Shown here piece after piece: positions 1-64,000 of a stretch of DNA of 64,000 nt. A program made the translations under genes and the position numbers. The notes beneath the pieces are model-generated. The model did no database searches. It worked only from the letters and a program-made list of their open reading frames with translations, and was not told the origin of the DNA. Within the stretch, counting starts at the first letter, position 1. The number at the start of each line of letters is the position of its first letter. Origin of the DNA: Mustelus asterias (Eukaryota). The stretch spans positions 69,936,001 to 70,000,000 of the forward strand of contig NC_135804.1 of the NCBI RefSeq assembly GCF_964213995.1. Direction: 5' to 3'.

Positions 1-12
1 GAGAAAGCTCAG

Positions 13-543
13 GTGGTTAGGGGCTGTAAAAGACTGGGCCTTGTGATTGGGGACTCCACAATTAAGGGGACAGATAGGAGGGTCGGAACTAAAGGTAGGG
101 ACTCAGGGTTGGTGTGTTGCCTACCAGGGGCTGGGGTCCGGGATGTGTCTGACAGGGTATTCAGGACTCTTAGGGGGGAGGGAGATAAACCACAAGTTAT
201 TGTACATGTGGGGACACACGACATAGGGAGGATAGGGGAAGGGGATATTAGGCAGGGATTTATGGAGTTGGGGTGGAAACTAAAGGCCAAGACTGACAGA
301 GTGGTTATCTCTGGACTCTTGCCTGTACCACGGGATAGTTTAGAGAGGAATAGGGAGAGGGAAGGTTTGAATTCATGGCTGAGGGGATGGTGCAGGAGGG
401 AGGGGTTCAGGTACTTAAGCAATTGGGGCTCGTACTGGGGAAGGTGTGACCTCTATGAGAAGGATGGTCTACACCTTAATCAGAAGGGGACCAATATCCT
501 GGGGGGTAAATTTGCTAAGGCCATGCAGGGAGGTTTAAACTGA
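13..543 (+). CDS. CR1 ORF1, SGNH/GDSL esterase-like domain (5' partial)
   Basis: VIGDS, PGA, HVGTHD and DGLHLN blocks. Confidence 0.85.
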   Translation: MVRGCKRLGLVIGDSTIKGTDRRVGTKGRDSGLVCCLPGAGVRDVSDRVFRTLRGEGDKPQVIVHVGTHDIGRIGEGDIRQGFMELGWKLKAKTDRVVISGLLPVPRDSLERNREREGLNSWLRGWCRREGFRYLSNWGSYWGRCDLYEKDGLHLNQKGTNILGGKFAKAMQGGLN

Positions 544-594
544 TTCGGGGGGGGGGGAGGGATCCTGAGTAGTGGGGCTGAAAGTGAGGGATGC

Positions 595-3402
595 ATGGAT
601 GGGGACTGCAATGCACGGCATTGCAGAGGTGGGGTGGAGCAGGGTTTGAAATGTGTATACTTCAATGCCAGGAGTATTCGCAATAAAGTGGGTGAACTTG
701 CAGCGTGGATCAGTACCTGGGACTTCGATGTTGTGGCTATTTCAGAGACATGGATAGAGCAGGGGCAGGAATGGATGCTGCAGGTCCCGGGGTTCAAATG
801 TTTTAGTCGAAGTAGGGAAGGAGGTAGAAGAGGGGGAGGGGTAGCATTATTGGTCAGAGATTGTATCACAGTGTCAGAGAGGAGGTTTGATGAGGACTTA
901 TCTGTTGAGGTAGTATGGGCGGAGATTAGAAATAGGAGAGGAGAGGTCACCCTGTTGGGAGTCTTTTATAGACCTCCTAAAAGTTCTAGAGAGGTTGAGG
1001 AAAGGATTGCGGAGTCAATCCTGCTTAGGAGTGAAAGTAATAGGGCAATTGTTATGGGGGATTTTAACTTGACTAATATTGACTGGAATTGTTATAGCTC
1101 TAGCTCGTTAGAGGGGTCAGTTTTTGTTCAAAGCGTGCAGGAAGGTTTTTTGACTCAGTATGTAGACAGGCCAACTAGAGGTGAGGCTATATTGGATCTG
1201 GTGCTGGGAAATGAGCCAGACCAGGTGCTAGACTTGGAAGTTGGTGTGCATTTTGGTGATAGTGACCACAATTCGGTTACGTTCACCTTAGTGATGGAAA
1301 GGGATAGGCATGAACCTCGGGCCAGTGGTTTTAGCTGGGGGAAGGGTAATTATGAGGCTATTAGGAGAGAATTAGGAAACATAGGTTGGACTAGGAGATT
1401 ACAGGGACTGGGAACGTCCGACATGTGGAGTTTTTTCAAGGAGCAGCTACTGCGAGTCTGTGATAGGTATGTCCCTGTCAGGCAAGGAGGAATTGGTAGG
1501 GCTAGGGAACCGTGGTGCACCAAAAAAGTTTCTTTGTTGGTTAAAAAGAAAAAGGAGGCTTATGTTCGGATGAGACGTGAGCACTCGGGTAGTGCACTAG
1601 AAAGCTTTAGATTGGCTAAGAGGGAGTTGAAGAGCGAGCTTAGAAGGGCTAAAAGGGGACATGAGAAGACTTTGGCGGATAGGGTTAAAGAGAATCCTAA
1701 GGCGTTCTATAGGTATGTCAAGAACAGAAGGTTGGTTAGGGCAAGTTTAGGGCCAGTTATAGATGGCAGAGGGAAGTTATGTGTGGAACCGGAGGAGATT
1801 GGTGAAGCATTGAACCAATATTTCTCTTCGGTGTTCACGCAAGGGGACATGAATATAGCTGAGGAGGACACTGGGTTGCAAGGGAGTAGAATAGACAGTA
1901 TTACAGTTGATAAGGAGGATGTGCAGGATATTCTGGAGGGTCTGAAAATAGATAAATCCCCTGGTCCGGATGGGATTTATCCAAGGATTCTCTGGGAGGC
2001 AAGAGAAGTGATTGCAGAGCCTCTGGCTCTGATCTTCAGGTCGTCGTTGGCCTCTGGTATAGTACCAGAAGATTGGAGGTTAGCGAATGTTGTCCCATTG
2101 TTTAAGAAGGGGAACAGAGACTTCCCCGGGAATTATAGACCGGTGAGTCTCACTTCTGTTGTCGGCAAGATGTTGGAAAAAATTATAAGGGATAGGATTT
2201 ATAGTTATTTGGAGAGTAATGAATTGATAGGTGATAGTCAGCATGGTTTTGTGGCAGGTAGGTCGTGCCTTACTAACCTTATTGAGTTTTTTGAGAAAGT
2301 GACCAAGGAGGTGGATGGGGGCAAGGCAGTGGACGTGGTATATATGGATTTTAGTAAGGTTCACCATGGTAGGCTTCTGCAGAAAATGCAGATGTATGGG
2401 ATTGGGGGTGATCTAGGAAATTGGATCAGGAATTGGCTAGCGGATAGGAAACAGAGGGTGGTGGTTGATAGTAAATATTCATCATGGAGTGCGGTTACAA
2501 GTGGTGTACCTCAGGGATCTGTTTTGGGGCCACTGCTGTTTGTAATATTTATTAATGATCTGGATGAGGGTATAGTTGGGTGGATTAGCAAATTTGCTGA
2601 TGACACCAAAGTCGGTGGTGTGGTAGACAGTGAGGAAGGGTGTCGTAGTTTGCAGGAAGACTTAGACAGGTTGCAAAGTTGGGCCGAGAGGTGGCGGATG
2701 GAGTTTAATGCGGAGAAGTGTGAGGTAATTCACTTTGGTAGGAATAACAGATGTGTTGAGTATAGGGCTAACGGGAGGACTTTGAATAGTGTGGAGGAGC
2801 AGAGGGATCTAGGTGTATGTGTGCATAGATCCCTGAAAGTTGGGAATCAAGTAGATAAGGTTGTTAAGAAGGCATATGGTGTCTTGGCGTTTATTGGTAG
2901 GGGGATTGAATTTAGGAGTCGTAGCGTTATGTTGCAACTGTACACAACTCTGGTGCGGCCGCACTTGGAGTACTGTGTGCAGTTCTGGTCCCCACATTAC
3001 AGGAAGGATGTGGAGGCTTTGGAGAGGGTGCAGAGGAGGTTTACCAGGATGTTGCCTGGTATGGAGGGGAGATCCTATGAGGAGAGGCTGAGGGATTTGG
3101 GATTGTTTTCGCTGGAAAGGCGGCGGCTAAGAGGGGATCTTATTGAAACATATAAGATGATTAGAGGTTTAGATAGGGTGGATAGTGATAGCCTTTTTCC
3201 TCTGATGGAGAAATCCAGCACGAGGGGGCATGGCTTTAAATTGAGGGGGGGTAGTTATAGAACCGATGTCAGGGGTAGGTTCTTTACCCAGAGGGTGGTG
3301 AGGGATTGGAATGCCCTGCCAGCATCAGTAGTAAATGCGCCTAGTTTGGGGGCGTTTAAGAGATCCGTAGATAGGTTCATGGACGAAAAGAAATTGGTTT
3401 AG
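595..3402 (+). CDS. CR1 ORF2: AP endonuclease + reverse transcriptase
   Basis: NARS, SETW, GGGV, YRPP, GDFN, SDH (APE); SPGPDG, NYRPVSL, QHGF, GVPQGSVLGP, FADD (RT). Motif A lacks AFDK. Confidence 0.95.
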   Translation: MDGDCNARHCRGGVEQGLKCVYFNARSIRNKVGELAAWISTWDFDVVAISETWIEQGQEWMLQVPGFKCFSRSREGGRRGGGVALLVRDCITVSERRFDEDLSVEVVWAEIRNRRGEVTLLGVFYRPPKSSREVEERIAESILLRSESNRAIVMGDFNLTNIDWNCYSSSSLEGSVFVQSVQEGFLTQYVDRPTRGEAILDLVLGNEPDQVLDLEVGVHFGDSDHNSVTFTLVMERDRHEPRASGFSWGKGNYEAIRRELGNIGWTRRLQGLGTSDMWSFFKEQLLRVCDRYVPVRQGGIGRAREPWCTKKVSLLVKKKKEAYVRMRREHSGSALESFRLAKRELKSELRRAKRGHEKTLADRVKENPKAFYRYVKNRRLVRASLGPVIDGRGKLCVEPEEIGEALNQYFSSVFTQGDMNIAEEDTGLQGSRIDSITVDKEDVQDILEGLKIDKSPGPDGIYPRILWEAREVIAEPLALIFRSSLASGIVPEDWRLANVVPLFKKGNRDFPGNYRPVSLTSVVGKMLEKIIRDRIYSYLESNELIGDSQHGFVAGRSCLTNLIEFFEKVTKEVDGGKAVDVVYMDFSKVHHGRLLQKMQMYGIGGDLGNWIRNWLADRKQRVVVDSKYSSWSAVTSGVPQGSVLGPLLFVIFINDLDEGIVGWISKFADDTKVGGVVDSEEGCRSLQEDLDRLQSWAERWRMEFNAEKCEVIHFGRNNRCVEYRANGRTLNSVEEQRDLGVCVHRSLKVGNQVDKVVKKAYGVLAFIGRGIEFRSRSVMLQLYTTLVRPHLEYCVQFWSPHYRKDVEALERVQRRFTRMLPGMEGRSYEERLRDLGLFSLERRRLRGDLIETYKMIRGLDRVDSDSLFPLMEKSSTRGHGFKLRGGSYRTDVRGRFFTQRVVRDWNALPASVVNAPSLGAFKRSVDRFMDEKKLV

Positions 3403-4694
3403 GTTGGAGGGTCACAGTTTTTTTTTTTAACTGGTCGGTGCAACATCGTGGGCCGAAGGGCCTGTTCTGTGCTGTAATGTTCTATGTTCTATCACTTTCC
3501 TTATTTAAATCACATACCACACAGCTCCGATCTTTGTATGATGTATTCTTACATTATATCTAATTTGATCATTTGTTTGATCAGGAATGATCCCTCTATA
3601 GGCAGATTGTCTCATAAGGTAAACAACAGTGTTACATGGTCACAGAGCCAGACACAGCTCTTTAAAAGCACAGATAACCAAATGAGCTATCTGTTGTGTT
3701 CAGTCGAATGCTGCAAGATTTTTGAGTCTGGTTGTAAGGCCAGTCACCAACTCTTTCTCTCTCTCTCTCTTTCTCTAGTAATCCAGTTTCACTTCCTGTC
3801 ATGTCAATGTTAATTGTGCAAGTGATTACAAATTATGGAATAAATAGCCTTTTCTCCCACATAATTATGTTTTATCAATATAAAATTGGTTAAGGCTCTC
3901 CAGGATTCGATTCTCTCAGGTATATCCAACCCCTCTAAATTTAAGTCGTTTTTATTTTTAAACTGCTCCAGATCGGAATTCCTGCATTTTAGAACAATAA
4001 CAAGCACAATACATATAACAATAACAATTGTTACTTGATTAGAAATGTTTTGGTTTGATTCCTAGCTGGCTAGGTTTTAAGCTTTGCAGTGTTTTTACAT
4101 CTGGAAAACCTTGAACAATAGATGGCACATGCAATTCCAACAGCAGTATATAATTTTACAGAACTATCATCAATGTGAGATGATTTAACTGATGTAATTT
4201 GTTGCATGTTATCGGAACATCACACAAGTCTTGAATTTCATATTATTATCGTGTTATTTAAAAATAGCTAACTGGTAACACAAGTTCCAACAATTCATGG
4301 TGTTTAAAAATACTCAAGGACAACATATTTGTTTGTATTAACAACTGAGGTTAATCTCCTGCTGTAACTTGGGGTCATCAGACCTACACTTCATTTCACA
4401 ATTTGATACACTTTAAACTGACTCAAAGACAGTATGTTCATCTTATTCTTTTGTTCCTGCTTCTCTTTGTTTTCACAAAATTACTTAGTTTTTTTTAACA
4501 TCTCAACTATACTCTTATTTTAACTTCAAGACAAGGAAAGAGCACATGGTCCTTCCAAGGTTTAACTCCTTGCTCAACATTAAAACATTAAAGCGAACAC
4601 CAACAAAACATTCACACAATCACGTTGTTAAACACACAGATACACTTGGAAGCTTCCAACATTTATTCAGACTTAACATCTTAAACAGTCGCTT

Positions 4695-5214
4695 TTATTC
4701 TGCTGTTTGACTCATAACTGCTATTGGCCACTCGCCAATTGCTTCTTGTTCTAGCGCTAATTGCGCAGCCTTGTCTGCGGCTTGGTTCCCTTTGTATTTT
4801 AACCAGTCGGGGTTGTCCCTCTCTGGTTCCCTTTGGTGCGCTTTAATTTTTATTACTGCCGCTTCTAGGGGTTTTTCGCTAGCTTTTAGTAATGCCTCGA
4901 TCCTTTGTTGATGCTTAATAGGAGTTCCTCCCGTGGTTACAAACCCCCAGGCCGTCATATAATTCTAGGGCCTGTGTAAGTGCCACTAGTTCTGCTACTT
5001 GGGCAGATAAACTTCCGTCAATCCTTCCTGACTTTACCGTTTCCAATTTGTCAATTACTACTGCCCACCCTGTCCGGGGTGATCCCTCCACGTATTTACG
5101 TGAGCCATCTACAAAAAGGGTCTCCTCAACTATCGCTAAAGGTACGTCCTTCATCCTACGTTCTTCTGTATCCGCATCTACGTCCCCACAGTCATGTGGT
5201 TTCCCTGTATCCAA
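4695..5214 (-). pseudogene. Retroviral-type RNase H fragment (frameshifted, internally deleted)
   Basis: LFVDGS, SAQVAELVALTQAL, KIKAHQ, KGNQAADKAA; the YTDS block expected between the two frames is absent. Confidence 0.85.
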
Positions 5215-7036
5215 AATTCCTTCTGCTGGGTTATCTCCTGTATCTCTTACTATTATGACTGATTTGCTGGGGGAGGGGGGGGGCGGGGGTAGGAGGACGG
5301 CCTCCCATTTGGCCCTTCTGTAACTCCCTTCTCTGTTAAGTTTTGACTCTATATCTTAAGATTACTGCAAGTCTTATAACACAAATTTCCTGTTGCGGAT
5401 TAGATCTATGCGTTTCAGCAGAGAGGCGGAGATGTAAGTTCACTCAGCTGAACATAAATAAGTGATTAATCATCACTTCAAATACGCAGGAGTAATTCTT
5501 TCCATTTATCTTTTCATTGTCAATTCTATCAAAAATACATTTTGCAACAAAAGCCTGATCCAAAAAATCCATTTATGTTCATCACTATTAAAGATCTCTA
5601 CTAATTACGACGTTTACACTTTCTCACAGACTCTCCGGTTTAAGCGCAAGATGAGCGCATAATTAATTATTTCTCTTAAATGGTTAACTCTCCTTACAAC
5701 TCTTCAGCTGTAATGTAATACACAATTGTAAAATGTAATAGTTTATTAAACATTGATCTGCTATACCCTATTCCACCACATGTGGCTCTCGATCGCACAC
5801 TTTCACCCCCCTCTCTCTCTTTCCCTTGTCGAGAGACAGACTGAAACTCACAGACTGCTGGAGTTTTAACCCTTTACTCCCCTCTTAACTGTTCTGTTGT
5901 ACATGTTTTCCGATTGGTACCAGTTTATTCTTTCAACTGGGTCCAGTGTTTCCAGACACCTCTGCCTTGCATATCTATACAGGCACAGGTGTCTCCACTA
6001 ATGATAACCTTGTTGTAACATCTCCTGAGAGGTCGTGTACGGGGCGGGGGGGGGGGGGGGTCCCCAGAGGTTATAGGGCTGTGGGTTGTTTTCTAATGCC
6101 TGATTTCTTTTTTCCAATTCCCTGATTCTGATGTCTAGTTTCTTAATTTTTGCCATGTCCTCATTCTCTATTTCTCCAATTTTGGATTCTAAGTCCTTAA
6201 TTTTATCCTTGTCTTTATTCCACCTTTTGGTCAAATCCTTCACTTGTCCAATTACACCATCTAACTGGTGGACTAATAACACTCCCGTTTTTTCATCTTA
6301 CTCTTTTTCTTCTAAGGTCTGAGAAGCATCCCAGCCATCTTTTGGCATTTCTCTCATCAACGAATGCCTGTGGTTTCGATAAGGGAGCCTGGGATTCCCC
6401 ACTTCATTTCCTCATCTGTCAGCCTAAAGATTCCGACGTTCCCTCTCTCGGGTTTGCTTCCCTATACGGCCACAATTACTCTCTTAGTAACGTGTTTCTT
6501 CCCACCGTTTTTATACGCACGTACTCCCGGCCACCATTACCTTCTCTGTAATGTGTTTCTTCCACCGGAGTCCGGCTCAAAGTAGGAAGTGATTAATTCC
6601 TTCGCATGCTACATTACAACTGAACCGGTAGACTACCAACCCAACTTACATAACCTTAAATACACAAAGACAAAACTCTGCGCTCTTCACCTCTACAGAG
6701 ATTGATGTTAGCCGCCTTCTGCCACTTGTGCCTCACAAACCTAAGTGTCCTTGGTGTCTCTTTACCTCTTCAATACTTGACCATTTCCCTCTTAACGTCC
6801 GATCTAAGGTGAGCTCAGAGACAGGCACTACCTTGTCCTTGTCGATCAGCACAAGTCACAGTTACTTATCACTATCAATAGTTAATACTTATCACTATCC
6901 CTTATCACTATATCACAAATTCCCCAAATTTTACCCCAGAAAACTACACCGTTGACTCAGTCTGACTCCTACAGATTCGATGATCTCTATTCCGGCTTCC
7001 GATCGTGGCCACCGATCGGACGTACCAGTAATACAG

Positions 7037-7054
7037 ACCCAGCCGACTACGTCA
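7037..7054 (-). promoter_or_regulatory. Primer binding site, tRNA-Ser-like (ERV copy A)
   Basis: Minus strand TGACGTAGTCGGCTGGGT, 2 nt after the LTR end CAACA; resembles the tRNA-Ser complement TGGCGTAGTCGGCAGGAT. Confidence 0.65.
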
Positions 7055-7056
7055 TT

Positions 7057-7605
7057 TGTTGTGGGAAAAGTCACCACTCGGAGATCAGACTTGAGATTCA
7101 ACTTGCAGTTTATTAAATCGAAGCTTCGGTAGTATCTCTGGGCAGAGTTCCTCAATCTGGCTTGGCAGCAAGTGCATTTATATACGTTAAAACATGCAAC
7201 ATCAGCTGTTTTGCATCAAGCCGTACGCGGTTACATACTTTGGCCAATTGTGGCCCCTTGACAATAGCCAGTTACCAATAACTCCCAATCACATTTCGTT
7301 GTAAACAACTCATACCTCATAGTTTCACTTCCTCCTTTCAGGCCATCTGCCCCTGAGGTAGTTGATTATTTCTGGTCCTTTGCTGTCTGACCATTCCTGC
7401 TTGCTCGGCATTTTTACACTAAAATGAGACATGGCTCACCCCAGCTTGTCACTGCGTCAAGGCTCGAGTGTTTGTGGTTAATCACAGAGTGCAAAAGTTA
7501 CATAGACAACTTTTTTTGTCTTAAAAAGTTTTACATTCACAATGATGGCTTAAAAAGTTTTAAAGTCACAATAATGGCTTGAACAGTCACAATTTTACTC
7601 CAACA
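7057..7605 (-). repeat. 5' LTR of ERV-like copy A
   Basis: TGTTG...CAACA termini, minus-strand TATA-like (~7180) and AATAAA (7109-7114), adjacent PBS. Confidence 0.7.
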
Positions 7606-8118
7606 CAATAATGGCTGATACATTTCTCAATCCCATTCTCCTGCCTTTTCCCATAATGTTTGATCCCATTACCAATCAAGAATCTATCTATCTATGTTTT
7701 AAATATACTGAATGACCTGGCCTCCGCAGCCTTCTATGGCAATGAATTCCATAGCTTCACCACCCTCTAGCTGAAGAAATTCCTCCTCATCTCGGTTCTA
7801 AAGTCCCTTTATTCTGAGGCTGTGCCCTCAGATCCCTAGTCCCGCCTACTAATAGGAACATCTTCCATTAGTCCACTCCATCCAGTCCTTTCAGCATTCT
7901 GTAAGTTTCAATCACATCCCGTAATTCTTCTATACTACACCGAGTACGGACCCAGAGTCCAAAAATGCTCCTCATATGTTAAGCTTTTCATTCTTGGGAT
8001 CATTCTCGTGAGACTCCTCTGGACCATCTCCAGGGCCAGCACATTCTTCCTTAGATATCAGGCCCAACATTGCTCATAATACTCCAAATGTGGTCTGACC
8101 AGAGCCTTATAAAGTCTC
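7606..8118 (-). mobile_element. CR1 3' fragment, decayed
   Basis: Reverse complement of ORF2 C-terminal and 3' UTR sequence. Confidence 0.75.
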
Positions 8119-8454
8119 AGAAACCCTACAGTACAGAAAGAGGCCATTTGGCCGATCGAGTCTGCACCGACCACAATCCCACCCAGGCCCTACCCCAATA
8201 TCCCTACATATTGTACCCACTAATCCCTCTAATCTACGCATCCCAGGACACTAAGGGGCAATTTTAGCATGGCCAATCAACCTAACCTGCACATCTTTGG
8301 ACTGTGGGAGGAAACCGGAGCACCCGGAGGAAACCCACGCAGACACGAGGAGAATGTGCAAACTCCACACAGACAGTGACCCAAGCTGGGAATCGAACCC
8401 AGGTCCCTGGAGCTGTGAAGCAGCAGTGCTAACCACTGTGCCACCGTGCCGCCC
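8119..8454 (-). mobile_element. tRNA-derived V-domain SINE (shark HE1-type)
   Basis: A box TGGCACAGTGG, B box GGTTCGATTCC, central GTGGAGTTTGCACATTCTC...GGTTTCCTCCCACAGTCCAAAGA block, CR1-like 3' tail. Confidence 0.9.
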
Positions 8455-10889
8455 CACATGGTTCCTTCCAAGGTTTAAATCCTTTCTTAAATTTCAATTT
8501 ACTTTCCAATTTTATTTAAACTCTTTATCAAACCTACTGTTGTAAAATCACAATTAGGGTAAGAACATTAAAACATTAAAGCAAACAAAACATCCACGCA
8601 ACCACTTTGTTTAAACACACACAGACGCACATGGAAGCTTCCAACAGTCATTCCACAGCACGTCCTTTTTCATTCAAACTGGGATGTAAGTAATACATTT
8701 AAAGAGAATACAGAACGTTGATTAAGACAGTCCCTTTTATTGTTCTTTCTTCCAAACTGTAAACAGAAGTAAATTCAAGAAATCTTACCACTTTAATCTT
8801 TAACAGTCTTAAAACTTCCTCCAGCCCCCCTGAGGCTAAATCGAAGTGCAAAGCACTGCACCCACTGCCTGCAACAAACACTCCACAGGAACAAACAGGC
8901 TTCAGCTCCTGTTCTCAATCTAATACAACAACAACCACCTACATTCGACAAGCTACCAGATCACACAGACACACTGAAATACAGAAACTAAGATCTCTCC
9001 TATCCACCTCCAGGTATGCCACTAGCCCATTCTAACAACTCATCGTAATCTTGGGACATTATCACTACCATTTTCAGGATGACCTGGTGAGCGCGGGAGA
9101 GTCCATCCTTAAAAGACTGGATGAACGCTCGATCCCCCGACCTGTGTTCCCTTGTCCTGAACACTCTTGGTATATCTGAAACAATTGTTCCCCGTATTCA
9201 GAAGCTCCTTCCCCTTTTAACTGTTTTGTTGTGGTAATTCTGCACCAGTTAGTGGGAGCATTCCCTAATACCCTCTGAATCTCTGCTTTAAACTGGGTGA
9301 AGGGTGCCTGTTGGGCATCTATCTCCTATGTTAGGGTGACTGCATGTGTCCACCGTCCCCCATTATAATCATGTGCTGGAGGAGCGGCGGGTCCACCTGC
9401 TACCTGCCTCCACTTATCCGCTGGACAGGCTGCCCTGAACTGCTTCTCCAGTTCCCTCACTTGGGATTCTAATTCTCTAATCCTTTCTTTATCTTCTCTC
9501 CACTTCTTCGTTGAGGCGACTACTTGCTCAATTAGACCAGCTAACTGATGTGTTAACATTACTCCTATCTTCTATGTCTCTCAGGTGTAATTGGTGTCCT
9601 ACCCAGATTGTGTCTAATTCTTCCCAGAATTTAGTGTTTGCACTTCTCGGTTGTAATTTACCCAGGGAAGCCATTATCTGTTGTCTCTTACCTGGGGTGA
9701 AGGGTTGATAAGTTGCCTTTGGTCACGCATTTGTACCCCTCGGGTTACGGGTGCTAAGTTGTGTTCTGGCGCTTCCCACTCCTCTGGGGGAGCGGTTGTT
9801 CCCTGCTGTGTGGACTCATAAGGAGGTAGAGGAACAGTTTCCCCTCTCCATTGCTTTTCTTCTAATACCTGGTTTTGCTTCTCCAGTTCCCTCACTTGGG
9901 ATTCTAATTCTCTAATCCTTTCTTTATCTTCTCTCCACTTCTTCGTTGAGGCGACTACTTGCTCAATTAGACCAGCTAACTGATGTGTTAACATTACTCC
10001 TATCTTCTATGTCTTGTTTCTCTTTCCTTTATCTATCCACTCTCTCTCTGCTGCTCTAAGGTGTGAGAAGTATCCCAGCCATCCTTTTGCATTCTCTTTA
10101 TTAACTCTTTCCTGTCTGTCATGTAAATTTCAATGAGGGATCCTGCAGGTCCCCTTTTAACTTCATTATCTGCCATTTTGCAGACTTCACTAACCCCGGC
10201 CACGATTACTCCCTAGTAAAGTGTGCTCTCTACCGTAGGGACTTCACTACCCCCCCCCCCCCCCCCCCCCCCCCCCGGCCACTATTACGACTCAAGCACC
10301 GTGTTTCACTACCGTTACAGGATTTCAAGTTATACTCACGGCTTCCACTATTACCACCTCGGCAATGTGCTTCTCCACCAGAGTCCGGTTTAGGTCAGAG
10401 TTGATCAAGCTCATTTTCCTCCCCGCTTTTCACAACATTGACAGTACAGTTCACAACTTTTCAAACTTTCATGCAATCAGATAATAACTCTGTGTTTGTT
10501 CGCCACTACAAAATTTGATGTTAACTAATCTCTACCACTTGTGCTTCACAATCCTAAGTGCCCTTGGTGTCTCTTGCCACACTTCAATCTCCTGACCTTC
10601 GCGTGGGAGATTCCTCCTCTCAACAACCGGCCTAAGGCAGGGTTTTGAGACAGGCACTACCTTGTCCTCTTTGTCGGTCAGCACAAGCAACAGTTACTTA
10701 TCACTATCAGCAGTTAGCATTTATCACTATATCATATACAACAATACTTATTACTACAAATACCCTTTAAATTTAACCCCTTAAGTTTAACCCCTTGAAA
10801 ACTGTACTCTTGACCTTGTCTGACTCTCACAGATTCAGTGATCTCTACCCCGGCTCCGATCGTGGCCAATCGATCTCACCAGTCATAGG

Positions 10890-10908
10890 ATCCTAGCCGA
10901 CTAGGCCA
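10890..10908 (-). promoter_or_regulatory. Primer binding site, tRNA-Ser-like (ERV copy B)
   Basis: Minus strand TGGCCTAGTCGGCTAGGAT next to the LTR end. Confidence 0.7.
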
Positions 10909-10910
10909 AT

Positions 10911-11551
10911 TTTTGTGGGAAAAATGCCACTTTGTGAGTCAGGCTTGAAGGTTTCAACAATACAGTTTTATTTAACGAAGCTTCATGGAGAAAAGACACT
11001 GGCACTCCACAGTGCTTCCAGACAGCTACCTTCTCTCAATGAGACAATAGGAGCGGTCCATCTTTATACCCTTTACACAATATATGGACCGGACATCTAG
11101 CCATTATCACATCATTGTAATCAAGTGATCGATCGTTAAACACATCGTTATAGACAAATACAGACAGATACAGACATAAGCATGTTAACATCGCATTGTT
11201 CTATGAATGGATACATTTCCTGTGTCAGTGACTATCAATGACTTTAGTTTCTGTCTATTCATACAGTAGTTTACAGTAATTGGTTTTCCTGCAGTTATGT
11301 ATTCCCGATCCCACCTGTAGTTAATCTCATTGTCTATCCCTATTGTCCTTATCTTTAAGCCCTGGCTGGCTTCCTGTAGGATTTGATTCCTGCATGTTTA
11401 ACTTTGGATAGCTGTCTGTCCTTTATGTTTGAATCTCAGGTGGCTGTTTGTACTGAAAGTCAATGTCCGTTTAATGTCTCTTTCCCAGGTGAATGTTTGT
11501 GTGCCAGGCAACCATCTTATGTGTACCCATCTGTATATTTTTCCTCCTTCA
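10911..11551 (-). repeat. 5' LTR of ERV-like copy B
   Basis: Starts TGAAGG at the junction with a CR1 fragment; minus-strand TATAAA (~11063-11068) and AATAAA (~10967-10972). Confidence 0.65.
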
Positions 11552-11860
11552 GAGTGGATAAGGAGCAGCTGTTCCTCTTAGTTGAAGAGTCAGTGACAAG
11601 GGGACATAGGTTCAAGGTGAGGGGCAGGAGGTTTAGGGATGCTGTGAGGAAAATCTTTTTTTCCCAGAGGGTGGCAGAGGTGGGATGTCTCACATCCTTT
11701 GAAAAGTACCTGGATGAACACTTGACATCTCATAACATTCAAGGTTATGGGCCAAGTGCTGGTAGATGGGATCAGATGAAAGTTCAGGTGTTGCCTATGT
11801 GTTCGTGCAGTCTTGATGGGTGGAATGGCCTCTTCTGCACTGTATGATTCTACAGTTCTA
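11552..11860 (+). mobile_element. CR1 3' fragment
   Basis: RVDKEQLF...TRGHRFKV...FFSQRV plus CR1-type tail. Confidence 0.8.
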
Positions 11861-12169
11861 TGACATAACATTGACATACTTGATGTACTAGCTAATGCAA
11901 GGCACAAACTAACATTGAAAAACTACAATCCCAAACAATGTGCTTGCATAGACAGAGAGACATTTACAAACTTCGGAAAACTTCGTACTCACTCTGCCTT
12001 CGAAATGAAAGTAGCACTCTTCATATGAAAGCCTCAATGATTTTGCTTATGCAACAGTGTGCAACGAGCAGCTAAGTTCTCGAGCTCCAGTCTTGAAGAA
12101 TTCAGATGCATAAAATATATCTCCACACTCAACTACTCCAAGTGTTGCCTTTTCTTTCTGAGTTTTTAG

Positions 12170-13800
12170 TTGATTTGATTTGATTTGATTTATTATTGTC
12201 GCATGTATTAACATATACTGAAAAGTACTGTTTCTTGCACGCTAAACAGACAAAACATACCATTCATAGAAAAGGAATCGAGAGAGTGCAGAATGTAGTA
12301 TTACAGTCATAACTAGGGTGTAGAGAAAGATCAACTTAATGCAAGGTAAGTCCATTCAAAAGTCTGACAGCAGCAGGGACGAAGCTGTTTTTGAGTCAGT
12401 TCGTACGTGACCTCAGACCCTTGTATCTTTTCCCAATGGAAAAAGGTGGAAGAGAGAATGTCCGGGCTGCATGGAGTCCTTAATTATGCTGGTTGCTTTG
12501 CTGTGGCAGCGGGAAATGTAGACAGAGTCAATGGATGAGCGGTTTGCGTAATGGATTGGGCTACATTTACGACCTTTTGTAGTTCCTTGCGGTCTTGGGC
12601 AGAGCAGGAGCCATACCAAGCTGTGATACAACCAGAAAGAATGCTTTCTATGGTGCATCTGTAAAAGCTGGTGAGAGTTGTAGCTGACATGCCAAATTTC
12701 TTTAGTCTTCTGAGAAAGTAGAGGCATTGGTGGGCTTTCTTAACTATAGTGTTGGCATGGGGAGACCAGGACAGCTTGTTGGTAATCTGGACACCTAAAA
12801 ACCTGAAGCTCTCGACCCTTTCTACTTCATCCCCATTGATGTAGACAGGGGTGTGTTCTCCTTTACGCTTCCTGAAGTCGATGGCAATCTCCTTCATTTT
12901 GTTGACATTGAGGGAGAGATTATTGTTGCCGCACCAGTACACCAGATTCTCTATCTCATTCCTGTACTCTGTCTCATCATTGTTTGAGACCTGACCCACT
13001 ATGGTGATGTCATCAGCAAACTTGAAAATCGAATTGGAGGGGAATTTGGCCACACAATCATAGGTGTATAAGGAGTATAGTAGGGGGCTGAGGACACAGC
13101 CTTATGGGGCACCAATCTTGAGGATGATCGTGGAGGATGTGTTGTTGCCTATCCTTACTGATTGTAGTCTGTGAGTTCGGAAGTTCAGGATCCAGTCACA
13201 GAGGGAGGTGCCGAGGCCCAGGCCACGGAGTTTGGACATGTGTATTGTGGGAATAGAACTTGAAGGCTGAGCTGTAGTCAATAAATAGGATCTGACATAG
13301 GTGTCTTTGTTATCTAGGTGTTCCAGGGTTGAGTGCAGGGTCAGAGAGATGGCATCTGCTGTGAACCTGTTGAGGCGGTAGGCAAACTGTAGTGGATCCA
13401 GGTTGTCTGGGAAGCTGGAATTGATTCGTGCCATGACTAGCCTTTTGAAGCACTTCATCATGATGGATGCCAGAGCCACCAGCCCATAGACATAAAGGCA
13501 CGCTGCATGGTTTTTCTTAGGTACTGGAATGATGGTCGTCTTCTTGAAGCAGATAGGGACCTCAGATTGTTGTAAAGAGAGGTTGAAGATGTCTGTGAAT
13601 ACCCCTGCCGGCTGATCCGTGCAGGATCAGGTACCCCTTTCGGGCCAGTCGCTTTCTGTGGGTTGACCTTCGAGAAGGCTGCTTTGATATCTGCAATGGT
13701 GGCCCCAGATACAGATTCATCCAGGGCTTCTGGGGTGGAGGGCATGCTCTCGCTGACCTCTTGCTCAAAACAAGCATAGAATGCATTGAGCTCATCAGTA
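12170..13800 (-). mobile_element. Rex1/Babar-type non-LTR retrotransposon, 5' truncated, frameshifted
   Basis: ALASIMMKCFKRLV, DPLQFAYR, KFADD, KKAHQCLYFLRRL, FYRCTIESILSGCITAWYG; (AATCA)n tail at ~12171-12192. Confidence 0.85.
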
Positions 13801-14153
13801 CATCCAAGGAGTTTCTTAGTGAAGTGCGTCAAGTGCTGATAGCTCTTGATGCACTTTAGTAAGGAACTCCTTGGTGAAGCATAGATACTACACATGCACA
13901 CTCTTCCTCGTGAAGGTTCGGGTGTCACCAGGACATACTGAACACCTTGGGAAAATATAGCTTTCTGTTGAGAGACTATCTCCATGTCACATGTTCTGCT
14001 TTCAATGGCCTATTCTCATTCTTCCAGTCATGTTGATCTCTAAGATGAGGGCTGGGTGGAACTGGTTGTGCAGAAGCTTGAAGCCACCTTCATGCGAAAT
14101 CGCAGTGGTAACAAAGAATTTTAGCAAAAGCCAAAACAAAACATCCAGCAATT

Positions 14154-14317
14154 NNNNNNNNNNNNNNNNNNNNNNNNNNNNNNNNNNNNNNNNNNNNNNN
14201 NNNNNNNNNNNNNNNNNNNNNNNNNNNNNNNNNNNNNNNNNNNNNNNNNNNNNNNNNNNNNNNNNNNNNNNNNNNNNNNNNNNNNNNNNNNNNNNNNNNN
14301 NNNNNNNNNNNNNNNNN
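14154..14317. other. Assembly gap (N run)
   Basis: Run of N. Confidence 1.
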
Positions 14318-14325
14318 GTCAACCA

Positions 14326-16785
14326 TTGCTGCAGATCTGCGGCAAACGCCGCAGCCTGGAAACCAAGATAGAATCCATATTCTCAACTTGCGCTCAGGAC
14401 ACAGACCAGCTGCGAAACTCTGCCAAGCAGACGAGACAAAGGAACTACACTATCTACATGCACACCAAGAACAGGAAACTTGTGAGATTCGGCATCTCCA
14501 CCAGCAGCAACCAAGCCTTTCCCAGTACCACAGTAGAAAACAGTACCACTACAGGGAAGTCCATTGTCAACTTGTCGGACTACACACTTCAACCAGATGA
14601 AATCGAAGTTCTCAGCCGAGGGCTCAATTTTTGCCCCACCACCAAAATCGACCCCATCAGTCTCGCAGCAGACACAGAGGAATTCATCAGGCAAATGAGG
14701 CTGTGGGAGTTCTTCCACAAACCCCAAGAGGCCAACAGCGAACACAATGAGACAGCCAATGAACTGGAACAGCCGACAGAGAGATCCGCAGTGCATCCGA
14801 AGAGGAAAGAGTCAAATTGGACCCCTCCGGAAGGCTGCTGCCCTCGATTTGACATGTATGCCCAAGCCATCAGGAGGTGCGTCAACACCAAATTCATCAG
14901 CCGCACTCACAAGACAGCCCCGAACATCACCCAAGCACAACGCAATGCCATCCGCGCTCTCAAGACCAACCGCAACATTGTCATCAAACCAGCAGACAAA
15001 GGAGGAGGCATCGTCATACTGAACAGAACGGAATACTGCAAAGAAGTGTACCGACAACTGAACAACGAGGAACGCTACAGACAGTTACCTGCAGATCCGA
15101 CCAAAGAACACACCCATCAACTCAACACTCTGATCAAGACCTTTGATCTGGACCTTCAGAGCTCCCTCCATGTTCTCATCCCACGTACTCCCCACGTTGG
15201 AGATCTCTACTGCCTCCCAAAGATACACAAGGCAAACACACCTGACCGACCCATCGTATCGGGCAATGGGACCCTGTGCGAGAACCTCTCCGGCTATGTT
15301 GAGGGCATCCTGAAACCCATTGTACAAAGAACCCCCAGCTTTTGTCGCGACACTACGGACTTCCGACAGAAACTCAGCACACATGGAGCAGTTGAACCAG
15401 GAGCGCTCCTCGTCACAATGGATGTCTCGGCACTCTACACCAGCATCCCCCACGATGATGGCATTTCTGCAACTGCCTCCGTACTCAAGGCCGACAACTG
15501 CCAGTTTCCAGATGCAATTTTACAACTCATCCACTTCATCCTGGACCACAATGTCTTCACCTTCAACAACCAGTTCGTCATCCAGACACACGGAACAGCC
15601 ATGGGGACCAAATTCGCACCTCAATATGCCAACATTTTCATGCACAGGTTCGAACAAGACTTCTTCACTGCACAGGACCTCCAACCAATGCTGTACACTA
15701 GATACATCGATGACATTTTCTTCCTTTGGACTCATGGCGAACAATCACTGAAACAACTATATGGTGACATCAACAAGTTCCATCCCACCATCAGACTCAC
15801 CATGGACTACTCTCCAGAATCGGTTGCATTCTTGGACACACGCATCTCCATTAAGGACGGTCACCTCAGCACCTCACTGTACCGCAGGCCCACGGATAAC
15901 CTCACGATGCTCCACTTCTCCAGCTTCCACCCTAAACACGTTAAAGAAGCCATTCCCTATGGACAAGCCCTCGGTATACACAGGATCTGCTCGGATGAGG
16001 AGGATCGCAACAGACACCTCCAGACGCTGAAAGATGCCCTCATAAGAACAGGATATGGCGCTCGGCTCATTGATCGACAGTTCCGACATGCCACAGCGAA
16101 ATACCGCACCGACCTCCTCAGAAGACAAACACGGGACACGGTGGACAGAGTACCCTTCATCGTCCAGTACTTCCCCGGAGCGGAGAAGCTATGCCATCTC
16201 CTCCGGAACCTTCAACATGTAATTGGTGAAGACAAACATCTCACCAAGGCCATTCCCACACCCCCACTTCTTGCCTTCAAACAACCGCACAACCTCAAAC
16301 AGACCATTGTCCACAGCAAACTACCCAGCCTTCAGGAGAACAGTGACCACGACACCACACAACCCTGCCACAGCAACCGCTGCAAGACGTGCCGGATCAT
16401 CGACACGGATGCCATCATCTCAGATGAGAACACCATCCGCCAGGTACACGGTACATACTCTTGCAACTCGACCAACATTGTCTACCTGATACGCTGCAGG
16501 AAAGGATGTCCCGAGGCATGGTACATTGGGGAAACCATGCAGACACTACAACAACGGATGAATGAACACCACTCGACAATCACCAGGCAAGACTGTTCTC
16601 TTCCTGTTGGGGAGCACTTCAGCTGTCACGGGCATTCGGTCTCTGATATTTGGGTAAGCATTCTCCAAGGTGGCCTTCACAACACACGACAGCACAGAGT
16701 CACTGAGCAGAGACTGATAGCCAGGTTCCGCACACATGAGGACGGCCTCAACTGGGATCTTGGGTTCATGTCACACTATCTGTAA
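14326..16785 (+). CDS. Penelope-like RT / GIY-YIG endonuclease polyprotein (5' end lost in gap)
   Basis: KPADKGG, LPKIHK, MDVSALYTSIPH, GTAMG, RYIDD, PCHSNRCKTC linker, IVYLIRC...YIGET...RMNEH...E...GLN; 819 aa open. Confidence 0.9.
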   Translation: MLQICGKRRSLETKIESIFSTCAQDTDQLRNSAKQTRQRNYTIYMHTKNRKLVRFGISTSSNQAFPSTTVENSTTTGKSIVNLSDYTLQPDEIEVLSRGLNFCPTTKIDPISLAADTEEFIRQMRLWEFFHKPQEANSEHNETANELEQPTERSAVHPKRKESNWTPPEGCCPRFDMYAQAIRRCVNTKFISRTHKTAPNITQAQRNAIRALKTNRNIVIKPADKGGGIVILNRTEYCKEVYRQLNNEERYRQLPADPTKEHTHQLNTLIKTFDLDLQSSLHVLIPRTPHVGDLYCLPKIHKANTPDRPIVSGNGTLCENLSGYVEGILKPIVQRTPSFCRDTTDFRQKLSTHGAVEPGALLVTMDVSALYTSIPHDDGISATASVLKADNCQFPDAILQLIHFILDHNVFTFNNQFVIQTHGTAMGTKFAPQYANIFMHRFEQDFFTAQDLQPMLYTRYIDDIFFLWTHGEQSLKQLYGDINKFHPTIRLTMDYSPESVAFLDTRISIKDGHLSTSLYRRPTDNLTMLHFSSFHPKHVKEAIPYGQALGIHRICSDEEDRNRHLQTLKDALIRTGYGARLIDRQFRHATAKYRTDLLRRQTRDTVDRVPFIVQYFPGAEKLCHLLRNLQHVIGEDKHLTKAIPTPPLLAFKQPHNLKQTIVHSKLPSLQENSDHDTTQPCHSNRCKTCRIIDTDAIISDENTIRQVHGTYSCNSTNIVYLIRCRKGCPEAWYIGETMQTLQQRMNEHHSTITRQDCSLPVGEHFSCHGHSVSDIWVSILQGGLHNTRQHRVTEQRLIARFRTHEDGLNWDLGFMSHYL

Positions 16786-17002
16786 CTCCCACAACTTGCC
16801 TAGACTTGCAAAGTCTCACTGGCTGTCCTGTCTGGAGACAATACACATCTCTTTAACCTGTGCCAATGCTCTCTCCACTCACATTGTCTGTACCTTTAAG
16901 ACTTGATTAGCTGTAAAGACTCGCATTCCAATCATTATTCATTATTCTGTAAATTGAGTTTGTGTCTTTATATGCCCTGTTTGCTGCTTATGAGCAGATC
17001 TC

Positions 17003-17043
17003 CCACTCACCTGACGAAGGAGCAGCGCTCCGAAAGCTCGTGG
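17003..17043 (+). ncRNA. Minimal hammerhead ribozyme motif in PLE pLTR
   Basis: CAC-CTGACGA-A-GGAGC(AGC)GCTCC-GAAA-GCTC-GTG: catalytic core, stem II, short palindromic stem III. Confidence 0.75.
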
Positions 17044-17858
17044 CGTTTGCTACCAAATAAACCTGTTAGACTTTAACCTGGTGTTGTTAGACTCCTATCT
17101 GAAGCAGGCCAGACAAGGTAAGGATGGGCAGATTCCCCTCCCTAAAGGGAAGCCAGATGGGTATTTAAGACAGTGCTTCATGGTTGTCATTCGACTTTTA
17201 ATTCTTGATGTTAATTTAATTCAAATTTCGCGATCTGTTGCGGTGGGGATGCGAACCCGAGTCCATCAGATCTCTGGATGGCTAGTCAAATGACAATACC
17301 ACCATGCCATCCCTACCCTGCGTAAGGACGCTGACTGGATCATTGAACTCCAAAATATCAGGGCTGCTGTCAAAATTGCATTGCCTGCTAACGAAAGTCC
17401 TGATCTCGCTGACCTACACATTCCCAGCAGACGTCCACTGCATTAAGATGGTTTTCAACTTGTTTGGCATTGCAAGTGTACATGGGTATTGCAGATGCCA
17501 TTATACAACTTGAAAGGCAACTGAACAGCTCAAAAATAGGTAGGTATAAGAGCAGATCAGTGAGCATTCTGGAATCTGAATCAAAAACAGAAAATACTGG
17601 AAACCTCAGCAGGTCTGGCAGCATCTGTGAGAGAGAATAGAGCACAACATTTTGAGTCTAGATGACTCCCACCAGAGCTGAAGATAATAGAAAATATGGT
17701 TATATTTATACTGTTAGGGTGGGGATGGGGGTAATTTACAATGACGTCATAGACAAAAAGATAAGGGAATGCAAATGGTGGGAATAAATGCTGAGAATGG
17801 TACTAATAGTGGTCCATTAAGAGATCAGAATATATAAATGGCAGAACAAAGTTATGAT

Positions 17859-18160
17859 GTGGAGATGCCGGCGTTGGACTGGGGTAAACACAGTAAGAAG
17901 TTTAACAACACCAGGTTAAAGTCCAACAGGTTTATTTGGTAGCAAAAGCCACACAAGCTTTCGGAGCTGCAAGCCCCTTCTTCAGGTGAGTGGGAATTCT
18001 GTTCACAAACAGAGCATATAAAGACACAGACTCAATTTACATGAATAATGGTTGGAATGCGAATACTTACAACTAATCAAGTCTTTAAGAAACAAAACAA
18101 TGTGAGTGGAGAGAGCATCAAGACAGGCTAAAAAGATGTGTATTGTCTCCAGACAAGACA
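17859..18160 (-). mobile_element. Neptune-type PLE pLTR fragment nested in the older PLE
   Basis: Reverse complement similar to 16820-17090. Confidence 0.85.
17949..17994 (-). ncRNA. Minimal hammerhead ribozyme motif
   Basis: Minus strand CAC-CTGAAGA-A-GGGGCTTGCAGCTCC-GAAA-GCTTGTG. Confidence 0.7.
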
Positions 18161-20239
18161 GTTAAGCAGAGTGTCAAATGACAAACTGAGACATGTAATA
18201 GGTAGCTCTAGTAAAATGGGGGGAGCAGTGACCCTAGGAGGGGAAAAAGATGGAAAGCAAGATTGTTAAGAAGGTGCAAAAAAGAAACATGGAAGAAATA
18301 AAAATGAAATAACGTAAACATATATAAATTAATGAAATGAATTCAAATGAAAGAAAATAACATGAATGGAAATGGAGTGAAGGTGGAGGTTCATGCTCTG
18401 ATGTTGTTGAATTCAATGTTCAGTCCGACAGGCTGTAAAGTGCCCAATTGGAAGATGAGGTGCTGTTCCTCCAGTTTACATTGGGCTTCACTGAAGTTTT
18501 GCAGCAGGCCAAAAACGGGCAGCTGGACAAGAGAGCAGGATGGTGTGCAAGCAACAGCAAGGTCTGGGTCCTGCTTGCAGACAGACCAAAGATGTTCTGA
18601 AAGCAGTCACTCAGTCTGTGTTGTGTCGCTCCAATGTATAGTACACTGCATTGGAAGCAGCAGATGCCACAGACCAGATTAAAGGAGGTGAAGTGCTGCT
18701 TCACTTGAAAAGAGTGTTTGGGCCCTTGAATAATAGGTGGGGAGGAGGTAATGGGGCAGGTGTTGCACCTTCTGCGGTTACATGCCCTGTGCAGCGGGTG
18801 AGTTGTTGGGTGTAATAGAGGCATGTACGAGGGAGTCTGGGAGGGAATGACCGCTGTGGAATGCTGGTAGGGGAGTGAGGGGAAGTCATGTTTGGTGGCG
18901 GCATCATGCTGAAGTTGGTGGAAATGGCGGAGGATGATCTTTTGAATGCGGAAGCTGGTGGGGTGAAAACTGAAGACAACGGGGCCATTTTCTTGTTCTG
19001 GGAGGGAAGGGAGCAGGAAGAACATTGGCGTGGGAGATGAGTCAGACATAATTGAGAGCACTGTCAACCACAGTGGATGGGAAACCACGATTAAGGAAGA
19101 AGGAACACATATCAGCAGCGCCATTATGGAAAGTCACATCACCACAATAGATGCGACAAAGGCGAAGGCGCTGAGAGATTGGGATGGAATCCTTAGAGGA
19201 CGTGGGGTGTGAAGATCTGCATTCGAGATAACTTCGGAGTCGGTGGGCTTGTAATGGATACTAGTGGACAGTCTACCGTCAGGAATGGAGAGCTGAAATC
19301 AGGGAAAGAAACTGTCAGAGATGGGCAATGTCAAGATGATAGAGGGGTGGAAATTGGAAGTGAAATTGATATTTCTTTCCAGGTCCAGATAAGAACACGA
19401 GTAGCAACGGAATACTCGTTAATGTACCAGTAAAAGAGTTGTGGGAGAGAGCCAAAATAGGACTGGAAGAAGGAATGTTCCACATTCGTTCTAAAAAGAC
19501 AGGCATAAATAGGATCCATACAGACAGCTATCAAGACACATCTTAGTCATGATCGCCACCATTGACAGTTACATAGTCTTTTTGTCTATGGCATCTTTGT
19601 CAACTACCACCCCAGACCCCCACCCCCCCAACCCTGACGGTATAAATATCATCCTGTTTTCTATTGTCTTCAGCTCTGACGAAGGATCATCCAAACTCAA
19701 AATATTACCGCTATTCATTTTAAAATGAGTTTTACTGAGTCAATATCTGACCAAGCTTGGGTCAGTGAGGATATATCAAACGGATTGATTGAACAGTGAC
19801 AGGGTTGCTTGATCTGCTCACACAGACCACATATCTCCTTTAGAGGGCAGAGCAATGTGCAGGATCTCCTGCAACACGAAAGCACCGCTCAAAATCGCAC
19901 GCAACACTGTGGACTATTGTGCGAGTGAGCGCCGACTGCCGTTCCCATTTTGCTTGACCATTAAGTCCGGCCTGCTGTCTTCCTATAATTTCACTGGTGG
20001 GAATTGGTTGATATTTGATATACTAGCTTCCGTGGCAACACTCTTACATTGTCCTGTTCTTTTCTTTAGGACACTGTGGTTCTCTGCCAAACACTCCTCC
20101 CTTCCTGTCTCTATCTTTGATTAATAAATGCAGCATAATGAATGTAACAAGGAGCCTAGAGCCCCTTTGTCCTTCTGCCCATGTGGTCGGGAGTAATTTT
20201 CTACAAGCCCTATTCGTCGCAAATGGTGATGTTGTGCTT

Positions 20240-20405
20240 GTACCCAGGCAGTGCTGCCTTCCAATGCCAGGGCTCAGGTTCGATTCCAGCCTTTGGTGAC
20301 TGTGTAGTTTGCACATTTTCCCCGAGACTGCGTGGGTTTCCTCTGGGTGCACCGGTTTCATCCCACAGTCCAAAGGTGTGCAGGTGGATTGGCCATGCTA
20401 CATGT
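20240..20405 (+). mobile_element. Degenerate V-domain SINE
   Basis: GGTTCGATTCC B box and a diverged central domain. Confidence 0.65.
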
Positions 20406-21236
20406 GCGGATGCTTCTATGCTTGAATATGCAAATCATTAAACTCCTCAGCAGGCCAAATCGCCCTTCCCCCAAACGGAACAACAACAGAGGCGTGAAAT
20501 ACGTGAAAGGTCGGCATTACTGATCGTATTTTGCTAGTAGAATCATGGACCATTAATCGGACACTTTTTTGCAACATGGTTACTTTCATGAATTATTAAA
20601 TTTAAAAGTGACACAGAGCAACAACATGAACAGCCAGATATTGCGCTCCATATGATTTATGTGGGGTTTGCAGCAGTCTCCCATTCTATAGCGGGAGACC
20701 TGGAGTTTATCACTGAATTGATCGGTTACTGTACTTGAAATCTTTCAGAACTTCTACATTATGGTTCGAAATATTAACCCGCCTCATCTAAAACAGTGTA
20801 GGGGGTACTGAGGGGCCGTTTATTACAGTTCTCACAATTCCTCTCGAATCAGCCGATGATGAACGCAAATTTTGCACAAATTGGTAATGGGCGAAATTAT
20901 TCATTTAGTTTTTCAGAAAGACTGCCAGCAGAAAACTCCTGGTAAACAGCTCAGCAGAGAGCCTCTGGGAAATTGTACGCAAAGAGCCACATTTCATCAC
21001 AAGTTTCCTCAAAGCAGGAGGTCCTGAGGGGAGGTTGGTCCAACTGAATGTAAACTGTGTCCTCTGTGGCTTTTTCTGGCAAATGTACTAAAGTTTTAAA
21101 AATTTCACACAACGTATATGTTGTCGGCTCAAAGACAGGATGTTGCGCCTTCATTATGACGTTTTACATTTTCCGCCTTCTTTCAAACAAGCAGTCATTT
21201 CATGGACTGTCTCTCTGCTTGATCAAATTGTTCAGA

Positions 21237-21291
21237 ATGTTGGCCAGTGTGGCAATTCCTTGCATTACTGTTCTCGGAATCATTTTCACAG
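21237..21291 (+). CDS. Gene A exon 1: signal peptide MLASVAIPCITVLGIIFT
   Basis: ATG 21237, hydrophobic leader, phase-1 donor G|gtattt; homologous to gene B leader (VLGIIFT vs VLGIIYE). Confidence 0.8.
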
Positions 21292-21444
21292 GTATTTGCT
21301 CCTATTATGCTTTGTTTTCTCATTCAATCGCGTAGTTACGTATCTTTGTTTTGATGCAGCATGTTTCATTGTCCTTTACAAATATTATCTGAACTCCTTT
21401 CCCTCACTCTTTCCTATTGTTACATTTTTACATTTTTCCCATAG

Positions 21445-21765
21445 GTCCCGGTGGAACTTCAGTCAGAGTCACTCAGCTCCCTGAGAGAGTGAACACAAAC
21501 ACCGGTACGAACATTTCCTTTCATTGCTCGCTTCCCTTCTTTCAAGACGGCCCACGTGTGAATGTAAACTGGTGGAAAAAGGGTGACAATCAATATCTAA
21601 GGTCAGGACAAAATGACAGAATAATAACTGGTTTCAAGACTAAATTCAGCGGCTTTCTTCGGATAATTAATGTAAATGTGCAGGACACAGGAGTATACTA
21701 TTGCATTGTCACGCATCTAAACAAAACAGCTGGAAATGGAACTGGATCTAATTTAACAGTATGGG
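21445..21765 (+). CDS. Gene A exon 2: Ig V-set domain with joined J-like G strand
   Basis: cccatag| acceptor; VTQ, FHC, WWK, DTGVYYC, GNGTGSNLTV; phase 1/1, 321 nt, donor gtacgt. Confidence 0.92.
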
Positions 21766-22617
21766 GTACGTATAAAAAAATGTAAATAAGATCCATCTGA
21801 CTGCAATATTTCACACTTCGAAACATAGATTTTGATTTAAAGAATTCAACTTTTTAATTAATTTCAATGATCAATATGTATACATTCCAATTGCACTGGT
21901 GATTGCTGCATGCTGGTGTATGTTGCAATGTTTCAAAAATAATGATAAAGCCGAACATTTTCTGCTAAATGTTTGATCCCGACGTATATTCAACAAACAA
22001 TTGAAGTTAAAATTTCCATATTGGATAAGTTGCATACCTCGGCATTAATAGACAGTGTTGCGGACCCGATAAAGAGAACGCACATTTCTTATCCTATTTC
22101 GTGGTATAATTCGCCTACGTTGATTGCGGAGGGTTGTGTGCTTCTATTAGGGCCAGCTGTTCCACTGGTTGATGGTCTATTTCTTAAGGTCATATTTTTA
22201 ACGGTTGAATTACACACCGTCTAATTTGAACCAAACCCTCCTCATCTTTCACCCATCATTTTAGGCTCCAGCAAGCGCGAAATCATCCGGGTTCTTGGTG
22301 CAAAGTCTAACTAACTTGAGAAATTAAACTTCCCAGATAGTTTTTAGATTTAATGGGATGAAATTCACCCGCAGTGGAACCGCAAAATTAGCGAACATCC
22401 CAAATTACACCGTGAGCAATGTTCTTCCGCATTAGAATAGACGATTGGGCGAGATTTTTATTGGGTACAAACTCGCTTTCTCTCGTGTGTTTCTTTTTTT
22501 TTATTTGTCCCCATGAAAACTGTTTAAATTACAAGCAAAATACCCGCGACACGTGAGAATGTCGTCAGATTTAATTGTCGCTACAGATAGTGCAATCTAA
22601 ATAACTATTCTCCCATT

Positions 22618-22760
22618 GCTGTTCCTTCGTCAGATGGAGTGGAAATATGGAGCCAGATTTCCACTCCATCTGACGAAGGAGCAGCGCTCCGAAAACTAGT
22701 GGCGTTTGCTACCAAATAAACCTGTTGGGCTTTAACCTGGTGTTGTTAGACTCCTTACTA
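22618..22760 (+). mobile_element. Short PLE pLTR fragment with hammerhead core and 29-bp inverted arm
   Basis: CTGACGAAGGAGCAGCGCTCCGAAA...CAAATAAACCTGTT matches 17011-17090; arms 22618-22646 / 22657-22685 with one mismatch. Confidence 0.85.
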
Positions 22761-23113
22761 CGATTTTGACGAGCAGGGGAGCTATCCACAGTTATCCCCA
22801 AGTTATCTTCGGTGTCCAGGCCAATATTTCTCCTTCATCAACATCACACAAGCATACGAACTGATCATGATCACGTTTGATTTGATTTGATTTATTATTG
22901 TCACATGTATGAGCATGCAGTGAAAAGTATTGTTTCTTGCGTGCACGCTGCTGTTTCTGGAAATTTCCTGTTCACAGATTTGCTGCCAAATGTTCATCGT
23001 TACAAAAGTGACAGCATTTGAATTGTTCTGCATTGATTGCTGGGCGTTTGAGACGTCTGGTGGTGTGAAACGTGTTATATAACTACCAGTCTTTATATTT
23101 TTTATTGTTCTAG

Positions 23114-23425
23114 TTCCACCAACCCCATTGAAAATTAAACCTCAGCAACTTGAAACGGATCCAGCTGCACCGCTGACTCTTCTGTGCACCACATCTCCTT
23201 TTTCCCCGAAGAATATCAGTTTCACTTGGTATAAGGATGGCACTATAACTAAAATAGGGATCAATACCATCATTAAACCCAGCACCAATGGACTCTATGA
23301 CGCTTCCAGCCAGTTGCAAGAGGCGCAGCCTGCCCGGTCCCTAACTGTTTATACCTGTCTGGTCTTTCACAGTGCGCTCCAAATTCCAGCCATAACCACT
23401 CACATTGTCACCTACCCAAACACAG
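23114..23425 (+). CDS. Gene A exon 3: Ig C1-set domain
   Basis: ttctag| acceptor; LTLLC..FSPKNISFTWYK, NGLYDASSQL, YTCLVFHSAL; phase 1/1, 312 nt, donor gtaaga. Confidence 0.92.
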
Positions 23426-24459
23426 GTAAGATTTCAGATATAATCATATAAATTTACAGTTTTGCAAAACGTTATTTCACTCAGCCTTTCGGTGCAGCCT
23501 CTTTGAAAGAGCTGTCAGATCTATTACGCCGACAGCAGCATTTCTCCCACAACCGGCAAATCAGAATCATTAGCCTTTACATCCAATTGCCTTTTGGAAA
23601 TAGCTATATAAATTATTTCCAGCAAAATTTCAGGCAGTACGTTCTAAATCTTCACAATCTCGGGTTGGAAAATAATTCTCCCCACAGCCCCTTTATTATT
23701 TGCCAATGGTTTTCGATTCAGAACTATTCATGAGACCCACTTTTTGCAGAACACATTTTCCCCTAATTGATAAAATACACCTGTCATAGTTTTGCAAACT
23801 TTCCGTTCGATCTCACCTTAACATTTTCCTATTCTGTTGAAAAGAACCATAGTTCCAAATCTCGCCACGTAGCCGAAGGCCCTCATCCTTGTTAAACCTG
23901 GAAAACATCCTTTGTTATTCTCTCCGAGACATTGGCATTATTCCTAATATGAATTGTACACTGTACATTTGTATGACTTCCATGTATACAATGGTTCACT
24001 CGCACGGCTAATTATCCGAAAATTTTCACTGATCAACATTTCAACTTCCCAACCACCATTTGAAGATCTATAGGTATCTCAGAATTTACATTGCCTGAGA
24101 TTATCTACGTTGATTTAAGCAAAATGCACACTTCATAATTATTTGCATTAAATTGCACTTGCCAGTTGTGACCACTTTCCCTGTTCTATGAAGTGCTGAA
24201 GTCTGCTGCTATCGTCATAATAGTGACCAATGTTGTAGGATTTATAATCTTCAAATTGTACTCCCATATCATATAAAGAAATAGTCCTAATGTTGAACCC
24301 AGATCCAGTCAAAAACAACAACTTACCACTGCTCTCTACTACCTATAATTTAGCCAATAATGTATCTAAAGTGCCACCGTTCATCAAATCCCAAGTGGTT
24401 ATTTAAACATAATAAAAGCACCCCTCGACATTTTTATTTTGGTTCATAATACTTATTTT

Positions 24460-27400
24460 TCTTATTCATTCACAGGATGTGGATGTCGCTGGCTAGACCA
24501 GCATTTATTGCCCACCCCCAATTAGCCTTGAGAAGGTGGCGGTGAGCTGTCTTCTTGAATCACGACAGTTCTTGTGCTGTAGGACTGTTACTTCTGTTAG
24601 GGAGGGAGTCCCTGGATTTTGACCCAGTGACGATGAGCCAACGGCGATATAATTCTAAGTTAGGATGGTGTGTACAAATGGCGCTGCCCCATGCACCTGT
24701 TGCCTTTATACTTATGGAGGTAGACGTCGTTGAGTTTGAAAGGTGCTGCTGAGGAGAGGTTTTGCAGTGCATCTTGTAAATGTACAACCACTGCTGCAAC
24801 CATTCATGACTCCTGGTGGGGTTCTTTGAGAAAGTAAGAAGCAACGTGGATGGAGAGGAATCTGAGGATGTGTTGTGTTTAGATTTCCAAAGGCATTTGA
24901 CAAAATGCCATGGTAAAGATTCTTACCCAAAATAAGAGTACATACTAGCATGAATCCAAGATTGGCTATCTAGTAAGAAGCAGATAGTAAGTATAAATTG
25001 ACCGTTTTTGGGTTGGCAAAATGTGTAGAGTAGACTATCACAGGGATTAGTATTTGTGTCTCATCTATTTCCATTTTTCTATCAATGACTTGGATTAAGG
25101 GACCAAATACACAGTTGTGAAATCTGCTAATGCCACAAAGATAGGTAGGGAAGTAGGATAGCATGTGTTTGCTGAGTCGACAAAATAGCACATGGAATCA
25201 TGTGAGGAAAATGTGAATGTATCCACTTTGGCAGGAAGATTTGCAAAACAGTAAATTATTCAAATAGAGAGCGATTGCAGAACTCTGAGGTACAGAGGGA
25301 CTTGGCTGCCCTGATTCTTGAATCACAAAAGATTAGCATTCAGATGCAATAGACGATTAAGAAGGCAGATGGAATATTGTAATTTATTGCAAGAGGAGTT
25401 GATTATGAAGGGAAGGATGTTTTGCTGAAGCTTTACAAGGCGATGGTGGAACCACATCTGGAAAACTATGTCCAGTTGTGGTCTCCATATTTATAGAAGG
25501 GTGGAAATGCTTTATAAGTTCAGATAAGGTCCAATCAAGGTCCACTCCTAGGGTGGGGAAAGGTTGAATAAGTTTGGCTTGTATTCATTGCAGTTTACAA
25601 GAATAAGAGGATATCTTACTGAAACATATGATCCCGAGGAGAATTGACAGGGTGCATGCTGAGAGGATGGTTCCCGTTGTGGTAGAGACTAGGAACCCAA
25701 TTTAAAATGATGGGGTCTCCCGTTTAACATTGGGATGAGGAGATTTGTTTATCTCTCAGAGGGTCATTAGATTTTGGAACTTATTTCCCAAGAGACCTGT
25801 GAAGGTAGGGTCAACGATGTCATTGTTGTAGCTGTGCTGGAACAGATTGCCTAGAGGCACAAATAGTTCTGGAAATCAAGTTTTCAAGTACCGCTGCCAG
25901 AGGTTGTCAGGGCCCACAGCCTTTTCAGTATTCATCAGCTGTTTCTTGATATTGTATGAAGTGAATCAAATTGGATCTATACTAGAACCTGTGATGCTGG
26001 AGAGTTCAGGACAAGCCCAAATGAATCCTCAGTTCAGGTAAACGTTGTCTCAATCACTCGATCCTAGTATTTTGCACTGATAATTCTGTCAGTCCCGCAT
26101 AATTGAGGATAGGGAAATTTGTTTATCCTCCTTCTTTGTTTAGTTATTTAATTACCCACCACTATTCTCAATGATTGTGGCAGGACTACAGAGATTAGAT
26201 CTGATTTGTTTGTTGTGGGATCTCTCAGTTGTGTCTATCGTATGCTTTTTTCACCCTTTGATATGTAACTGAAACTGGTTCTTTAGCATCACCATGTTTT
26301 CACCTCATTTGGATTGTTGCTCCTGATATTCCCTCCTGCACTCTTCACTGAACGAGGTTTGATCCCCGGGTTTGATTCCATTGGTATGGTGGGGAAATGC
26401 CAAGCCCTGATGTTGAATATAATTCTGTTGCTAATGAAGCATAATGCCCTATGGATGCCATGTTCTGAGTTATTGAAAATTAATTCATAGAGTTGGGTAT
26501 CGTGGACAATGCCAGCATTTATTACCCATTCTTAATTACTATTGCACAGGTGGTCTTGAGTTGCCTTCTTGGATTGTTGTAGTCCATGGGGTGTAGGTAT
26601 ACGCACGGTGCTATTAGGGTGGGAGTTCCAGGACTTTGAACCATCGACAGTGAAGGAACAAAGATATAATTCGATGTTAGGGTAGGGATGGCTAGGAGGA
26701 GAACTTATAAGTGTTGCTCGGTCTGTTGAAAATCTATCTCATCCAGCACAGTGATAGTGCTAGACAGCAATATTGAAGACGGACTTCACCTCCACAAGGA
26801 CTGTGCAGTGCTCATTTCCAATACTGGCATGTGCAGATACATCTGTGTTAGATGGTTTGTTCAGGCCAAGATGATTTAGGATATTTTCCCCATATTAGCT
26901 GCCTCATCGTATATTGCCAACCTAGTCTAGCAGCTGCGTCCTTTAGGACACAATTAGCTCGAACTGAGGTGCTGGTTTCAAAGCAGGCTTTCCGTCTATC
27001 ATTGAAGTCCCGCACCAGGGTACATTCTGTGACATTGCCACATGCAGGGTGCATTCTGTGACATTGCCACATGCAGGGTGCATTCTGTGACCTTGCCTCT
27101 TGTTCATCATGGAGGAATACTGATTCATCAGCTGAGGCAGGCGGTGAGGGGTGTTGTCAGGAGGAGGTTTCCCTGTCCATCTTTGCCCCGATACCATGAG
27201 ACTTAATGGAGTCAGAAATGATGAGGACTCCTGGGGCAATTCTCTCTCCTGACTGAATGTCACTTGCTGCCACTTCTGATGTGCCTGCTGTGCAGTGGGA
27301 CATGACATATCCAGGGATGGTGATGTCTGGAACATTTCCTTTAAGAAATGATTCGGTGAGTATGACTGTCAGGCTGTTGCTTGACTGGTCTGTGAGACAG

Positions 27401-28080
27401 CTCTCCAAATTTTGCCACAAGCCCCCAGATGTTAGTATGGATGACATTGCAGGGTCAATAAGGTTGTTGTCAGTGCTTAAATCAATGCCGAGCCGTCCGT
27501 TCGGTTTCAGTCCTCTTTGACTTTCAAGCAGTTTGTTACAACTCAGTGACTTGCTGGAACATTTCAGAGAACATTTAAGAGAGAGCTTTGGGCCTGCAAT
27601 TGCATGTAGGCCAGATCAGGTTTCCTTTCCTAAAGGTGAAGCATATTGGTATTTCTGACAAAATTAATTCCAAATTCTAATAATTGAATTTAAATTCCAC
27701 CAGCTAGTTTGGTGGGATTTGAACTCATCCCCAGTGCATTAGCTTGGATCTCTTGATTGCTAGCCCAGTAATATTATCTGACACGGTTGGGATGTTTCCT
27801 CTTGTGAGTGAGTCCTGAGCTAGGGGAGACTGTTTTAAAATTAGGCGTTGTCCTTTTAGGACAACGATTAGCATCTTTATTTTCTCCTTAAAACATATCA
27901 ACTCAGAAAGCCATTGAATATTTTAAAGATGGATGTGGATAGATTCTTGTTAGGAAAGGGAATCAAAGGTTATCGGGGTAAATGGGAATGTCGACTTCAA
28001 AACACAAACAGATCAACCAGGATCAAATTACGGAGCAGGCTCGAGGGTCAAATGGCCCACGTATGCTCCTTTTTCGTATG
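24460..28080. mobile_element. Cluster of decayed LINE fragments (CR1 + strand ~24790-25810; unclassified APE-RT LINE pieces on - strand)
   Basis: Degenerate DFQKAFD / PHLE-type and DITIPGY-type translations with many stops. Confidence 0.6.
27016..27097. repeat. 29-bp tandem repeat, ~2.8 copies
   Basis: CAGGGT(A/G)CATTCTGTGACATTGCCACATG units starting at 27016, 27045, 27074. Confidence 0.9.
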
Positions 28081-28217
28081 TCCGTACCCATACGCAGCCG
28101 CCTGTACCTTAATACAAATGACCGGAAAGATTGAATGTTTGCTTTGTTTCAGAGGTTGATTATACTGAATTGAATAGTGTAGTGTTTTTATTTATACAAT
28201 TCATTTAATTCTTGCAG

Positions 28218-28328
28218 GCGATCAGAGCACCAATTTCTTATTGATTTCTGCATCGGCAGGAGGCGGGTTCGTTCTCCTGATGTTGGGTCTCATTATTGTG
28301 ACGCATTGTGTCACAAAGAAAAATAATG
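28218..28328 (+). CDS. Gene A exon 4: transmembrane (uncharged)
   Basis: cttgcag| acceptor; DQSTNFLLISASAGGGFVLLMLGLIIVTHCVTKKNN; phase 1/1, donor gtaaga. Confidence 0.85.
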
Positions 28329-28955
28329 GTAAGAAATAATTTCTCCTTTTCACTCAAGTAAGCGCATCTTTTAAAGAGGGCGGGGGGGGGGGGGGGCGGA
28401 GAGCGAGGGGAAAAGTTCTGTTACAGGTAAAGAGGAAGTTGTTTGCAACTGAACAGTGCAAACAATATCCTGTCACACAGAAGCAGAGGCGATTGCTGAT
28501 TATAGCCGCTTGTCCCGATATTTGGCGTACGTGCAATCTCTCACAGTCACTCCTGGTGGCTTAATTTATATAGATCAGGCTAGAGAAGTCAGTGATCCCC
28601 AAAGGCATATCCGCAAATACGTAGCAAAAGTCTCGCACACAATATCCTGGGTACAACAATAGGCATAGGGGCCATATTTTAGGAGCATTTGACTGGTGTG
28701 ACACAGCTGCAAGTTCAAAAGACTAATAAAAATTGCCCTGAAAATCAATGATTTTCAAGTATCAAAGTTCTACAAAAATGTCTAACCCAACACCAGACAT
28801 TTGAGAGTCGTGGGTAAAACGACATCATAAGACAATTCAATGGATAAATTTAATGCTGTGAAATACATTTCTTTTTTCAAATTACTTTGTTTCAGTTCAT
28901 TTAGACACTAGAAATTTCCAATATTGAACCAAAATGTTGGTCGCAAAATATTCAC

Positions 28956-29273
28956 GCAGTACGGTGGCACAGTGGTTAGCACTGCTGCCTCATAACGCCA
29001 GGGACCCGGGTTCAATTTCAAGCCTTGGGTCATTGCCTGTGTGGAGTTTGCACATTCGCCCGTGCCTGTGTGGGTTTCCTCCGGGTGCTCCGGTTTCCTA
29101 TCACAGTCCAAAGATGTGCAGGTTAGGTTGATTTGCCCTGCTAAATTGACCTTAGAGTCAGGGGGATTAGCAGGGTAAATATGTGGGGTTACGGGAGTAG
29201 GGACTGGAAGGGATTGTGGTCGGTGCAGATTCGACGGGCTGAATGGCCTCCTTCTGTACTGTAGGGATTCTAT
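28956..29273 (+). mobile_element. V-domain SINE (HE1-type)
   Basis: A/B boxes, central domain, CR1-like tail. Confidence 0.9.
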
Positions 29274-29539
29274 AGGTTCCAACACTGAGTTAGTTAATAT
29301 GTATTTTTAAGCACGATCGGTGTGGCATTAGATTTGATTTTTTTTATTTTGGGTGGAATTTTCCAAATCCTTCAGCCACCACAAGAGCCAATCACTCAGC
29401 GAGTGCTTTTATTGGAAAATCTGCTTTCGTTGCCTGCAATTTTACGTTATTTTACTGAGCGTAAAATTGTTTATTCTGCCCACGCGATTTCCGAAGTAGA
29501 CTCTCGCTGCACGGCCGGCATCAGAACAACTTACTTAGA

Positions 29540-29859
29540 AATCATGGAATCCGACAGTGCAGAAAGAGGCCATTCGGCTCATCGAGTCTGCACCAACCAC
29601 AATCCCACCCAGGCCCTATCCCCACATATTTACCCACTAATCCATGCACCCCGGACACTAAGGGCAATTTAGAATGGCCAATCAACCTAGCCCGCACATC
29701 TTTGGACGGTGGGAGGGAACCGGAGCACCCGGAGGAAACCCACGCAGACACAGGGAGAATGTGCAAACTCCACACAGACAGTGATCCCAGCTGGGATTCG
29801 AACCCAGGTCCCTGGAGCTGTGAAGCAGCAGTGCTAACAACTGTGCTACCGTGCCGCCC
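29540..29859 (-). mobile_element. V-domain SINE (HE1-type)
   Basis: Reverse complement of the same family. Confidence 0.9.
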
Positions 29860-29979
29860 TTCCTACTGTCAAACCTGATTGGAAACCAAACCTGTCATTT
29901 TATATTTTACACTGAATCTACACGAAGTTTATTTCTAGGCTCAGTAAATGCTCATTGTAAAGTCTTCAATAATTCCTAG

Positions 29980-30023
29980 GTATGCAGAAAGATGGTGAAA
30001 GATGTCATTATCTGGAACAGCAG
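29980..30023 (+). CDS. Gene A exon 5: short cytoplasmic exon GMQKDGERCHYLEQQ
   Basis: ttcctag| acceptor, CAG|gtatgt donor; 44 nt converts phase 1 to phase 0 as the last exon requires. Confidence 0.7.
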
Positions 30024-30879
30024 GTATGTTTCTATAATTCATTCTAATACATCGCAAATGTTAATATATACAAGTGATGTAATCAATTTACGGCAATAAA
30101 CGTTTATGTTTTATTCCATCGATGCACCAATTCATTCGAAGTAGCGCAATGCGAATTCTGCATTTAAGTCATTTCCAATAGATCAGAGATGCCTGAATTG
30201 TCTACCTGAATTATAACTGTATCTGCCTGAATTGTAACTGTATCCGCTGGCTGCGAATAAGCATATTGCATAAAACTGAACATCCATTTTAATGAACAGG
30301 TAAAGAAAAACACTACTTTGTCTGTACACAGCGGGCAATGTGATGACGGCTGTACAGCACCCATTAACAAATTGCAAACTGTGTCACATGATTTCATCCG
30401 ACTGTGATATTTTGAATTCAGTTTTCATCAATCTATCTCATCAATATACGACAGCAGCAAGAATATCCATCAAGTTGTGCTCCCTCAAGAACCTAATTGG
30501 TTCATTAAAGTCTGACAGCAAAGCACATCTACCGTATTTAAATGACAGGCGTCCACACTGTATAGGTTAACTCTTAACTCCCTTCTGAAATTTCCGGATA
30601 TGCCCATCACCGACTTCTCAAGACATCCAAGTTTAGGCAATCAAACCTGGCCCAGTCAGCAGATCCAGAAATTGAGAGTTAGTTCAAAATGCTGTCGAAG
30701 TTGTCAGTTTTTCTTTAATGTTCCCACGCGTGCCCAGGCAATGGAACTGCATTTGGGATCAATTTGCCACAGTGAGAATAACCACAAGGAGGCAGGTACC
30801 AGGAAATTGGCATTCGCTCCCATTGCCTTATCCTCCCATCAAATAATCCAACTGAATTTGGAACAGTCCCAACGAATGC

Positions 30880-31540
30880 AAAGGAAGAGTATTATTTAAA
30901 TAGCGATATATTGGGAATTTTGGATGCACAAAGGGATCTGAGTGTCCTTGTACACCAGTCAATGAAAGTGCAGAGACAGGTGTAGCAAGCAGTTAGGAAG
31001 GCAAATGGACTTTATTGCAAGAGGACTTGAGTTGTGAAGTATGGATGTCTTGCTGCAGTTATACGGTGCCTTGGTAAGACCACACCTGGAGTATTGTGTA
31101 CAGTTTTGTTCTCCCCACCTAAGAAAGGATATACTTGCCATGGAGGGAGTGCAGCAGAACTTCTTAGGCAGATACCGGGTTTGGTAGGACTGTCCTCTTA
31201 GGAGAGATTGGTTCAAATTGACCTGTATTCGCTGGAAATTGGAACGATGAGAGGAAATCTGATTGAAACATATAAAATTCTGACAAAGCTAGACAGACGA
31301 GATGCAAGAGAAGATGTTTTCCCTGGTTGGGGAATCTAGGATGGGGGCACAGTGTCAGTACATAGGGTCGACCATTTAGGACTGAGATAAATAGATCTAT
31401 CTTCACACAAACGCTAGCGAACCTGTGGAAATTTCTACTACAGAAGGCTGTGGAGGCGAAGTCACTGAGTGTATTCAAGAAAGATTTTTTTAGATTTTAA
31501 TGGTTTCAATGGATATAGGGAAAAAGCAGGGATGTGGCAT
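30880..31540 (+). mobile_element. Decayed CR1 3' fragment
   Basis: RPHLEYCVQF-type sequence with stops. Confidence 0.75.
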
Positions 31541-31559
31541 TAAGATCGAGGATCCACCT

Positions 31560-34500
31560 TGGAAACATAGAAAACAGAAGCAGGAGTTGGCCATTCAGCC
31601 CATCGAGCCTGCTCAGCAATTCATTGTGATTATGGCTGATCATCAAACTCAATATCCTGATCGCACCTTCCCCCATATCCCTTGATCCCTATACCAAAGA
31701 GGTATATCTAATTTCTTTTTGAAATCACCCAATCTCTGGGTGAAGAAATTTCTCCTCATCTCAGTCCTAAAAGATTTACCCCATATGCTCTCATGATAAC
31801 CCCTCGATCTGCACTGCCCACCATCGGGAAAAAAATTTCCGAATCTACCCTGCCTAACCCTGTCAGAATTTTATATGTTTCTATGAGATCCCCTCTCACG
31901 CTTCTAAACTCTAATGAATATAATCTTAACTGACTGAGTCTTGCCTCATATTACAGACCTGCTATCTCAGGAATCAGTCTGGTAAACATTTGTTGCGCTC
32001 CCTCTATAGCAAGAACATTTTTCCTCAGATAAGGATACCAAAACAGCACACAATACTCCAAGTGTGGCCTCAACAATGCCCCTGTACAATTATAATCAAA
32101 TGCTCTTGCCATGAAAACCAACATACCATATGCCTTTTTAACTGCCTGCTCTACCTGCGCACTTACTTTCAGTAACTGATGCATGAGGACACCAAGGTCT
32201 CGCTGATGATCCATCCCTCAATTTACAACCATTCAAATAACCTTATATTGATTCATATTATGCTGCATCTGTCACGCATATTCCCACTCACTCAGCCTGT
32301 CGAAATCACGCTGAAGCATCTCTATATCCTCTTCACAGCTCACCCTTCCACTCAACTTTGTATCATCTGAAAGCTTGGAGATAATGCATTTATTTTCCTC
32401 TTCCAAATCATTAATATATAACGTGATCAGTTGAGAATTCTAGCACAGATTCTTGTCGCACCCGACTAGCCACTGCCTGCCATTCAGAAAAAGACCCATT
32501 TATGCCAACTGTTTGTTTCCTATCTGCTAACCAGCTTTCTATCCATCTCAAGACATTACCAATAATCCTATTTGTTTTAATGTTACACAGTAGTCTGCTA
32601 TGTGAGAACTTGCCGAAAGCCTTCTGAACGTCTAAATAAGCCACATTCACCAGTTCTCCTTGGTCAACTCTATTAGTTACATCCTCAAAAATTCCAATAG
32701 ATCCATCAGGAATTATTTCTTCTTTGTCTGATTATGCCATTGCTTTCCAAATGCTCAACTATAAAATCCAATTCTAGCAACTTCGCCAGTACTGACGTTA
32801 GGCTGACTGGTCTATAGTTCGCTGTTTGCTCTCTCCCTCCCTTTTTGAAGAGACACAATTTCCAGGGCCACTTCGTTAAGTAGTCTGGCATGAACATTAT
32901 CAATTCCTGGAGATTTATCCAGTTTCAATCCCATCAGTTACCCCAAAACCATTTACCTACTAACACTGATTTCCATCAGCGCCTCACGAAAATCTGTTTT
33001 CTCTCAGGACCTCTGGTACATTATTTATATCTTCCTTTGTGAAGGCAGAAGCAAAGTATGAATTTAGTTCCTCAGCCATTTCTTTGTTCCCTGTCATGAA
33101 TTCTCCCATTTCTGGGTGTAAGGGGCCTACATTCGTTTTTGTGAACCTTATAGAACCTTTTACAGTCAGTTCTTATGTTCCCTGCTAATTTACTTTCATA
33201 TTCTATTTTTTCCCTTCTCAATCAATGCATTGGTCTTCCTTTGCTGAAATTTAAACTGTTCCCAATATTCAGGTCTATTGCTTTTTTTGCCAATTTGATC
33301 CCGGAGATGAGGGGTTTGGATTATGAGGAGAGGCTGAGGAGATTGGGTTTGTACTCGTTGGAGTTTAGAAGGATGAGGGGGGATCTTATGGAGACTTATA
33401 AGATAATGCGGGGGCCGGATAGGGTGGAGGCGGAGAGATTCTTTCCACTTAGTAAGGAAGTTAAAACTAGAGGACACAGCCTCAAAATAAAGGGGGGTCG
33501 GTTTAAGACAGAGTTGAGGAGGAACTTCTTCTCCCAGAGGGTGGTGAATCTCTGGAATTCTCTGCCCACTGAGGTGGTGGAGGCTACCTCGCTGAATATG
33601 TTTAAAGCGCGGATGGATGGATTCCTGATCGGTAAGGGAATTAAGGGTTATGGGGATCAGGCGGGTAAGTGGTACTGATCCACGTCAGATCAGCCATGAT
33701 CTTATTGAATGGCGGGGCAGGCTCGAGGGGCTAGATGGCCTACTCCTGCTCCTATTTCTTATGTTCTTATGTTCTTATGTATGCTTCTTCATTGAATCTT
33801 ATACGATCTCCAATTTCCCATGTAAGCTATGATTTGGCCACAGTTCCATTACCAATCATGGAATAACAGGAATAAGCAACTTAAATGCCTACCATTGCCT
33901 GTCCACTGTATTCCTTTTCAATAATACTCCCCAGTCCATTATCACCAATTCATGTCTTATACCATTATAGTTACCTTTATTGAAATTCAGGACCCTGGTC
34001 TCAGAATCAATCATGTCACTATCCACCTTGGCAAAAATTCTATTATATTATGGTCACATCCCCAAGGACTTGTTCACTACTAGATTGCAAATGAATCCTT
34101 TCTCATTACACAATACACAGCCCAAGATGGCCTGTTCCTTGTTGGTTGCTCAACATATTGGTCCAGAAAACCATCCCGTACACACTCCAGATATTCCTCC
34201 TCTTTTTTACTGTGATTAATTTGATGCTCCTAATCTGTATGCAGGTGAAAGTCACCCAAAATCACAGATGTTCATTTAACACATGCAAATCTGATTTCCT
34301 GTCTAATGCTACTCCCAACATTGCCACTGCAGTTTGCTGTTCTGTATACCACATCCACCAATGTTTTTCTTCCCCCTTCGTGTTTCTTAACACAACCCAT
34401 ACAGATTCCACATCGTCTGTGCCAATAATATCTTTCCTCAATATCATATTAATATTTTCTTTGATCAGCAATACAACTCCACCCTCTTTTCCTTCCTGAC

Positions 34501-35165
34501 TGTCCTTCTTAAAGATTGAATAACCTTCAATGTTTAGTGCCAATCCTTTGTCAACTTGGAACCATGTCTCTGTCATTCCAACTATACCATACCCGTTTAC
34601 ATCCATCTGTGCTACTAATTCATCCATTGTTTTAATGCTCTGAACGTTAGGTGAGCCCTTTTAAAATTATTTGCCCATTCCCACAACTATTTTTTACCAT
34701 GTTCTTACCTGAATCTGGCCCTTGATTTCTCTGCCTATCACTTTTCTTATTCTATTTGCAGTCTTTTTCACTTGAACTTGCTTCCCCCTGCTTTGAATCC
34801 TTACTTAGATCCCCATCTCCCAGTCACTTCCCAATCACTGTAGCAAGAATTGTAGCCCCCCCCCCCCCACCCCCCTCCCCCACTCCCAAGGAAACAAGTC
34901 CTGCTCAGGTCCTGCTCAGGTCCCACCGCTCCATCCCAATGCCTCAGGAATCTGAAACCCTCCCCCTCACACCACATTTTTAGCCGTGTATTTATCTGGC
35001 TGTTTCTACTCTGATTGGCATGTGGCACGAGTAGTAATTCTGCGATAACTACCTTTGGGATCCTACTTTTCAGCTTGTTTCTTAGCTCCCTATATTCTGT
35101 TTATAGGACCCTTTTTTACCATTGTGATTTGTTCCAACGTGAACCACGATCACTGGCTGTTCACC
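31560..35165 (-). mobile_element. Old CR1 (ORF1 end, APE, RT pieces) interrupted by a younger CR1
   Basis: NYRPVSLTSV, YLDVQKAF, TETW/GGV APE motifs and WCEGEGFRF ORF1 motif on the minus strand. Confidence 0.75.
33296..33780 (+). mobile_element. Young 5'-truncated CR1
   Basis: Open ORF2 C-terminus and (TTCTTATG)3 tail. Confidence 0.9.
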
Positions 35166-36810
35166 CGTGATCATATTGAATGATGGAGCAGACTCAATGG
35201 ACTGCTTGTCCTACTGCTGCTCCGTTTCTGTTTTTTTTTATTCAATCGTGGGACATAGGCATAGCTGGCTGGCCAGCATGCATTGCACATTCCTAGTTGT
35301 CCTCGCTCAGAGGGTAGTTGAGAGTCAACCACATTGCCTGTGGCTCTGGAGTCACCTGAAGGCCAGACCAGGTAAGGATGGAAGATTTCTTTCCTAAAGG
35401 ACATTAGTGAACCAGGTGGGTTTTTCTGTCAATTGACAGTGGTTTCATGGTATTTAGTAGATTCTTAATTCCAGATATTTTTATTGAATTCAAATTTCAC
35501 CACCTGCTGTGGCGGGTTTTGAACCCAAAGCATTAGCTGGGTTTCTGGGTTAGTAATCTAACCATAATGCCACTAGGCCATCACCTGCCCCTATATTTTT
35601 GTATTTGCCTTCAACCTTATTGCATTGATGGAGCCAGCGAGTTTGGTGAAACTTGGAGAAACCTGTTGCAATTGACGGTACTGTGTCTGCCATAGTTCCC
35701 ATTTATTATAATGAATGGACAGAAATATGTTGCCATTTAGTCCATGTTTTGCAATACATACCGCCTACACCATCAAATTACTGGTCCAGGCAAACAAGCA
35801 ACATTTCAGAATATCACCCAGTCAATAGCTGAATACAATAATTATTTTTCTGTGATAGGTTTCACACTTGCGTTACAATTGTATCCCTAATTCCATTGCT
35901 TCTTCCTGCTTAATTCATCAGAGTCTAGCTGAGTGCAATGCGACGGAAATACCTATAGATAAAAAAAGATACATAATTAGATAATTATTATTATAGATGT
36001 CGATGTGGATATTGTGACATTGTGGATGAATTAAAATCTCAAAGTAAGACTTTATATTTAGTCTGGAATTTCTCTGTCCTGTTGCAAGATAAACTGTTTT
36101 GTCCCACATTGTGACCATTAATTGTAGATTTCTATTTGTGGATGGTCTGAACATTGGAAGTGGTCTGATTGCTGGCCAGGCTCCTTTCTCTCACCCTATG
36201 TTAATTCAATTCCAGCCAGGCGATAATTGCTGCAGAAATTTTCCAATTATGCTTAAAGTTGAATTTCGTAAAATAATATCAGTGGATTCCCTACTTTTGC
36301 TGTAACATCCATATGAATTCAACAGTGGCTCCCATCAATGGAATATAGGGAGCAACTGTGACCCCTCATTTTGTTCCTTTATTTCCCTGATCAGGAGATT
36401 TCTCAGGATTCCATTAATCTCAACAGAATACTCGGAAAAATCCCACAGCACTGAATGAAAGAATATCTTCAACCATCTATGCTGTTTCTCTCAGGATACT
36501 GCTAGCCACCCAGACAAGAATGGTCAGGAGACAAGTCGTATGTTTGTGGAATTTTGCAGATAGATTTCTGTGTTTTCCCGATGCCAGATCATTAAGCAAT
36601 GTTTGGGCAGGGCACCCAAATGGAAATCCGGTGGGTGGGATACCGCCACCACATTTCAATGTTAGGAAAATGCGCCAAATTCTGTTCTCAGCAGTGACTC
36701 CACTAGATTTTCCATTCGGCGCTCAGTGCTGACAATGCTTAAAGCCCAGATGGTAAATCTCTGAAGCTCTGATCACCCTCCCACAAACTATTTATTTTTG
36801 GTAATAAGAC

Positions 36811-37649
36811 TGTTGGAGACCAGGGCAGAAACTCCAAGGTATATTGTAAATTTAGCCTAGACCCCAACTTTTTGTGATTTGGCAATAGTGGGAATACAAG
36901 GTGTTCCACTGCAGGTCTGATAGCTTTTATGAAAACAAGCTTTATTTAACAAGATCGTTAAAATATGACAAAAAGAATGAACATAACTTTTAACAGTTGA
37001 AATACTTAACCATGATAAAATATAAATCTGAAGTATTTTTTATTACTTCCAATTTTAGCAACAACCACAAATATGTATTTTTTCTTCAGAATCAGTTAGC
37101 AAGGCACAGAGGCTTAAGTGAATTCCCAATGCTCCAGCTTTTTAATCCCTCTGGTCAGAGATACAGAGAGAGATACACGTCTTTGATTCTCAGATAGCAG
37201 CCTCCAGAGGAAAATCTGTCTTCACACAGCAGAACTCCAATGAGCGAGAGTGAGAAAACACCTCTTGCCTATTTCAGAACTCTGGAGAGAGATACCTTCA
37301 ATTTCTGAAAACAGAGAGAGGGCAAAAGAACAACTGCTGTTTTCAAATTCAAACTGCAACTGCCTTCTTTATCCTTTCTGTAAGCCTTGCCCTATCCACT
37401 CCACTTGTCAATTAACATGATGAAACACTACTCTGAAACCACAGGTAACACATCAAAGAACATCAACAATGCATTAGCCCAGATTAAAACAAGTGCTCCA
37501 ATAATTAGAAGCAATTAACCTTATGCAGTATCAGCAAGTGGGCTGTGAATTGTGAATAGTTGGCATCGTAATTAGAGTTGAAGTATAAAACAGTCCTTTC
37601 AGAAGAAACATGACACAAATACATTTCTTAAAGGCACAGTATCGTCACG
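36811..37649 (-). mobile_element. Solo LTR with 4-bp target-site duplication (AGAC)
   Basis: TGTTGG...GTCACG (CA mutated to CG) flanked by AGAC at 36807-36810 and 37650-37653; minus-strand AATAAA ~36940. Confidence 0.6.
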
Positions 37650-38189
37650 AGACTCGGTCCACCCTCTGGGTACTGGTGCCGGAGGGATGGGACTCTGCCG
37701 GGATGCAATGGAAAGTAGTGATTTCATTTAATTCTGGATTCTGGGCATTCTGCAGAGGGAGTACATGACAAGAGGTTTTTTTTAAATTGTCTTTCAGTTC
37801 ATTCAGGGACCTGTCGAAATGTTGCCACCTTATGCTGCACCAGATACGACCAAATCCCAAAAAACTCCAAGACATCAAGAATAGGCACCATACATCCAGG
37901 TAGGATCGAGCAAAGACGCGGAATGCGTAATTAACAAGTAGTGTATGGGAAAATACATTTAATACTGCTTTGCTACTTCTGTTTGCGTTAGCACTAATTC
38001 TGAGACACTCCCGCTATTATGTCAGTTATAGCTCCGTTTGGCTTCAGAGCCACAAGATTGTAGGATATAGCCTACTCAGGAGACTTGAGAGTAAAGTATA
38101 ATTTGGCACTCCTGTGCATTACTGAGGGAAGTCTGCATTACCTGAAGTACCGTATTTCAAAGGAGACGTTAGACTGAGACTCTAGTTAT

Positions 38190-38625
38190 CTAGATTTGGG
38201 GCAGATTAGGCCTATACTCCCTTCAATTTAGAAGAATGAGATGGGGATCTAATTGAGGTGTACAAGTTGCTAAAGGACATCGATACGGTCGAAGTGGAGA
38301 GGATGTTTCCTCTTGTACGGCAATCTAGAACACGACGTCATAGTTTGAGGACAATGGGTAGCAGATTTAAAACAGAGACGAGGAGAAATTACGGGAGTCT
38401 GTGAAATTCACCACTCAAGATTTTAATGGGATGCTGGGACATTGACTAAGTTAAAGGAAGAAGTGGACAGCTTTTTAATTCGTAATGGTTTGAAGGGTTA
38501 TGGTGAACAGGCAGGAAAGTAAATTTTGAGGCCGAGATGAGATCAGCCGTGACCATATTAAAGGTGGAGCAGGCTCGAGGGCCCGAATTGCATATCCCTG
38601 CTCTTAGTTCATGATTCTTATGTAT
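38190..38625 (+). mobile_element. Decayed CR1 3' fragment
   Basis: RRMRWDLIEVYK-type sequence and tail. Confidence 0.7.
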
Positions 38626-38932
38626 GATTCATATGACTCAATGGCATTATTTCGAAGAAGAGCAGGGACGTTATCCTCTGTGTCTTAGTCAATGCCTTTG
38701 TTCCCCATCACTAAACAAATTATTAAGAATATATTGCGATTTGTAGGATCTTGCTCTGAACAGATTGGCTGCTGTGTTTCTCAAGTAACAACAGTGGCTG
38801 ACCGCACCATAACAAGCGTTTGAATGACAGCAAAACACGTCTCCGGGTCGCGAAATGCATTTTTTTCTATTCTAATAACTTACAATGAAGTAAAATTGGA
38901 ACTAATTATATTCCCAATCATTGATCTCACAG

Positions 38933-39100
38933 ACCAAGCAAAGACTACCCAATAATAAGCTGACGTATGCTGCTCTAGATATGATAGGGTCAAAGAAAGC
39001 AGCAAAGCCAAATCATAAGGATAAAAGCACGGAATATGCTGAGCTAAAGATGGAAAAACAAAGAGCAGGAGTTATCTACATCGAACCGAAAGCCACCTGA
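38933..39100 (+). CDS. Gene A exon 6: cytoplasmic tail with ITIM/ITSM-like motifs, stop codon
   Basis: ctcacag| phase 0; TKQRLPNNKLTYAALDMIGSKKAAKPNHKDKSTEYAELKMEKQRAGVIYIEPKAT*. Confidence 0.85.
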   Translation, partial: TKQRLPNNKLTYAALDMIGSKKAAKPNHKDKSTEYAELKMEKQRAGVIYIEPKAT

Positions 39101-39662
39101 TAATGGTGTCCAGTGCCTAACGTATGTTAGTTATGTATATATCTAAGGACAAGCCACTTACCATGACATCGAAAATCGACAAAGTAATAACAACTGTTCG
39201 GGGGAAAAGTGCAGGGTTCCATTTTAATAACAGGCGGCCTGGAACCACAAGCATTAATTCAGAAGTGGTGGCTACCCGTCACTGCTTTAAGAAGCTGTGG
39301 ATGAAATGGATTGTAAAACCTGAAATTTTGCTTGAACCGGCCACAGAACTCCGAGACCCAACATCTGATTAGTGTTGGCATTTGTATTTGGTATTTGCTG
39401 TTTATGTTGTTTGAGGTTTGTGCAGCTTAGGAAAGGGGTATGATTTAGCGCTCTTTCTGCGCTGATAAACCAGAGCCCGAAGATCTCGGAGAAACCAATA
39501 ACCGGGTTACTTGAAAATTGGCACGAACAGCAATCCCTGGGGACAGATATAAATCCTCCTTGGACAGTAGCACAAAACAGATGGTAAGCATAGGCAACAG
39601 GTTTTCGATTCTAATTACGTCCGGATTTAAGGATGGGATAGCATTCAAAGGAAACGTAATAC

Positions 39663-40905
39663 AAACAAAGAACAAGAACAAAGAACAATACAGCACAGGA
39701 ACAGGCCCTTCGGCCCTCCAAGCCCGCGCCGCTCCCGGTCCAGGATTGAATCCTGGATCCCCGCCCAATTTTCCAGCCTATCTACATCCTAATATCCTAT
39801 CCACCGAGCTGTCCCTCACAGCTACGATGCTTTGTTCATCACAACCTATTAACTCACCGCCACCCCCCCATTCCAGACCATGTGATCTCCAGGGAGAGGC
39901 GAAAACCCAGAGTGAAAACCCCAGGGCCAATATGGGGGAAAAAAAAATCTGGGAAATTCCTCTCCGACCCCCTGTGGCGATCGAAACTAGTCCAGGAGAT
40001 CACACTGGCCCTGATCAGAAAATGCTTCCCAACCCTATTCATTTCCACTTCTGCTTTACGAACACCATCTGAATTCCCTGCCCCCGAGACAGGTTCCCAA
40101 CTATCCGCAGTCTCGCTCTGTACTGGCACCAGCAAGATGATCATAGAATGAAGCCTTGAAACGAGAAACAAAGAGCAATTAGCCCGCGCTGCTCCCTGGT
40201 TCAAACTAGACCACTCTTTTGTATCCCTCCATTCCCACTCCGTTCATATAGCTGGCTAGATAAGTCTTAAACGTTCCCAGTGTGTCCGCCTCCACCACCT
40301 TGCCCGGCAACACATTCCAGGCCCCCACGACCCTCTGTGTAAAATATGTCCTTCTGATATCTGTGTTAAACCTCCCCCCCTTCACCTTGAACCTATGACC
40401 CCTCGTGAACGTCACCACCGACCCGGGGAAAAGCTTCCCACCGTTCACCCTATCTATGCCTTTCATAATTTTATACACCTCTATTAAGTCTCCCCTCATC
40501 CTCCGTCTTTCCAAGGAGAACAACCCCAGTTTCCCCAATCTCTCCTCATAACCAAGCGCCTCCATACCAGGCAACATCCTGGTAAACCTCCTCTGTACTC
40601 TCTCCAAAACCTCCACGTCCTTCTGGTAGTGTGGTGACCAGAACTGGACGCAGTATTCCAAATGCGGCCGAACCAACGTTCTATACATCTGCAACATCAG
40701 ACCCCAACTTTTATACTCTATGCCCCGTCCTATAAAGGCAAGCATGCCATATGCCTTCTTCACCACCTTCTCCACCTGTGACGTCACCTTCAAAGATCTG
40801 TGGACTTGCACACCCAGGTCCCTCTGCGTCTCTACACTCTTTATGGTTCTTCCATTTATCGTGTAGCTCCTCCCTACATTATTCCCACCAAAATGCATCA
40901 CTTCG
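39663..40905 (-). mobile_element. Young 5'-truncated CR1 with extended 3' UTR
   Basis: Open ORF2 C-terminus 40206-40905; (TGTTCTT)n tail near 39663-39690. Confidence 0.9.
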
Positions 40906-42887
40906 CAAACGAATGAGCCAGAAAGAAACAACTAATGAAATATGATTTAGATTGCGCTTTGCGCAAACTCAGCTGCTCCCAAACGCCGTCACACTGAAGT
41001 CATTTTCAAGTGTAGTCAAAATTGTCGGATTGGGAATGTCAGTAACAGCACAGCAGGATCCCACAGATGTACGATTAGCTAACTGTTCCAGTGGTCTTTT
41101 TTGACAGTTAACTATTGGCCGGGACACGAGGAGAACGTTGTTGTTCTTCTGCAGACAGTGGAAGTCCGATGGGTGCTCTGACATAAATTCCTTCCAATCT
41201 ATCGAGAGAATGGCTTGCAATTAACTTTCTTCCATCTCCTGCAACGAAACATTTGGTGGCACCTAACATTGCCTGACTTCATCATTGTCTCAGCTCATTT
41301 GCTGCAGACACATTCATTCATGCCTTTGATAACAGACTAGGCTGTCCCGATTCTTGTAGTTTCCTCACATTCTGTCCTGTGTAAAATTGAGGTCGTCCAA
41401 AACATGGCATTCCATGTGATAGCTTCCAGCAATATCGTTCTCTTATCATTCCCGTACTGGCTAAATCACATTGGTTCCCGGTTTCGTGATTTAAAACTCC
41501 CCATCTTTGTTTTTAAATCCCCTCTGTCATATTTCTGCAACCTCCAACAATCCCCCAAAAGATCTGAGTTCCACTGATTCCAGCGTCTTGTTTCAACTCC
41601 AGTTTACAACTATTGCCTCGGCCCAAACTACGGGATTTTCTCTCTCCACCTCTCCGGTTCTCTTCCTCCTTTTCAGCTTTTAAAACAGTCATTCAAACCT
41701 ATGCCTTCGAACAAATTTTCGTAATTTGACCTAACTTCTCCACATGTGGTTGGCTGTTATTCTCTGTTTCATAAAGCTCCAGTGAAGCACCTTGGGATAT
41801 TAAACATGCCCTCTAAATTTCAGTGGTGATTGTTGTTATGGTGGTACTGCTTCCTGCATTTAGTTTGAAAGTTTGTACAAAAATGAATTACATATTTTTT
41901 CAAAGATAGCTAAATGCAGAATTCGAAAGGAAATCCAAGCAATAGCACCAGAGGGCAAAATATCACAAAACAAATACAAATAGTTTCGTTTTTTAGAAAA
42001 TGTATTTTGGAATGTAAGGTTTTTTACTCAGAAGATAAATAGCCATTCAAAAGGGGCAAAAGAGGCGCAACCGTTAGGTGTATTATACATATGCGTCGAT
42101 GATGGACTATTGGCGCGACAAGTCTCGATGGCCGATTGGTCTTTACTGGCGTTTTTCCTTTTTTTTACTTTGTTATTATGAATTTATCTATAACTTAATT
42201 TCCAATTTATCACTGTTATTCGAGTGTTAATATTCAGAGATGAAAAGTATATGATAGATTATATAACATGGATGTAGTTCGTTGAGTTTCTTTTTTCATA
42301 ATATGTATTCTTCTTACATTATATGAAATTGTCAGGTAAAGATAATGTATATCATATTGCTTTCTGAGACACTTCCAGGTTGCAGTTGCTGTAACATTAA
42401 ATTTGCAGATAATTTATCAACATTCGCATCAAAAATTTTTTAAAGAAATGTAAAAATGTTAAGCAAAAATCATGCAATTGAATAACAAGATATCAGCACG
42501 AAAATTCAACCGTGGTTTAATCAGGAAGTTAAGGGTAGTATTAGACTTTTTAAAGAGGTTTATGAAGTTGCATAGAATAGTGATATATCTTGGACTGGAA
42601 GTGTTTTGGAAACCATCAAAGGTGTTTAAAATGTTGATTTTAAAAGCGAAAAAAATAGATTATGAGAGCAAACGATCAAGGAATGTAAAAACAATTTGGA
42701 AGCGCTGTTACAAGTGTATAAAACGCAAGAGGATAGTTATCTTATTACGAGAGATATAATAAAAGAGGAGGGAGTATTTGCTCTAGTTATATAGGGCATT
42801 GGTTCAGCCACATTCTGAGTTCCGTTTACAGTAAGATATAAATACCTTGGAAGCACTTCAGAGAAGGTTTACTACATTAATAGCTGG

Positions 42888-43322
42888 AACAAAGAACAAA
42901 GAACAGTACAGCACAGGAAACAGGCCCTTCGGCCCTCCAAGCCTGTGCCGCTCCTTGGTCCAACTAGACCAATCGTTTGTATCCCTCCATTCCCAGGCTG
43001 CTCATGTGACTATCCAGGTAAGTCTTAAACGATGTCAGCATGCCTGCCTCCACCACCCTACTTGGCAGCGCATTCCAGGCCCCCACCACCCTCTGTGTAA
43101 AAAACGTCCCTCTGATGTCTGAGTTATACTTCGCCCCTCTCAGCTTGAGCCTGTGACCCCTCGTGATCGTCACCTCCGACCTGGGAAAAAGCTTCCCACT
43201 GTTCACCCTATCTATACCCTTCATAATCTTGTATACCTCTATTAGATCTCCCCTCATTCTCCGTCTTTCCAAGGAGAACAACCCCGTCTACCCAATCTCT
43301 CCTCATAGCTAAGACCCTCCAT
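42888..43322 (-). mobile_element. Young CR1 3' fragment nested in an older + strand CR1 (~42700-43770)
   Basis: ORF2 C-terminus and tail; flanks continue EALQRRFTTLIAG...YQVEFRR. Confidence 0.85.
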
Positions 43323-44692
43323 GGATGCGTTACCTTTTGAAAAAAGGCTGGACAGACGAGGCTTGTATCAGGTGGAGTTTAGAAGAGTAAAAGGCGACTT
43401 GATTGAAACAGAATATACTGAGGGGACTTGACAGGGTAGATCTGGAAAGAATGATTATTCTTGTGGGAGAATCTAAAACTTGGGTCACTGTTTAAAAATA
43501 AGGGGTCTCCAATTTAAGGCAGAGATTAAAAAGAAATGTCTCAAGGGATGTGAGACTTTGAAATATCTCTTGCTCAATTAAGTGTTTTGGCAGTGTCCTT
43601 GAATATCTTTAAGGCAGCGGTAAGTAGTTTCATGGTAAGAAATGGGGTGAAAAGGTACAAGGGGAAGGACAGAATGCTGTTTCGAGGTTAAAATCGGATC
43701 AGCAATGATCTCAATGCATTTTGGGGAGGGGCCGAGTTACCCATTTTAGCTCCTGATTCCGATGTTTGCAAGTTCGTCTTCAACAAATAGCTGGTTGTCT
43801 GTATTCACAGCAGGAAACACAAGTTGCATATCAGAAATGAAGGGCAAAATAGGTGCTAAATGCGCGCGAAACCTACGGTTGTTAATAACAGCAAAGAGCC
43901 AAGGCCCGAGAAAATTAAATGGATGAAAATCCGGGAAATCTTCACGCCTGCACTGGAAGGTTTTAAAAGTCACGGCTGCAGAGATTCGGGACGCGCTGTC
44001 CATGAGTTTTGAAACTTCTCTCAATACTGGAAAGGTGCCAACAGGTTGGATGTTGATAAATATAACACCAGTAAAAACTGGAATTGAAGCCCAAGATCAG
44101 CCATTATCGTGTTGAAGATAATTGGCAGTTTCGATGGACCTTATAGTGTACTCCTGTTCTTGTATTATTGATCCAGGCTGTAAGATGCACATGCTGTTGT
44201 GTAAACATTCCACAGACATCGCCGTGCAGGGCCCTGATTATTTTTGTGGGTCTTACCTGCAGAACGAGGGCTGAAGGTGTGGCGGCGTCAACTCAAGGGT
44301 CTTAAATAGATCATGAGGAACTGGGGGAAATATCAGACTGCGTTTCCTGATCTTGTGCAGAGTTTATAATATAATAAGCAAGGAAAGTGAGAATGCCGGA
44401 CCAATGCCGAGGCTTTTGGTGAAGCACATTAAGCTTGAAGAAATATAGAGAAATAACAGGACAGGAAAAGCAAAGATGACTACGTAGTGCCTTTCAACCC
44501 ATCGGAACTGCAACCCACCCTCCCCCACTATCACCCCCACCCCTCCCGCTCCACACACCCAAGTCTCCCAGCCCACCCCACCCCCCGCTTACACACCCCC
44601 GAACTATCCACATCCCGAAAAAAACAAGGAAACTTTTCAAACAATGAAGTATGCCCGACGCATTATTACGGAACTGTAGAAAACACTTCGAC

Positions 44693-45576
44693 TTAGAACA
44701 TAGAACATTACAGCGCAGTACAGGCCCTTCGGCCCTCGATGTTGCGCCGAACAGTGGTACCAAACTAAAGCCCCTCTAATCGACACTATTCCAATATCAT
44801 CCATATGTTTATCCAATAACCACTTGAACGCTCTCAACGTTGACGAGTCCACCTTTGCTGCAGGCAGGGCATTCCACGCCCTTACTACTCTCTGAGTAAA
44901 GAACCTACCTCTAACATCTGTCCTATATCTCTCACCCCTCAATTTAAAGCTATGTCCCGTCGTGCTTGCCAACACCATTCGAGGAAAAAGGCTCTCACTA
45001 TCCACCCTATCTGATCCTCTGATTATCTTGTATGCCTCTATTAAGTCACCTCTTAACCTTCTTCTCTCTAACGAAAACAACCTCAAGCCCCTCAGCCTTT
45101 CCTCATACAATTTTCCCACCATACCAGGCAACATCCTGGTAAATCTCCTCTGCACCCTTTCCAACACTTCCACATCTTTCCTATAATACGGCGACCAGAA
45201 CTGTACGCAATACTCCAAATGCGGCTGCACCAGAGTTTTGTACAGTTGCAGCATGACCTCCTGGCTCCGAAACTCAATCCCTCTACCAATAAAAGCTAAC
45301 ACACCGCACGCCTTCTTAACAACCTTATCAACCTGGGTGCCAACTTTCAGGGATCTATGCACATGGACACCCAGATCCCTCTGTTCATCCACACTACCAA
45401 GTATCTTACCATTAGCCCAGTATTCTGTATTCCTGTTACTCCTTCCAAAGTGAATCACCTCACACTTTTCCGCATTAAACTCCATTTGCCACCTCTCAGC
45501 CCAGCTCTGCAGCTTATCTATGTCCCTCTGTAACCTGCCACTTCCCTCCGCACTGTCTACAACTCCACCGACTTAG
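44693..45576 (-). mobile_element. Young 5'-truncated CR1
   Basis: Open reading frame MEFNAEKC...RPHLEYC-type...FFTQRVV; tail tgttctatgttctaag. Confidence 0.9.
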
Positions 45577-46064
45577 TTGACCACATCATCTTCCTTCAAT
45601 ATTTCTTCACTTCGTCTAACTAGATTGAATGTAGTTACCGTGTTCCATTGTTAACTATCTAATTCATGGCCAGAATATCGCCTTAATTTGACATTTCTTT
45701 CCTTGATACCCCCAAAGAACGACACTTGACATTTACTCTCTTTGACTTACATATAACCCGTCAACAAAGCCATCCAAAAATATAGCGTTGGTTTGAACAT
45801 GTACACTGGAAATGTCCGGCTGGACCTCAGTATTCCAGTTCGCTCTAATCCCTGTTCTTGCGTGACATCCAGTACTGGATAAACATAAATTGCCTTGGAT
45901 TCGGAAGATGGAAGCTATTGCCTTGAGTCACTATTACAAACTCCATTCAATTGGTACCATTTCCACCACTCTCCCGGGCAAATGTCTGAGGCGGAACCGG
46001 ACTGTCCACTAAACTTGTGACATCTTGAACCGAGAAACTAACATCTGGCAAAACATCCACGGCA

Positions 46065-46312
46065 TCATGGAATCCCGACAGGAGACCATTCGACCCATTG
46101 AGCCTGCGCCCAGGCCCCATCCTCGTAAACTGCACGCATTTATCTTGCTAAGCCCCATGACAATCAACCTAACCTGCATATCTTTGGAGTGTGGGAAGAG
46201 ACTGGAACATCCGGAGGAAACCCATGCAGACCCAGGAAGAATGTGCAAACTGAACCTGCGTCCTTGGCGCTGTGAGGCAGTAGTGCTAACCATTGTGCCA
46301 CCGTGCCGCCCA
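46065..46312 (-). mobile_element. V-domain SINE, diverged
   Basis: Same family motifs with deletions. Confidence 0.75.
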
Positions 46313-46618
46313 TTAAGACATTTCGCAACGTTGTCCTTACTTCAGTTCATCTGCTGATGAAACAAACCGTCAGCCAACGCTGCCTAGACTGTTACAACGC
46401 GCTCCTGAACATTCTGCAATTTTCTACCCTCCGTAAACTCGAGGTCATCTAAAACTCTGCTCTCCATGCCGTTACTCACACCAAGTCCAGTTCACCCATT
46501 ACCCCTGTGCTAACTGACCAAATTACTTTCTGATTGAGCAATATCTCACATTCATCCTTTTTATCCTTGTTTTCCTTCTATGACCTCGCTCTTCCTTATC
46601 TCTGTTCTCTCCTCCGGC

Positions 46619-49154
46619 CAGTGCTGGATTTAGACTTGGTGAGGCCCGAAGTTATATAAAGATTGGAGGCCCCTTGTTAAAAAGTTACACCAAAAGGTCT
46701 CACAAAGGTGCGTACCAAAACAAGTCTCTTTACCTGTGAAAATGACCTTTCTCCTGAACAATTTGTTACCATCAGGCATAAGAATAGTTGTAATATTGCT
46801 TCCACATTAGGGAAAACTAAATGACCCTTGTCTTGGAAGATGATTTGATACAGATCATTGTGGCAAATTTGTTATTTTCCTGGATAATTCTGTTTGACAT
46901 AAGCATGGGAGTGCTTCAGTTCCCCCGTAAGGTGAATATCAACATCGTTTGGATACTCTTTCATCAAAGTGTCTACTGCTTCACGCAACTGTGCCTCTGA
47001 AGCTTCTAAATCAACTAAAAATGAAATTTTGTTTGCAGCATAATTGTAGGCTGTTGCTCTTCTTCTCAAGTTTGCTTCAAGGACATCGATTATAGGAATG
47101 AAGGATTTCACTCAAAATCTGTCTCTTGGAGACAGCTCTTCATCAGCATCAGGTGCAGCTCCTTCGGAGGCTTGTTTTTTTTTCCTCACCCTCCTCCCTT
47201 TCTCTGCACACTTGTAATCTACATCAGGCAGTTTGGATTTAGCTTCTTGTTCAATATCATCACTGTTTTCTCGAATATTTTTCACAAAGTGGGAAAGTGA
47301 TGTGTACAGATTCGCACATGCGGTAAGTGCAATCTGTGGATCCTGGAGAGCCTTGCTGGTTTTGTGAAACTCCTCCAGCAAACGAGTCCAAAGGTGTAGC
47401 ATAAAAACAAACTCCAGTTTCTCCATTTTTTTCCAGAAGAGTACCAGCTTGTCTTCCTGTCTCACCTTTTTCATTCTCATTAGTATGGAGATGACTTAGA
47501 GCATCGATGATTGATCTGTAACTCTCATTTATGGTAGACACAGCTTTGGCATGTGCATCCCACCTAGTGTCGGACAGATACTTAACATACTTTGGCACAC
47601 TGGAGTCTGCATTCAAGAATGATAACAACACAGCCCACCTTTTTTGTAGAAGATGAAAAAAAGTGTATATTTCTTGCACAACAGCAAAAAGGTTTACTGC
47701 ATCTAAACAGCAATCTACTGTAGCACGGCCAACAAGATTTAGTGAATGTCCGGCACAGGGAATATACATGGCATGCTTGTTTTTCTCTAGAATTCTTTGC
47801 TGCATTCCTTTGTATTTACCAGCCATATTTGCTGCATTATCATATGACTGTCCTCGGCACTTACTGAAATCAACTTTGCAGACTTTACTTAGATAGTCCA
47901 CTACCATACCCGCCATACTTTCACCACTGTGATTTTCCAACTCTGGGAAAGTTAGAAAGCATTCAACAGGTAAACCATCATCAGGTGATACATATCTTAC
48001 TATAACATTTAGTTGATCCACGTGGGAAAGATCTGGTGTCGAGTCCACAGACAAACTGAAGTAGCCTGCTTTTCTCAAATCATCCAAAACTGATTCTCTT
48101 ACTCTATTACTCATAAGCTGAATAAGTTCATCACATATTGTCTTAGATGAATATGAAGGAGACCCAGATCCTCTGTTTCCATATTGTTTTATGTGGTTGG
48201 AAAGAAATGGATCAAACTTAGCAAATAATTCTAACAGGCCAAGGTAGTTGCCATTATTTGGTGATCCAAAAGTTTCATTGTCTCCCCTAAAAGCTAGCCC
48301 ACGTTCTGCTAATGTGCATATCACTGCAACAACACGCTCAAGCACATGTCTCCAGTACTGTTGTTCTGTTTTTATTTGTGCTGCTAGTCTTGAGTCTAAG
48401 GTTGAACCACACTTTCTTGTCAAGTATGTCAGCAAAGCTGTTCTATGCTCTTCAGAGTTTTCATGACATTTAACTGCAATGGGATTTCACCAGTCAGAAA
48501 ACCCACCAGAAGCTAGTGCTGCAGTTGATGTTGAATAGAGCTTGCTGACAAAGCAGTAAACACAGCGAGTTGTTGGGGAGTACACAAGCCATTCCCGATC
48601 GGATATTTCACCATTAAATTTTCTGGACTGAAAATGACCTTTTGAACAATATCTATCTTGATTTTTGAATGGCCACTTTGAGTTTTCAAATGGGCCGTTC
48701 CAGCGTTGACACTCTGAAGGATCCTTAAGGATCCAATATGAGAGTTCATCCTCGGTTAAGACACCCCATTGACCTACAACATTGAGTTTCGTGAATTTTG
48801 TTGTTTCAGCTGTGGATGTCGGCTCTGCAACGTTCACATTTGCATCACTTCCAGTGCTTTCCTCAGCTGAGATTCCAGACTCTGTTGCCTCAGTAGCAGA
48901 GGCACTAGGCTGTGGTTGTTTGGACTTTGCTGATCACCTTGGGTTTGTGGATCCTTATCTGTTTCTGGAGTAAAGTAACTGTCAACTTTTGGTACTTTTT
49001 TGAGTTGCTCTTCAAGCTGGTGCTTTCTTTTCTTTTCTGGTATCCACTCTTAAATGCTCTCTTCATTGTAAACCTTCTGAAATTTTGTGGGGCCCCTGCG
49101 GATTGTGAGGCCCTAAGCTGTAGCTTGTTTAGCTTATGCCTAAATCCGGCACTG
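46619..49154 (-). mobile_element. hAT DNA transposon (ZMYM1/DUF4371-like transposase), decayed
   Basis: TIRs CAGTG(C)(T/C)GGATTTAG at both ends; 8-bp TSD cctccggc/cctcttgc (6/8); inserted in an L2-like fragment. Confidence 0.85.
46700..49066 (-). pseudogene. hAT transposase, frameshifted
   Basis: WLVYS..VYCF, LAFRG, GNYLGLLEL, VDSTPD, GQSYDNAANM, PCAGHSLNL, TRW across several frames. Confidence 0.85.
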
Positions 49155-52100
49155 CCTCTTGCCCACAATCCTCCGTGCTATCGGTACTCGCCCAGTTCTG
49201 ACCCCTTGAACACCTCCATTGCTCCGTCATCAGCAGCCTTGACTTTGGCTGCTTGAGTCCTAAGGTCAAAAATTGCTTTCCTAAATATCTCCGACTCTCT
49301 GATTCCCTTTCCTTGTTTAAGATCCATCGCAATGTTGGTTAAGGCTTTCTTCACAGGCCCTGACTTCGCCTTATGTTACTTGGTGTAAATTTGTGTTTAA
49401 TGCCACTCTTAGAAGACATCTAGGGGCGTTTGATTACGTTAAAGGCACAATATAAATAGAAACTGTTTTGTTGCTAACTAGGCCTGTGGACGTAAAAATC
49501 ATCATGACTTTAAGGGACGCATACACTTACAACTGCACCAGCGGTTTATGAATAGCAAAAATACCGATGTCATCACTCCGAAATGCTACCACGATAGTCT
49601 CGAATAAATAGCAACAGATGGATTTCTCTGCAGAAGCAACAGGGTAGAATAATACATCTCTTACTGCTTGCCTGCACAATGTTTTACGACTTAATCTGAC
49701 CTTTTACCAAAACTGGGATGTGGTTTCTGTTTAACTGATAACTGTTACCCAACATTTATTTTATCATCGTCGTTGACGTATAGGTAAAGATAGTTTTTAG
49801 AACCTCGCTGGCATCAAAAAATGGGCCTATTGCAACATAATGGAAACATTTCATATAGCTAGCAACTGTAACCACCTTTCAATGCAGATTTGATAACTAA
49901 CTTATGTTCACACATCGAGAGCAATTTAATTCTGTCTGACTTTAAATGAGTTAGTTTAACAGCTGCAACTGTCCACATGAACAATTTTATCGATTAGGTT
50001 TGAAACTCTCAAATCTAGAACCAAATTGGGGGGGGGGGGGGGAATGGGAAGTACATTCAGGTACAGAAAGCTGAATACCTCAGGGAACCTAGAGGAACAT
50101 AGAAAATCTAAAAGACGAATTTTAAAAATAGGAAAGAAAAAGGAGTTTGAAAAATAATTGACAATGAAAGTCAAGAAAACGTAAACATGTTTGGAGTTCC
50201 ATACTGAGTAATATGATAACTCAGGTAAACTCGAGCAAAAAGTTAACCTGCGTGTGGAGCTGGATTGCGTGGACATTCTTCTTACTTTATACTCCGTGTC
50301 TGCTTCACAAAACAGAATGCAATGCATAGCACCTGTGCTTCCAGTGTACCAGATGCCAACTCAGAATAATTTCAAGTTCAGGAGAAGGCATTTCTTATTA
50401 ATTGGATGTGGTAGTCGCTGGCTCGGTCAGCATTTATTGCCCATCCCTAATTGATCTTGGGTTGAGCGGTTTGCTATGCCATTTCTGAGGGCATTTAAGA
50501 GTCAACCACATTGCTGTTTATGTTTAGTCACATGTAGGCGAGACCAGGTAAGGGTGCCGATTCCCTTCCCTTAAAGACAAGTACGAAATATTGGATTGCA
50601 TAAACGTTGTGACAGCATGGTCCCACAGCAGAATTTGTGTGGTTTTGAGGGGAACTTGCAAGGAGACATGCTCCGATGTGATTATTGCCCATAATCCTTT
50701 TGGTGATAGAGGTCTTGATTTTAGAAAATGTTGTTGATGTTGTATGGGTTGTTACTGTGAATGGTGCACCTTGCTGTCACTTTGCGCCTGTCGTGGAGAG
50801 AGTGAATGCTTAAGGTGGCGACAGGCTGCATCAAACGGAATGCTTTTTACTGGATGATGTCGATCTTTTTTGTGTTGTTGGAGTTGCATTTATCCAAGCA
50901 AGTGAAGATAATTCCATCATACGCCTAACCTGTGACTTGTAGCTGGTAGACAGACGTTGCAAGCCAGGACGTCGGTAATTCCCCACATAACTCCCAATCT
51001 CTGATTTGTTCCTGTAGTCACGGTATTTATATAACTAGTCCAATTATTTTCAGTTCACTGTTGATCTGAATCATGATGGTACTGGGGCCTCTGTGATAAC
51101 ATTAAAAGTCCCAGGGAGATGCCTAAATTCTCTTTACTCGAGATGTCCATTGTGTGAAGTTGTGTCACTCAATTGTCTATTTCTGTTGTGCAGGCCAGGC
51201 CTCAGAACCGTCCTGTCCTTGCGATTGGGGGAATGGACAGCTTTAGTAACTAAACAGCTGTGAATGTGCAGAAATAACGGATTGAGCAGCGAATGCCTCC
51301 AATCTTATGATGTATAGCCATTTCTGAACCGACAGCAGAATCAGTGAGTCAATAAATTAGTTCAACATCAACTTGTCAATGAACGGGCAATGAATGAAAA
51401 GTGATGAAGGAATTGCAGATCCTTCGGCAAAAAGTTGGAAGAAAATAAGGGACAGGACAGGCACTGGGTCATGAAGAACACCTAAGCTTAGATATTTTAG
51501 GAGAAGGCCATAGCTGAGAAAGTTGATAGAATCTGTTTGAGTAGCTAACTAGAAGGGTGAAATATATTGACTTCTTTAGTGTATGGTCTACGTCGATTTT
51601 GATATGACGTTTGGACAGATCTCACATGTCAGATTGACCAAAAAAAAAGAACCCATTGTATCCAGGGAAAAGTGGCAAGTTAGTGCCAAAATGGACTCAG
51701 TGGCAGGCAACCAAGGGTAATGTTTGACTGCCATTTCTGGGACTTGAGCAATAATTTCCCGTGATGTTCCAAAGAGTTCAACGCTGATCCCTTTCTGTTG
51801 GTTGTAATTAACAATGACTCAATCTTAAATATTGGCGGAGGGGGCATGATTAAGAAGTTTTCAAGTAGTACAAAAACGTCTTCGTATGGTTGATTGTGTG
51901 GATGAAAAGTTTAAATTGCGGGAAAATCTAAATGGGCTCGCTAGATGGCCAGGAAACTGTTAAATGGAATACAAATGAAAAACAAGGCAAACAAATACAC
52001 AATAAATAAACTCTTACTGAGAAGTATGAAGAGGAACACAGGAACCTTGGAGAATATGTCCGTAGACATCTGAAATTAACAGAACAGTCAGGTAGGTAGG

Positions 52101-54117
52101 TTGATCATGGAGGCTTATCAAATATTATCCTTTATACGTTGGCATATCAGGGCAGGGAAGTTACGAGAGACCAGTTACCTTCAGATGTAGTATTGCTTAG
52201 AGTTCTGCTCACCACATTACAGGAAAGATCGAATCACACTGGAGATATCATAGAGAAGGTTTAAGAAGATGATGCTCGGAGTGAAGAATTTTAGCTATAA
52301 GGAAATATTGATTATGTTGAGATCGTTTTCATTTGAACATAGCGGGGCGAAGGCAGTGGGGAGGAAAAGAGGGAAGTTTTATTTAATGTGTACAAAATAA
52401 TGAGTCGCCTAGATGGAATACATAGGAAGGATGTATTATTCTTGGTAAACAGACCATCTTGATTTGGAACCATATCGCCGATCCTTGATTGTCACTGTCT
52501 CAAAACCTATAACTTGTGGTTGTATCTACCCCAGATTCATTGCAGCGGTAAAGAAAGTTGATCACCACCAACTTCTCTGGGACGGATGAGCAACAAATGC
52601 TCGCCTTATCAAAGAATCTCACATCCCACGAAAGAATGAAGGAAAAGTAGAAAGGGCATGGGATTAGTCGACTTGTCAAAATGATTAGATGGCAATTGCG
52701 GAGCTGAGGGCTTGGAACTTACTGCTTGAAATACTGGTGGCGGCAGAAAGCCTCATTGCATGAAAAACTTGGATATGCACTTCAAGCAATGCAACCTTCA
52801 GAGTTACAGAACAAGAGCTGCAAGTGGGGTTTGGCTGCAGAGCTCTTTTTCGGCTTTGTATAGTAAAGAATCATGAACAGTAAAATAGAGTAAATTAAAC
52901 TAAAATATTTTCAAATACATCATTCATCAGCTGGACGAGTGCCCGAAGTGCTGAACATGGGGTAAAAGACAAGCTCGTGGGGAAAACGGGGAAGTGTCTA
53001 CAGAGAACGTAGAGTTGCGGGAAGTGTCGCTAAGGTAGCTGTGGGAGTCAGTGGGGCTATAGCAGGTAATATTCGCAGTCTAACCCCAGAACTTGAGACA
53101 GAGAAGACGAGGGAGGAACCGGTGGTGAATTATATTCAAAGGATGTAGCGGAGGAAACTCGAAACCAGCTTAATGAAATGATCAAGTTCAGGTTGAACGC
53201 AAAATGTGGCATCGAGACAGTGTTTAGAATACTCACCTACCAGAAAACAGAGATGAAGGTGGAATATGAAAGTGTCTGGAACAAAAGAAAATCGTTTCAC
53301 TTAACACCTGGAGGATGAGGCAAAGTTAGAGCTTATCCTGCATAACAAATCTTTTGTATTTCATACCAATGATGTCCAGTTAGCTTCAGACAGCAACATG
53401 TTCACAGCTGGAATTCAGCTGCTCCGAAAATGTTATGTGACGTCTGAACAGCAAGCAAATGGATAAACAGCAAAGTGGATTGAATAGAAGGATAGAAACC
53501 CCGCCGTGAGGAAATCTGACCCAAAGCTGGGAATCAACATCCCCCCCCCCCCCCCCCCCCGTCCCCGCTCACCATCACCGCCCCCCCTCCCCTGCCCCAT
53601 GACCTTCTTTACTGGGATATCTGTGCTTTCATGATATATTTTCTGTGAATCCGTCCCTCACAAACAATAGTGCCGAAAGGGGAGAGAGAAGGCGAGATGG
53701 TGGGGCGGGGTGGGGGGAGGGGGGGTACATGGACATGGGGGGGGGGGGCGGAGGGGAGATGTTGTGTTTGCACGTAACTCATTTTTTCTCAAGTCCTGCG
53801 ACCTTCTCTTATTGACATTGTGGCCCCGCCCATTTTATTCGCATTTAGCCACGCGTTCCAGCCTAATTTATTGAGATCAGTCAACTTTCTGTCAAACTGC
53901 CGCTTTCCAAACGCTCTGTCATTGACGTTACAAACGACGAAAAAGAAAATAGTTTAACTTGAGCTGACCGTTCCTGTTAAAGTCACATTCATAAATCACT
54001 TCTTAAAATAGATTCCGACATTTCATGCAACAGCTCGCCACGTCATCTATCAAACCGGATTGTCAACGAAATACTTGCAGACTAACAGAGGTGCAGCTCA
54101 TCAATAGGCTTTTAACG

Positions 54118-54163
54118 ATGTCTGCATGTCAATGCGTATGGGTCCTGGGAATTATTTACGAAG
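54118..54163 (+). CDS. Gene B exon 1: signal peptide MSACQCVWVLGIIYE
   Basis: ATG 54118, phase-1 donor G|gtattt as in gene A. Confidence 0.75.
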
Positions 54164-54242
54164 GTATTTTCCACCACAACTTGTTTTCTCCTTTAGAATC
54201 TTCTAATCCTGTTTTCTTTTTCATCCGTGTGTCCGCTTATAT

Positions 54243-54377
54243 NNNNNNNNNNNNNNNNNNNNNNNNNNNNNNNNNNNNNNNNNNNNNNNNNNNNNNNNNN
54301 NNNNNNNNNNNNNNNNNNNNNNNNNNNNNNNNNNNNNNNNNNNNNNNNNNNNNNNNNNNNNNNNNNNNNNNNNNNNN
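54243..54377. other. Assembly gap (N run) in gene B intron 1
   Basis: Run of N. Confidence 1.
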
Positions 54378-54432
54378 ACGGTTAAAGTACAATTTATTCA
54401 TATGTAACAACTACATTTTAAATATTTTATAG

Positions 54433-54744
54433 TTGCATCCACCTCGGTGTCGCAATCGCCTGAAAGCACCATTCTGATGGCAGGTTCAGACATTACCTTC
54501 CACTGCACAGCGAACTCTGTCCAGCTTCACTCAAATGTGGATGTTTATTGGTGGAAACTTGGCGATGAAACCTTATTAGAACCGAATTCTGATGGCAGAA
54601 AGCGATTCTTTCCTTTTAAAAGCGGAGCGACTTCTTTCCAGATCCTGAATGTCCGTGTCTCCGACTCCGGATCCTATTACTGCGGAGTGCGAGACACAGG
54701 CAGCAAGATACTCAATGGAACTGGATCCAAACTTGTTGTGCACG
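54433..54744 (+). CDS. Gene B exon 2: Ig V-set domain with joined J-like G strand
   Basis: ttttatag| acceptor; VSQSP, FHC, YWWK, DSGSYYC, NGTGSKLVV; phase 1/1, 312 nt, donor gtaaga. Confidence 0.92.
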
Positions 54745-55842
54745 GTAAGAGACATGGGGCATCTGTCATTGTAGGACGCTATATAGAAGATCAGAGACAG
54801 TTTTGATTAATCAGGGGGATTAACAGGGCAAATTTGTGGGGTTATGGGGATAGGGCTTGGGAGGGATTGTTGTCGGTGCAGACTCGATGGGCCGAATGGC
54901 CTCCTTCAGCACTGTAGTATTCTATTATTCTGTAATCAGTGAATTGATTTCTAATGTTAGTTTGTGGAAGAGGATTAGGGAACATTATTTAAAGTCGGGC
55001 CTAAAACCATACCACAATCCGCACCCATTGTTTGTTATGCATCTATATTCTACCTGTTTATTAGCGCAGGGTTCCAAGGCATTATTTAGATGAGGGATTT
55101 TACCTAAAAATGCCGTATGTGGTAGCAAAAAGGACCTTGATTGGCGATATGGATAGAACACAAAACATTTTTGTTACGAGGGTCTGTACTTTACAATTCT
55201 ATTGCAGAATCCTCGGGTTTGATATTCCTGTGGTACCACCTTCAAAGATTATAATAGCAAGATTACTCAAACTGATCGGCATATGAAACCGATCAGTTCG
55301 CTGTCGATTGGAATTAATTAGAGGGCTGGATTATAAAAGAAGTACTGATACCAATGACAGCAAGACGCCGTTCCTCATCCGGGGTGTTTGACACATACAT
55401 GGTTAAAACTTTAGATAATACGAATTCGAGTATATTCCAGGTAACTGGAAACACAGTCCGTTTCCGATCATTTCTGGAAATTAGATCTGATACTCGCTTG
55501 GCATATGACTGTGGAATCCAACCTGTGGATTTTACGGCGCCACTTCGTGAGGTCAGACCAGATCTATAGTTACTTTTGCTTCGTGTTAGGATTGAAACAA
55601 AAAGCTGCACTGCTCGTTCCCCTCCCCTTCGCAGTTCCACGGTTCATCCCTTCAAACGTCAATTGTTGCCATGTCCTTCCAATCAAATTTGCAGCAATTT
55701 CCCATTTTTCCCCTTTAAAATATTGAACACCATATGATTAATATTCTGCACATTAAGATTATCGTGAGACCAATGTATCACTTCTCTTGGCCGTAAGAAT
55801 TTCTCCCCTTGCTACAGAAATAGAAGCCTTAAGTCAATCAAT

Positions 55843-56040
55843 CATAGAAATCATAGAATCATAGAAACCCTCCAGTGCAGAAGGAGGCCATTCGGCCCAT
55901 CGAGTCTGCACCGACCACAATCCCACCCAGGCCCTACCCCCACATATTTTACCCGCTAATCCCTCTAACCTACGCATCCCAGGACTCGAAGGGGCAATTT
56001 TTTTTTAACCTGGCCAATCCACCTAACCCGCACATCTTTG
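55843..56040 (-). mobile_element. SINE 3' fragment
   Basis: HE1-type 3' half with (ATCATAGA)n tail. Confidence 0.8.
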
Positions 56041-56484
56041 AATTAATATGAATTAATATTATCTACATGAGTTTTGTTTATTTACATGGTGCGTAATCAT
56101 AATGATTAAATATTTCTGAATAAATATCAAAACATATGCCTTTGTTTTTCCATTTGAAATTTGGTATTCTTGCCTTTGCCCAGATGAGTGCAAAATATGA
56201 AGCTTCCACAGCATGCTTCTTTCTACGGGCAATATTTATTTACGAGACCAAAACCAACCTGAATGTCTTGCGCATTACTTTCTGCTGGTACTGTAATATT
56301 GTTCATTAGTGTTCGCATATTAGTCTAGAATTTGTAATGGGAATTTAAATGTAACGTTTTGTCGTGATTTAGTTTGGTTCCTGCGACCAAAATCCATCTG
56401 ACCATCGCAAGGTAGACTGGATCTTAAAGGGGAATAAGGTACACAAGTACAAACCGTCAGTGTTTTCGTTTCGCTGTTCCACAG

Positions 56485-56793
56485 TTTCCCCAGAACCCAT
56501 AAGACTGATCCCCAAGGTTTCCCGTACCAACTCATCTACTCGAACACTTGTGTGTGAAACGGCTGAGTTCTACCCAGAGTCTGTCACCTTCATTTGGTAT
56601 AAAAACGACAGCAACATTGTGACTGGGATCAGCACCATTCAAACGGTGAACGCAGAGGGGGAATATGAAGCTTCCAGTACTTTGGAAATGGAAGATCCAG
56701 CTCAGAGCGGTATTGTGTATACCTGTGTGGTGTCTCACCTCACACTGCAGTATCCAATCACGGCTGTTTACTTGGACTCCATTTCTAATTCAG
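56485..56793 (+). CDS. Gene B exon 3: Ig C1-set domain
   Basis: ccacag| acceptor; TLVCETAEFYPESVTFIWYK, GEYEASSTL, YTCVVSHLTL; phase 1/1, 309 nt. Confidence 0.92.
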
Positions 56794-57448
56794 GTAAGAT
56801 GCCAATCTTTGTACAGATGTAGTCGGTCACCGTTTGCTATGTATCCACGTTAATGTCGTTCAATCCTCTGAACTTAATTACGTTCATTTAAAGACTGGTT
56901 CGTCTTGGGGATTTGTAAAGCGGACAAAGGAGGGAAAGAGAGCGATCTATTACGAATATTATCCATTACCCAATTTCATTCAGATTCAATGGTTTGCCAT
57001 TTAACGCAGAACAAAGGAATACATGGAAAGTCTTTTCACTCATGACTTTAGAATTTCCTCGTTATGACAAGCTGCTAATACCCTTGTATAGATATTCCAC
57101 TTTATGAGACACATCACCCTGCACTCATGTGGCTGTAATTTTCGACATGTGCCTAGCTGTAAAATTCCTGGTTTTTGTGTCAATGGAAATGCAAACGATA
57201 CGTGTTTATTGATGTAATACAAACAGGGGATGTAATCAGCTGATTGTGAAGTCAGAATCAATAACAGTACCAGGTCATGTGAGTTAAAAGTCTTCGGCTC
57301 TGTTACTGAAAAATATTTGCAATATATTTTATTCAATAGACTGGTTCCGTATCACTTCCTTCAACGGGAAAATGGTAATTGATTATTCATATTAATAGCA
57401 ATAATTATATTACGTTCGCTGTTTTCACTATCATTATGATTTTCACAG

Positions 57449-57562
57449 ATCCTGGGCACACTACCATTTATCTACAGATTTCTAAATATGCAGGAGCTGT
57501 ATTGATATTTCTAGCCCTGAGCGCTTTCATTATGAAGAGCGACCAACTCCGTAACTGTAATG
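57449..57562 (+). CDS. Gene B exon 4: transmembrane with Lys
   Basis: ttcacag| acceptor; DPGHTTIYLQISKYAGAVLIFLALSAFIMKSDQLRNCN; donor G|gtaagg; aligns with gene A TM exon. Confidence 0.85.
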
Positions 57563-58427
57563 GTAAGGAGCCAACCAAGTTGCTTATCTTTGATACAAGC
57601 GAATAATTAATCCAATCGAGAGCATACCTCCCACCACACTGTTTTAACCCAGTATTACTACAAAAACGCAAGTATTCTTTGAAGCTTTTTCCTCTCGAGC
57701 AGATATTCTGAAACGACAAAGATGAAAATGGAAATATCTTGATTAACAACGTTCATCGCATTGAGTAGGCGTCAGACCAAACTACTTCCGACAACTTGCT
57801 CTGAATACTCTGCTCACATTTTGACAGCTGTGACATATTCCACCCCAGCCGCTCAGCCAATCCATAACATTCTAACACGATTAACGACATTCTAAATAAA
57901 AAAGTCAATCTGTCGTATCTCGCATTGTCAACTGATGCTTTCTTTGAAATAAACTAATCAGTTCTTCCTTGCGCCGTATCCCATCTGTATACCAAATTTT
58001 AATAATATCCATTCATTAGTTTCTGAAATGAATTATTTATAAACGTTTTAGCAGACTAACTATCAGACAAGAATATTCCATCCGCCCACCTATAGTGACA
58101 GGAGGCAACGAAGAAACAACATAACAGGGAGGAAAGAAGGAAATGTTCAATCTGATCCAGGAATGGAAATTTAATGATATGTGAACTGTTCCATTGGAAC
58201 CACAACCTGAAACAAATAAATTGCCAATCAAATGAACATAAAGTAATGATTAAGGAGTAGCGATGTTTTGTTGGTTTCATTTTTGGTGACGTTTTGAAGT
58301 TTGAAGTATAAATTGCGTCTTCGGGGCCGAATGCATTGAAGGAACCTTAAGATGGGATTTTTCTGTCCTGTGATCCTCAAGGCGGCAGTGGTTAAAGTTC
58401 AGCCGGATCCACTTCACGAGATATATA

Positions 58428-58735
58428 TCATAGAAATCATAGAAACCCTACAGTGCAGAAGGAGGCCATTCGGCCCATCGAGTCTGCACCGACCACAATC
58501 CCACCCAGGCCCTACCCTCACATATTTACCCGCTAATCCCTCTAACCTACACATCTCAGGACTCTAAGGGGCAATTTTTAACCTGGCCAATCAACCTAAC
58601 CCGCACATCTTTGGACTGTGGGAGGAAACCGGAGCACCCGGAGAAAACCCACGCAGACACGAGGAGAATGTGCAAACTCCACACAGACAGTGACCCGAGC
58701 CGGGAATCGAACCCAGGACCCTGGAGCTGTGAAGC
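58428..58735 (-). mobile_element. V-domain SINE, 5' clipped
   Basis: Family motifs; joined directly to a CR1 ORF1 fragment. Confidence 0.85.
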
Positions 58736-59362
58736 GGGAGGAAGACACGTGGGTCACAGTTAGGAGGGGTAATAGTCAGAAGGGTGATGTGCCAGAAAGT
58801 ACCCCAGTGGCAGTCTCCCATAAAAGAAAGGGATGGGCAACAGATGGGAGAAGGGAAGAGAGTGAGCAGTCTGTGGAGGGATCCCCTGTGGTTGTCCCCC
58901 TCCAAAATAGGTATATTGTTTTGGATTCAGTGGAGGGGGATGACCCTCCAGGGGTAAGCCACGAGGACCAGATCGCCTCCACGGAGACAGGCTCAGGGGT
59001 CCGGAAGGGAAAGAAGGGGTTTAGGAGAGCGATAGTTGTGGGGGACGCAATGGTTAGAGGCACGGACAGGCGGTTCTATGGGAGTGAACGAGAATCCAGG
59101 ATGGTAGTCTGCCTCCCTGGTGCCGGAGTACTGGATGTCTCCGAGAGGGTAGGAAGCATATTTAAAAAGGAAGGTAGTCAAACGGATGTGATTATACACA
59201 TTGGTGAAAATGATGTAGGTAGGAAGAGCAGGGGGGTCATACGAGAGAAATTCAGGGAGTTGGGTGCTAGGCTAAAAAGTAAAGTCTCCAGGGTAGCAAT
59301 CTCTGGACTGCTCCCGGTGTCTAGGGCAAGTGAGGCTCGGAACAGGGAGATTCTACAGTTGA
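58736..59362 (+). mobile_element. CR1 ORF1 (esterase) fragment
   Basis: VPLQNRY, VVGDAMVRGTDRRF, CLPGA, HIGEND, ISGLLP. Confidence 0.85.
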
Positions 59363-59864
59363 AAGAAATTTTCACCGTCTATGAGATTTCTGATATTACA
59401 TCGGATAACAGTCCACAATCTGAAAACATAGAATTTCAAGAGTTTGCAAAACCCCTTTGGATTTATTTGCACAAACTCACCAGGATTTCCATGGGTTACT
59501 GGAGAAGCAGAGAAATGTGTCATGGAATCATAGAATCCCTACAGTGCAGAAGGAGCCCATTCGGCCCATCGAGTCAGCACCGACCAGAATCCCACTGGGG
59601 CCTATTCCCGCAACCCCTCATAATTACCGGCTAATCCTCCTGACACTATGGTTAATTTAGCATGGCCAATCAACCTAACTCGCACATCTTTATCCAAAAT
59701 GTAAAGTCATTACTGCATAGAAAACAGATTTTCAACTCCGGCTCTTGGGTTATCTATTCTCAGCCCTTCAGAGTGGATTGGTTCCCTGGGGGTTCCTCAT
59801 GGAATCCAATGGAACGTGGTTTTGGGCATATATTTCTGCCGTTCCACATACATTGATGCCACAG

Positions 59865-59899
59865 GTCAACGATGCAGATTTATAGAAAGAACATGTTAG
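59865..59899 (+). CDS. Gene B candidate terminal exon GQRCRFIERTC*
   Basis: ccacag| phase 1; resembles gene A exon 5 (GERCHYLEQ); ATTAAA at 60080-60085; weak pyrimidine tract. Confidence 0.45.
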
Positions 59900-60120
59900 A
59901 GAAGAAACTTACCAAAATAACCCAGAGAATCAGTTTGTATCAGCGATAAGTCAAACTTTGGAGCTCACCTGAGAACTTAAAGTGTCCAGCAGGAATTAGG
60001 CACAGTAAAAAAAACCAAAATACCTTTGATCCCAGTAAAACAATAGTGAGAAAATCAGCGTTCAAAGAGGTCCTAATTCATTAAAAATGAAAGAAGACAC
60101 CTAAGCAGGAAAAAAAGGTG

Positions 60121-61345
60121 AGATGACACAAAGATTGCTGGAGTCGTGGATAGCGATGAACATTGTCAGAGAATACAGCAGGATATAGATAGGCTGGAAA
60201 ATTGGGTGGAGAAATGGCAGATGGAATTTAATCCAGATAAATGCAAAGTGATGCATTTTGGTAGATCTAATGCAGGGGGGAGCTGTACAATAAATGGCAG
60301 AGCCATCAGGAGTATAGACTGGGTGGCACGGTAGCACAGTGGTTAGCACTGCTGCTTCACAGCTCCAGGGTCCCGGGTTCGATGCTCGGGTCACTGTCTG
60401 TGTGGAGTTTGCACATTCTCCTCGTGTCTGCGTGGGTTTCCTCCGGGTGCTCCGGTTTCCTCCCACAGTCCAAAGATGTGCGGATTAGGTTGATTGGCCA
60501 GGTTAAAAATTGCCCCTTAGAGTCCTGGGATGTGTAGGTTAGAGGGATTAGCGGGTAAATATGTGGGGGTAGGGCCTGGGTGGGATTGTGGTCGGTGCAG
60601 ACTCGATGGGCCGAATGGCCTCCTTCTGCACTGTAGGGTTTCTATGAGACACACAGAGGGATCTGGGTGTGCAAGTCCACAGATCCTTAAAGGTGGCAGC
60701 ACAGGTGGAAAAGGGGGTGAAGCAGGCATATAGCATGCTTGCCTTTATTGGACAGGGCATAGAGTATAAAAGTTGGCATATGTTATTGCAGTTATATAGA
60801 ACGTTGGTTGGGTCACATTTGGAATACTGCATCCAGTTCTGGTCGCCAGACTACCAGAAGGACGTGGAGGCTTTGGAGAGAGTGCAGAAAAGGTTTACAA
60901 CGATGTTGCCTGGTATTAGCTCTGAGGACAGATTGAGTAAACTAGGGTTGTTCTCCCTGGAAAGACGGAGGTTGTGGGGCGACTTAATAGAAGTTTATAA
61001 AATTATGAAGGGCATAGATAGGGTGAACAGTTGGAAGCTTTTTCCCAGATCAGAAATGACAAACACAAGGGGTCACAAGTTCAAGGTAAGGGGAGCAAGG
61101 CTCAATACAGATATGCGGGGTACTTATTTTACACAGAGGGTGGTGGGGGCCTGGAATGCACTACCAAGCAAGGTGGTTGAGGCAGACACGCTAGGATCAT
61201 TTAAGACTTATCTCGATCGCCACATGAACAGACTGGGAATAGAGGGATACAAACGGATGGTCTAGTTAGGAACACATGATCGGTGCAGGCTTGGAGGGCC
61301 GAAGCGCCTGTTCCTGTGCTGTATTGTTCTTTGTTCTTTGTTTGT
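60121..61345 (+). mobile_element. 5'-truncated CR1 interrupted by a SINE
   Basis: DDTKIAG...MEFNPDKC, then QRDLGVQVH...FTQRVV; tail tgttctttgttcttt. Confidence 0.9.
60321..60645 (+). mobile_element. V-domain SINE nested in CR1
   Basis: Full A/B box head, central domain and tail. Confidence 0.9.
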
Positions 61346-62294
61346 TCTTGAGACAAAGTAAAACGTTTACTTAATAATGCAAAAATACAATATGTTTTCT
61401 ATGAGACTACAGAACACTGAAATGCTCCGAATGGTTGGGGAACTGAAGCTTTGGGTTTCCAGAAACATCATGGAGCCTTGAGGTTTGAACAGAGACTTGG
61501 TGGCAGATGTAATGGGGTATGTTGGACTAAATTCTATCAAGGGATAACTGTAACAGTCTGTGATGTCATGGAAGGAAGTGACATACGCTTGCGATCTGGG
61601 ACTTGAGGAAGGGAAGCATTGTCAGAAGCTAAGGTTAAAGTGTTCTTATAACAGCAAATATGCTAAAATAAAGTTAGGGTGTTTTGCAGCCAGCAGTCTT
61701 TGAAAAAATATTGAAATTTCTCCAACCGAGCAACATAATAATATACTAACAATGGCCGTCCAAAGATGTGCGGGTTATGCGGTTTGGCCAAGCTAAATTG
61801 CCCCTTAGTGTCAGGGGGACCAACAGGGTAAATACATGGAGTTGTGGGGATGGGGCCTGGGTGGGATTGCGGTCGGTGTAGACTCGATAGGCCGAATAGC
61901 ATCTTTCTGCATTGTAGGATTCTATGATTCTAGGAATACAGCCATACTGTCATTCTGGCAGAGGCCACCAGGTACCGCTCACACGTAGTCCATTCCAATT
62001 TTATACTCTCTCAAGCTGTGATGCATGTTGGAGTGGGAAGCCTCCCTTCTCCGAGTCTTCACATTACAACCCGGTGCATGGCCAGCGCACCTCGTATTTC
62101 GTTGGGTATGTTTGTGTCCAATAGCGTGGGACATGTTTTGCCAGTTTTTTTTCTGTAAGCGTGGCTTCACTCTTGCTTTTGAATGATATCAGTTTTATGA
62201 GCTGTCGCTTGCATTGGTCATTTCCAGAGATGCCGCACCTGCAAGAAAACTGGACATTTTATGTTAAATGACAGAGTTGTTCGCATTTTCATCC

Positions 62295-62628
62295 ATAGAA
62301 CCATAGAATCCCGACAGAGCAGAAGGAGGCCATTCAGCCCATTGATTTTGCACTGATTCTCCGACAGAGTATCCTACCTAGGCCCTATCCCCGTAGCTCC
62401 TCATATTTACCCCACTAATGTCCCTAAATTATACATCTTGGGACACTAAGGGGCGATTTAGCATGGCCAATCAACTCAACCCGCATATCTTTGGGCAATT
62501 GGTGCAAACCAGAGCACCAGGAGGAAACCCACGTGGAAAAAGTGCAAACTCCACACAGTCACCCAAGGCTGGAATTAAACCCCGGTCCCTGGTGCAGTGA
62601 GGCAACAATGCTAACTACCGTGCCACCC
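62295..62628 (-). mobile_element. V-domain SINE, diverged
   Basis: Family motifs on the minus strand. Confidence 0.75.
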
Positions 62629-63229
62629 ATTGGCACTGAAGGGAGGGACAAGCTATATACATCATAGTGTGAATAATAACAGAGAGAGAAATGGATGATG
62701 AAAGTGGTCTCAGATTGTCATGCAGAGTGTGAAATACAAGTAAGAAAGGACAAGGGTAGAAGTTGTTAAGAAAACGTGTGCGGCACCTCCACCAGAGCGT
62801 CCATTTCAACACTATGATGATTTTGCCCCTGCCTATGTTACGTACCGGGAACACAATGTGCTGGCGGACTCGGCACCATCAGTCACAGCCTCTCGCAATG
62901 TGCTCTTCACAACCTTCTGCAGAAAAGAGGGAATATGTTCGTGACAACTTTCGTAAGTGTTGTGTCCATGTTCTTTTCAAAGATGATTAATTTCTATCCT
63001 ATACGGGACGCGTTAGAAGGAAGTGCAGTTTGTAATAGTGCTGAGAACGTGAGGGCTAGTTTGAACAGCAGGAAAAGGCAGTGGGATGAAGCCCACTGCA
63101 GAGACTGGAGGGCAGTGAAGGGTACGGTGCAATATGGGGAGCCAGGTTGGAGGTGATGGAGGTGTGAACAGAGAGAAATAGAGCAATATTCGTATTTCAG
63201 CTACTCTATTGTTTAAACGCTCATCCAAG

Positions 63230-63750
63230 TCATAGTCGCTTCCAGGCCTGGCTATTTTACTATATTCCTAACCAGCTTCCCAGTCATCCAAAACTATCCT
63301 ATGCTTCAGGCCAAGTCCCCTTCGCCTATCATGCCTGCACTCAGCAGCCTCCACTGGCTCCGGTTAGAATAGGCAACATCGCCAAGACATTTGTATTATC
63401 CATGTTTTCAAATCCTCCTTAGCCCCATTTTTCATAACATTCCCTCGGCCCACAACCTGCACTCTTTTCTCTGTATCATTCCTCGTTTAATTTTTGCAAT
63501 ACTGGCAGCCGTGCCTTCAGCTGCCGTGTTCACAATCGTTCGAAGGCGCTACCTAAATATTCCCACCTCTCTATCACGTGCTCGTTTTTTAAGACCTTTC
63601 TTGCAGTCTAATATTCAGATGGAACTTTTGGTCATCTCTGTGTGATCTTATGCGATTCATTGTCAAGGTTTTGGGTTATAATAGTCCAGTGAAGCACTTT
63701 GGAGCGTTTTGTGGCTTTAACAGCGCTACATAAATGCAAACGATTGTCAC
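63230..63750 (+). mobile_element. L2-like LINE 3' fragment, decayed (similar pieces at ~41280-41830 and around the hAT)
   Basis: Recurrent caagtcc..ttcacccatcac..ctccactggctccc pattern and ending gtgaagcactttgg...cgctacataaatgca. Confidence 0.5.
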
Positions 63751-64000
63751 TGGTCGTGGTGGAGGCTGTAGTATTGAGAACTCTGTTGAGGTCTTTGAAC
63801 AATTTGTGGTATTGCAGCCAGTCTGACGATCTAAGCTCCTAGCAGTAACCTCCACTGTAACCTCTTCCCACTGACAGAGGACGGGGAAGAATATATCTCG
63901 GTTGCGCATCATTTGGATCAGGTGCCCGTAAAGCGCACCAGACAATCTGCGGATCCAACGAGCTGGCCCAGGAGCCATGTCTTTATCCAGAAATCTTTCA

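What the first reader, a model, noticed from the sequence alone, without database searches (positions are those of the whole stretch)
21237..59899. Tandem paired inhibitory/activating VJ-C1 immune receptor genes
Seen: two same-strand paralogues with matching exon architecture and phases (L, V, C1, TM, cyt). Gene A has an uncharged TM and a ~80-aa tail with LTYAAL and TEYAEL. Gene B has Lys in the aligned TM position (ISKYAG vs ISASAG), and I find no tyrosine-motif exon for it in the window. Known: this is the logic of paired receptor families (SIRPalpha/beta, KIR, teleost NITRs, hagfish APAR). Inference: a possibly uncharacterised shark-type paired receptor cluster built from antigen-receptor-type domains.
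Basis: partly seen in the sequence, partly recalled or inferred. Interest (0 to 1): 0.88.

Follow-up and report, generated by a model that had tools for sequence, protein, structure and literature searches.

The report
Two shark VJ-C1 immune receptor genes
Two neighbouring shark genes encode cell-surface receptors built from antibody-type domains; they belong to a large, unnamed receptor family of sharks, rays and chimaeras, but they are old paralogues and not a matched on/off pair.

Summary
Both genes are real. Each has leader, germline-joined VJ, single C1 and TM exons with phase-1 junctions. The N gap lies inside gene B's leader-V intron and costs no coding sequence.

Corrections to the finding:
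- Gene A's tail has two more exons, and the one before the LTYAAL/TEYAEL exon carries an in-frame TAG at 37882-37884. Mustelus asterias has Gln there.
- A and B are only 36-39% identical. Each sits in its own well-supported shark-plus-ray clade.
- Gene B's TM Lys recurs in M. asterias but is Gly in five orthologues from four other species. All these orthologues have short tails without tyrosine motifs.

The family is confined to cartilaginous fish: 70 of 72 profile hits, under more than ten automatic names. Across it, Arg/Lys at gene B's TM column arose at least 8 times and goes against ITIM tails. The paired-receptor logic therefore holds for the family, not for this gene pair.

No RNA evidence could be obtained. 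The scan noted similar genes elsewhere in this genome (unchecked).

The parts
17482..17541 (+). Possible upstream alternative first exon of gene A
   Evidence: 20 codons are 95% identical to residues 1-20 of M. asterias P0168 and are followed by GT. Support is by similarity only.
21237..21291 (+). Gene A leader exon (split leader, ends in phase 1)
   Evidence: ATG..CACAG|gtattt; hydrophobic leader. Matches the leaders of P0151 and P0152.
21445..21765 (+). Gene A germline-joined VJ exon
   Evidence: Pfam V-set 1.2e-08. Motifs DTGVYYC and GTGSNLTV lie in one exon, with no heptamer or nonamer nearby. 79% identical to S. canicula P0003.
23114..23425 (+). Gene A C1-set exon
   Evidence: Pfam C1-set 3.8e-09. 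13-residue Cys-Trp spacer, FSP and CLVFH. 99% identical to M. asterias P0168.
28218..28328 (+). Gene A transmembrane exon (uncharged TM, ISASAG), ends in phase 1
   Evidence: 94% identical to P0168.
29980..30023 (+). Gene A cytoplasmic mini-exon (44 bases, phase 1 to 0)
   Evidence: cctag|GT ATG..CAG CAG|gtatgt. 93% identical to P0168 residues 181-195.
37798..37899 (+). Gene A cytoplasmic exon (102 bases, phase 0-0) with an in-frame TAG at 37882-37884
   Evidence: Strong acceptor and a CAG|gtagga donor. 89% identical to P0168 residues 195-229, which have Gln where the window has the stop.
38933..39100 (+). Gene A last coding exon: ITIM LTYAAL, ITSM-like TEYAEL, stop TGA at 39098-39100
   Evidence: 95% identical to the P0168 C-terminus. 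The same module is found in many family tails.
54118..54163 (+). Gene B leader exon. The NCBI model of the orthologue starts at an upstream in-frame ATG that corresponds to 54025.
54243..54377 (.). Assembly gap inside gene B's leader-V intron (not filled)
   Evidence: Donor at 54164 and acceptor at 54431-54432. The orthologue protein is continuous across the gap.
54433..54744 (+). Gene B germline-joined VJ exon
   Evidence: Pfam V-set 2.9e-09. DSGSYYC and GTGSKLVV. 98% identical to M. asterias P0189.
56485..56793 (+). Gene B C1-set exon
   Evidence: Pfam C1-set 2.4e-13. 13-residue spacer, FYP and CVVSH.
57449..57606 (+). Gene B TM exon (57449-57562; Lys codon at 57484-57486) plus read-through to TAA at 57604-57606
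   Evidence: M. asterias P0189 has the same Lys and ends with the same read-through residues. AATAAA occurs at 57895, 57948 and 58215.

Best explanation
The window comes from a Mustelus-type shark. It holds two adjacent members of a multigene family found only in cartilaginous fish. Family members are non-rearranging receptors with a leader, a germline-joined VJ domain, one C1 domain, a TM segment and a cytoplasmic tail.

Gene A belongs to the long-tailed, ITIM-bearing lineage. Its ITIM/ITSM exon is intact. In this assembly, however, the exon before it ends in a premature TAG. The inhibitory tail is therefore made only if that in-phase exon is skipped, or if the TAG is an allele or a sequencing error.

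Gene B belongs to a different old lineage. That lineage has a short tail without tyrosine motifs in every species seen. In Mustelus it has gained a Lys in the membrane span.

Inferred mechanism, not shown:
- The V domain binds an unknown ligand.
- Long-tailed members recruit SH2 phosphatases through phosphorylated ITIM/ITSM motifs.
- Members with Arg or Lys at this TM position couple to an acidic ITAM adaptor.

The inhibitory/activating logic is a property of the family that has re-arisen many times. A and B are neighbours in the cluster, not two forms of one receptor.
For: Exon models and domain hallmarks:
-.

Orthologues:
- Gene A matches M. asterias P0168 (C1 99%, tail exons 89-95%).
- Gene B matches P0189 (97% over V+C1).

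Family limits:
- 51 of 51, 9 of 9 and 70 of 72 hits are chondrichthyan.
- In the profile search the E-value jumps from 2.5e-55 to 1.3e-5 at the family's edge.

Separate old clades:
- win_A lies in a 13-row clade (SH-aLRT 98) and win_B in a 7-row clade (99). Both clades hold sharks and rays.

Tails:
- All six gene B orthologues and isoforms with a TM that I read have tails of about 6-44 residues without ITIM.
- Family tails repeat the module seen in gene A's last exon.

Basic TM residue:
- At least 8 independent changes on the tree. 1 of 12 basic rows has an ITIM tail, against 35 of 59 others.

Exon skipping is plausible:
- Natural family proteins lack the 102-base exon, for example P0159, P0020 and P0171.
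Against: - There is no transcript evidence for this genome.
- The NCBI models may be homology-based, so they may not be independent proof of the junctions.
- The P0168 model has an odd 5' end that skips most of the V exon. Together with the TAG, this could mean gene A is decaying in Mustelus.
- The link between a basic TM residue and the absence of ITIM is not significant once kinship is allowed for (median p 0.125). The Fisher count also includes isoforms and truncated gene models.
- No adaptor, ligand or expression data exist.
- The Lys is Gly in the five gene B orthologues read outside Mustelus, so it may be neutral.
Confidence: 0.7

Rival explanations
1. A and B are a functional inhibitory/activating pair that see the same or related ligands. 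A signals through ITIM/ITSM and B through a Lys-coupled ITAM adaptor.
For: - The genes are adjacent, on the same strand and share one architecture.
- Gene A has an intact ITIM/ITSM exon.
- Gene B has a Lys in the TM that is conserved in M. asterias, plus a short tail.
- By accession order, an A-type gene is followed by a B-type gene in Heterodontus as well.
Against: - The V domains are 39% identical and the C1 domains 36%. The split predates the shark-ray divergence.
- Known pairs such as SIRP alpha/beta share about 90% (PMC2785349).
- The Lys is absent from the Scyliorhinus, Heterodontus, Heptranchias and Pristis orthologues.
- A TAG lies upstream of gene A's motif exon.
Confidence: 0.12
2. 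Gene A is a pseudogene or a tail-less derivative in this species. Gene B is a non-signalling (decoy, adhesion or ligand-type) molecule whose Lys has no function. In that case the window shows birth-and-death turnover rather than a working signalling pair.
For: - TAG at 37882-37884 where M. asterias has Gln.
- The tyrosine motifs in that exon have already decayed in both Mustelus sequences (PPYAAP; APYIQ / APHIQ). Other species keep ..PYAEL.. and ..TVYAQ.
- The M. asterias model of gene A lacks the leader and most of V.
- The scan noted a neighbouring family gene disrupted by a retrotransposon (s1-891556, unchecked).
- Gene B orthologues lack any signalling motif.
Against: - All seven other gene A coding pieces are open. 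The last exon is 95% identical to M. asterias with both motifs intact.
- The stop lies in an in-phase exon that other family genes lack.
- Gene B is intact and 97% conserved.
Confidence: 0.25
3. The genes are the cartilaginous-fish orthologues of SIRP alpha and SIRP beta proper, as NCBI's 'tyrosine-protein phosphatase non-receptor type substrate 1-like' names imply.
For: - SIRP alpha (2wng) is the third-ranked solved structure for the family profile (6.8e-29), and SIRP gamma scores 2e-24.
- The order is V-C1 and the FSP motif matches SIRP alpha d2 (PMC2785349).
- The family contains ITIM tails and Lys or Arg in the TM.
Against: - Each gene has one C1 domain, not two.
- Per V+C1 unit, antibody light chains score higher (about 87 bits, e.g. 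9r2e_L; 69.4 bits in 2rcj_C) than SIRP alpha (61.6). UrIg2 is close behind at 57.2.
- Neither V exon has a SIRP among its best 60 solved-structure hits.
- No bony-vertebrate SIRP was retrieved by the profile search, though that search is limited to proteins sharing exact words.
- The automatic names switch between more than ten families.
Confidence: 0.15
4. A-type and B-type chains pair through their C1 domains into a heterodimeric receptor, in the manner of antigen-receptor chains.
For: - C1-set domains are normally found paired with another domain (PMC2785349, discussion).
- Two old lineages appear to be kept side by side in Heterodontus and Mustelus, judged by accession order.
- One chain has a signalling tail and the other does not.
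Against: - Neither gene has a membrane-proximal Cys.
- The J strand begins with an NGT glycosylation sequon where Ig/TCR have the interface Phe or Trp.
- SIRP alpha has C1 domains without chain pairing.
Confidence: 0.08

Closest known systems
SIRP family (SIRP alpha / beta / gamma) of tetrapods
   Same: - V-set domain with a J-like strand, followed by C1-set domain(s), a TM segment and a tail.
- Inhibitory ITIM forms and forms with a basic TM residue and a short tail occur in one family.
- The FSP / xVxH / 13-residue C1 hallmarks are shared (PMC2785349).
- SIRP alpha is the third-ranked solved structure for the family profile, after two multi-domain immunoglobulin-type chains.
   Different: - One C1 domain instead of two.
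- The A and B ectodomains are 36-39% identical, not about 90%.
- The V+C1 unit scores lower against SIRP alpha (61.6 bits) than against antibody light chains (about 87 bits).
- The tail is built from a repeated module specific to this family.
- Orthology and CD47 binding were not tested.
Immunoglobulin light chains / T-cell receptor chains
   Same: - Split leader, V-J-C1 order and phase-1 exons.
- They are the best sequence matches for the V exons and for the V+C1 unit.
- NCBI names many family members 'immunoglobulin lambda-1 light chain-like'.
   Different: - V and J are fused in the germline, with no recombination signals.
- The proteins have a TM segment and a signalling tail.
- Asn (the NGT sequon) replaces the J-motif Phe or Trp.
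UrIg and UrIg2 of elasmobranchs (Flajnik et al. 2025, PMC12227049; passages read)
   Same: - Non-rearranging VJ exon with a split leader, followed by C1-type domains. Both are found in cartilaginous fish.
- UrIg2 (9dmx) is the top solved-structure hit for both C1 exons.
   Different: - UrIg has a VJ plus three C domains and is secreted. UrIg2 has 9-11 C domains.
- The paper mentions no ITIM (0 occurrences).
- The per-domain scores are ordinary, 22-28 bits.
Teleost NITRs and hagfish APAR (paired receptors with antigen-receptor-like V domains)
   Same: They are families that mix ITIM-bearing members and members with a charged TM, on a VJ-type domain. This rests on my recall. For APAR I saw only the title of Suzuki et al. 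2005, in a reference list.
   Different: By recall, they lack a C1-set domain and occur in other vertebrate classes.
PRARP genes of birds and other bony vertebrates (Fu et al. 2019) and B7H6
   Same: - PRARP is cited as a non-rearranging VJ gene family (one passage in PMC10751288). By recall it has a V-C1-TM-tail plan.
- Many family members are auto-named as B7H6 (NCR3LG1)-like.
   Different: Neither paper was held and no sequences were available, so the relationship is untested.

Membership tests
C1-set immunoglobulin domain | Exactly 13 residues between the strand-B Cys and the strand-C Trp, (F/Y)(F/Y/H)P or FSP at the BC loop, and xVxH after the strand-F Cys (PMC2785349) | tested here: met
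   Gene A: 13 residues, FSP, CLVFH. Gene B: 13 residues, FYP, CVVSH. Pfam C1-set scores 37.2 and 50.7 bits against a cut-off of 21.
Germline-joined (non-rearranging) VJ domain | V-set domain with DxGxYxC and a GxG(T/S)xLxV J strand in one exon, with no recombination signal sequence | tested here: met
   DTGVYYC with GTGSNLTV, and DSGSYYC with GTGSKLVV. Each pair lies inside one open exon. There is no consensus heptamer or nonamer within about 300 bases (exact matches only).
SIRP family | Ectodomain of V-C1-C1 (three domains) | tested here: not met
   Each gene has one C1 exon. tblastn finds no further C1 copy in the window. Of the family proteins read, only Amblyraja P0024 has two C1 domains.
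SIRP family | Sequence closer to SIRPs than to other V-C1 proteins | tested here: not met
   V+C1 unit scores: light chains about 87 bits (9r2e_L), 2rcj_C unit 69.4, SIRP alpha 61.6, UrIg2 57.2. No SIRP is among the best 60 hits of either V exon. Solved structures only; no tree with SIRPs was built.
SIRP family | Binds CD47; lies at a locus syntenic with the tetrapod SIRP cluster | not testable with these tools
Paired inhibitory/activating receptors | Inhibitory partner: a translated cytoplasmic ITIM (S/I/V/LxYxxI/V/L; consensus as in PMC5071834) | tested here: inconclusive
   LTYAAL and TEYAEL are intact. However, an in-frame TAG at 37882-37884 lies in the preceding exon. Translation would need exon skipping or a different allele, and no RNA data exist.
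Paired inhibitory/activating receptors | Activating partner: a basic residue in the TM and a short tail without ITIM | tested here: met
   Lys codon at 57484-57486, and a read-through tail of about 24 residues without Tyr. The Lys is shared with M. asterias only. Adaptor binding was not tested.
Paired inhibitory/activating receptors | The partners have closely similar ectodomains (recent duplication or gene conversion) | tested here: not met
   39% identity in V and 36% in C1. The two genes lie in separate starred clades that each hold sharks and rays.
Paired inhibitory/activating receptors | The activating form associates with an ITAM adaptor (DAP12 / FcR gamma type) | not testable with these tools
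This needs co-immunoprecipitation.
UrIg / UrIg2 | A VJ domain followed by three or more C1-type domains, with no ITIM signalling tail (PMC12227049) | tested here: not met
   Single C1 exon, a TM segment and an ITIM-type tail.
Rearranging Ig/TCR chains | V and J gene segments separated in the germline by recombination signals | tested here: not met
   V and J are continuous within one exon in both genes.

The most novel reading that the evidence does not exclude
This family of two-domain VJ-C1 transmembrane receptors, found across cartilaginous fish, may be a surviving form of the two-domain VJ-C1 gene that Flajnik et al. (2025, Fig. 2 legend) place at the root of UrIg and the antigen receptors. 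If so, switchable inhibitory versus adaptor-coupled signalling was already attached to antigen-receptor-type ectodomains in early jawed vertebrates. The family would also be an unnamed NK- or myeloid-type receptor system of sharks. In that system a basic residue at one TM position has been gained at least eight times.
Probability: 0.12. Interest if true: 0.8.

Novelty: new member of a known kind. Interest (0 to 1): 0.5.

Why it matters
C1-set domains are almost confined to antigen receptors, MHC molecules and a few relatives. Non-rearranging VJ-C1 genes are the current candidates for what antigen receptors looked like before the RAG transposon invaded.

This report shows that sharks, rays and chimaeras carry a large clustered family of such genes. 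The family has ITIM tails and recurrent charged-TM variants. Genome annotation scatters it over more than ten unrelated names.

A properly defined family would give comparative immunologists two things:
- a candidate innate (NK- or myeloid-type) receptor system in the oldest jawed vertebrates;
- an additional group to include in trees of antigen-receptor origin.

For this particular window the message is more modest. It holds two real family members. One may have been disabled by a nonsense codon. The other carries a lineage-specific Lys.

Tried and rejected
Steps that gave nothing or were rejected:

- RNA evidence. The look-up of sequencing runs found no RNA holder. No junction, the TAG, and gene B's 3' end could therefore not be checked.
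- A second C1 domain or a third family gene in the window. None was found.
It has a weak pyrimidine tract. The only homologue match is a 6-residue chance hit. The M. asterias model ends by read-through instead. Rejected as unsupported.
- A tail exon for gene B like that of Heptranchias or Heterodontus. None was found in the parts of 57563-64000 that I searched.
- Direct splicing of gene A's TM exon to the last exon. The phases (1 and 0) do not fit, and the reading stops after seven codons. This led me to the two missing exons.
- SIRP orthology. Not favoured.
- Special closeness to UrIg2. Its top rank comes from adding three ordinary domain scores.
- Literature. Ten searches found no description of this family. 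The UrIg 2023 paper, the B7H6/NKp30 2012 paper and the Ohta & Flajnik 2015 review were not held. Fu et al. 2019 (PRARP) is not in the library. Supplements were closed. The supplements of PMC12227049, PMC10751288 and PMC3964593 may list such genes.
- Structure prediction and genomic context.
- Spliced model. It was not searched. Each exon was searched on its own, and the two V exons together as a two-row profile.

Full report
**What is in the sequence**

Between 21.2 and 39.1 kb (gene A) and between 54.1 and 57.6 kb (gene B), the + strand carries two genes with the same plan.

- Gene A: leader 21237-21291, V exon 21445-21765, C1 exon 23114-23425, TM exon 28218-28328.
- Gene B: leader 54118-54163, V exon 54433-54744, C1 exon 56485-56793, TM exon 57449-57562.
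- The leaders are split and end after the first base of a codon. All V, C1 and TM exons are flanked by ag and gt and are in phase 1-1.
- Pfam places both first domains in V-set and both second domains in C1-set, above the curated cut-offs.
- The V exons hold DxGxYxC and a J-like GxG(S)xLxV strand in the same exon. No consensus heptamer or nonamer lies nearby, so the genes do not rearrange.
- The C1 exons meet the three sequence hallmarks that Hatherley et al. 2009 use for C1-set domains. These are 13 residues between Cys-B and Trp-C, FSP or FYP, and xVxH (PMC2785349, passages read).
- tblastn finds no other V or C1 copy in the window.
- The rest of the window is transposon debris.

**The assembly gap**

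- The N run 54243-54377 begins 79 bases after gene B's leader donor and ends 55 bases before the V acceptor.
- The orthologous M. asterias protein P0189 runs from its leader residues straight into its V residues. Both parts match the window on either side of the gap, at 93% and 98%.
- The gap is therefore intronic. No coding sequence is missing and the frame is not affected. I did not fill it.

**Gene A's tail**

- The TM exon ends in phase 1, but the LTYAAL/TEYAEL exon (38933-39100) is read in phase 0. The two cannot be joined directly.
- Homologues revealed two further exons:
  - a 44-base exon at 29980-30023 (MQKDGERCHYLEQQ);
  - a 102-base, phase 0-0 exon at 37798-37899.
- The 102-base exon reads FIQGPVEMLPPYAAPDTTKSQKTPRHQE, then TAG at 37882-37884, then APYIQ.
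- M. asterias has Gln at that position.
- As assembled, a transcript that includes this exon ends before the ITIM exon.
- The stop lies 15 bases before the last exon junction. By the usual 50-55-base rule (my knowledge), it should escape nonsense-mediated decay and yield a protein with a tail that lacks ITIM.
- The exon is in phase, and several family proteins lack it altogether (P0159, P0020, P0171, P0172, P0176, P0177, P0181). Skipping it would therefore restore an ITIM/ITSM tail.
- Which of these happens cannot be decided without reads.

**Gene B's tail and Lys**

- The Lys (57484-57486, ISKYAG) is real and is also present in M. asterias P0189.
- The NCBI model of P0189 ends by reading through the TM exon's donor into the same residues that the window encodes, up to the TAA at 57604-57606.
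- The orthologues in Scyliorhinus canicula (P0185, P0215), Heterodontus (P0008, P0190/P0220), Heptranchias (P0175) and Pristis (P0179) have Gly at this position.
- Those orthologues have tails of about 6 to 44 residues without any tyrosine motif.
- This argues against a hidden ITIM exon beyond the window. It also shows that the Lys is a Mustelus novelty.

**Which organism and which family**

- A profile of the two V exons found 1340 proteins at E up to 0.001 among 1.84 billion representatives.
- The single-domain-match hits of 220-500 residues have the same V-C1-TM plan.
- Named examples come from Scyliorhinus, Heterodontus, Callorhinchus, Heptranchias, Mustelus, Amblyraja and Hemitrygon.
- Searches with full-length relatives gave:
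  - 51 of 51 hits from cartilaginous fish;
  - 9 of 9 hits from cartilaginous fish;
  - 70 of 72 hits from cartilaginous fish.
- In one search the weakest family member scores 2.5e-55. The next hits are Mdga1 and an NCAM-like protein, at 1.3e-5 and 5.9e-4.
- That tool only sees proteins sharing exact five-residue words with the query, so distant bony-vertebrate relatives may have been missed.
- The automatic names include SHPS-1-like, SIRP beta-1-like, Ig lambda- or kappa-light-chain-like, tapasin-related, NCR3LG1-like, CD276, PD-L1-like, MHC class II alpha- or beta-like, TCR beta-like and uncharacterised.
- The window's exons are 94-99% identical to M. asterias proteins but not identical to them. 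It therefore comes from a Mustelus or a very close relative.

**Relationship of A to B**

- The V domains are 39% identical and the C1 domains 36%.
- I built a quick maximum-likelihood tree of V+C1 from 69 rows. I dropped six isoform or near-identical rows, and every protein without a species label or without both domains.
- Gene A falls in a 13-row clade (SH-aLRT 98). It contains Scyliorhinus, Heterodontus, Chiloscyllium and Hemiscyllium, and the rays Leucoraja, Hemitrygon and Mobula.
- Gene B falls in a 7-row clade (SH-aLRT 99). It contains M. asterias, Scyliorhinus, Heterodontus, Heptranchias and the sawfish Pristis.
- The two lineages therefore split before sharks and rays did.
- The tree has no outgroup, its support is SH-aLRT only, and four rows have long branches.
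- Accession order suggests that A-type, B-type and a third type keep their relative order in Heterodontus, Heptranchias and Mustelus. This is only a proxy for map order.

**Paired logic at family level**

- In an alignment of the TM exon region (81 rows), gene B's Lys column holds G 28, A 20, R 12, S 6, K 2, and others 13, including three gapped rows.
- Among 71 database proteins with a TM, 12 have Arg or Lys there. Only 1 of those 12 has an ITIM- or ITSM-type motif in its tail.
- Of the 59 without a basic residue, 35 have such a motif (Fisher p 0.0013).
- That count includes isoforms and possibly truncated models, and it ignores kinship.
- On the tree the basic state changes at least 8 times. 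In 8 independent pairs the motif goes the opposite way in 3-5, the same way in 0, and does not differ in 3-5 (median p 0.125).
- The direction fits a paired-receptor family, but the test is underpowered.
- Within gene A's own clade, Heterodontus has ITIM forms with an uncharged TM (P0158). It also has a short-tailed form with Arg at this column (P0149, by C1 similarity only). Hemitrygon has P0011 of that second kind. These are better candidates for true pairs than A and B.

**Comparison with known families**

- The family profile, run against solved structures, ranks as follows:
  - chain 2rcj_C, 4.7e-37;
  - UrIg2, 1e-35;
  - SIRP alpha, 6.8e-29;
  - SIRP gamma, 2e-24;
  - antibody light chains, about 1e-23.
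- The first three gain score from extra C domains.
- Per V+C1 unit the scores are: light chains about 87 bits (for example 9r2e_L, full-sequence score), the V+C unit of 2rcj_C 69.4, SIRP alpha 61.6 and UrIg2 57.2.
- The family is thus about equally far from all V-C1 families and is not specifically a SIRP. It also has one C1 domain where SIRPs have two.
- UrIg and UrIg2 differ in having three or more C domains. The paper describing them mentions no ITIM.
- NITR, APAR and PRARP could be compared only from memory.

**What could not be done**

- No RNA or read evidence was obtained.
- No genomic context in other species was obtained.
- No structure model was obtained.
- Four relevant papers could not be read.
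- Places 58617-58700 were left out of every search. They lie downstream of gene B and outside every exon proposed here.

**Verdict**

- The specific reading, a tandem inhibitory/activating pair, is only partly right.
- Earlier notes of this scan report similar VJ-C1 receptor genes 15 kb beyond the window, 1.9 Mb before it, and on other pieces of this genome. I did not check them.

Noticed in passing
window 37882-37884: An in-frame TAG lies in gene A's penultimate coding exon, where the M. asterias orthologue has Gln. The tyrosine motifs of this exon are already degenerate in both Mustelus sequences. This suggests relaxed constraint on the exon.
   Followed up: partly
window 17482-17541: Twenty codons match the first 20 residues of the M. 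asterias gene A model. They are a possible upstream alternative first exon without a signal peptide. That model then leaves the V exon at an internal GT.
   Followed up: partly
window 21732-21740 and 54714-54722 (J-like strands): Both genes, and nearly the whole family, have an NGT glycosylation sequon where Ig/TCR J segments have Phe or Trp before GxG. This argues against antibody-style V-V pairing.
   Followed up: no
window 595-3402, 14326-16785, 40206-40931, 42964-43281, 44637-45485, 47260-48435: There are long transposon ORFs: a LINE with endonuclease and reverse transcriptase (935 aa), an 819-aa reverse-transcriptase-type ORF that starts right after the N gap at 14154-14317, three LINE tail fragments, and a 391-aa hAT-like transposase. 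I named these by eye; no family search was run.
   Followed up: no
database proteins P0003, P0151, P0216 (Scyliorhinus canicula): These isoform models of both the A-type and B-type orthologues end by read-through of the C1 exon's donor. That would give secreted V-C1 forms.
   Followed up: no
database proteins P0149 (Heterodontus) and P0011 (Hemitrygon): These are members of, or close to, gene A's own clade. They have Arg at gene B's Lys column and short tails without ITIM. They are better candidates for true activating partners of the ITIM forms.
   Followed up: partly
database protein P0024 (Amblyraja radiata): This family member has its C1 domain duplicated (V-C1-C1). It is the only such case among the proteins I read, and it copies the SIRP domain count.
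   Followed up: no

Follow-up and report, generated by a model that had tools for sequence, protein, structure and literature searches.

The two genes described here are real, well-formed members of a chondrichthyan family of paired VJ-C1 receptors. They are located in the window (the whole stretch of 64,000 nucleotides of Mustelus asterias that was analysed) and belong to a clustered, non-rearranging family of about 57 VJ-C1 genes which, judging from the sequences, probably encode paired innate immune receptors. Gene 1 is predicted to act as the brake and gene 2 as the accelerator of such a pair. Few innate receptor families have been described in cartilaginous fish, and a family of several dozen genes, present from chimaeras to sharks, provides candidate sensors of self and non-self. 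It also shows the V-C1 module in germline receptors at the base of the jawed vertebrates. The genome that carries the window is denoted G000 and its contigs C4, C7, C8 and so on; both genes are on C4.

Exon structure and the J-like end of the V exon

Gene 1 consists of seven exons, all with canonical GT-AG ends (Table 1). The interval 21445..23425, singled out in the initial annotation as a V-J exon followed by a C1 domain, corresponds exactly to the start of the VJ exon and the end of the C1 exon of this gene. In the VJ exon the F-strand YYC and the J-like GNGTGSNLTV are read in a single frame and the compact V domain ends in GNGTGSNLTVW; exon mapping thus agrees with the earlier statement that both genes carry the F strand and a J-like G strand within one exon. 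In gene 2 the lysine is located at the start of the transmembrane segment, at the outer end of the helix. A tail exon of gene 2 was searched for and not found.

Table 1. Exons assigned to gene 1 and gene 2, in positions of the window
Feature	Position	Strand	Basis
Gene 1 leader exon (split leader, phase 1)	21237..21291	+	ATG, GT donor, match to homologue N-terminus
Gene 1 single VJ-like exon (AG..GT, phase 1)	21445..21765	+	Pfam V-set; splice sites
Gene 1 C1-set exon	23114..23425	+	Pfam C1-set; splice sites
Gene 1 transmembrane exon, uncharged	28218..28328	+	Hydrophobicity scan, tblastn
Gene 1 cytoplasmic exon 1 (phase 1 to 0)	29980..30023	+	tblastn with P0042, 93%; splice sites
Gene 1 cytoplasmic exon 2 (phase 0-0; Tyr motif degenerate; TAG in frame at 37882)	37798..37899	+	
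Gene 1 last exon: ITIM (LTYAAL), ITSM-type motif (TEYAEL), stop	38933..39100	+	
Gene 2 leader exon	54118..54163	+	tblastn with P0068, 87%
Gene 2 single VJ-like exon, ends NGTGSKLVVH	54433..54744	+	Pfam V-set
Gene 2 C1-set exon	56485..56793	+	Pfam C1-set
Gene 2 transmembrane exon, Lys at the column of Arg in other members	57449..57562	+	

The first domains score 35.4 bits (gene 1) and 36.4 bits (gene 2) with the Pfam V-set model (cut-off 26), and the generic Ig_3 model lies slightly above it (36.5 and 42, respectively). The second domains were proposed to be of the C1 type and this was borne out: the C1-set scores are 37.2 and 50.5 bits (cut-off 21) and the C2-set models of Pfam remain below their cut-off in both genes, so that a C2- or I-set second domain, one of the two outcomes named beforehand as counting against the genes, is not what is observed.

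The second cytoplasmic exon of gene 1 contains an in-frame stop. The same TAG recurs in DNA contigs of runs X2/X3, possibly from the source sample, while a low-depth contig of X4 and the paralogue at C4:68.6 Mb have a C at this position (Gln in the paralogue). DNA contigs aligned to 21200-23500 and 37600-39300 contain no splice joints and carry no information on expression. Since the exon is of phase 0-0, its skipping keeps the frame and leads to a product of 336 residues, and the predicted full-length inhibitory protein can be made from gene 1 only if the stop-bearing exon is skipped. The middle tail exon is absent from one homologue model (P0008 as compared to P0009). Gene 1, with a stop in one tail exon, may be decaying. 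In its V-C1 intron a 33-nt hairpin (22618-22685) is part of a very high-copy repeat.

No heptamer-spacer-nonamer signal was found from the V exon through the end of the C1 exon in either gene, as the initial annotation had claimed, and the same scan recovers RSS at loci of this genome that do rearrange, those of IgM, IgNAR and Ig-kappa (none was found in six further control stretches, which contain C exons or joined V exons only). The sole CACAGTG within 21445..23425 is at position 23368, inside the C1 coding sequence, and 13 copies are observed in the whole window against 9.8 expected. The exon map, the Pfam scores and the RSS scan together support a non-rearranging VJ-C1 gene with an antigen-receptor-like ectodomain.

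The J-like motif of both genes is a G-x-G that lacks the F/W found in a true J. The same holds for the family as a whole: among 61 V matches the donor was resolved in 48 (several of the remainder are mis-anchored), and F/W-G-x-G is present in none of these 48 exons while G-x-G is present in 33. The length of the FG loop is nearly fixed: in 37 of the 48, the stretch between the F-strand Cys and the donor measures 21 residues. The V domains are also short, their Cys-Cys spacing being 54-60 (median 59, 29 domains) as compared to 62-66 in SIRP and 61-74 in Ig and UrIg. To call the exon germline-joined would imply a past RAG event. There is no sign of such an event, and "never split" fits better.

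Structure prediction had been suggested as a check. The V domain model has a pLDDT of 89 and clear C' and C'' strands are absent from it. A VIA structural search with this model returned ties (Z 12.4-14.6) among I-set domains (including NCAM), VNAR, CD79b and Ig/TCR V domains. SIRP is not among the 50 matches listed, which excludes nothing. The full-length model of P0002 is poor (pLDDT 60) and its Foldseek list consists of antibody chains, with Fab light chains first; the Atlas look-up of P0002 gave generic Ig clusters. The position of these light chains, together with the Ig lambda-like names of some RefSeq models, would be expected if the two genes were germline-joined Ig light chains or other RAG-processed Ig genes. 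This candidate is refuted by the membrane and ITIM-bearing tail exons which follow the C1 exon, and we regard it as next to impossible. A light chain has either RSS or a joined F/W-G-x-G J and is a secreted V-C chain; no RSS was found in the two genes, none of the 48 family exons has F/W-G-x-G, and membrane and tail exons are present. FGxG does occur at the true IgL loci of this genome, which are located on C13 and C8. A clade of the family V with joined IgL is rejected (AU test, p=0.002), so nesting within germline-joined light chains, the other outcome named earlier as counting against the genes, does not occur.

A clustered family in cartilaginous fish

The V exon search of the genome gave 58 matches, 57 of them on C4. 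There, two groups of 28 occupy 58.8-60.0 Mb and 67.7-70.0 Mb, and a single match is at 54.66 Mb. The C1 exon search gave 149 matches, 57 of which are on C4, including the best 56. A same-strand C1 is present within 15 kb for 54 of the 57 C4 V exons, with one C1 per V. We thus count at least about 57 V-C1 genes in two C4 clusters, broken copies included. Family loci show stops, frameshifts and a block duplicate at 93-97% identity: about ten genes are repeated in the same order 1.36 Mb apart (C4:68.0-68.7 and 69.4-70.0 Mb), alignment of the window to the first copy gives 93-97% and several lesions are in the second copy. The repeat is either a recent block duplication or two haplotypes placed in tandem. 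Immediately beyond the 3' end of the window, another gene that is close to gene 1 has its V exon split by about 1.3 kb (L059:4953-5201, L060:1213-1503), and its C1 was not found in 28 kb of downstream sequence.

A profile search (E<=1e-10) identified 57 homologues, all of them chondrichthyan (sharks, rays and a chimaera). A HMMER search added further members, and all 13 divergent ones that were looked up are chondrichthyan; below them come proteins of several domains, among them Ig and SIRP-like ones, whose domain scores are far lower. Automatic RefSeq names of the members are mostly SIRP-like, with others being tapasin-related, Ig lambda-like or NCR3LG1-like. A literature search found no paper describing a chondrichthyan paired VJ-C1 family, which does not establish its absence from print; the main texts of PMC3964593 and PMC6795676, in the parts available, hold nothing relevant.

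The family has the features of paired receptors, namely similar ectodomains, either ITIM tails or charged transmembrane segments, and gene clustering. An ITIM or ITSM is present in 2 of the 16 family proteins with Arg or Lys in the membrane segment and in 45 of the 66 without (Fisher p=1e-4), a count over 82 proteins with a membrane segment in which related and partly truncated automatic models are treated as independent; an earlier, cruder charge rule gave p=0.06 for the same contrast. In this genome, 14 of the 30 membrane exons found are charged. As far as sequence can tell, charged members that mostly lack ITIMs are the signature of a paired receptor family.

Mammalian paired receptors serve as the model for the steps proposed here. 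By analogy with them, the compact V domain would bind a ligand on the surface of cells, with a self protein as the likeliest candidate. The ITIM/ITSM pair of gene 1 would be phosphorylated by Src kinases and would recruit SHP-1/SHP-2. Charged members such as gene 2 would pair with an ITAM adaptor, probably of the FcR-gamma or CD3-zeta type because it is the outer end of the helix that holds their basic residue. Pathogen decoys might be countered by activating copies, which would lead to birth and death of genes. Against an accelerator role of gene 2 stand its unlocated tail, the presence of Lys in place of Arg, and the absence of charge at the Lys column in P0043 and P0068, the database homologues closest to it.

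Phylogeny and comparison with known receptors

Trees were built from 69 V and 88 C1 domains (about 110-115 columns; 19 loci of this genome sampled) without TCR, NITR and PRARP. Only SIRP and IgNAR carry database names in these trees, while the labels UrIg, NCR3, B7H6, MHC, tapasin, IgM and IgL were assigned by us from characteristic motifs; the UrIg label on this genome follows the description in the part of PMC12227049 available. From chimaera to shark, the family forms one clade in both the V tree (97/92) and the C1 tree (100/99). The trees make it a clade of its own and fix no sister group for it. The C1 tree rejects nothing.

The most frequent automatic name suggests that the family is the SIRP orthologue of cartilaginous fish, whose inhibitory members would read CD47 or a similar self marker. 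Features shared with SIRP-alpha/beta of sarcopterygians are an ectodomain of J-like V plus C1-set, absence of rearrangement, clustered genes, paired inhibitory and charged forms and, at the level of the family, a four-tyrosine tail with similar spacing (about 23/14/23 as compared to 24-25/17/24-26 in SIRP-alpha), gene 1 itself keeping only the last pair of tyrosine motifs. The tail profile of the family scores SIRP tails at a median of 41.9 bits, against 19.7 when non-motif residues are shuffled. SIRP-alpha is also the third sequence match in a PDB search with the family profile, a clade of the C1 domains with either SIRP C1 is not rejected (p=0.42) and no nearer SIRP candidate was seen in this genome. 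However, the reverse tail test gave a median of 19.9 bits, with an unrelated-looking turtle tail at 20.9, and the tail resemblance possibly arose by convergence on SHP binding. The tail motifs of SIRPA lie in one exon; those of the family are spread over two. The architecture differs as well, SIRP being V-C1-C1 while in the family the transmembrane segment directly follows a single C1. The family V is shorter, and its union with SIRP V is rejected by the AU test (p=0.005, and p=0.014 under a mixture model run on 50 of the 69 V rows). A search of this genome with coelacanth SIRP gave generic C1 domains as best matches, none of these being on C4. NSFL1C flanks SIRP; the SEP-domain genes of this genome, among which NSFL1C is weakly resolved, are on C20 and C7 and none is on C4. 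Taking both sides together, we consider SIRP orthology rather unlikely.

Coelacanth and lungfish SIRP-like proteins (P0141, P0283 and P0139) are V-C1-C1 and group with the amniote SIRP domains. They predate the range of mammals, birds and lizards stated in PMC9652883, a 2022 review which, in the part available, states that the origins of SIRP remain unknown.

The NITRs of ray-finned fish are likewise a large cluster of VJ-exon receptors, mostly with ITIM and some with a charged transmembrane segment, but they have an I-type second domain, which carries six cysteines and a J of its own, in contrast to the C1-set domain with two cysteines of the present family (PMC2442602, in part). Their flanking genes, in the accessible parts of PMC2442602 and 10.1101/2021.06.11.448072, are MAP4K2/MEN1, FGFRL1 or RUNX1/DONSON, which differ from the C4 neighbours; NITRs are here set apart by this published description. 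Judged by sequence, the family seems to work like SIRP or NITR, yet it does not qualify as a member of either.

UrIg and UrIg2 of elasmobranchs share the split leader, the single VJ exon, C1 domains and the absence of RSS with the family. They differ in having 3-11 C1 domains and a long V that groups with Ig, in being located in the MHC or Ig/TCR complex, and in forming no large paired family (PMC12227049, as described in the part available). These likenesses bear on the suggestion that gene 1 and gene 2 are close relics of the VJ-C1 gene into which the RAG transposon inserted. A split leader, a single VJ exon and a C1 exon are what is proposed for the precursor, and the rejection of a clade of the family V with Ig and UrIg is marginal (p=0.057 and 0.041). 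UrIg2 is the top sequence match in the PDB, although its score is the sum over several C domains. The family V nevertheless falls outside, while UrIg-type V joins Ig V (99/95 and 100/98); it is shorter and lacks clear C' and C'' strands and F/W-G-x-G. C4 is moreover apart from the MHC and Ig contigs, and possible paralogy with the TCR-alpha/delta region would speak for the relic. On balance such a relic is very doubtful. The special bearing on the origin of antigen receptors, which the initial annotation attached to these genes, is not sustained for members of a large ITIM/charged-transmembrane family whose V lies outside the Ig and UrIg clade. These results temper the idea that every VJ-C1 gene is a relic of an antigen receptor.

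NCR3/NKp30 has a single VJ exon and a GNGT-type G strand and is multigenic in sharks, but it has no C1, its shark V is on C8 with MHC genes, and its clade with the family V is weakly rejected (p=0.03). PRARP and other tetrapod VJ-C1 genes have the same non-rearranging layout and differ in their reported linkage to MHC or MHC-paralogous regions (PMC10751288, in the part available; they are known here by description only).

In the mixture tree the family V is joined to B7H6-like V and turtle multi-V domains (98/92), possibly as a result of long branches. This grouping, the V-C1 layout, the NCR3LG1-like or tapasin-related names of some models and the NCAM I-set domains among the best structural ties would fit ligands or adhesion molecules related to B7-H6/tapasin, as opposed to leukocyte receptors. 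The dichotomy of ITIM and charged members speaks against it, and the B7H6-like genes of this genome (our label) are elsewhere, on C9, and have a longer V (Cys-Cys 68-73). We hold this explanation to be highly improbable.

The turtle proteins (P0142, P0178 and P0179) are built of compact VJ domains in tandem, in some cases followed by an ITIM tail, and have automatic names only. They are the nearest non-family V by profile score. Their matches to the C4 family are about as weak as those to the NCR3-type V on C8.

Chromosomal location and other elements of the window

Linkage to MHC-paralogous or TCR/IgL regions had been proposed as a check, and C4 is not one of the contigs with MHC or Ig loci. 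C8 carries genes of the MHC, NCR3 and UrIg types, C71 carries IgM and IgNAR, and IgL is on C13 and C8. Profiles of the TCR-alpha constant domain and of the CD47 membrane domain matched nothing in G000, but no positive control worked for either and both results are uninformative. The neighbours of the family on C4 are a single-copy CNOT1 at 64.8 Mb, between the two clusters, and an NDRG gene that precedes the first cluster by 0.2 Mb; the contig also has a membrane-type MMP at 57.5 Mb, MMP2 at 45.3 Mb and five classical cadherins. From known sequences and by elimination, we take the NDRG gene to be NDRG4 and the membrane-type MMP to be MMP15, and from the human map we assume the region to be the counterpart of human 16q12-21. 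Paralogues of the neighbour genes are on C7 and C20, consistent with a 2R set; the other NDRG copies of this genome are on unplaced contigs. Human 16q, chromosome 20 (SIRP locus) and 14q11 (TCR-alpha/delta, NDRG2, MMP14 and PSMB5) are presumably 2R sister segments.

The C4 region and those of SIRP and TCR-alpha/delta are likely 2R paralogues, and an indirect link to antigen receptors by this route is possible. The map position thus yields a testable 2R hypothesis that ties the family to SIRP and TCR-alpha/delta. Its furthest form, in which the SIRPs, the paired family of sharks and the RAG-invaded antigen-receptor complex all descend from one pre-duplication VJ-C1 locus, we judge quite unlikely. 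If true, it would move the cradle of antigen receptors off the proto-MHC, or add to the proto-MHC, from which current papers derive the receptor complex (PMC12227049; PMC10751288, both in the parts available).

At C16:64.41-64.44 Mb (L089, L090) there are at least two genes that we label UrIg-like. The protein P0152 is of the form V-C1-C1-TM; its G strand reads WCGCG, and in the tree its V joins the UrIg2-type V (97/85). The contig is separate from C8 with its UrIg-type gene and from C71 with IgM/IgNAR, and this may be a third UrIg locus.

Other elements noted in the window are of transposon or viral type. An open frame of 952 residues (544-3402, +) with endonuclease and reverse transcriptase is a LINE, and further LINE fragments occur throughout. 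The reverse transcriptase frame at 14125-16785 (+) has a GIY-YIG-like end by eye and is Penelope-like, with a related copy near L061. Broken retrovirus-like fragments with a weak RNase H match and PPPY-type gag-like stretches are present at 4915-6300 and 9674-10006 (-), and a DUF4371 frame at 47260-48933 (-) is a hAT-like transposase remnant.
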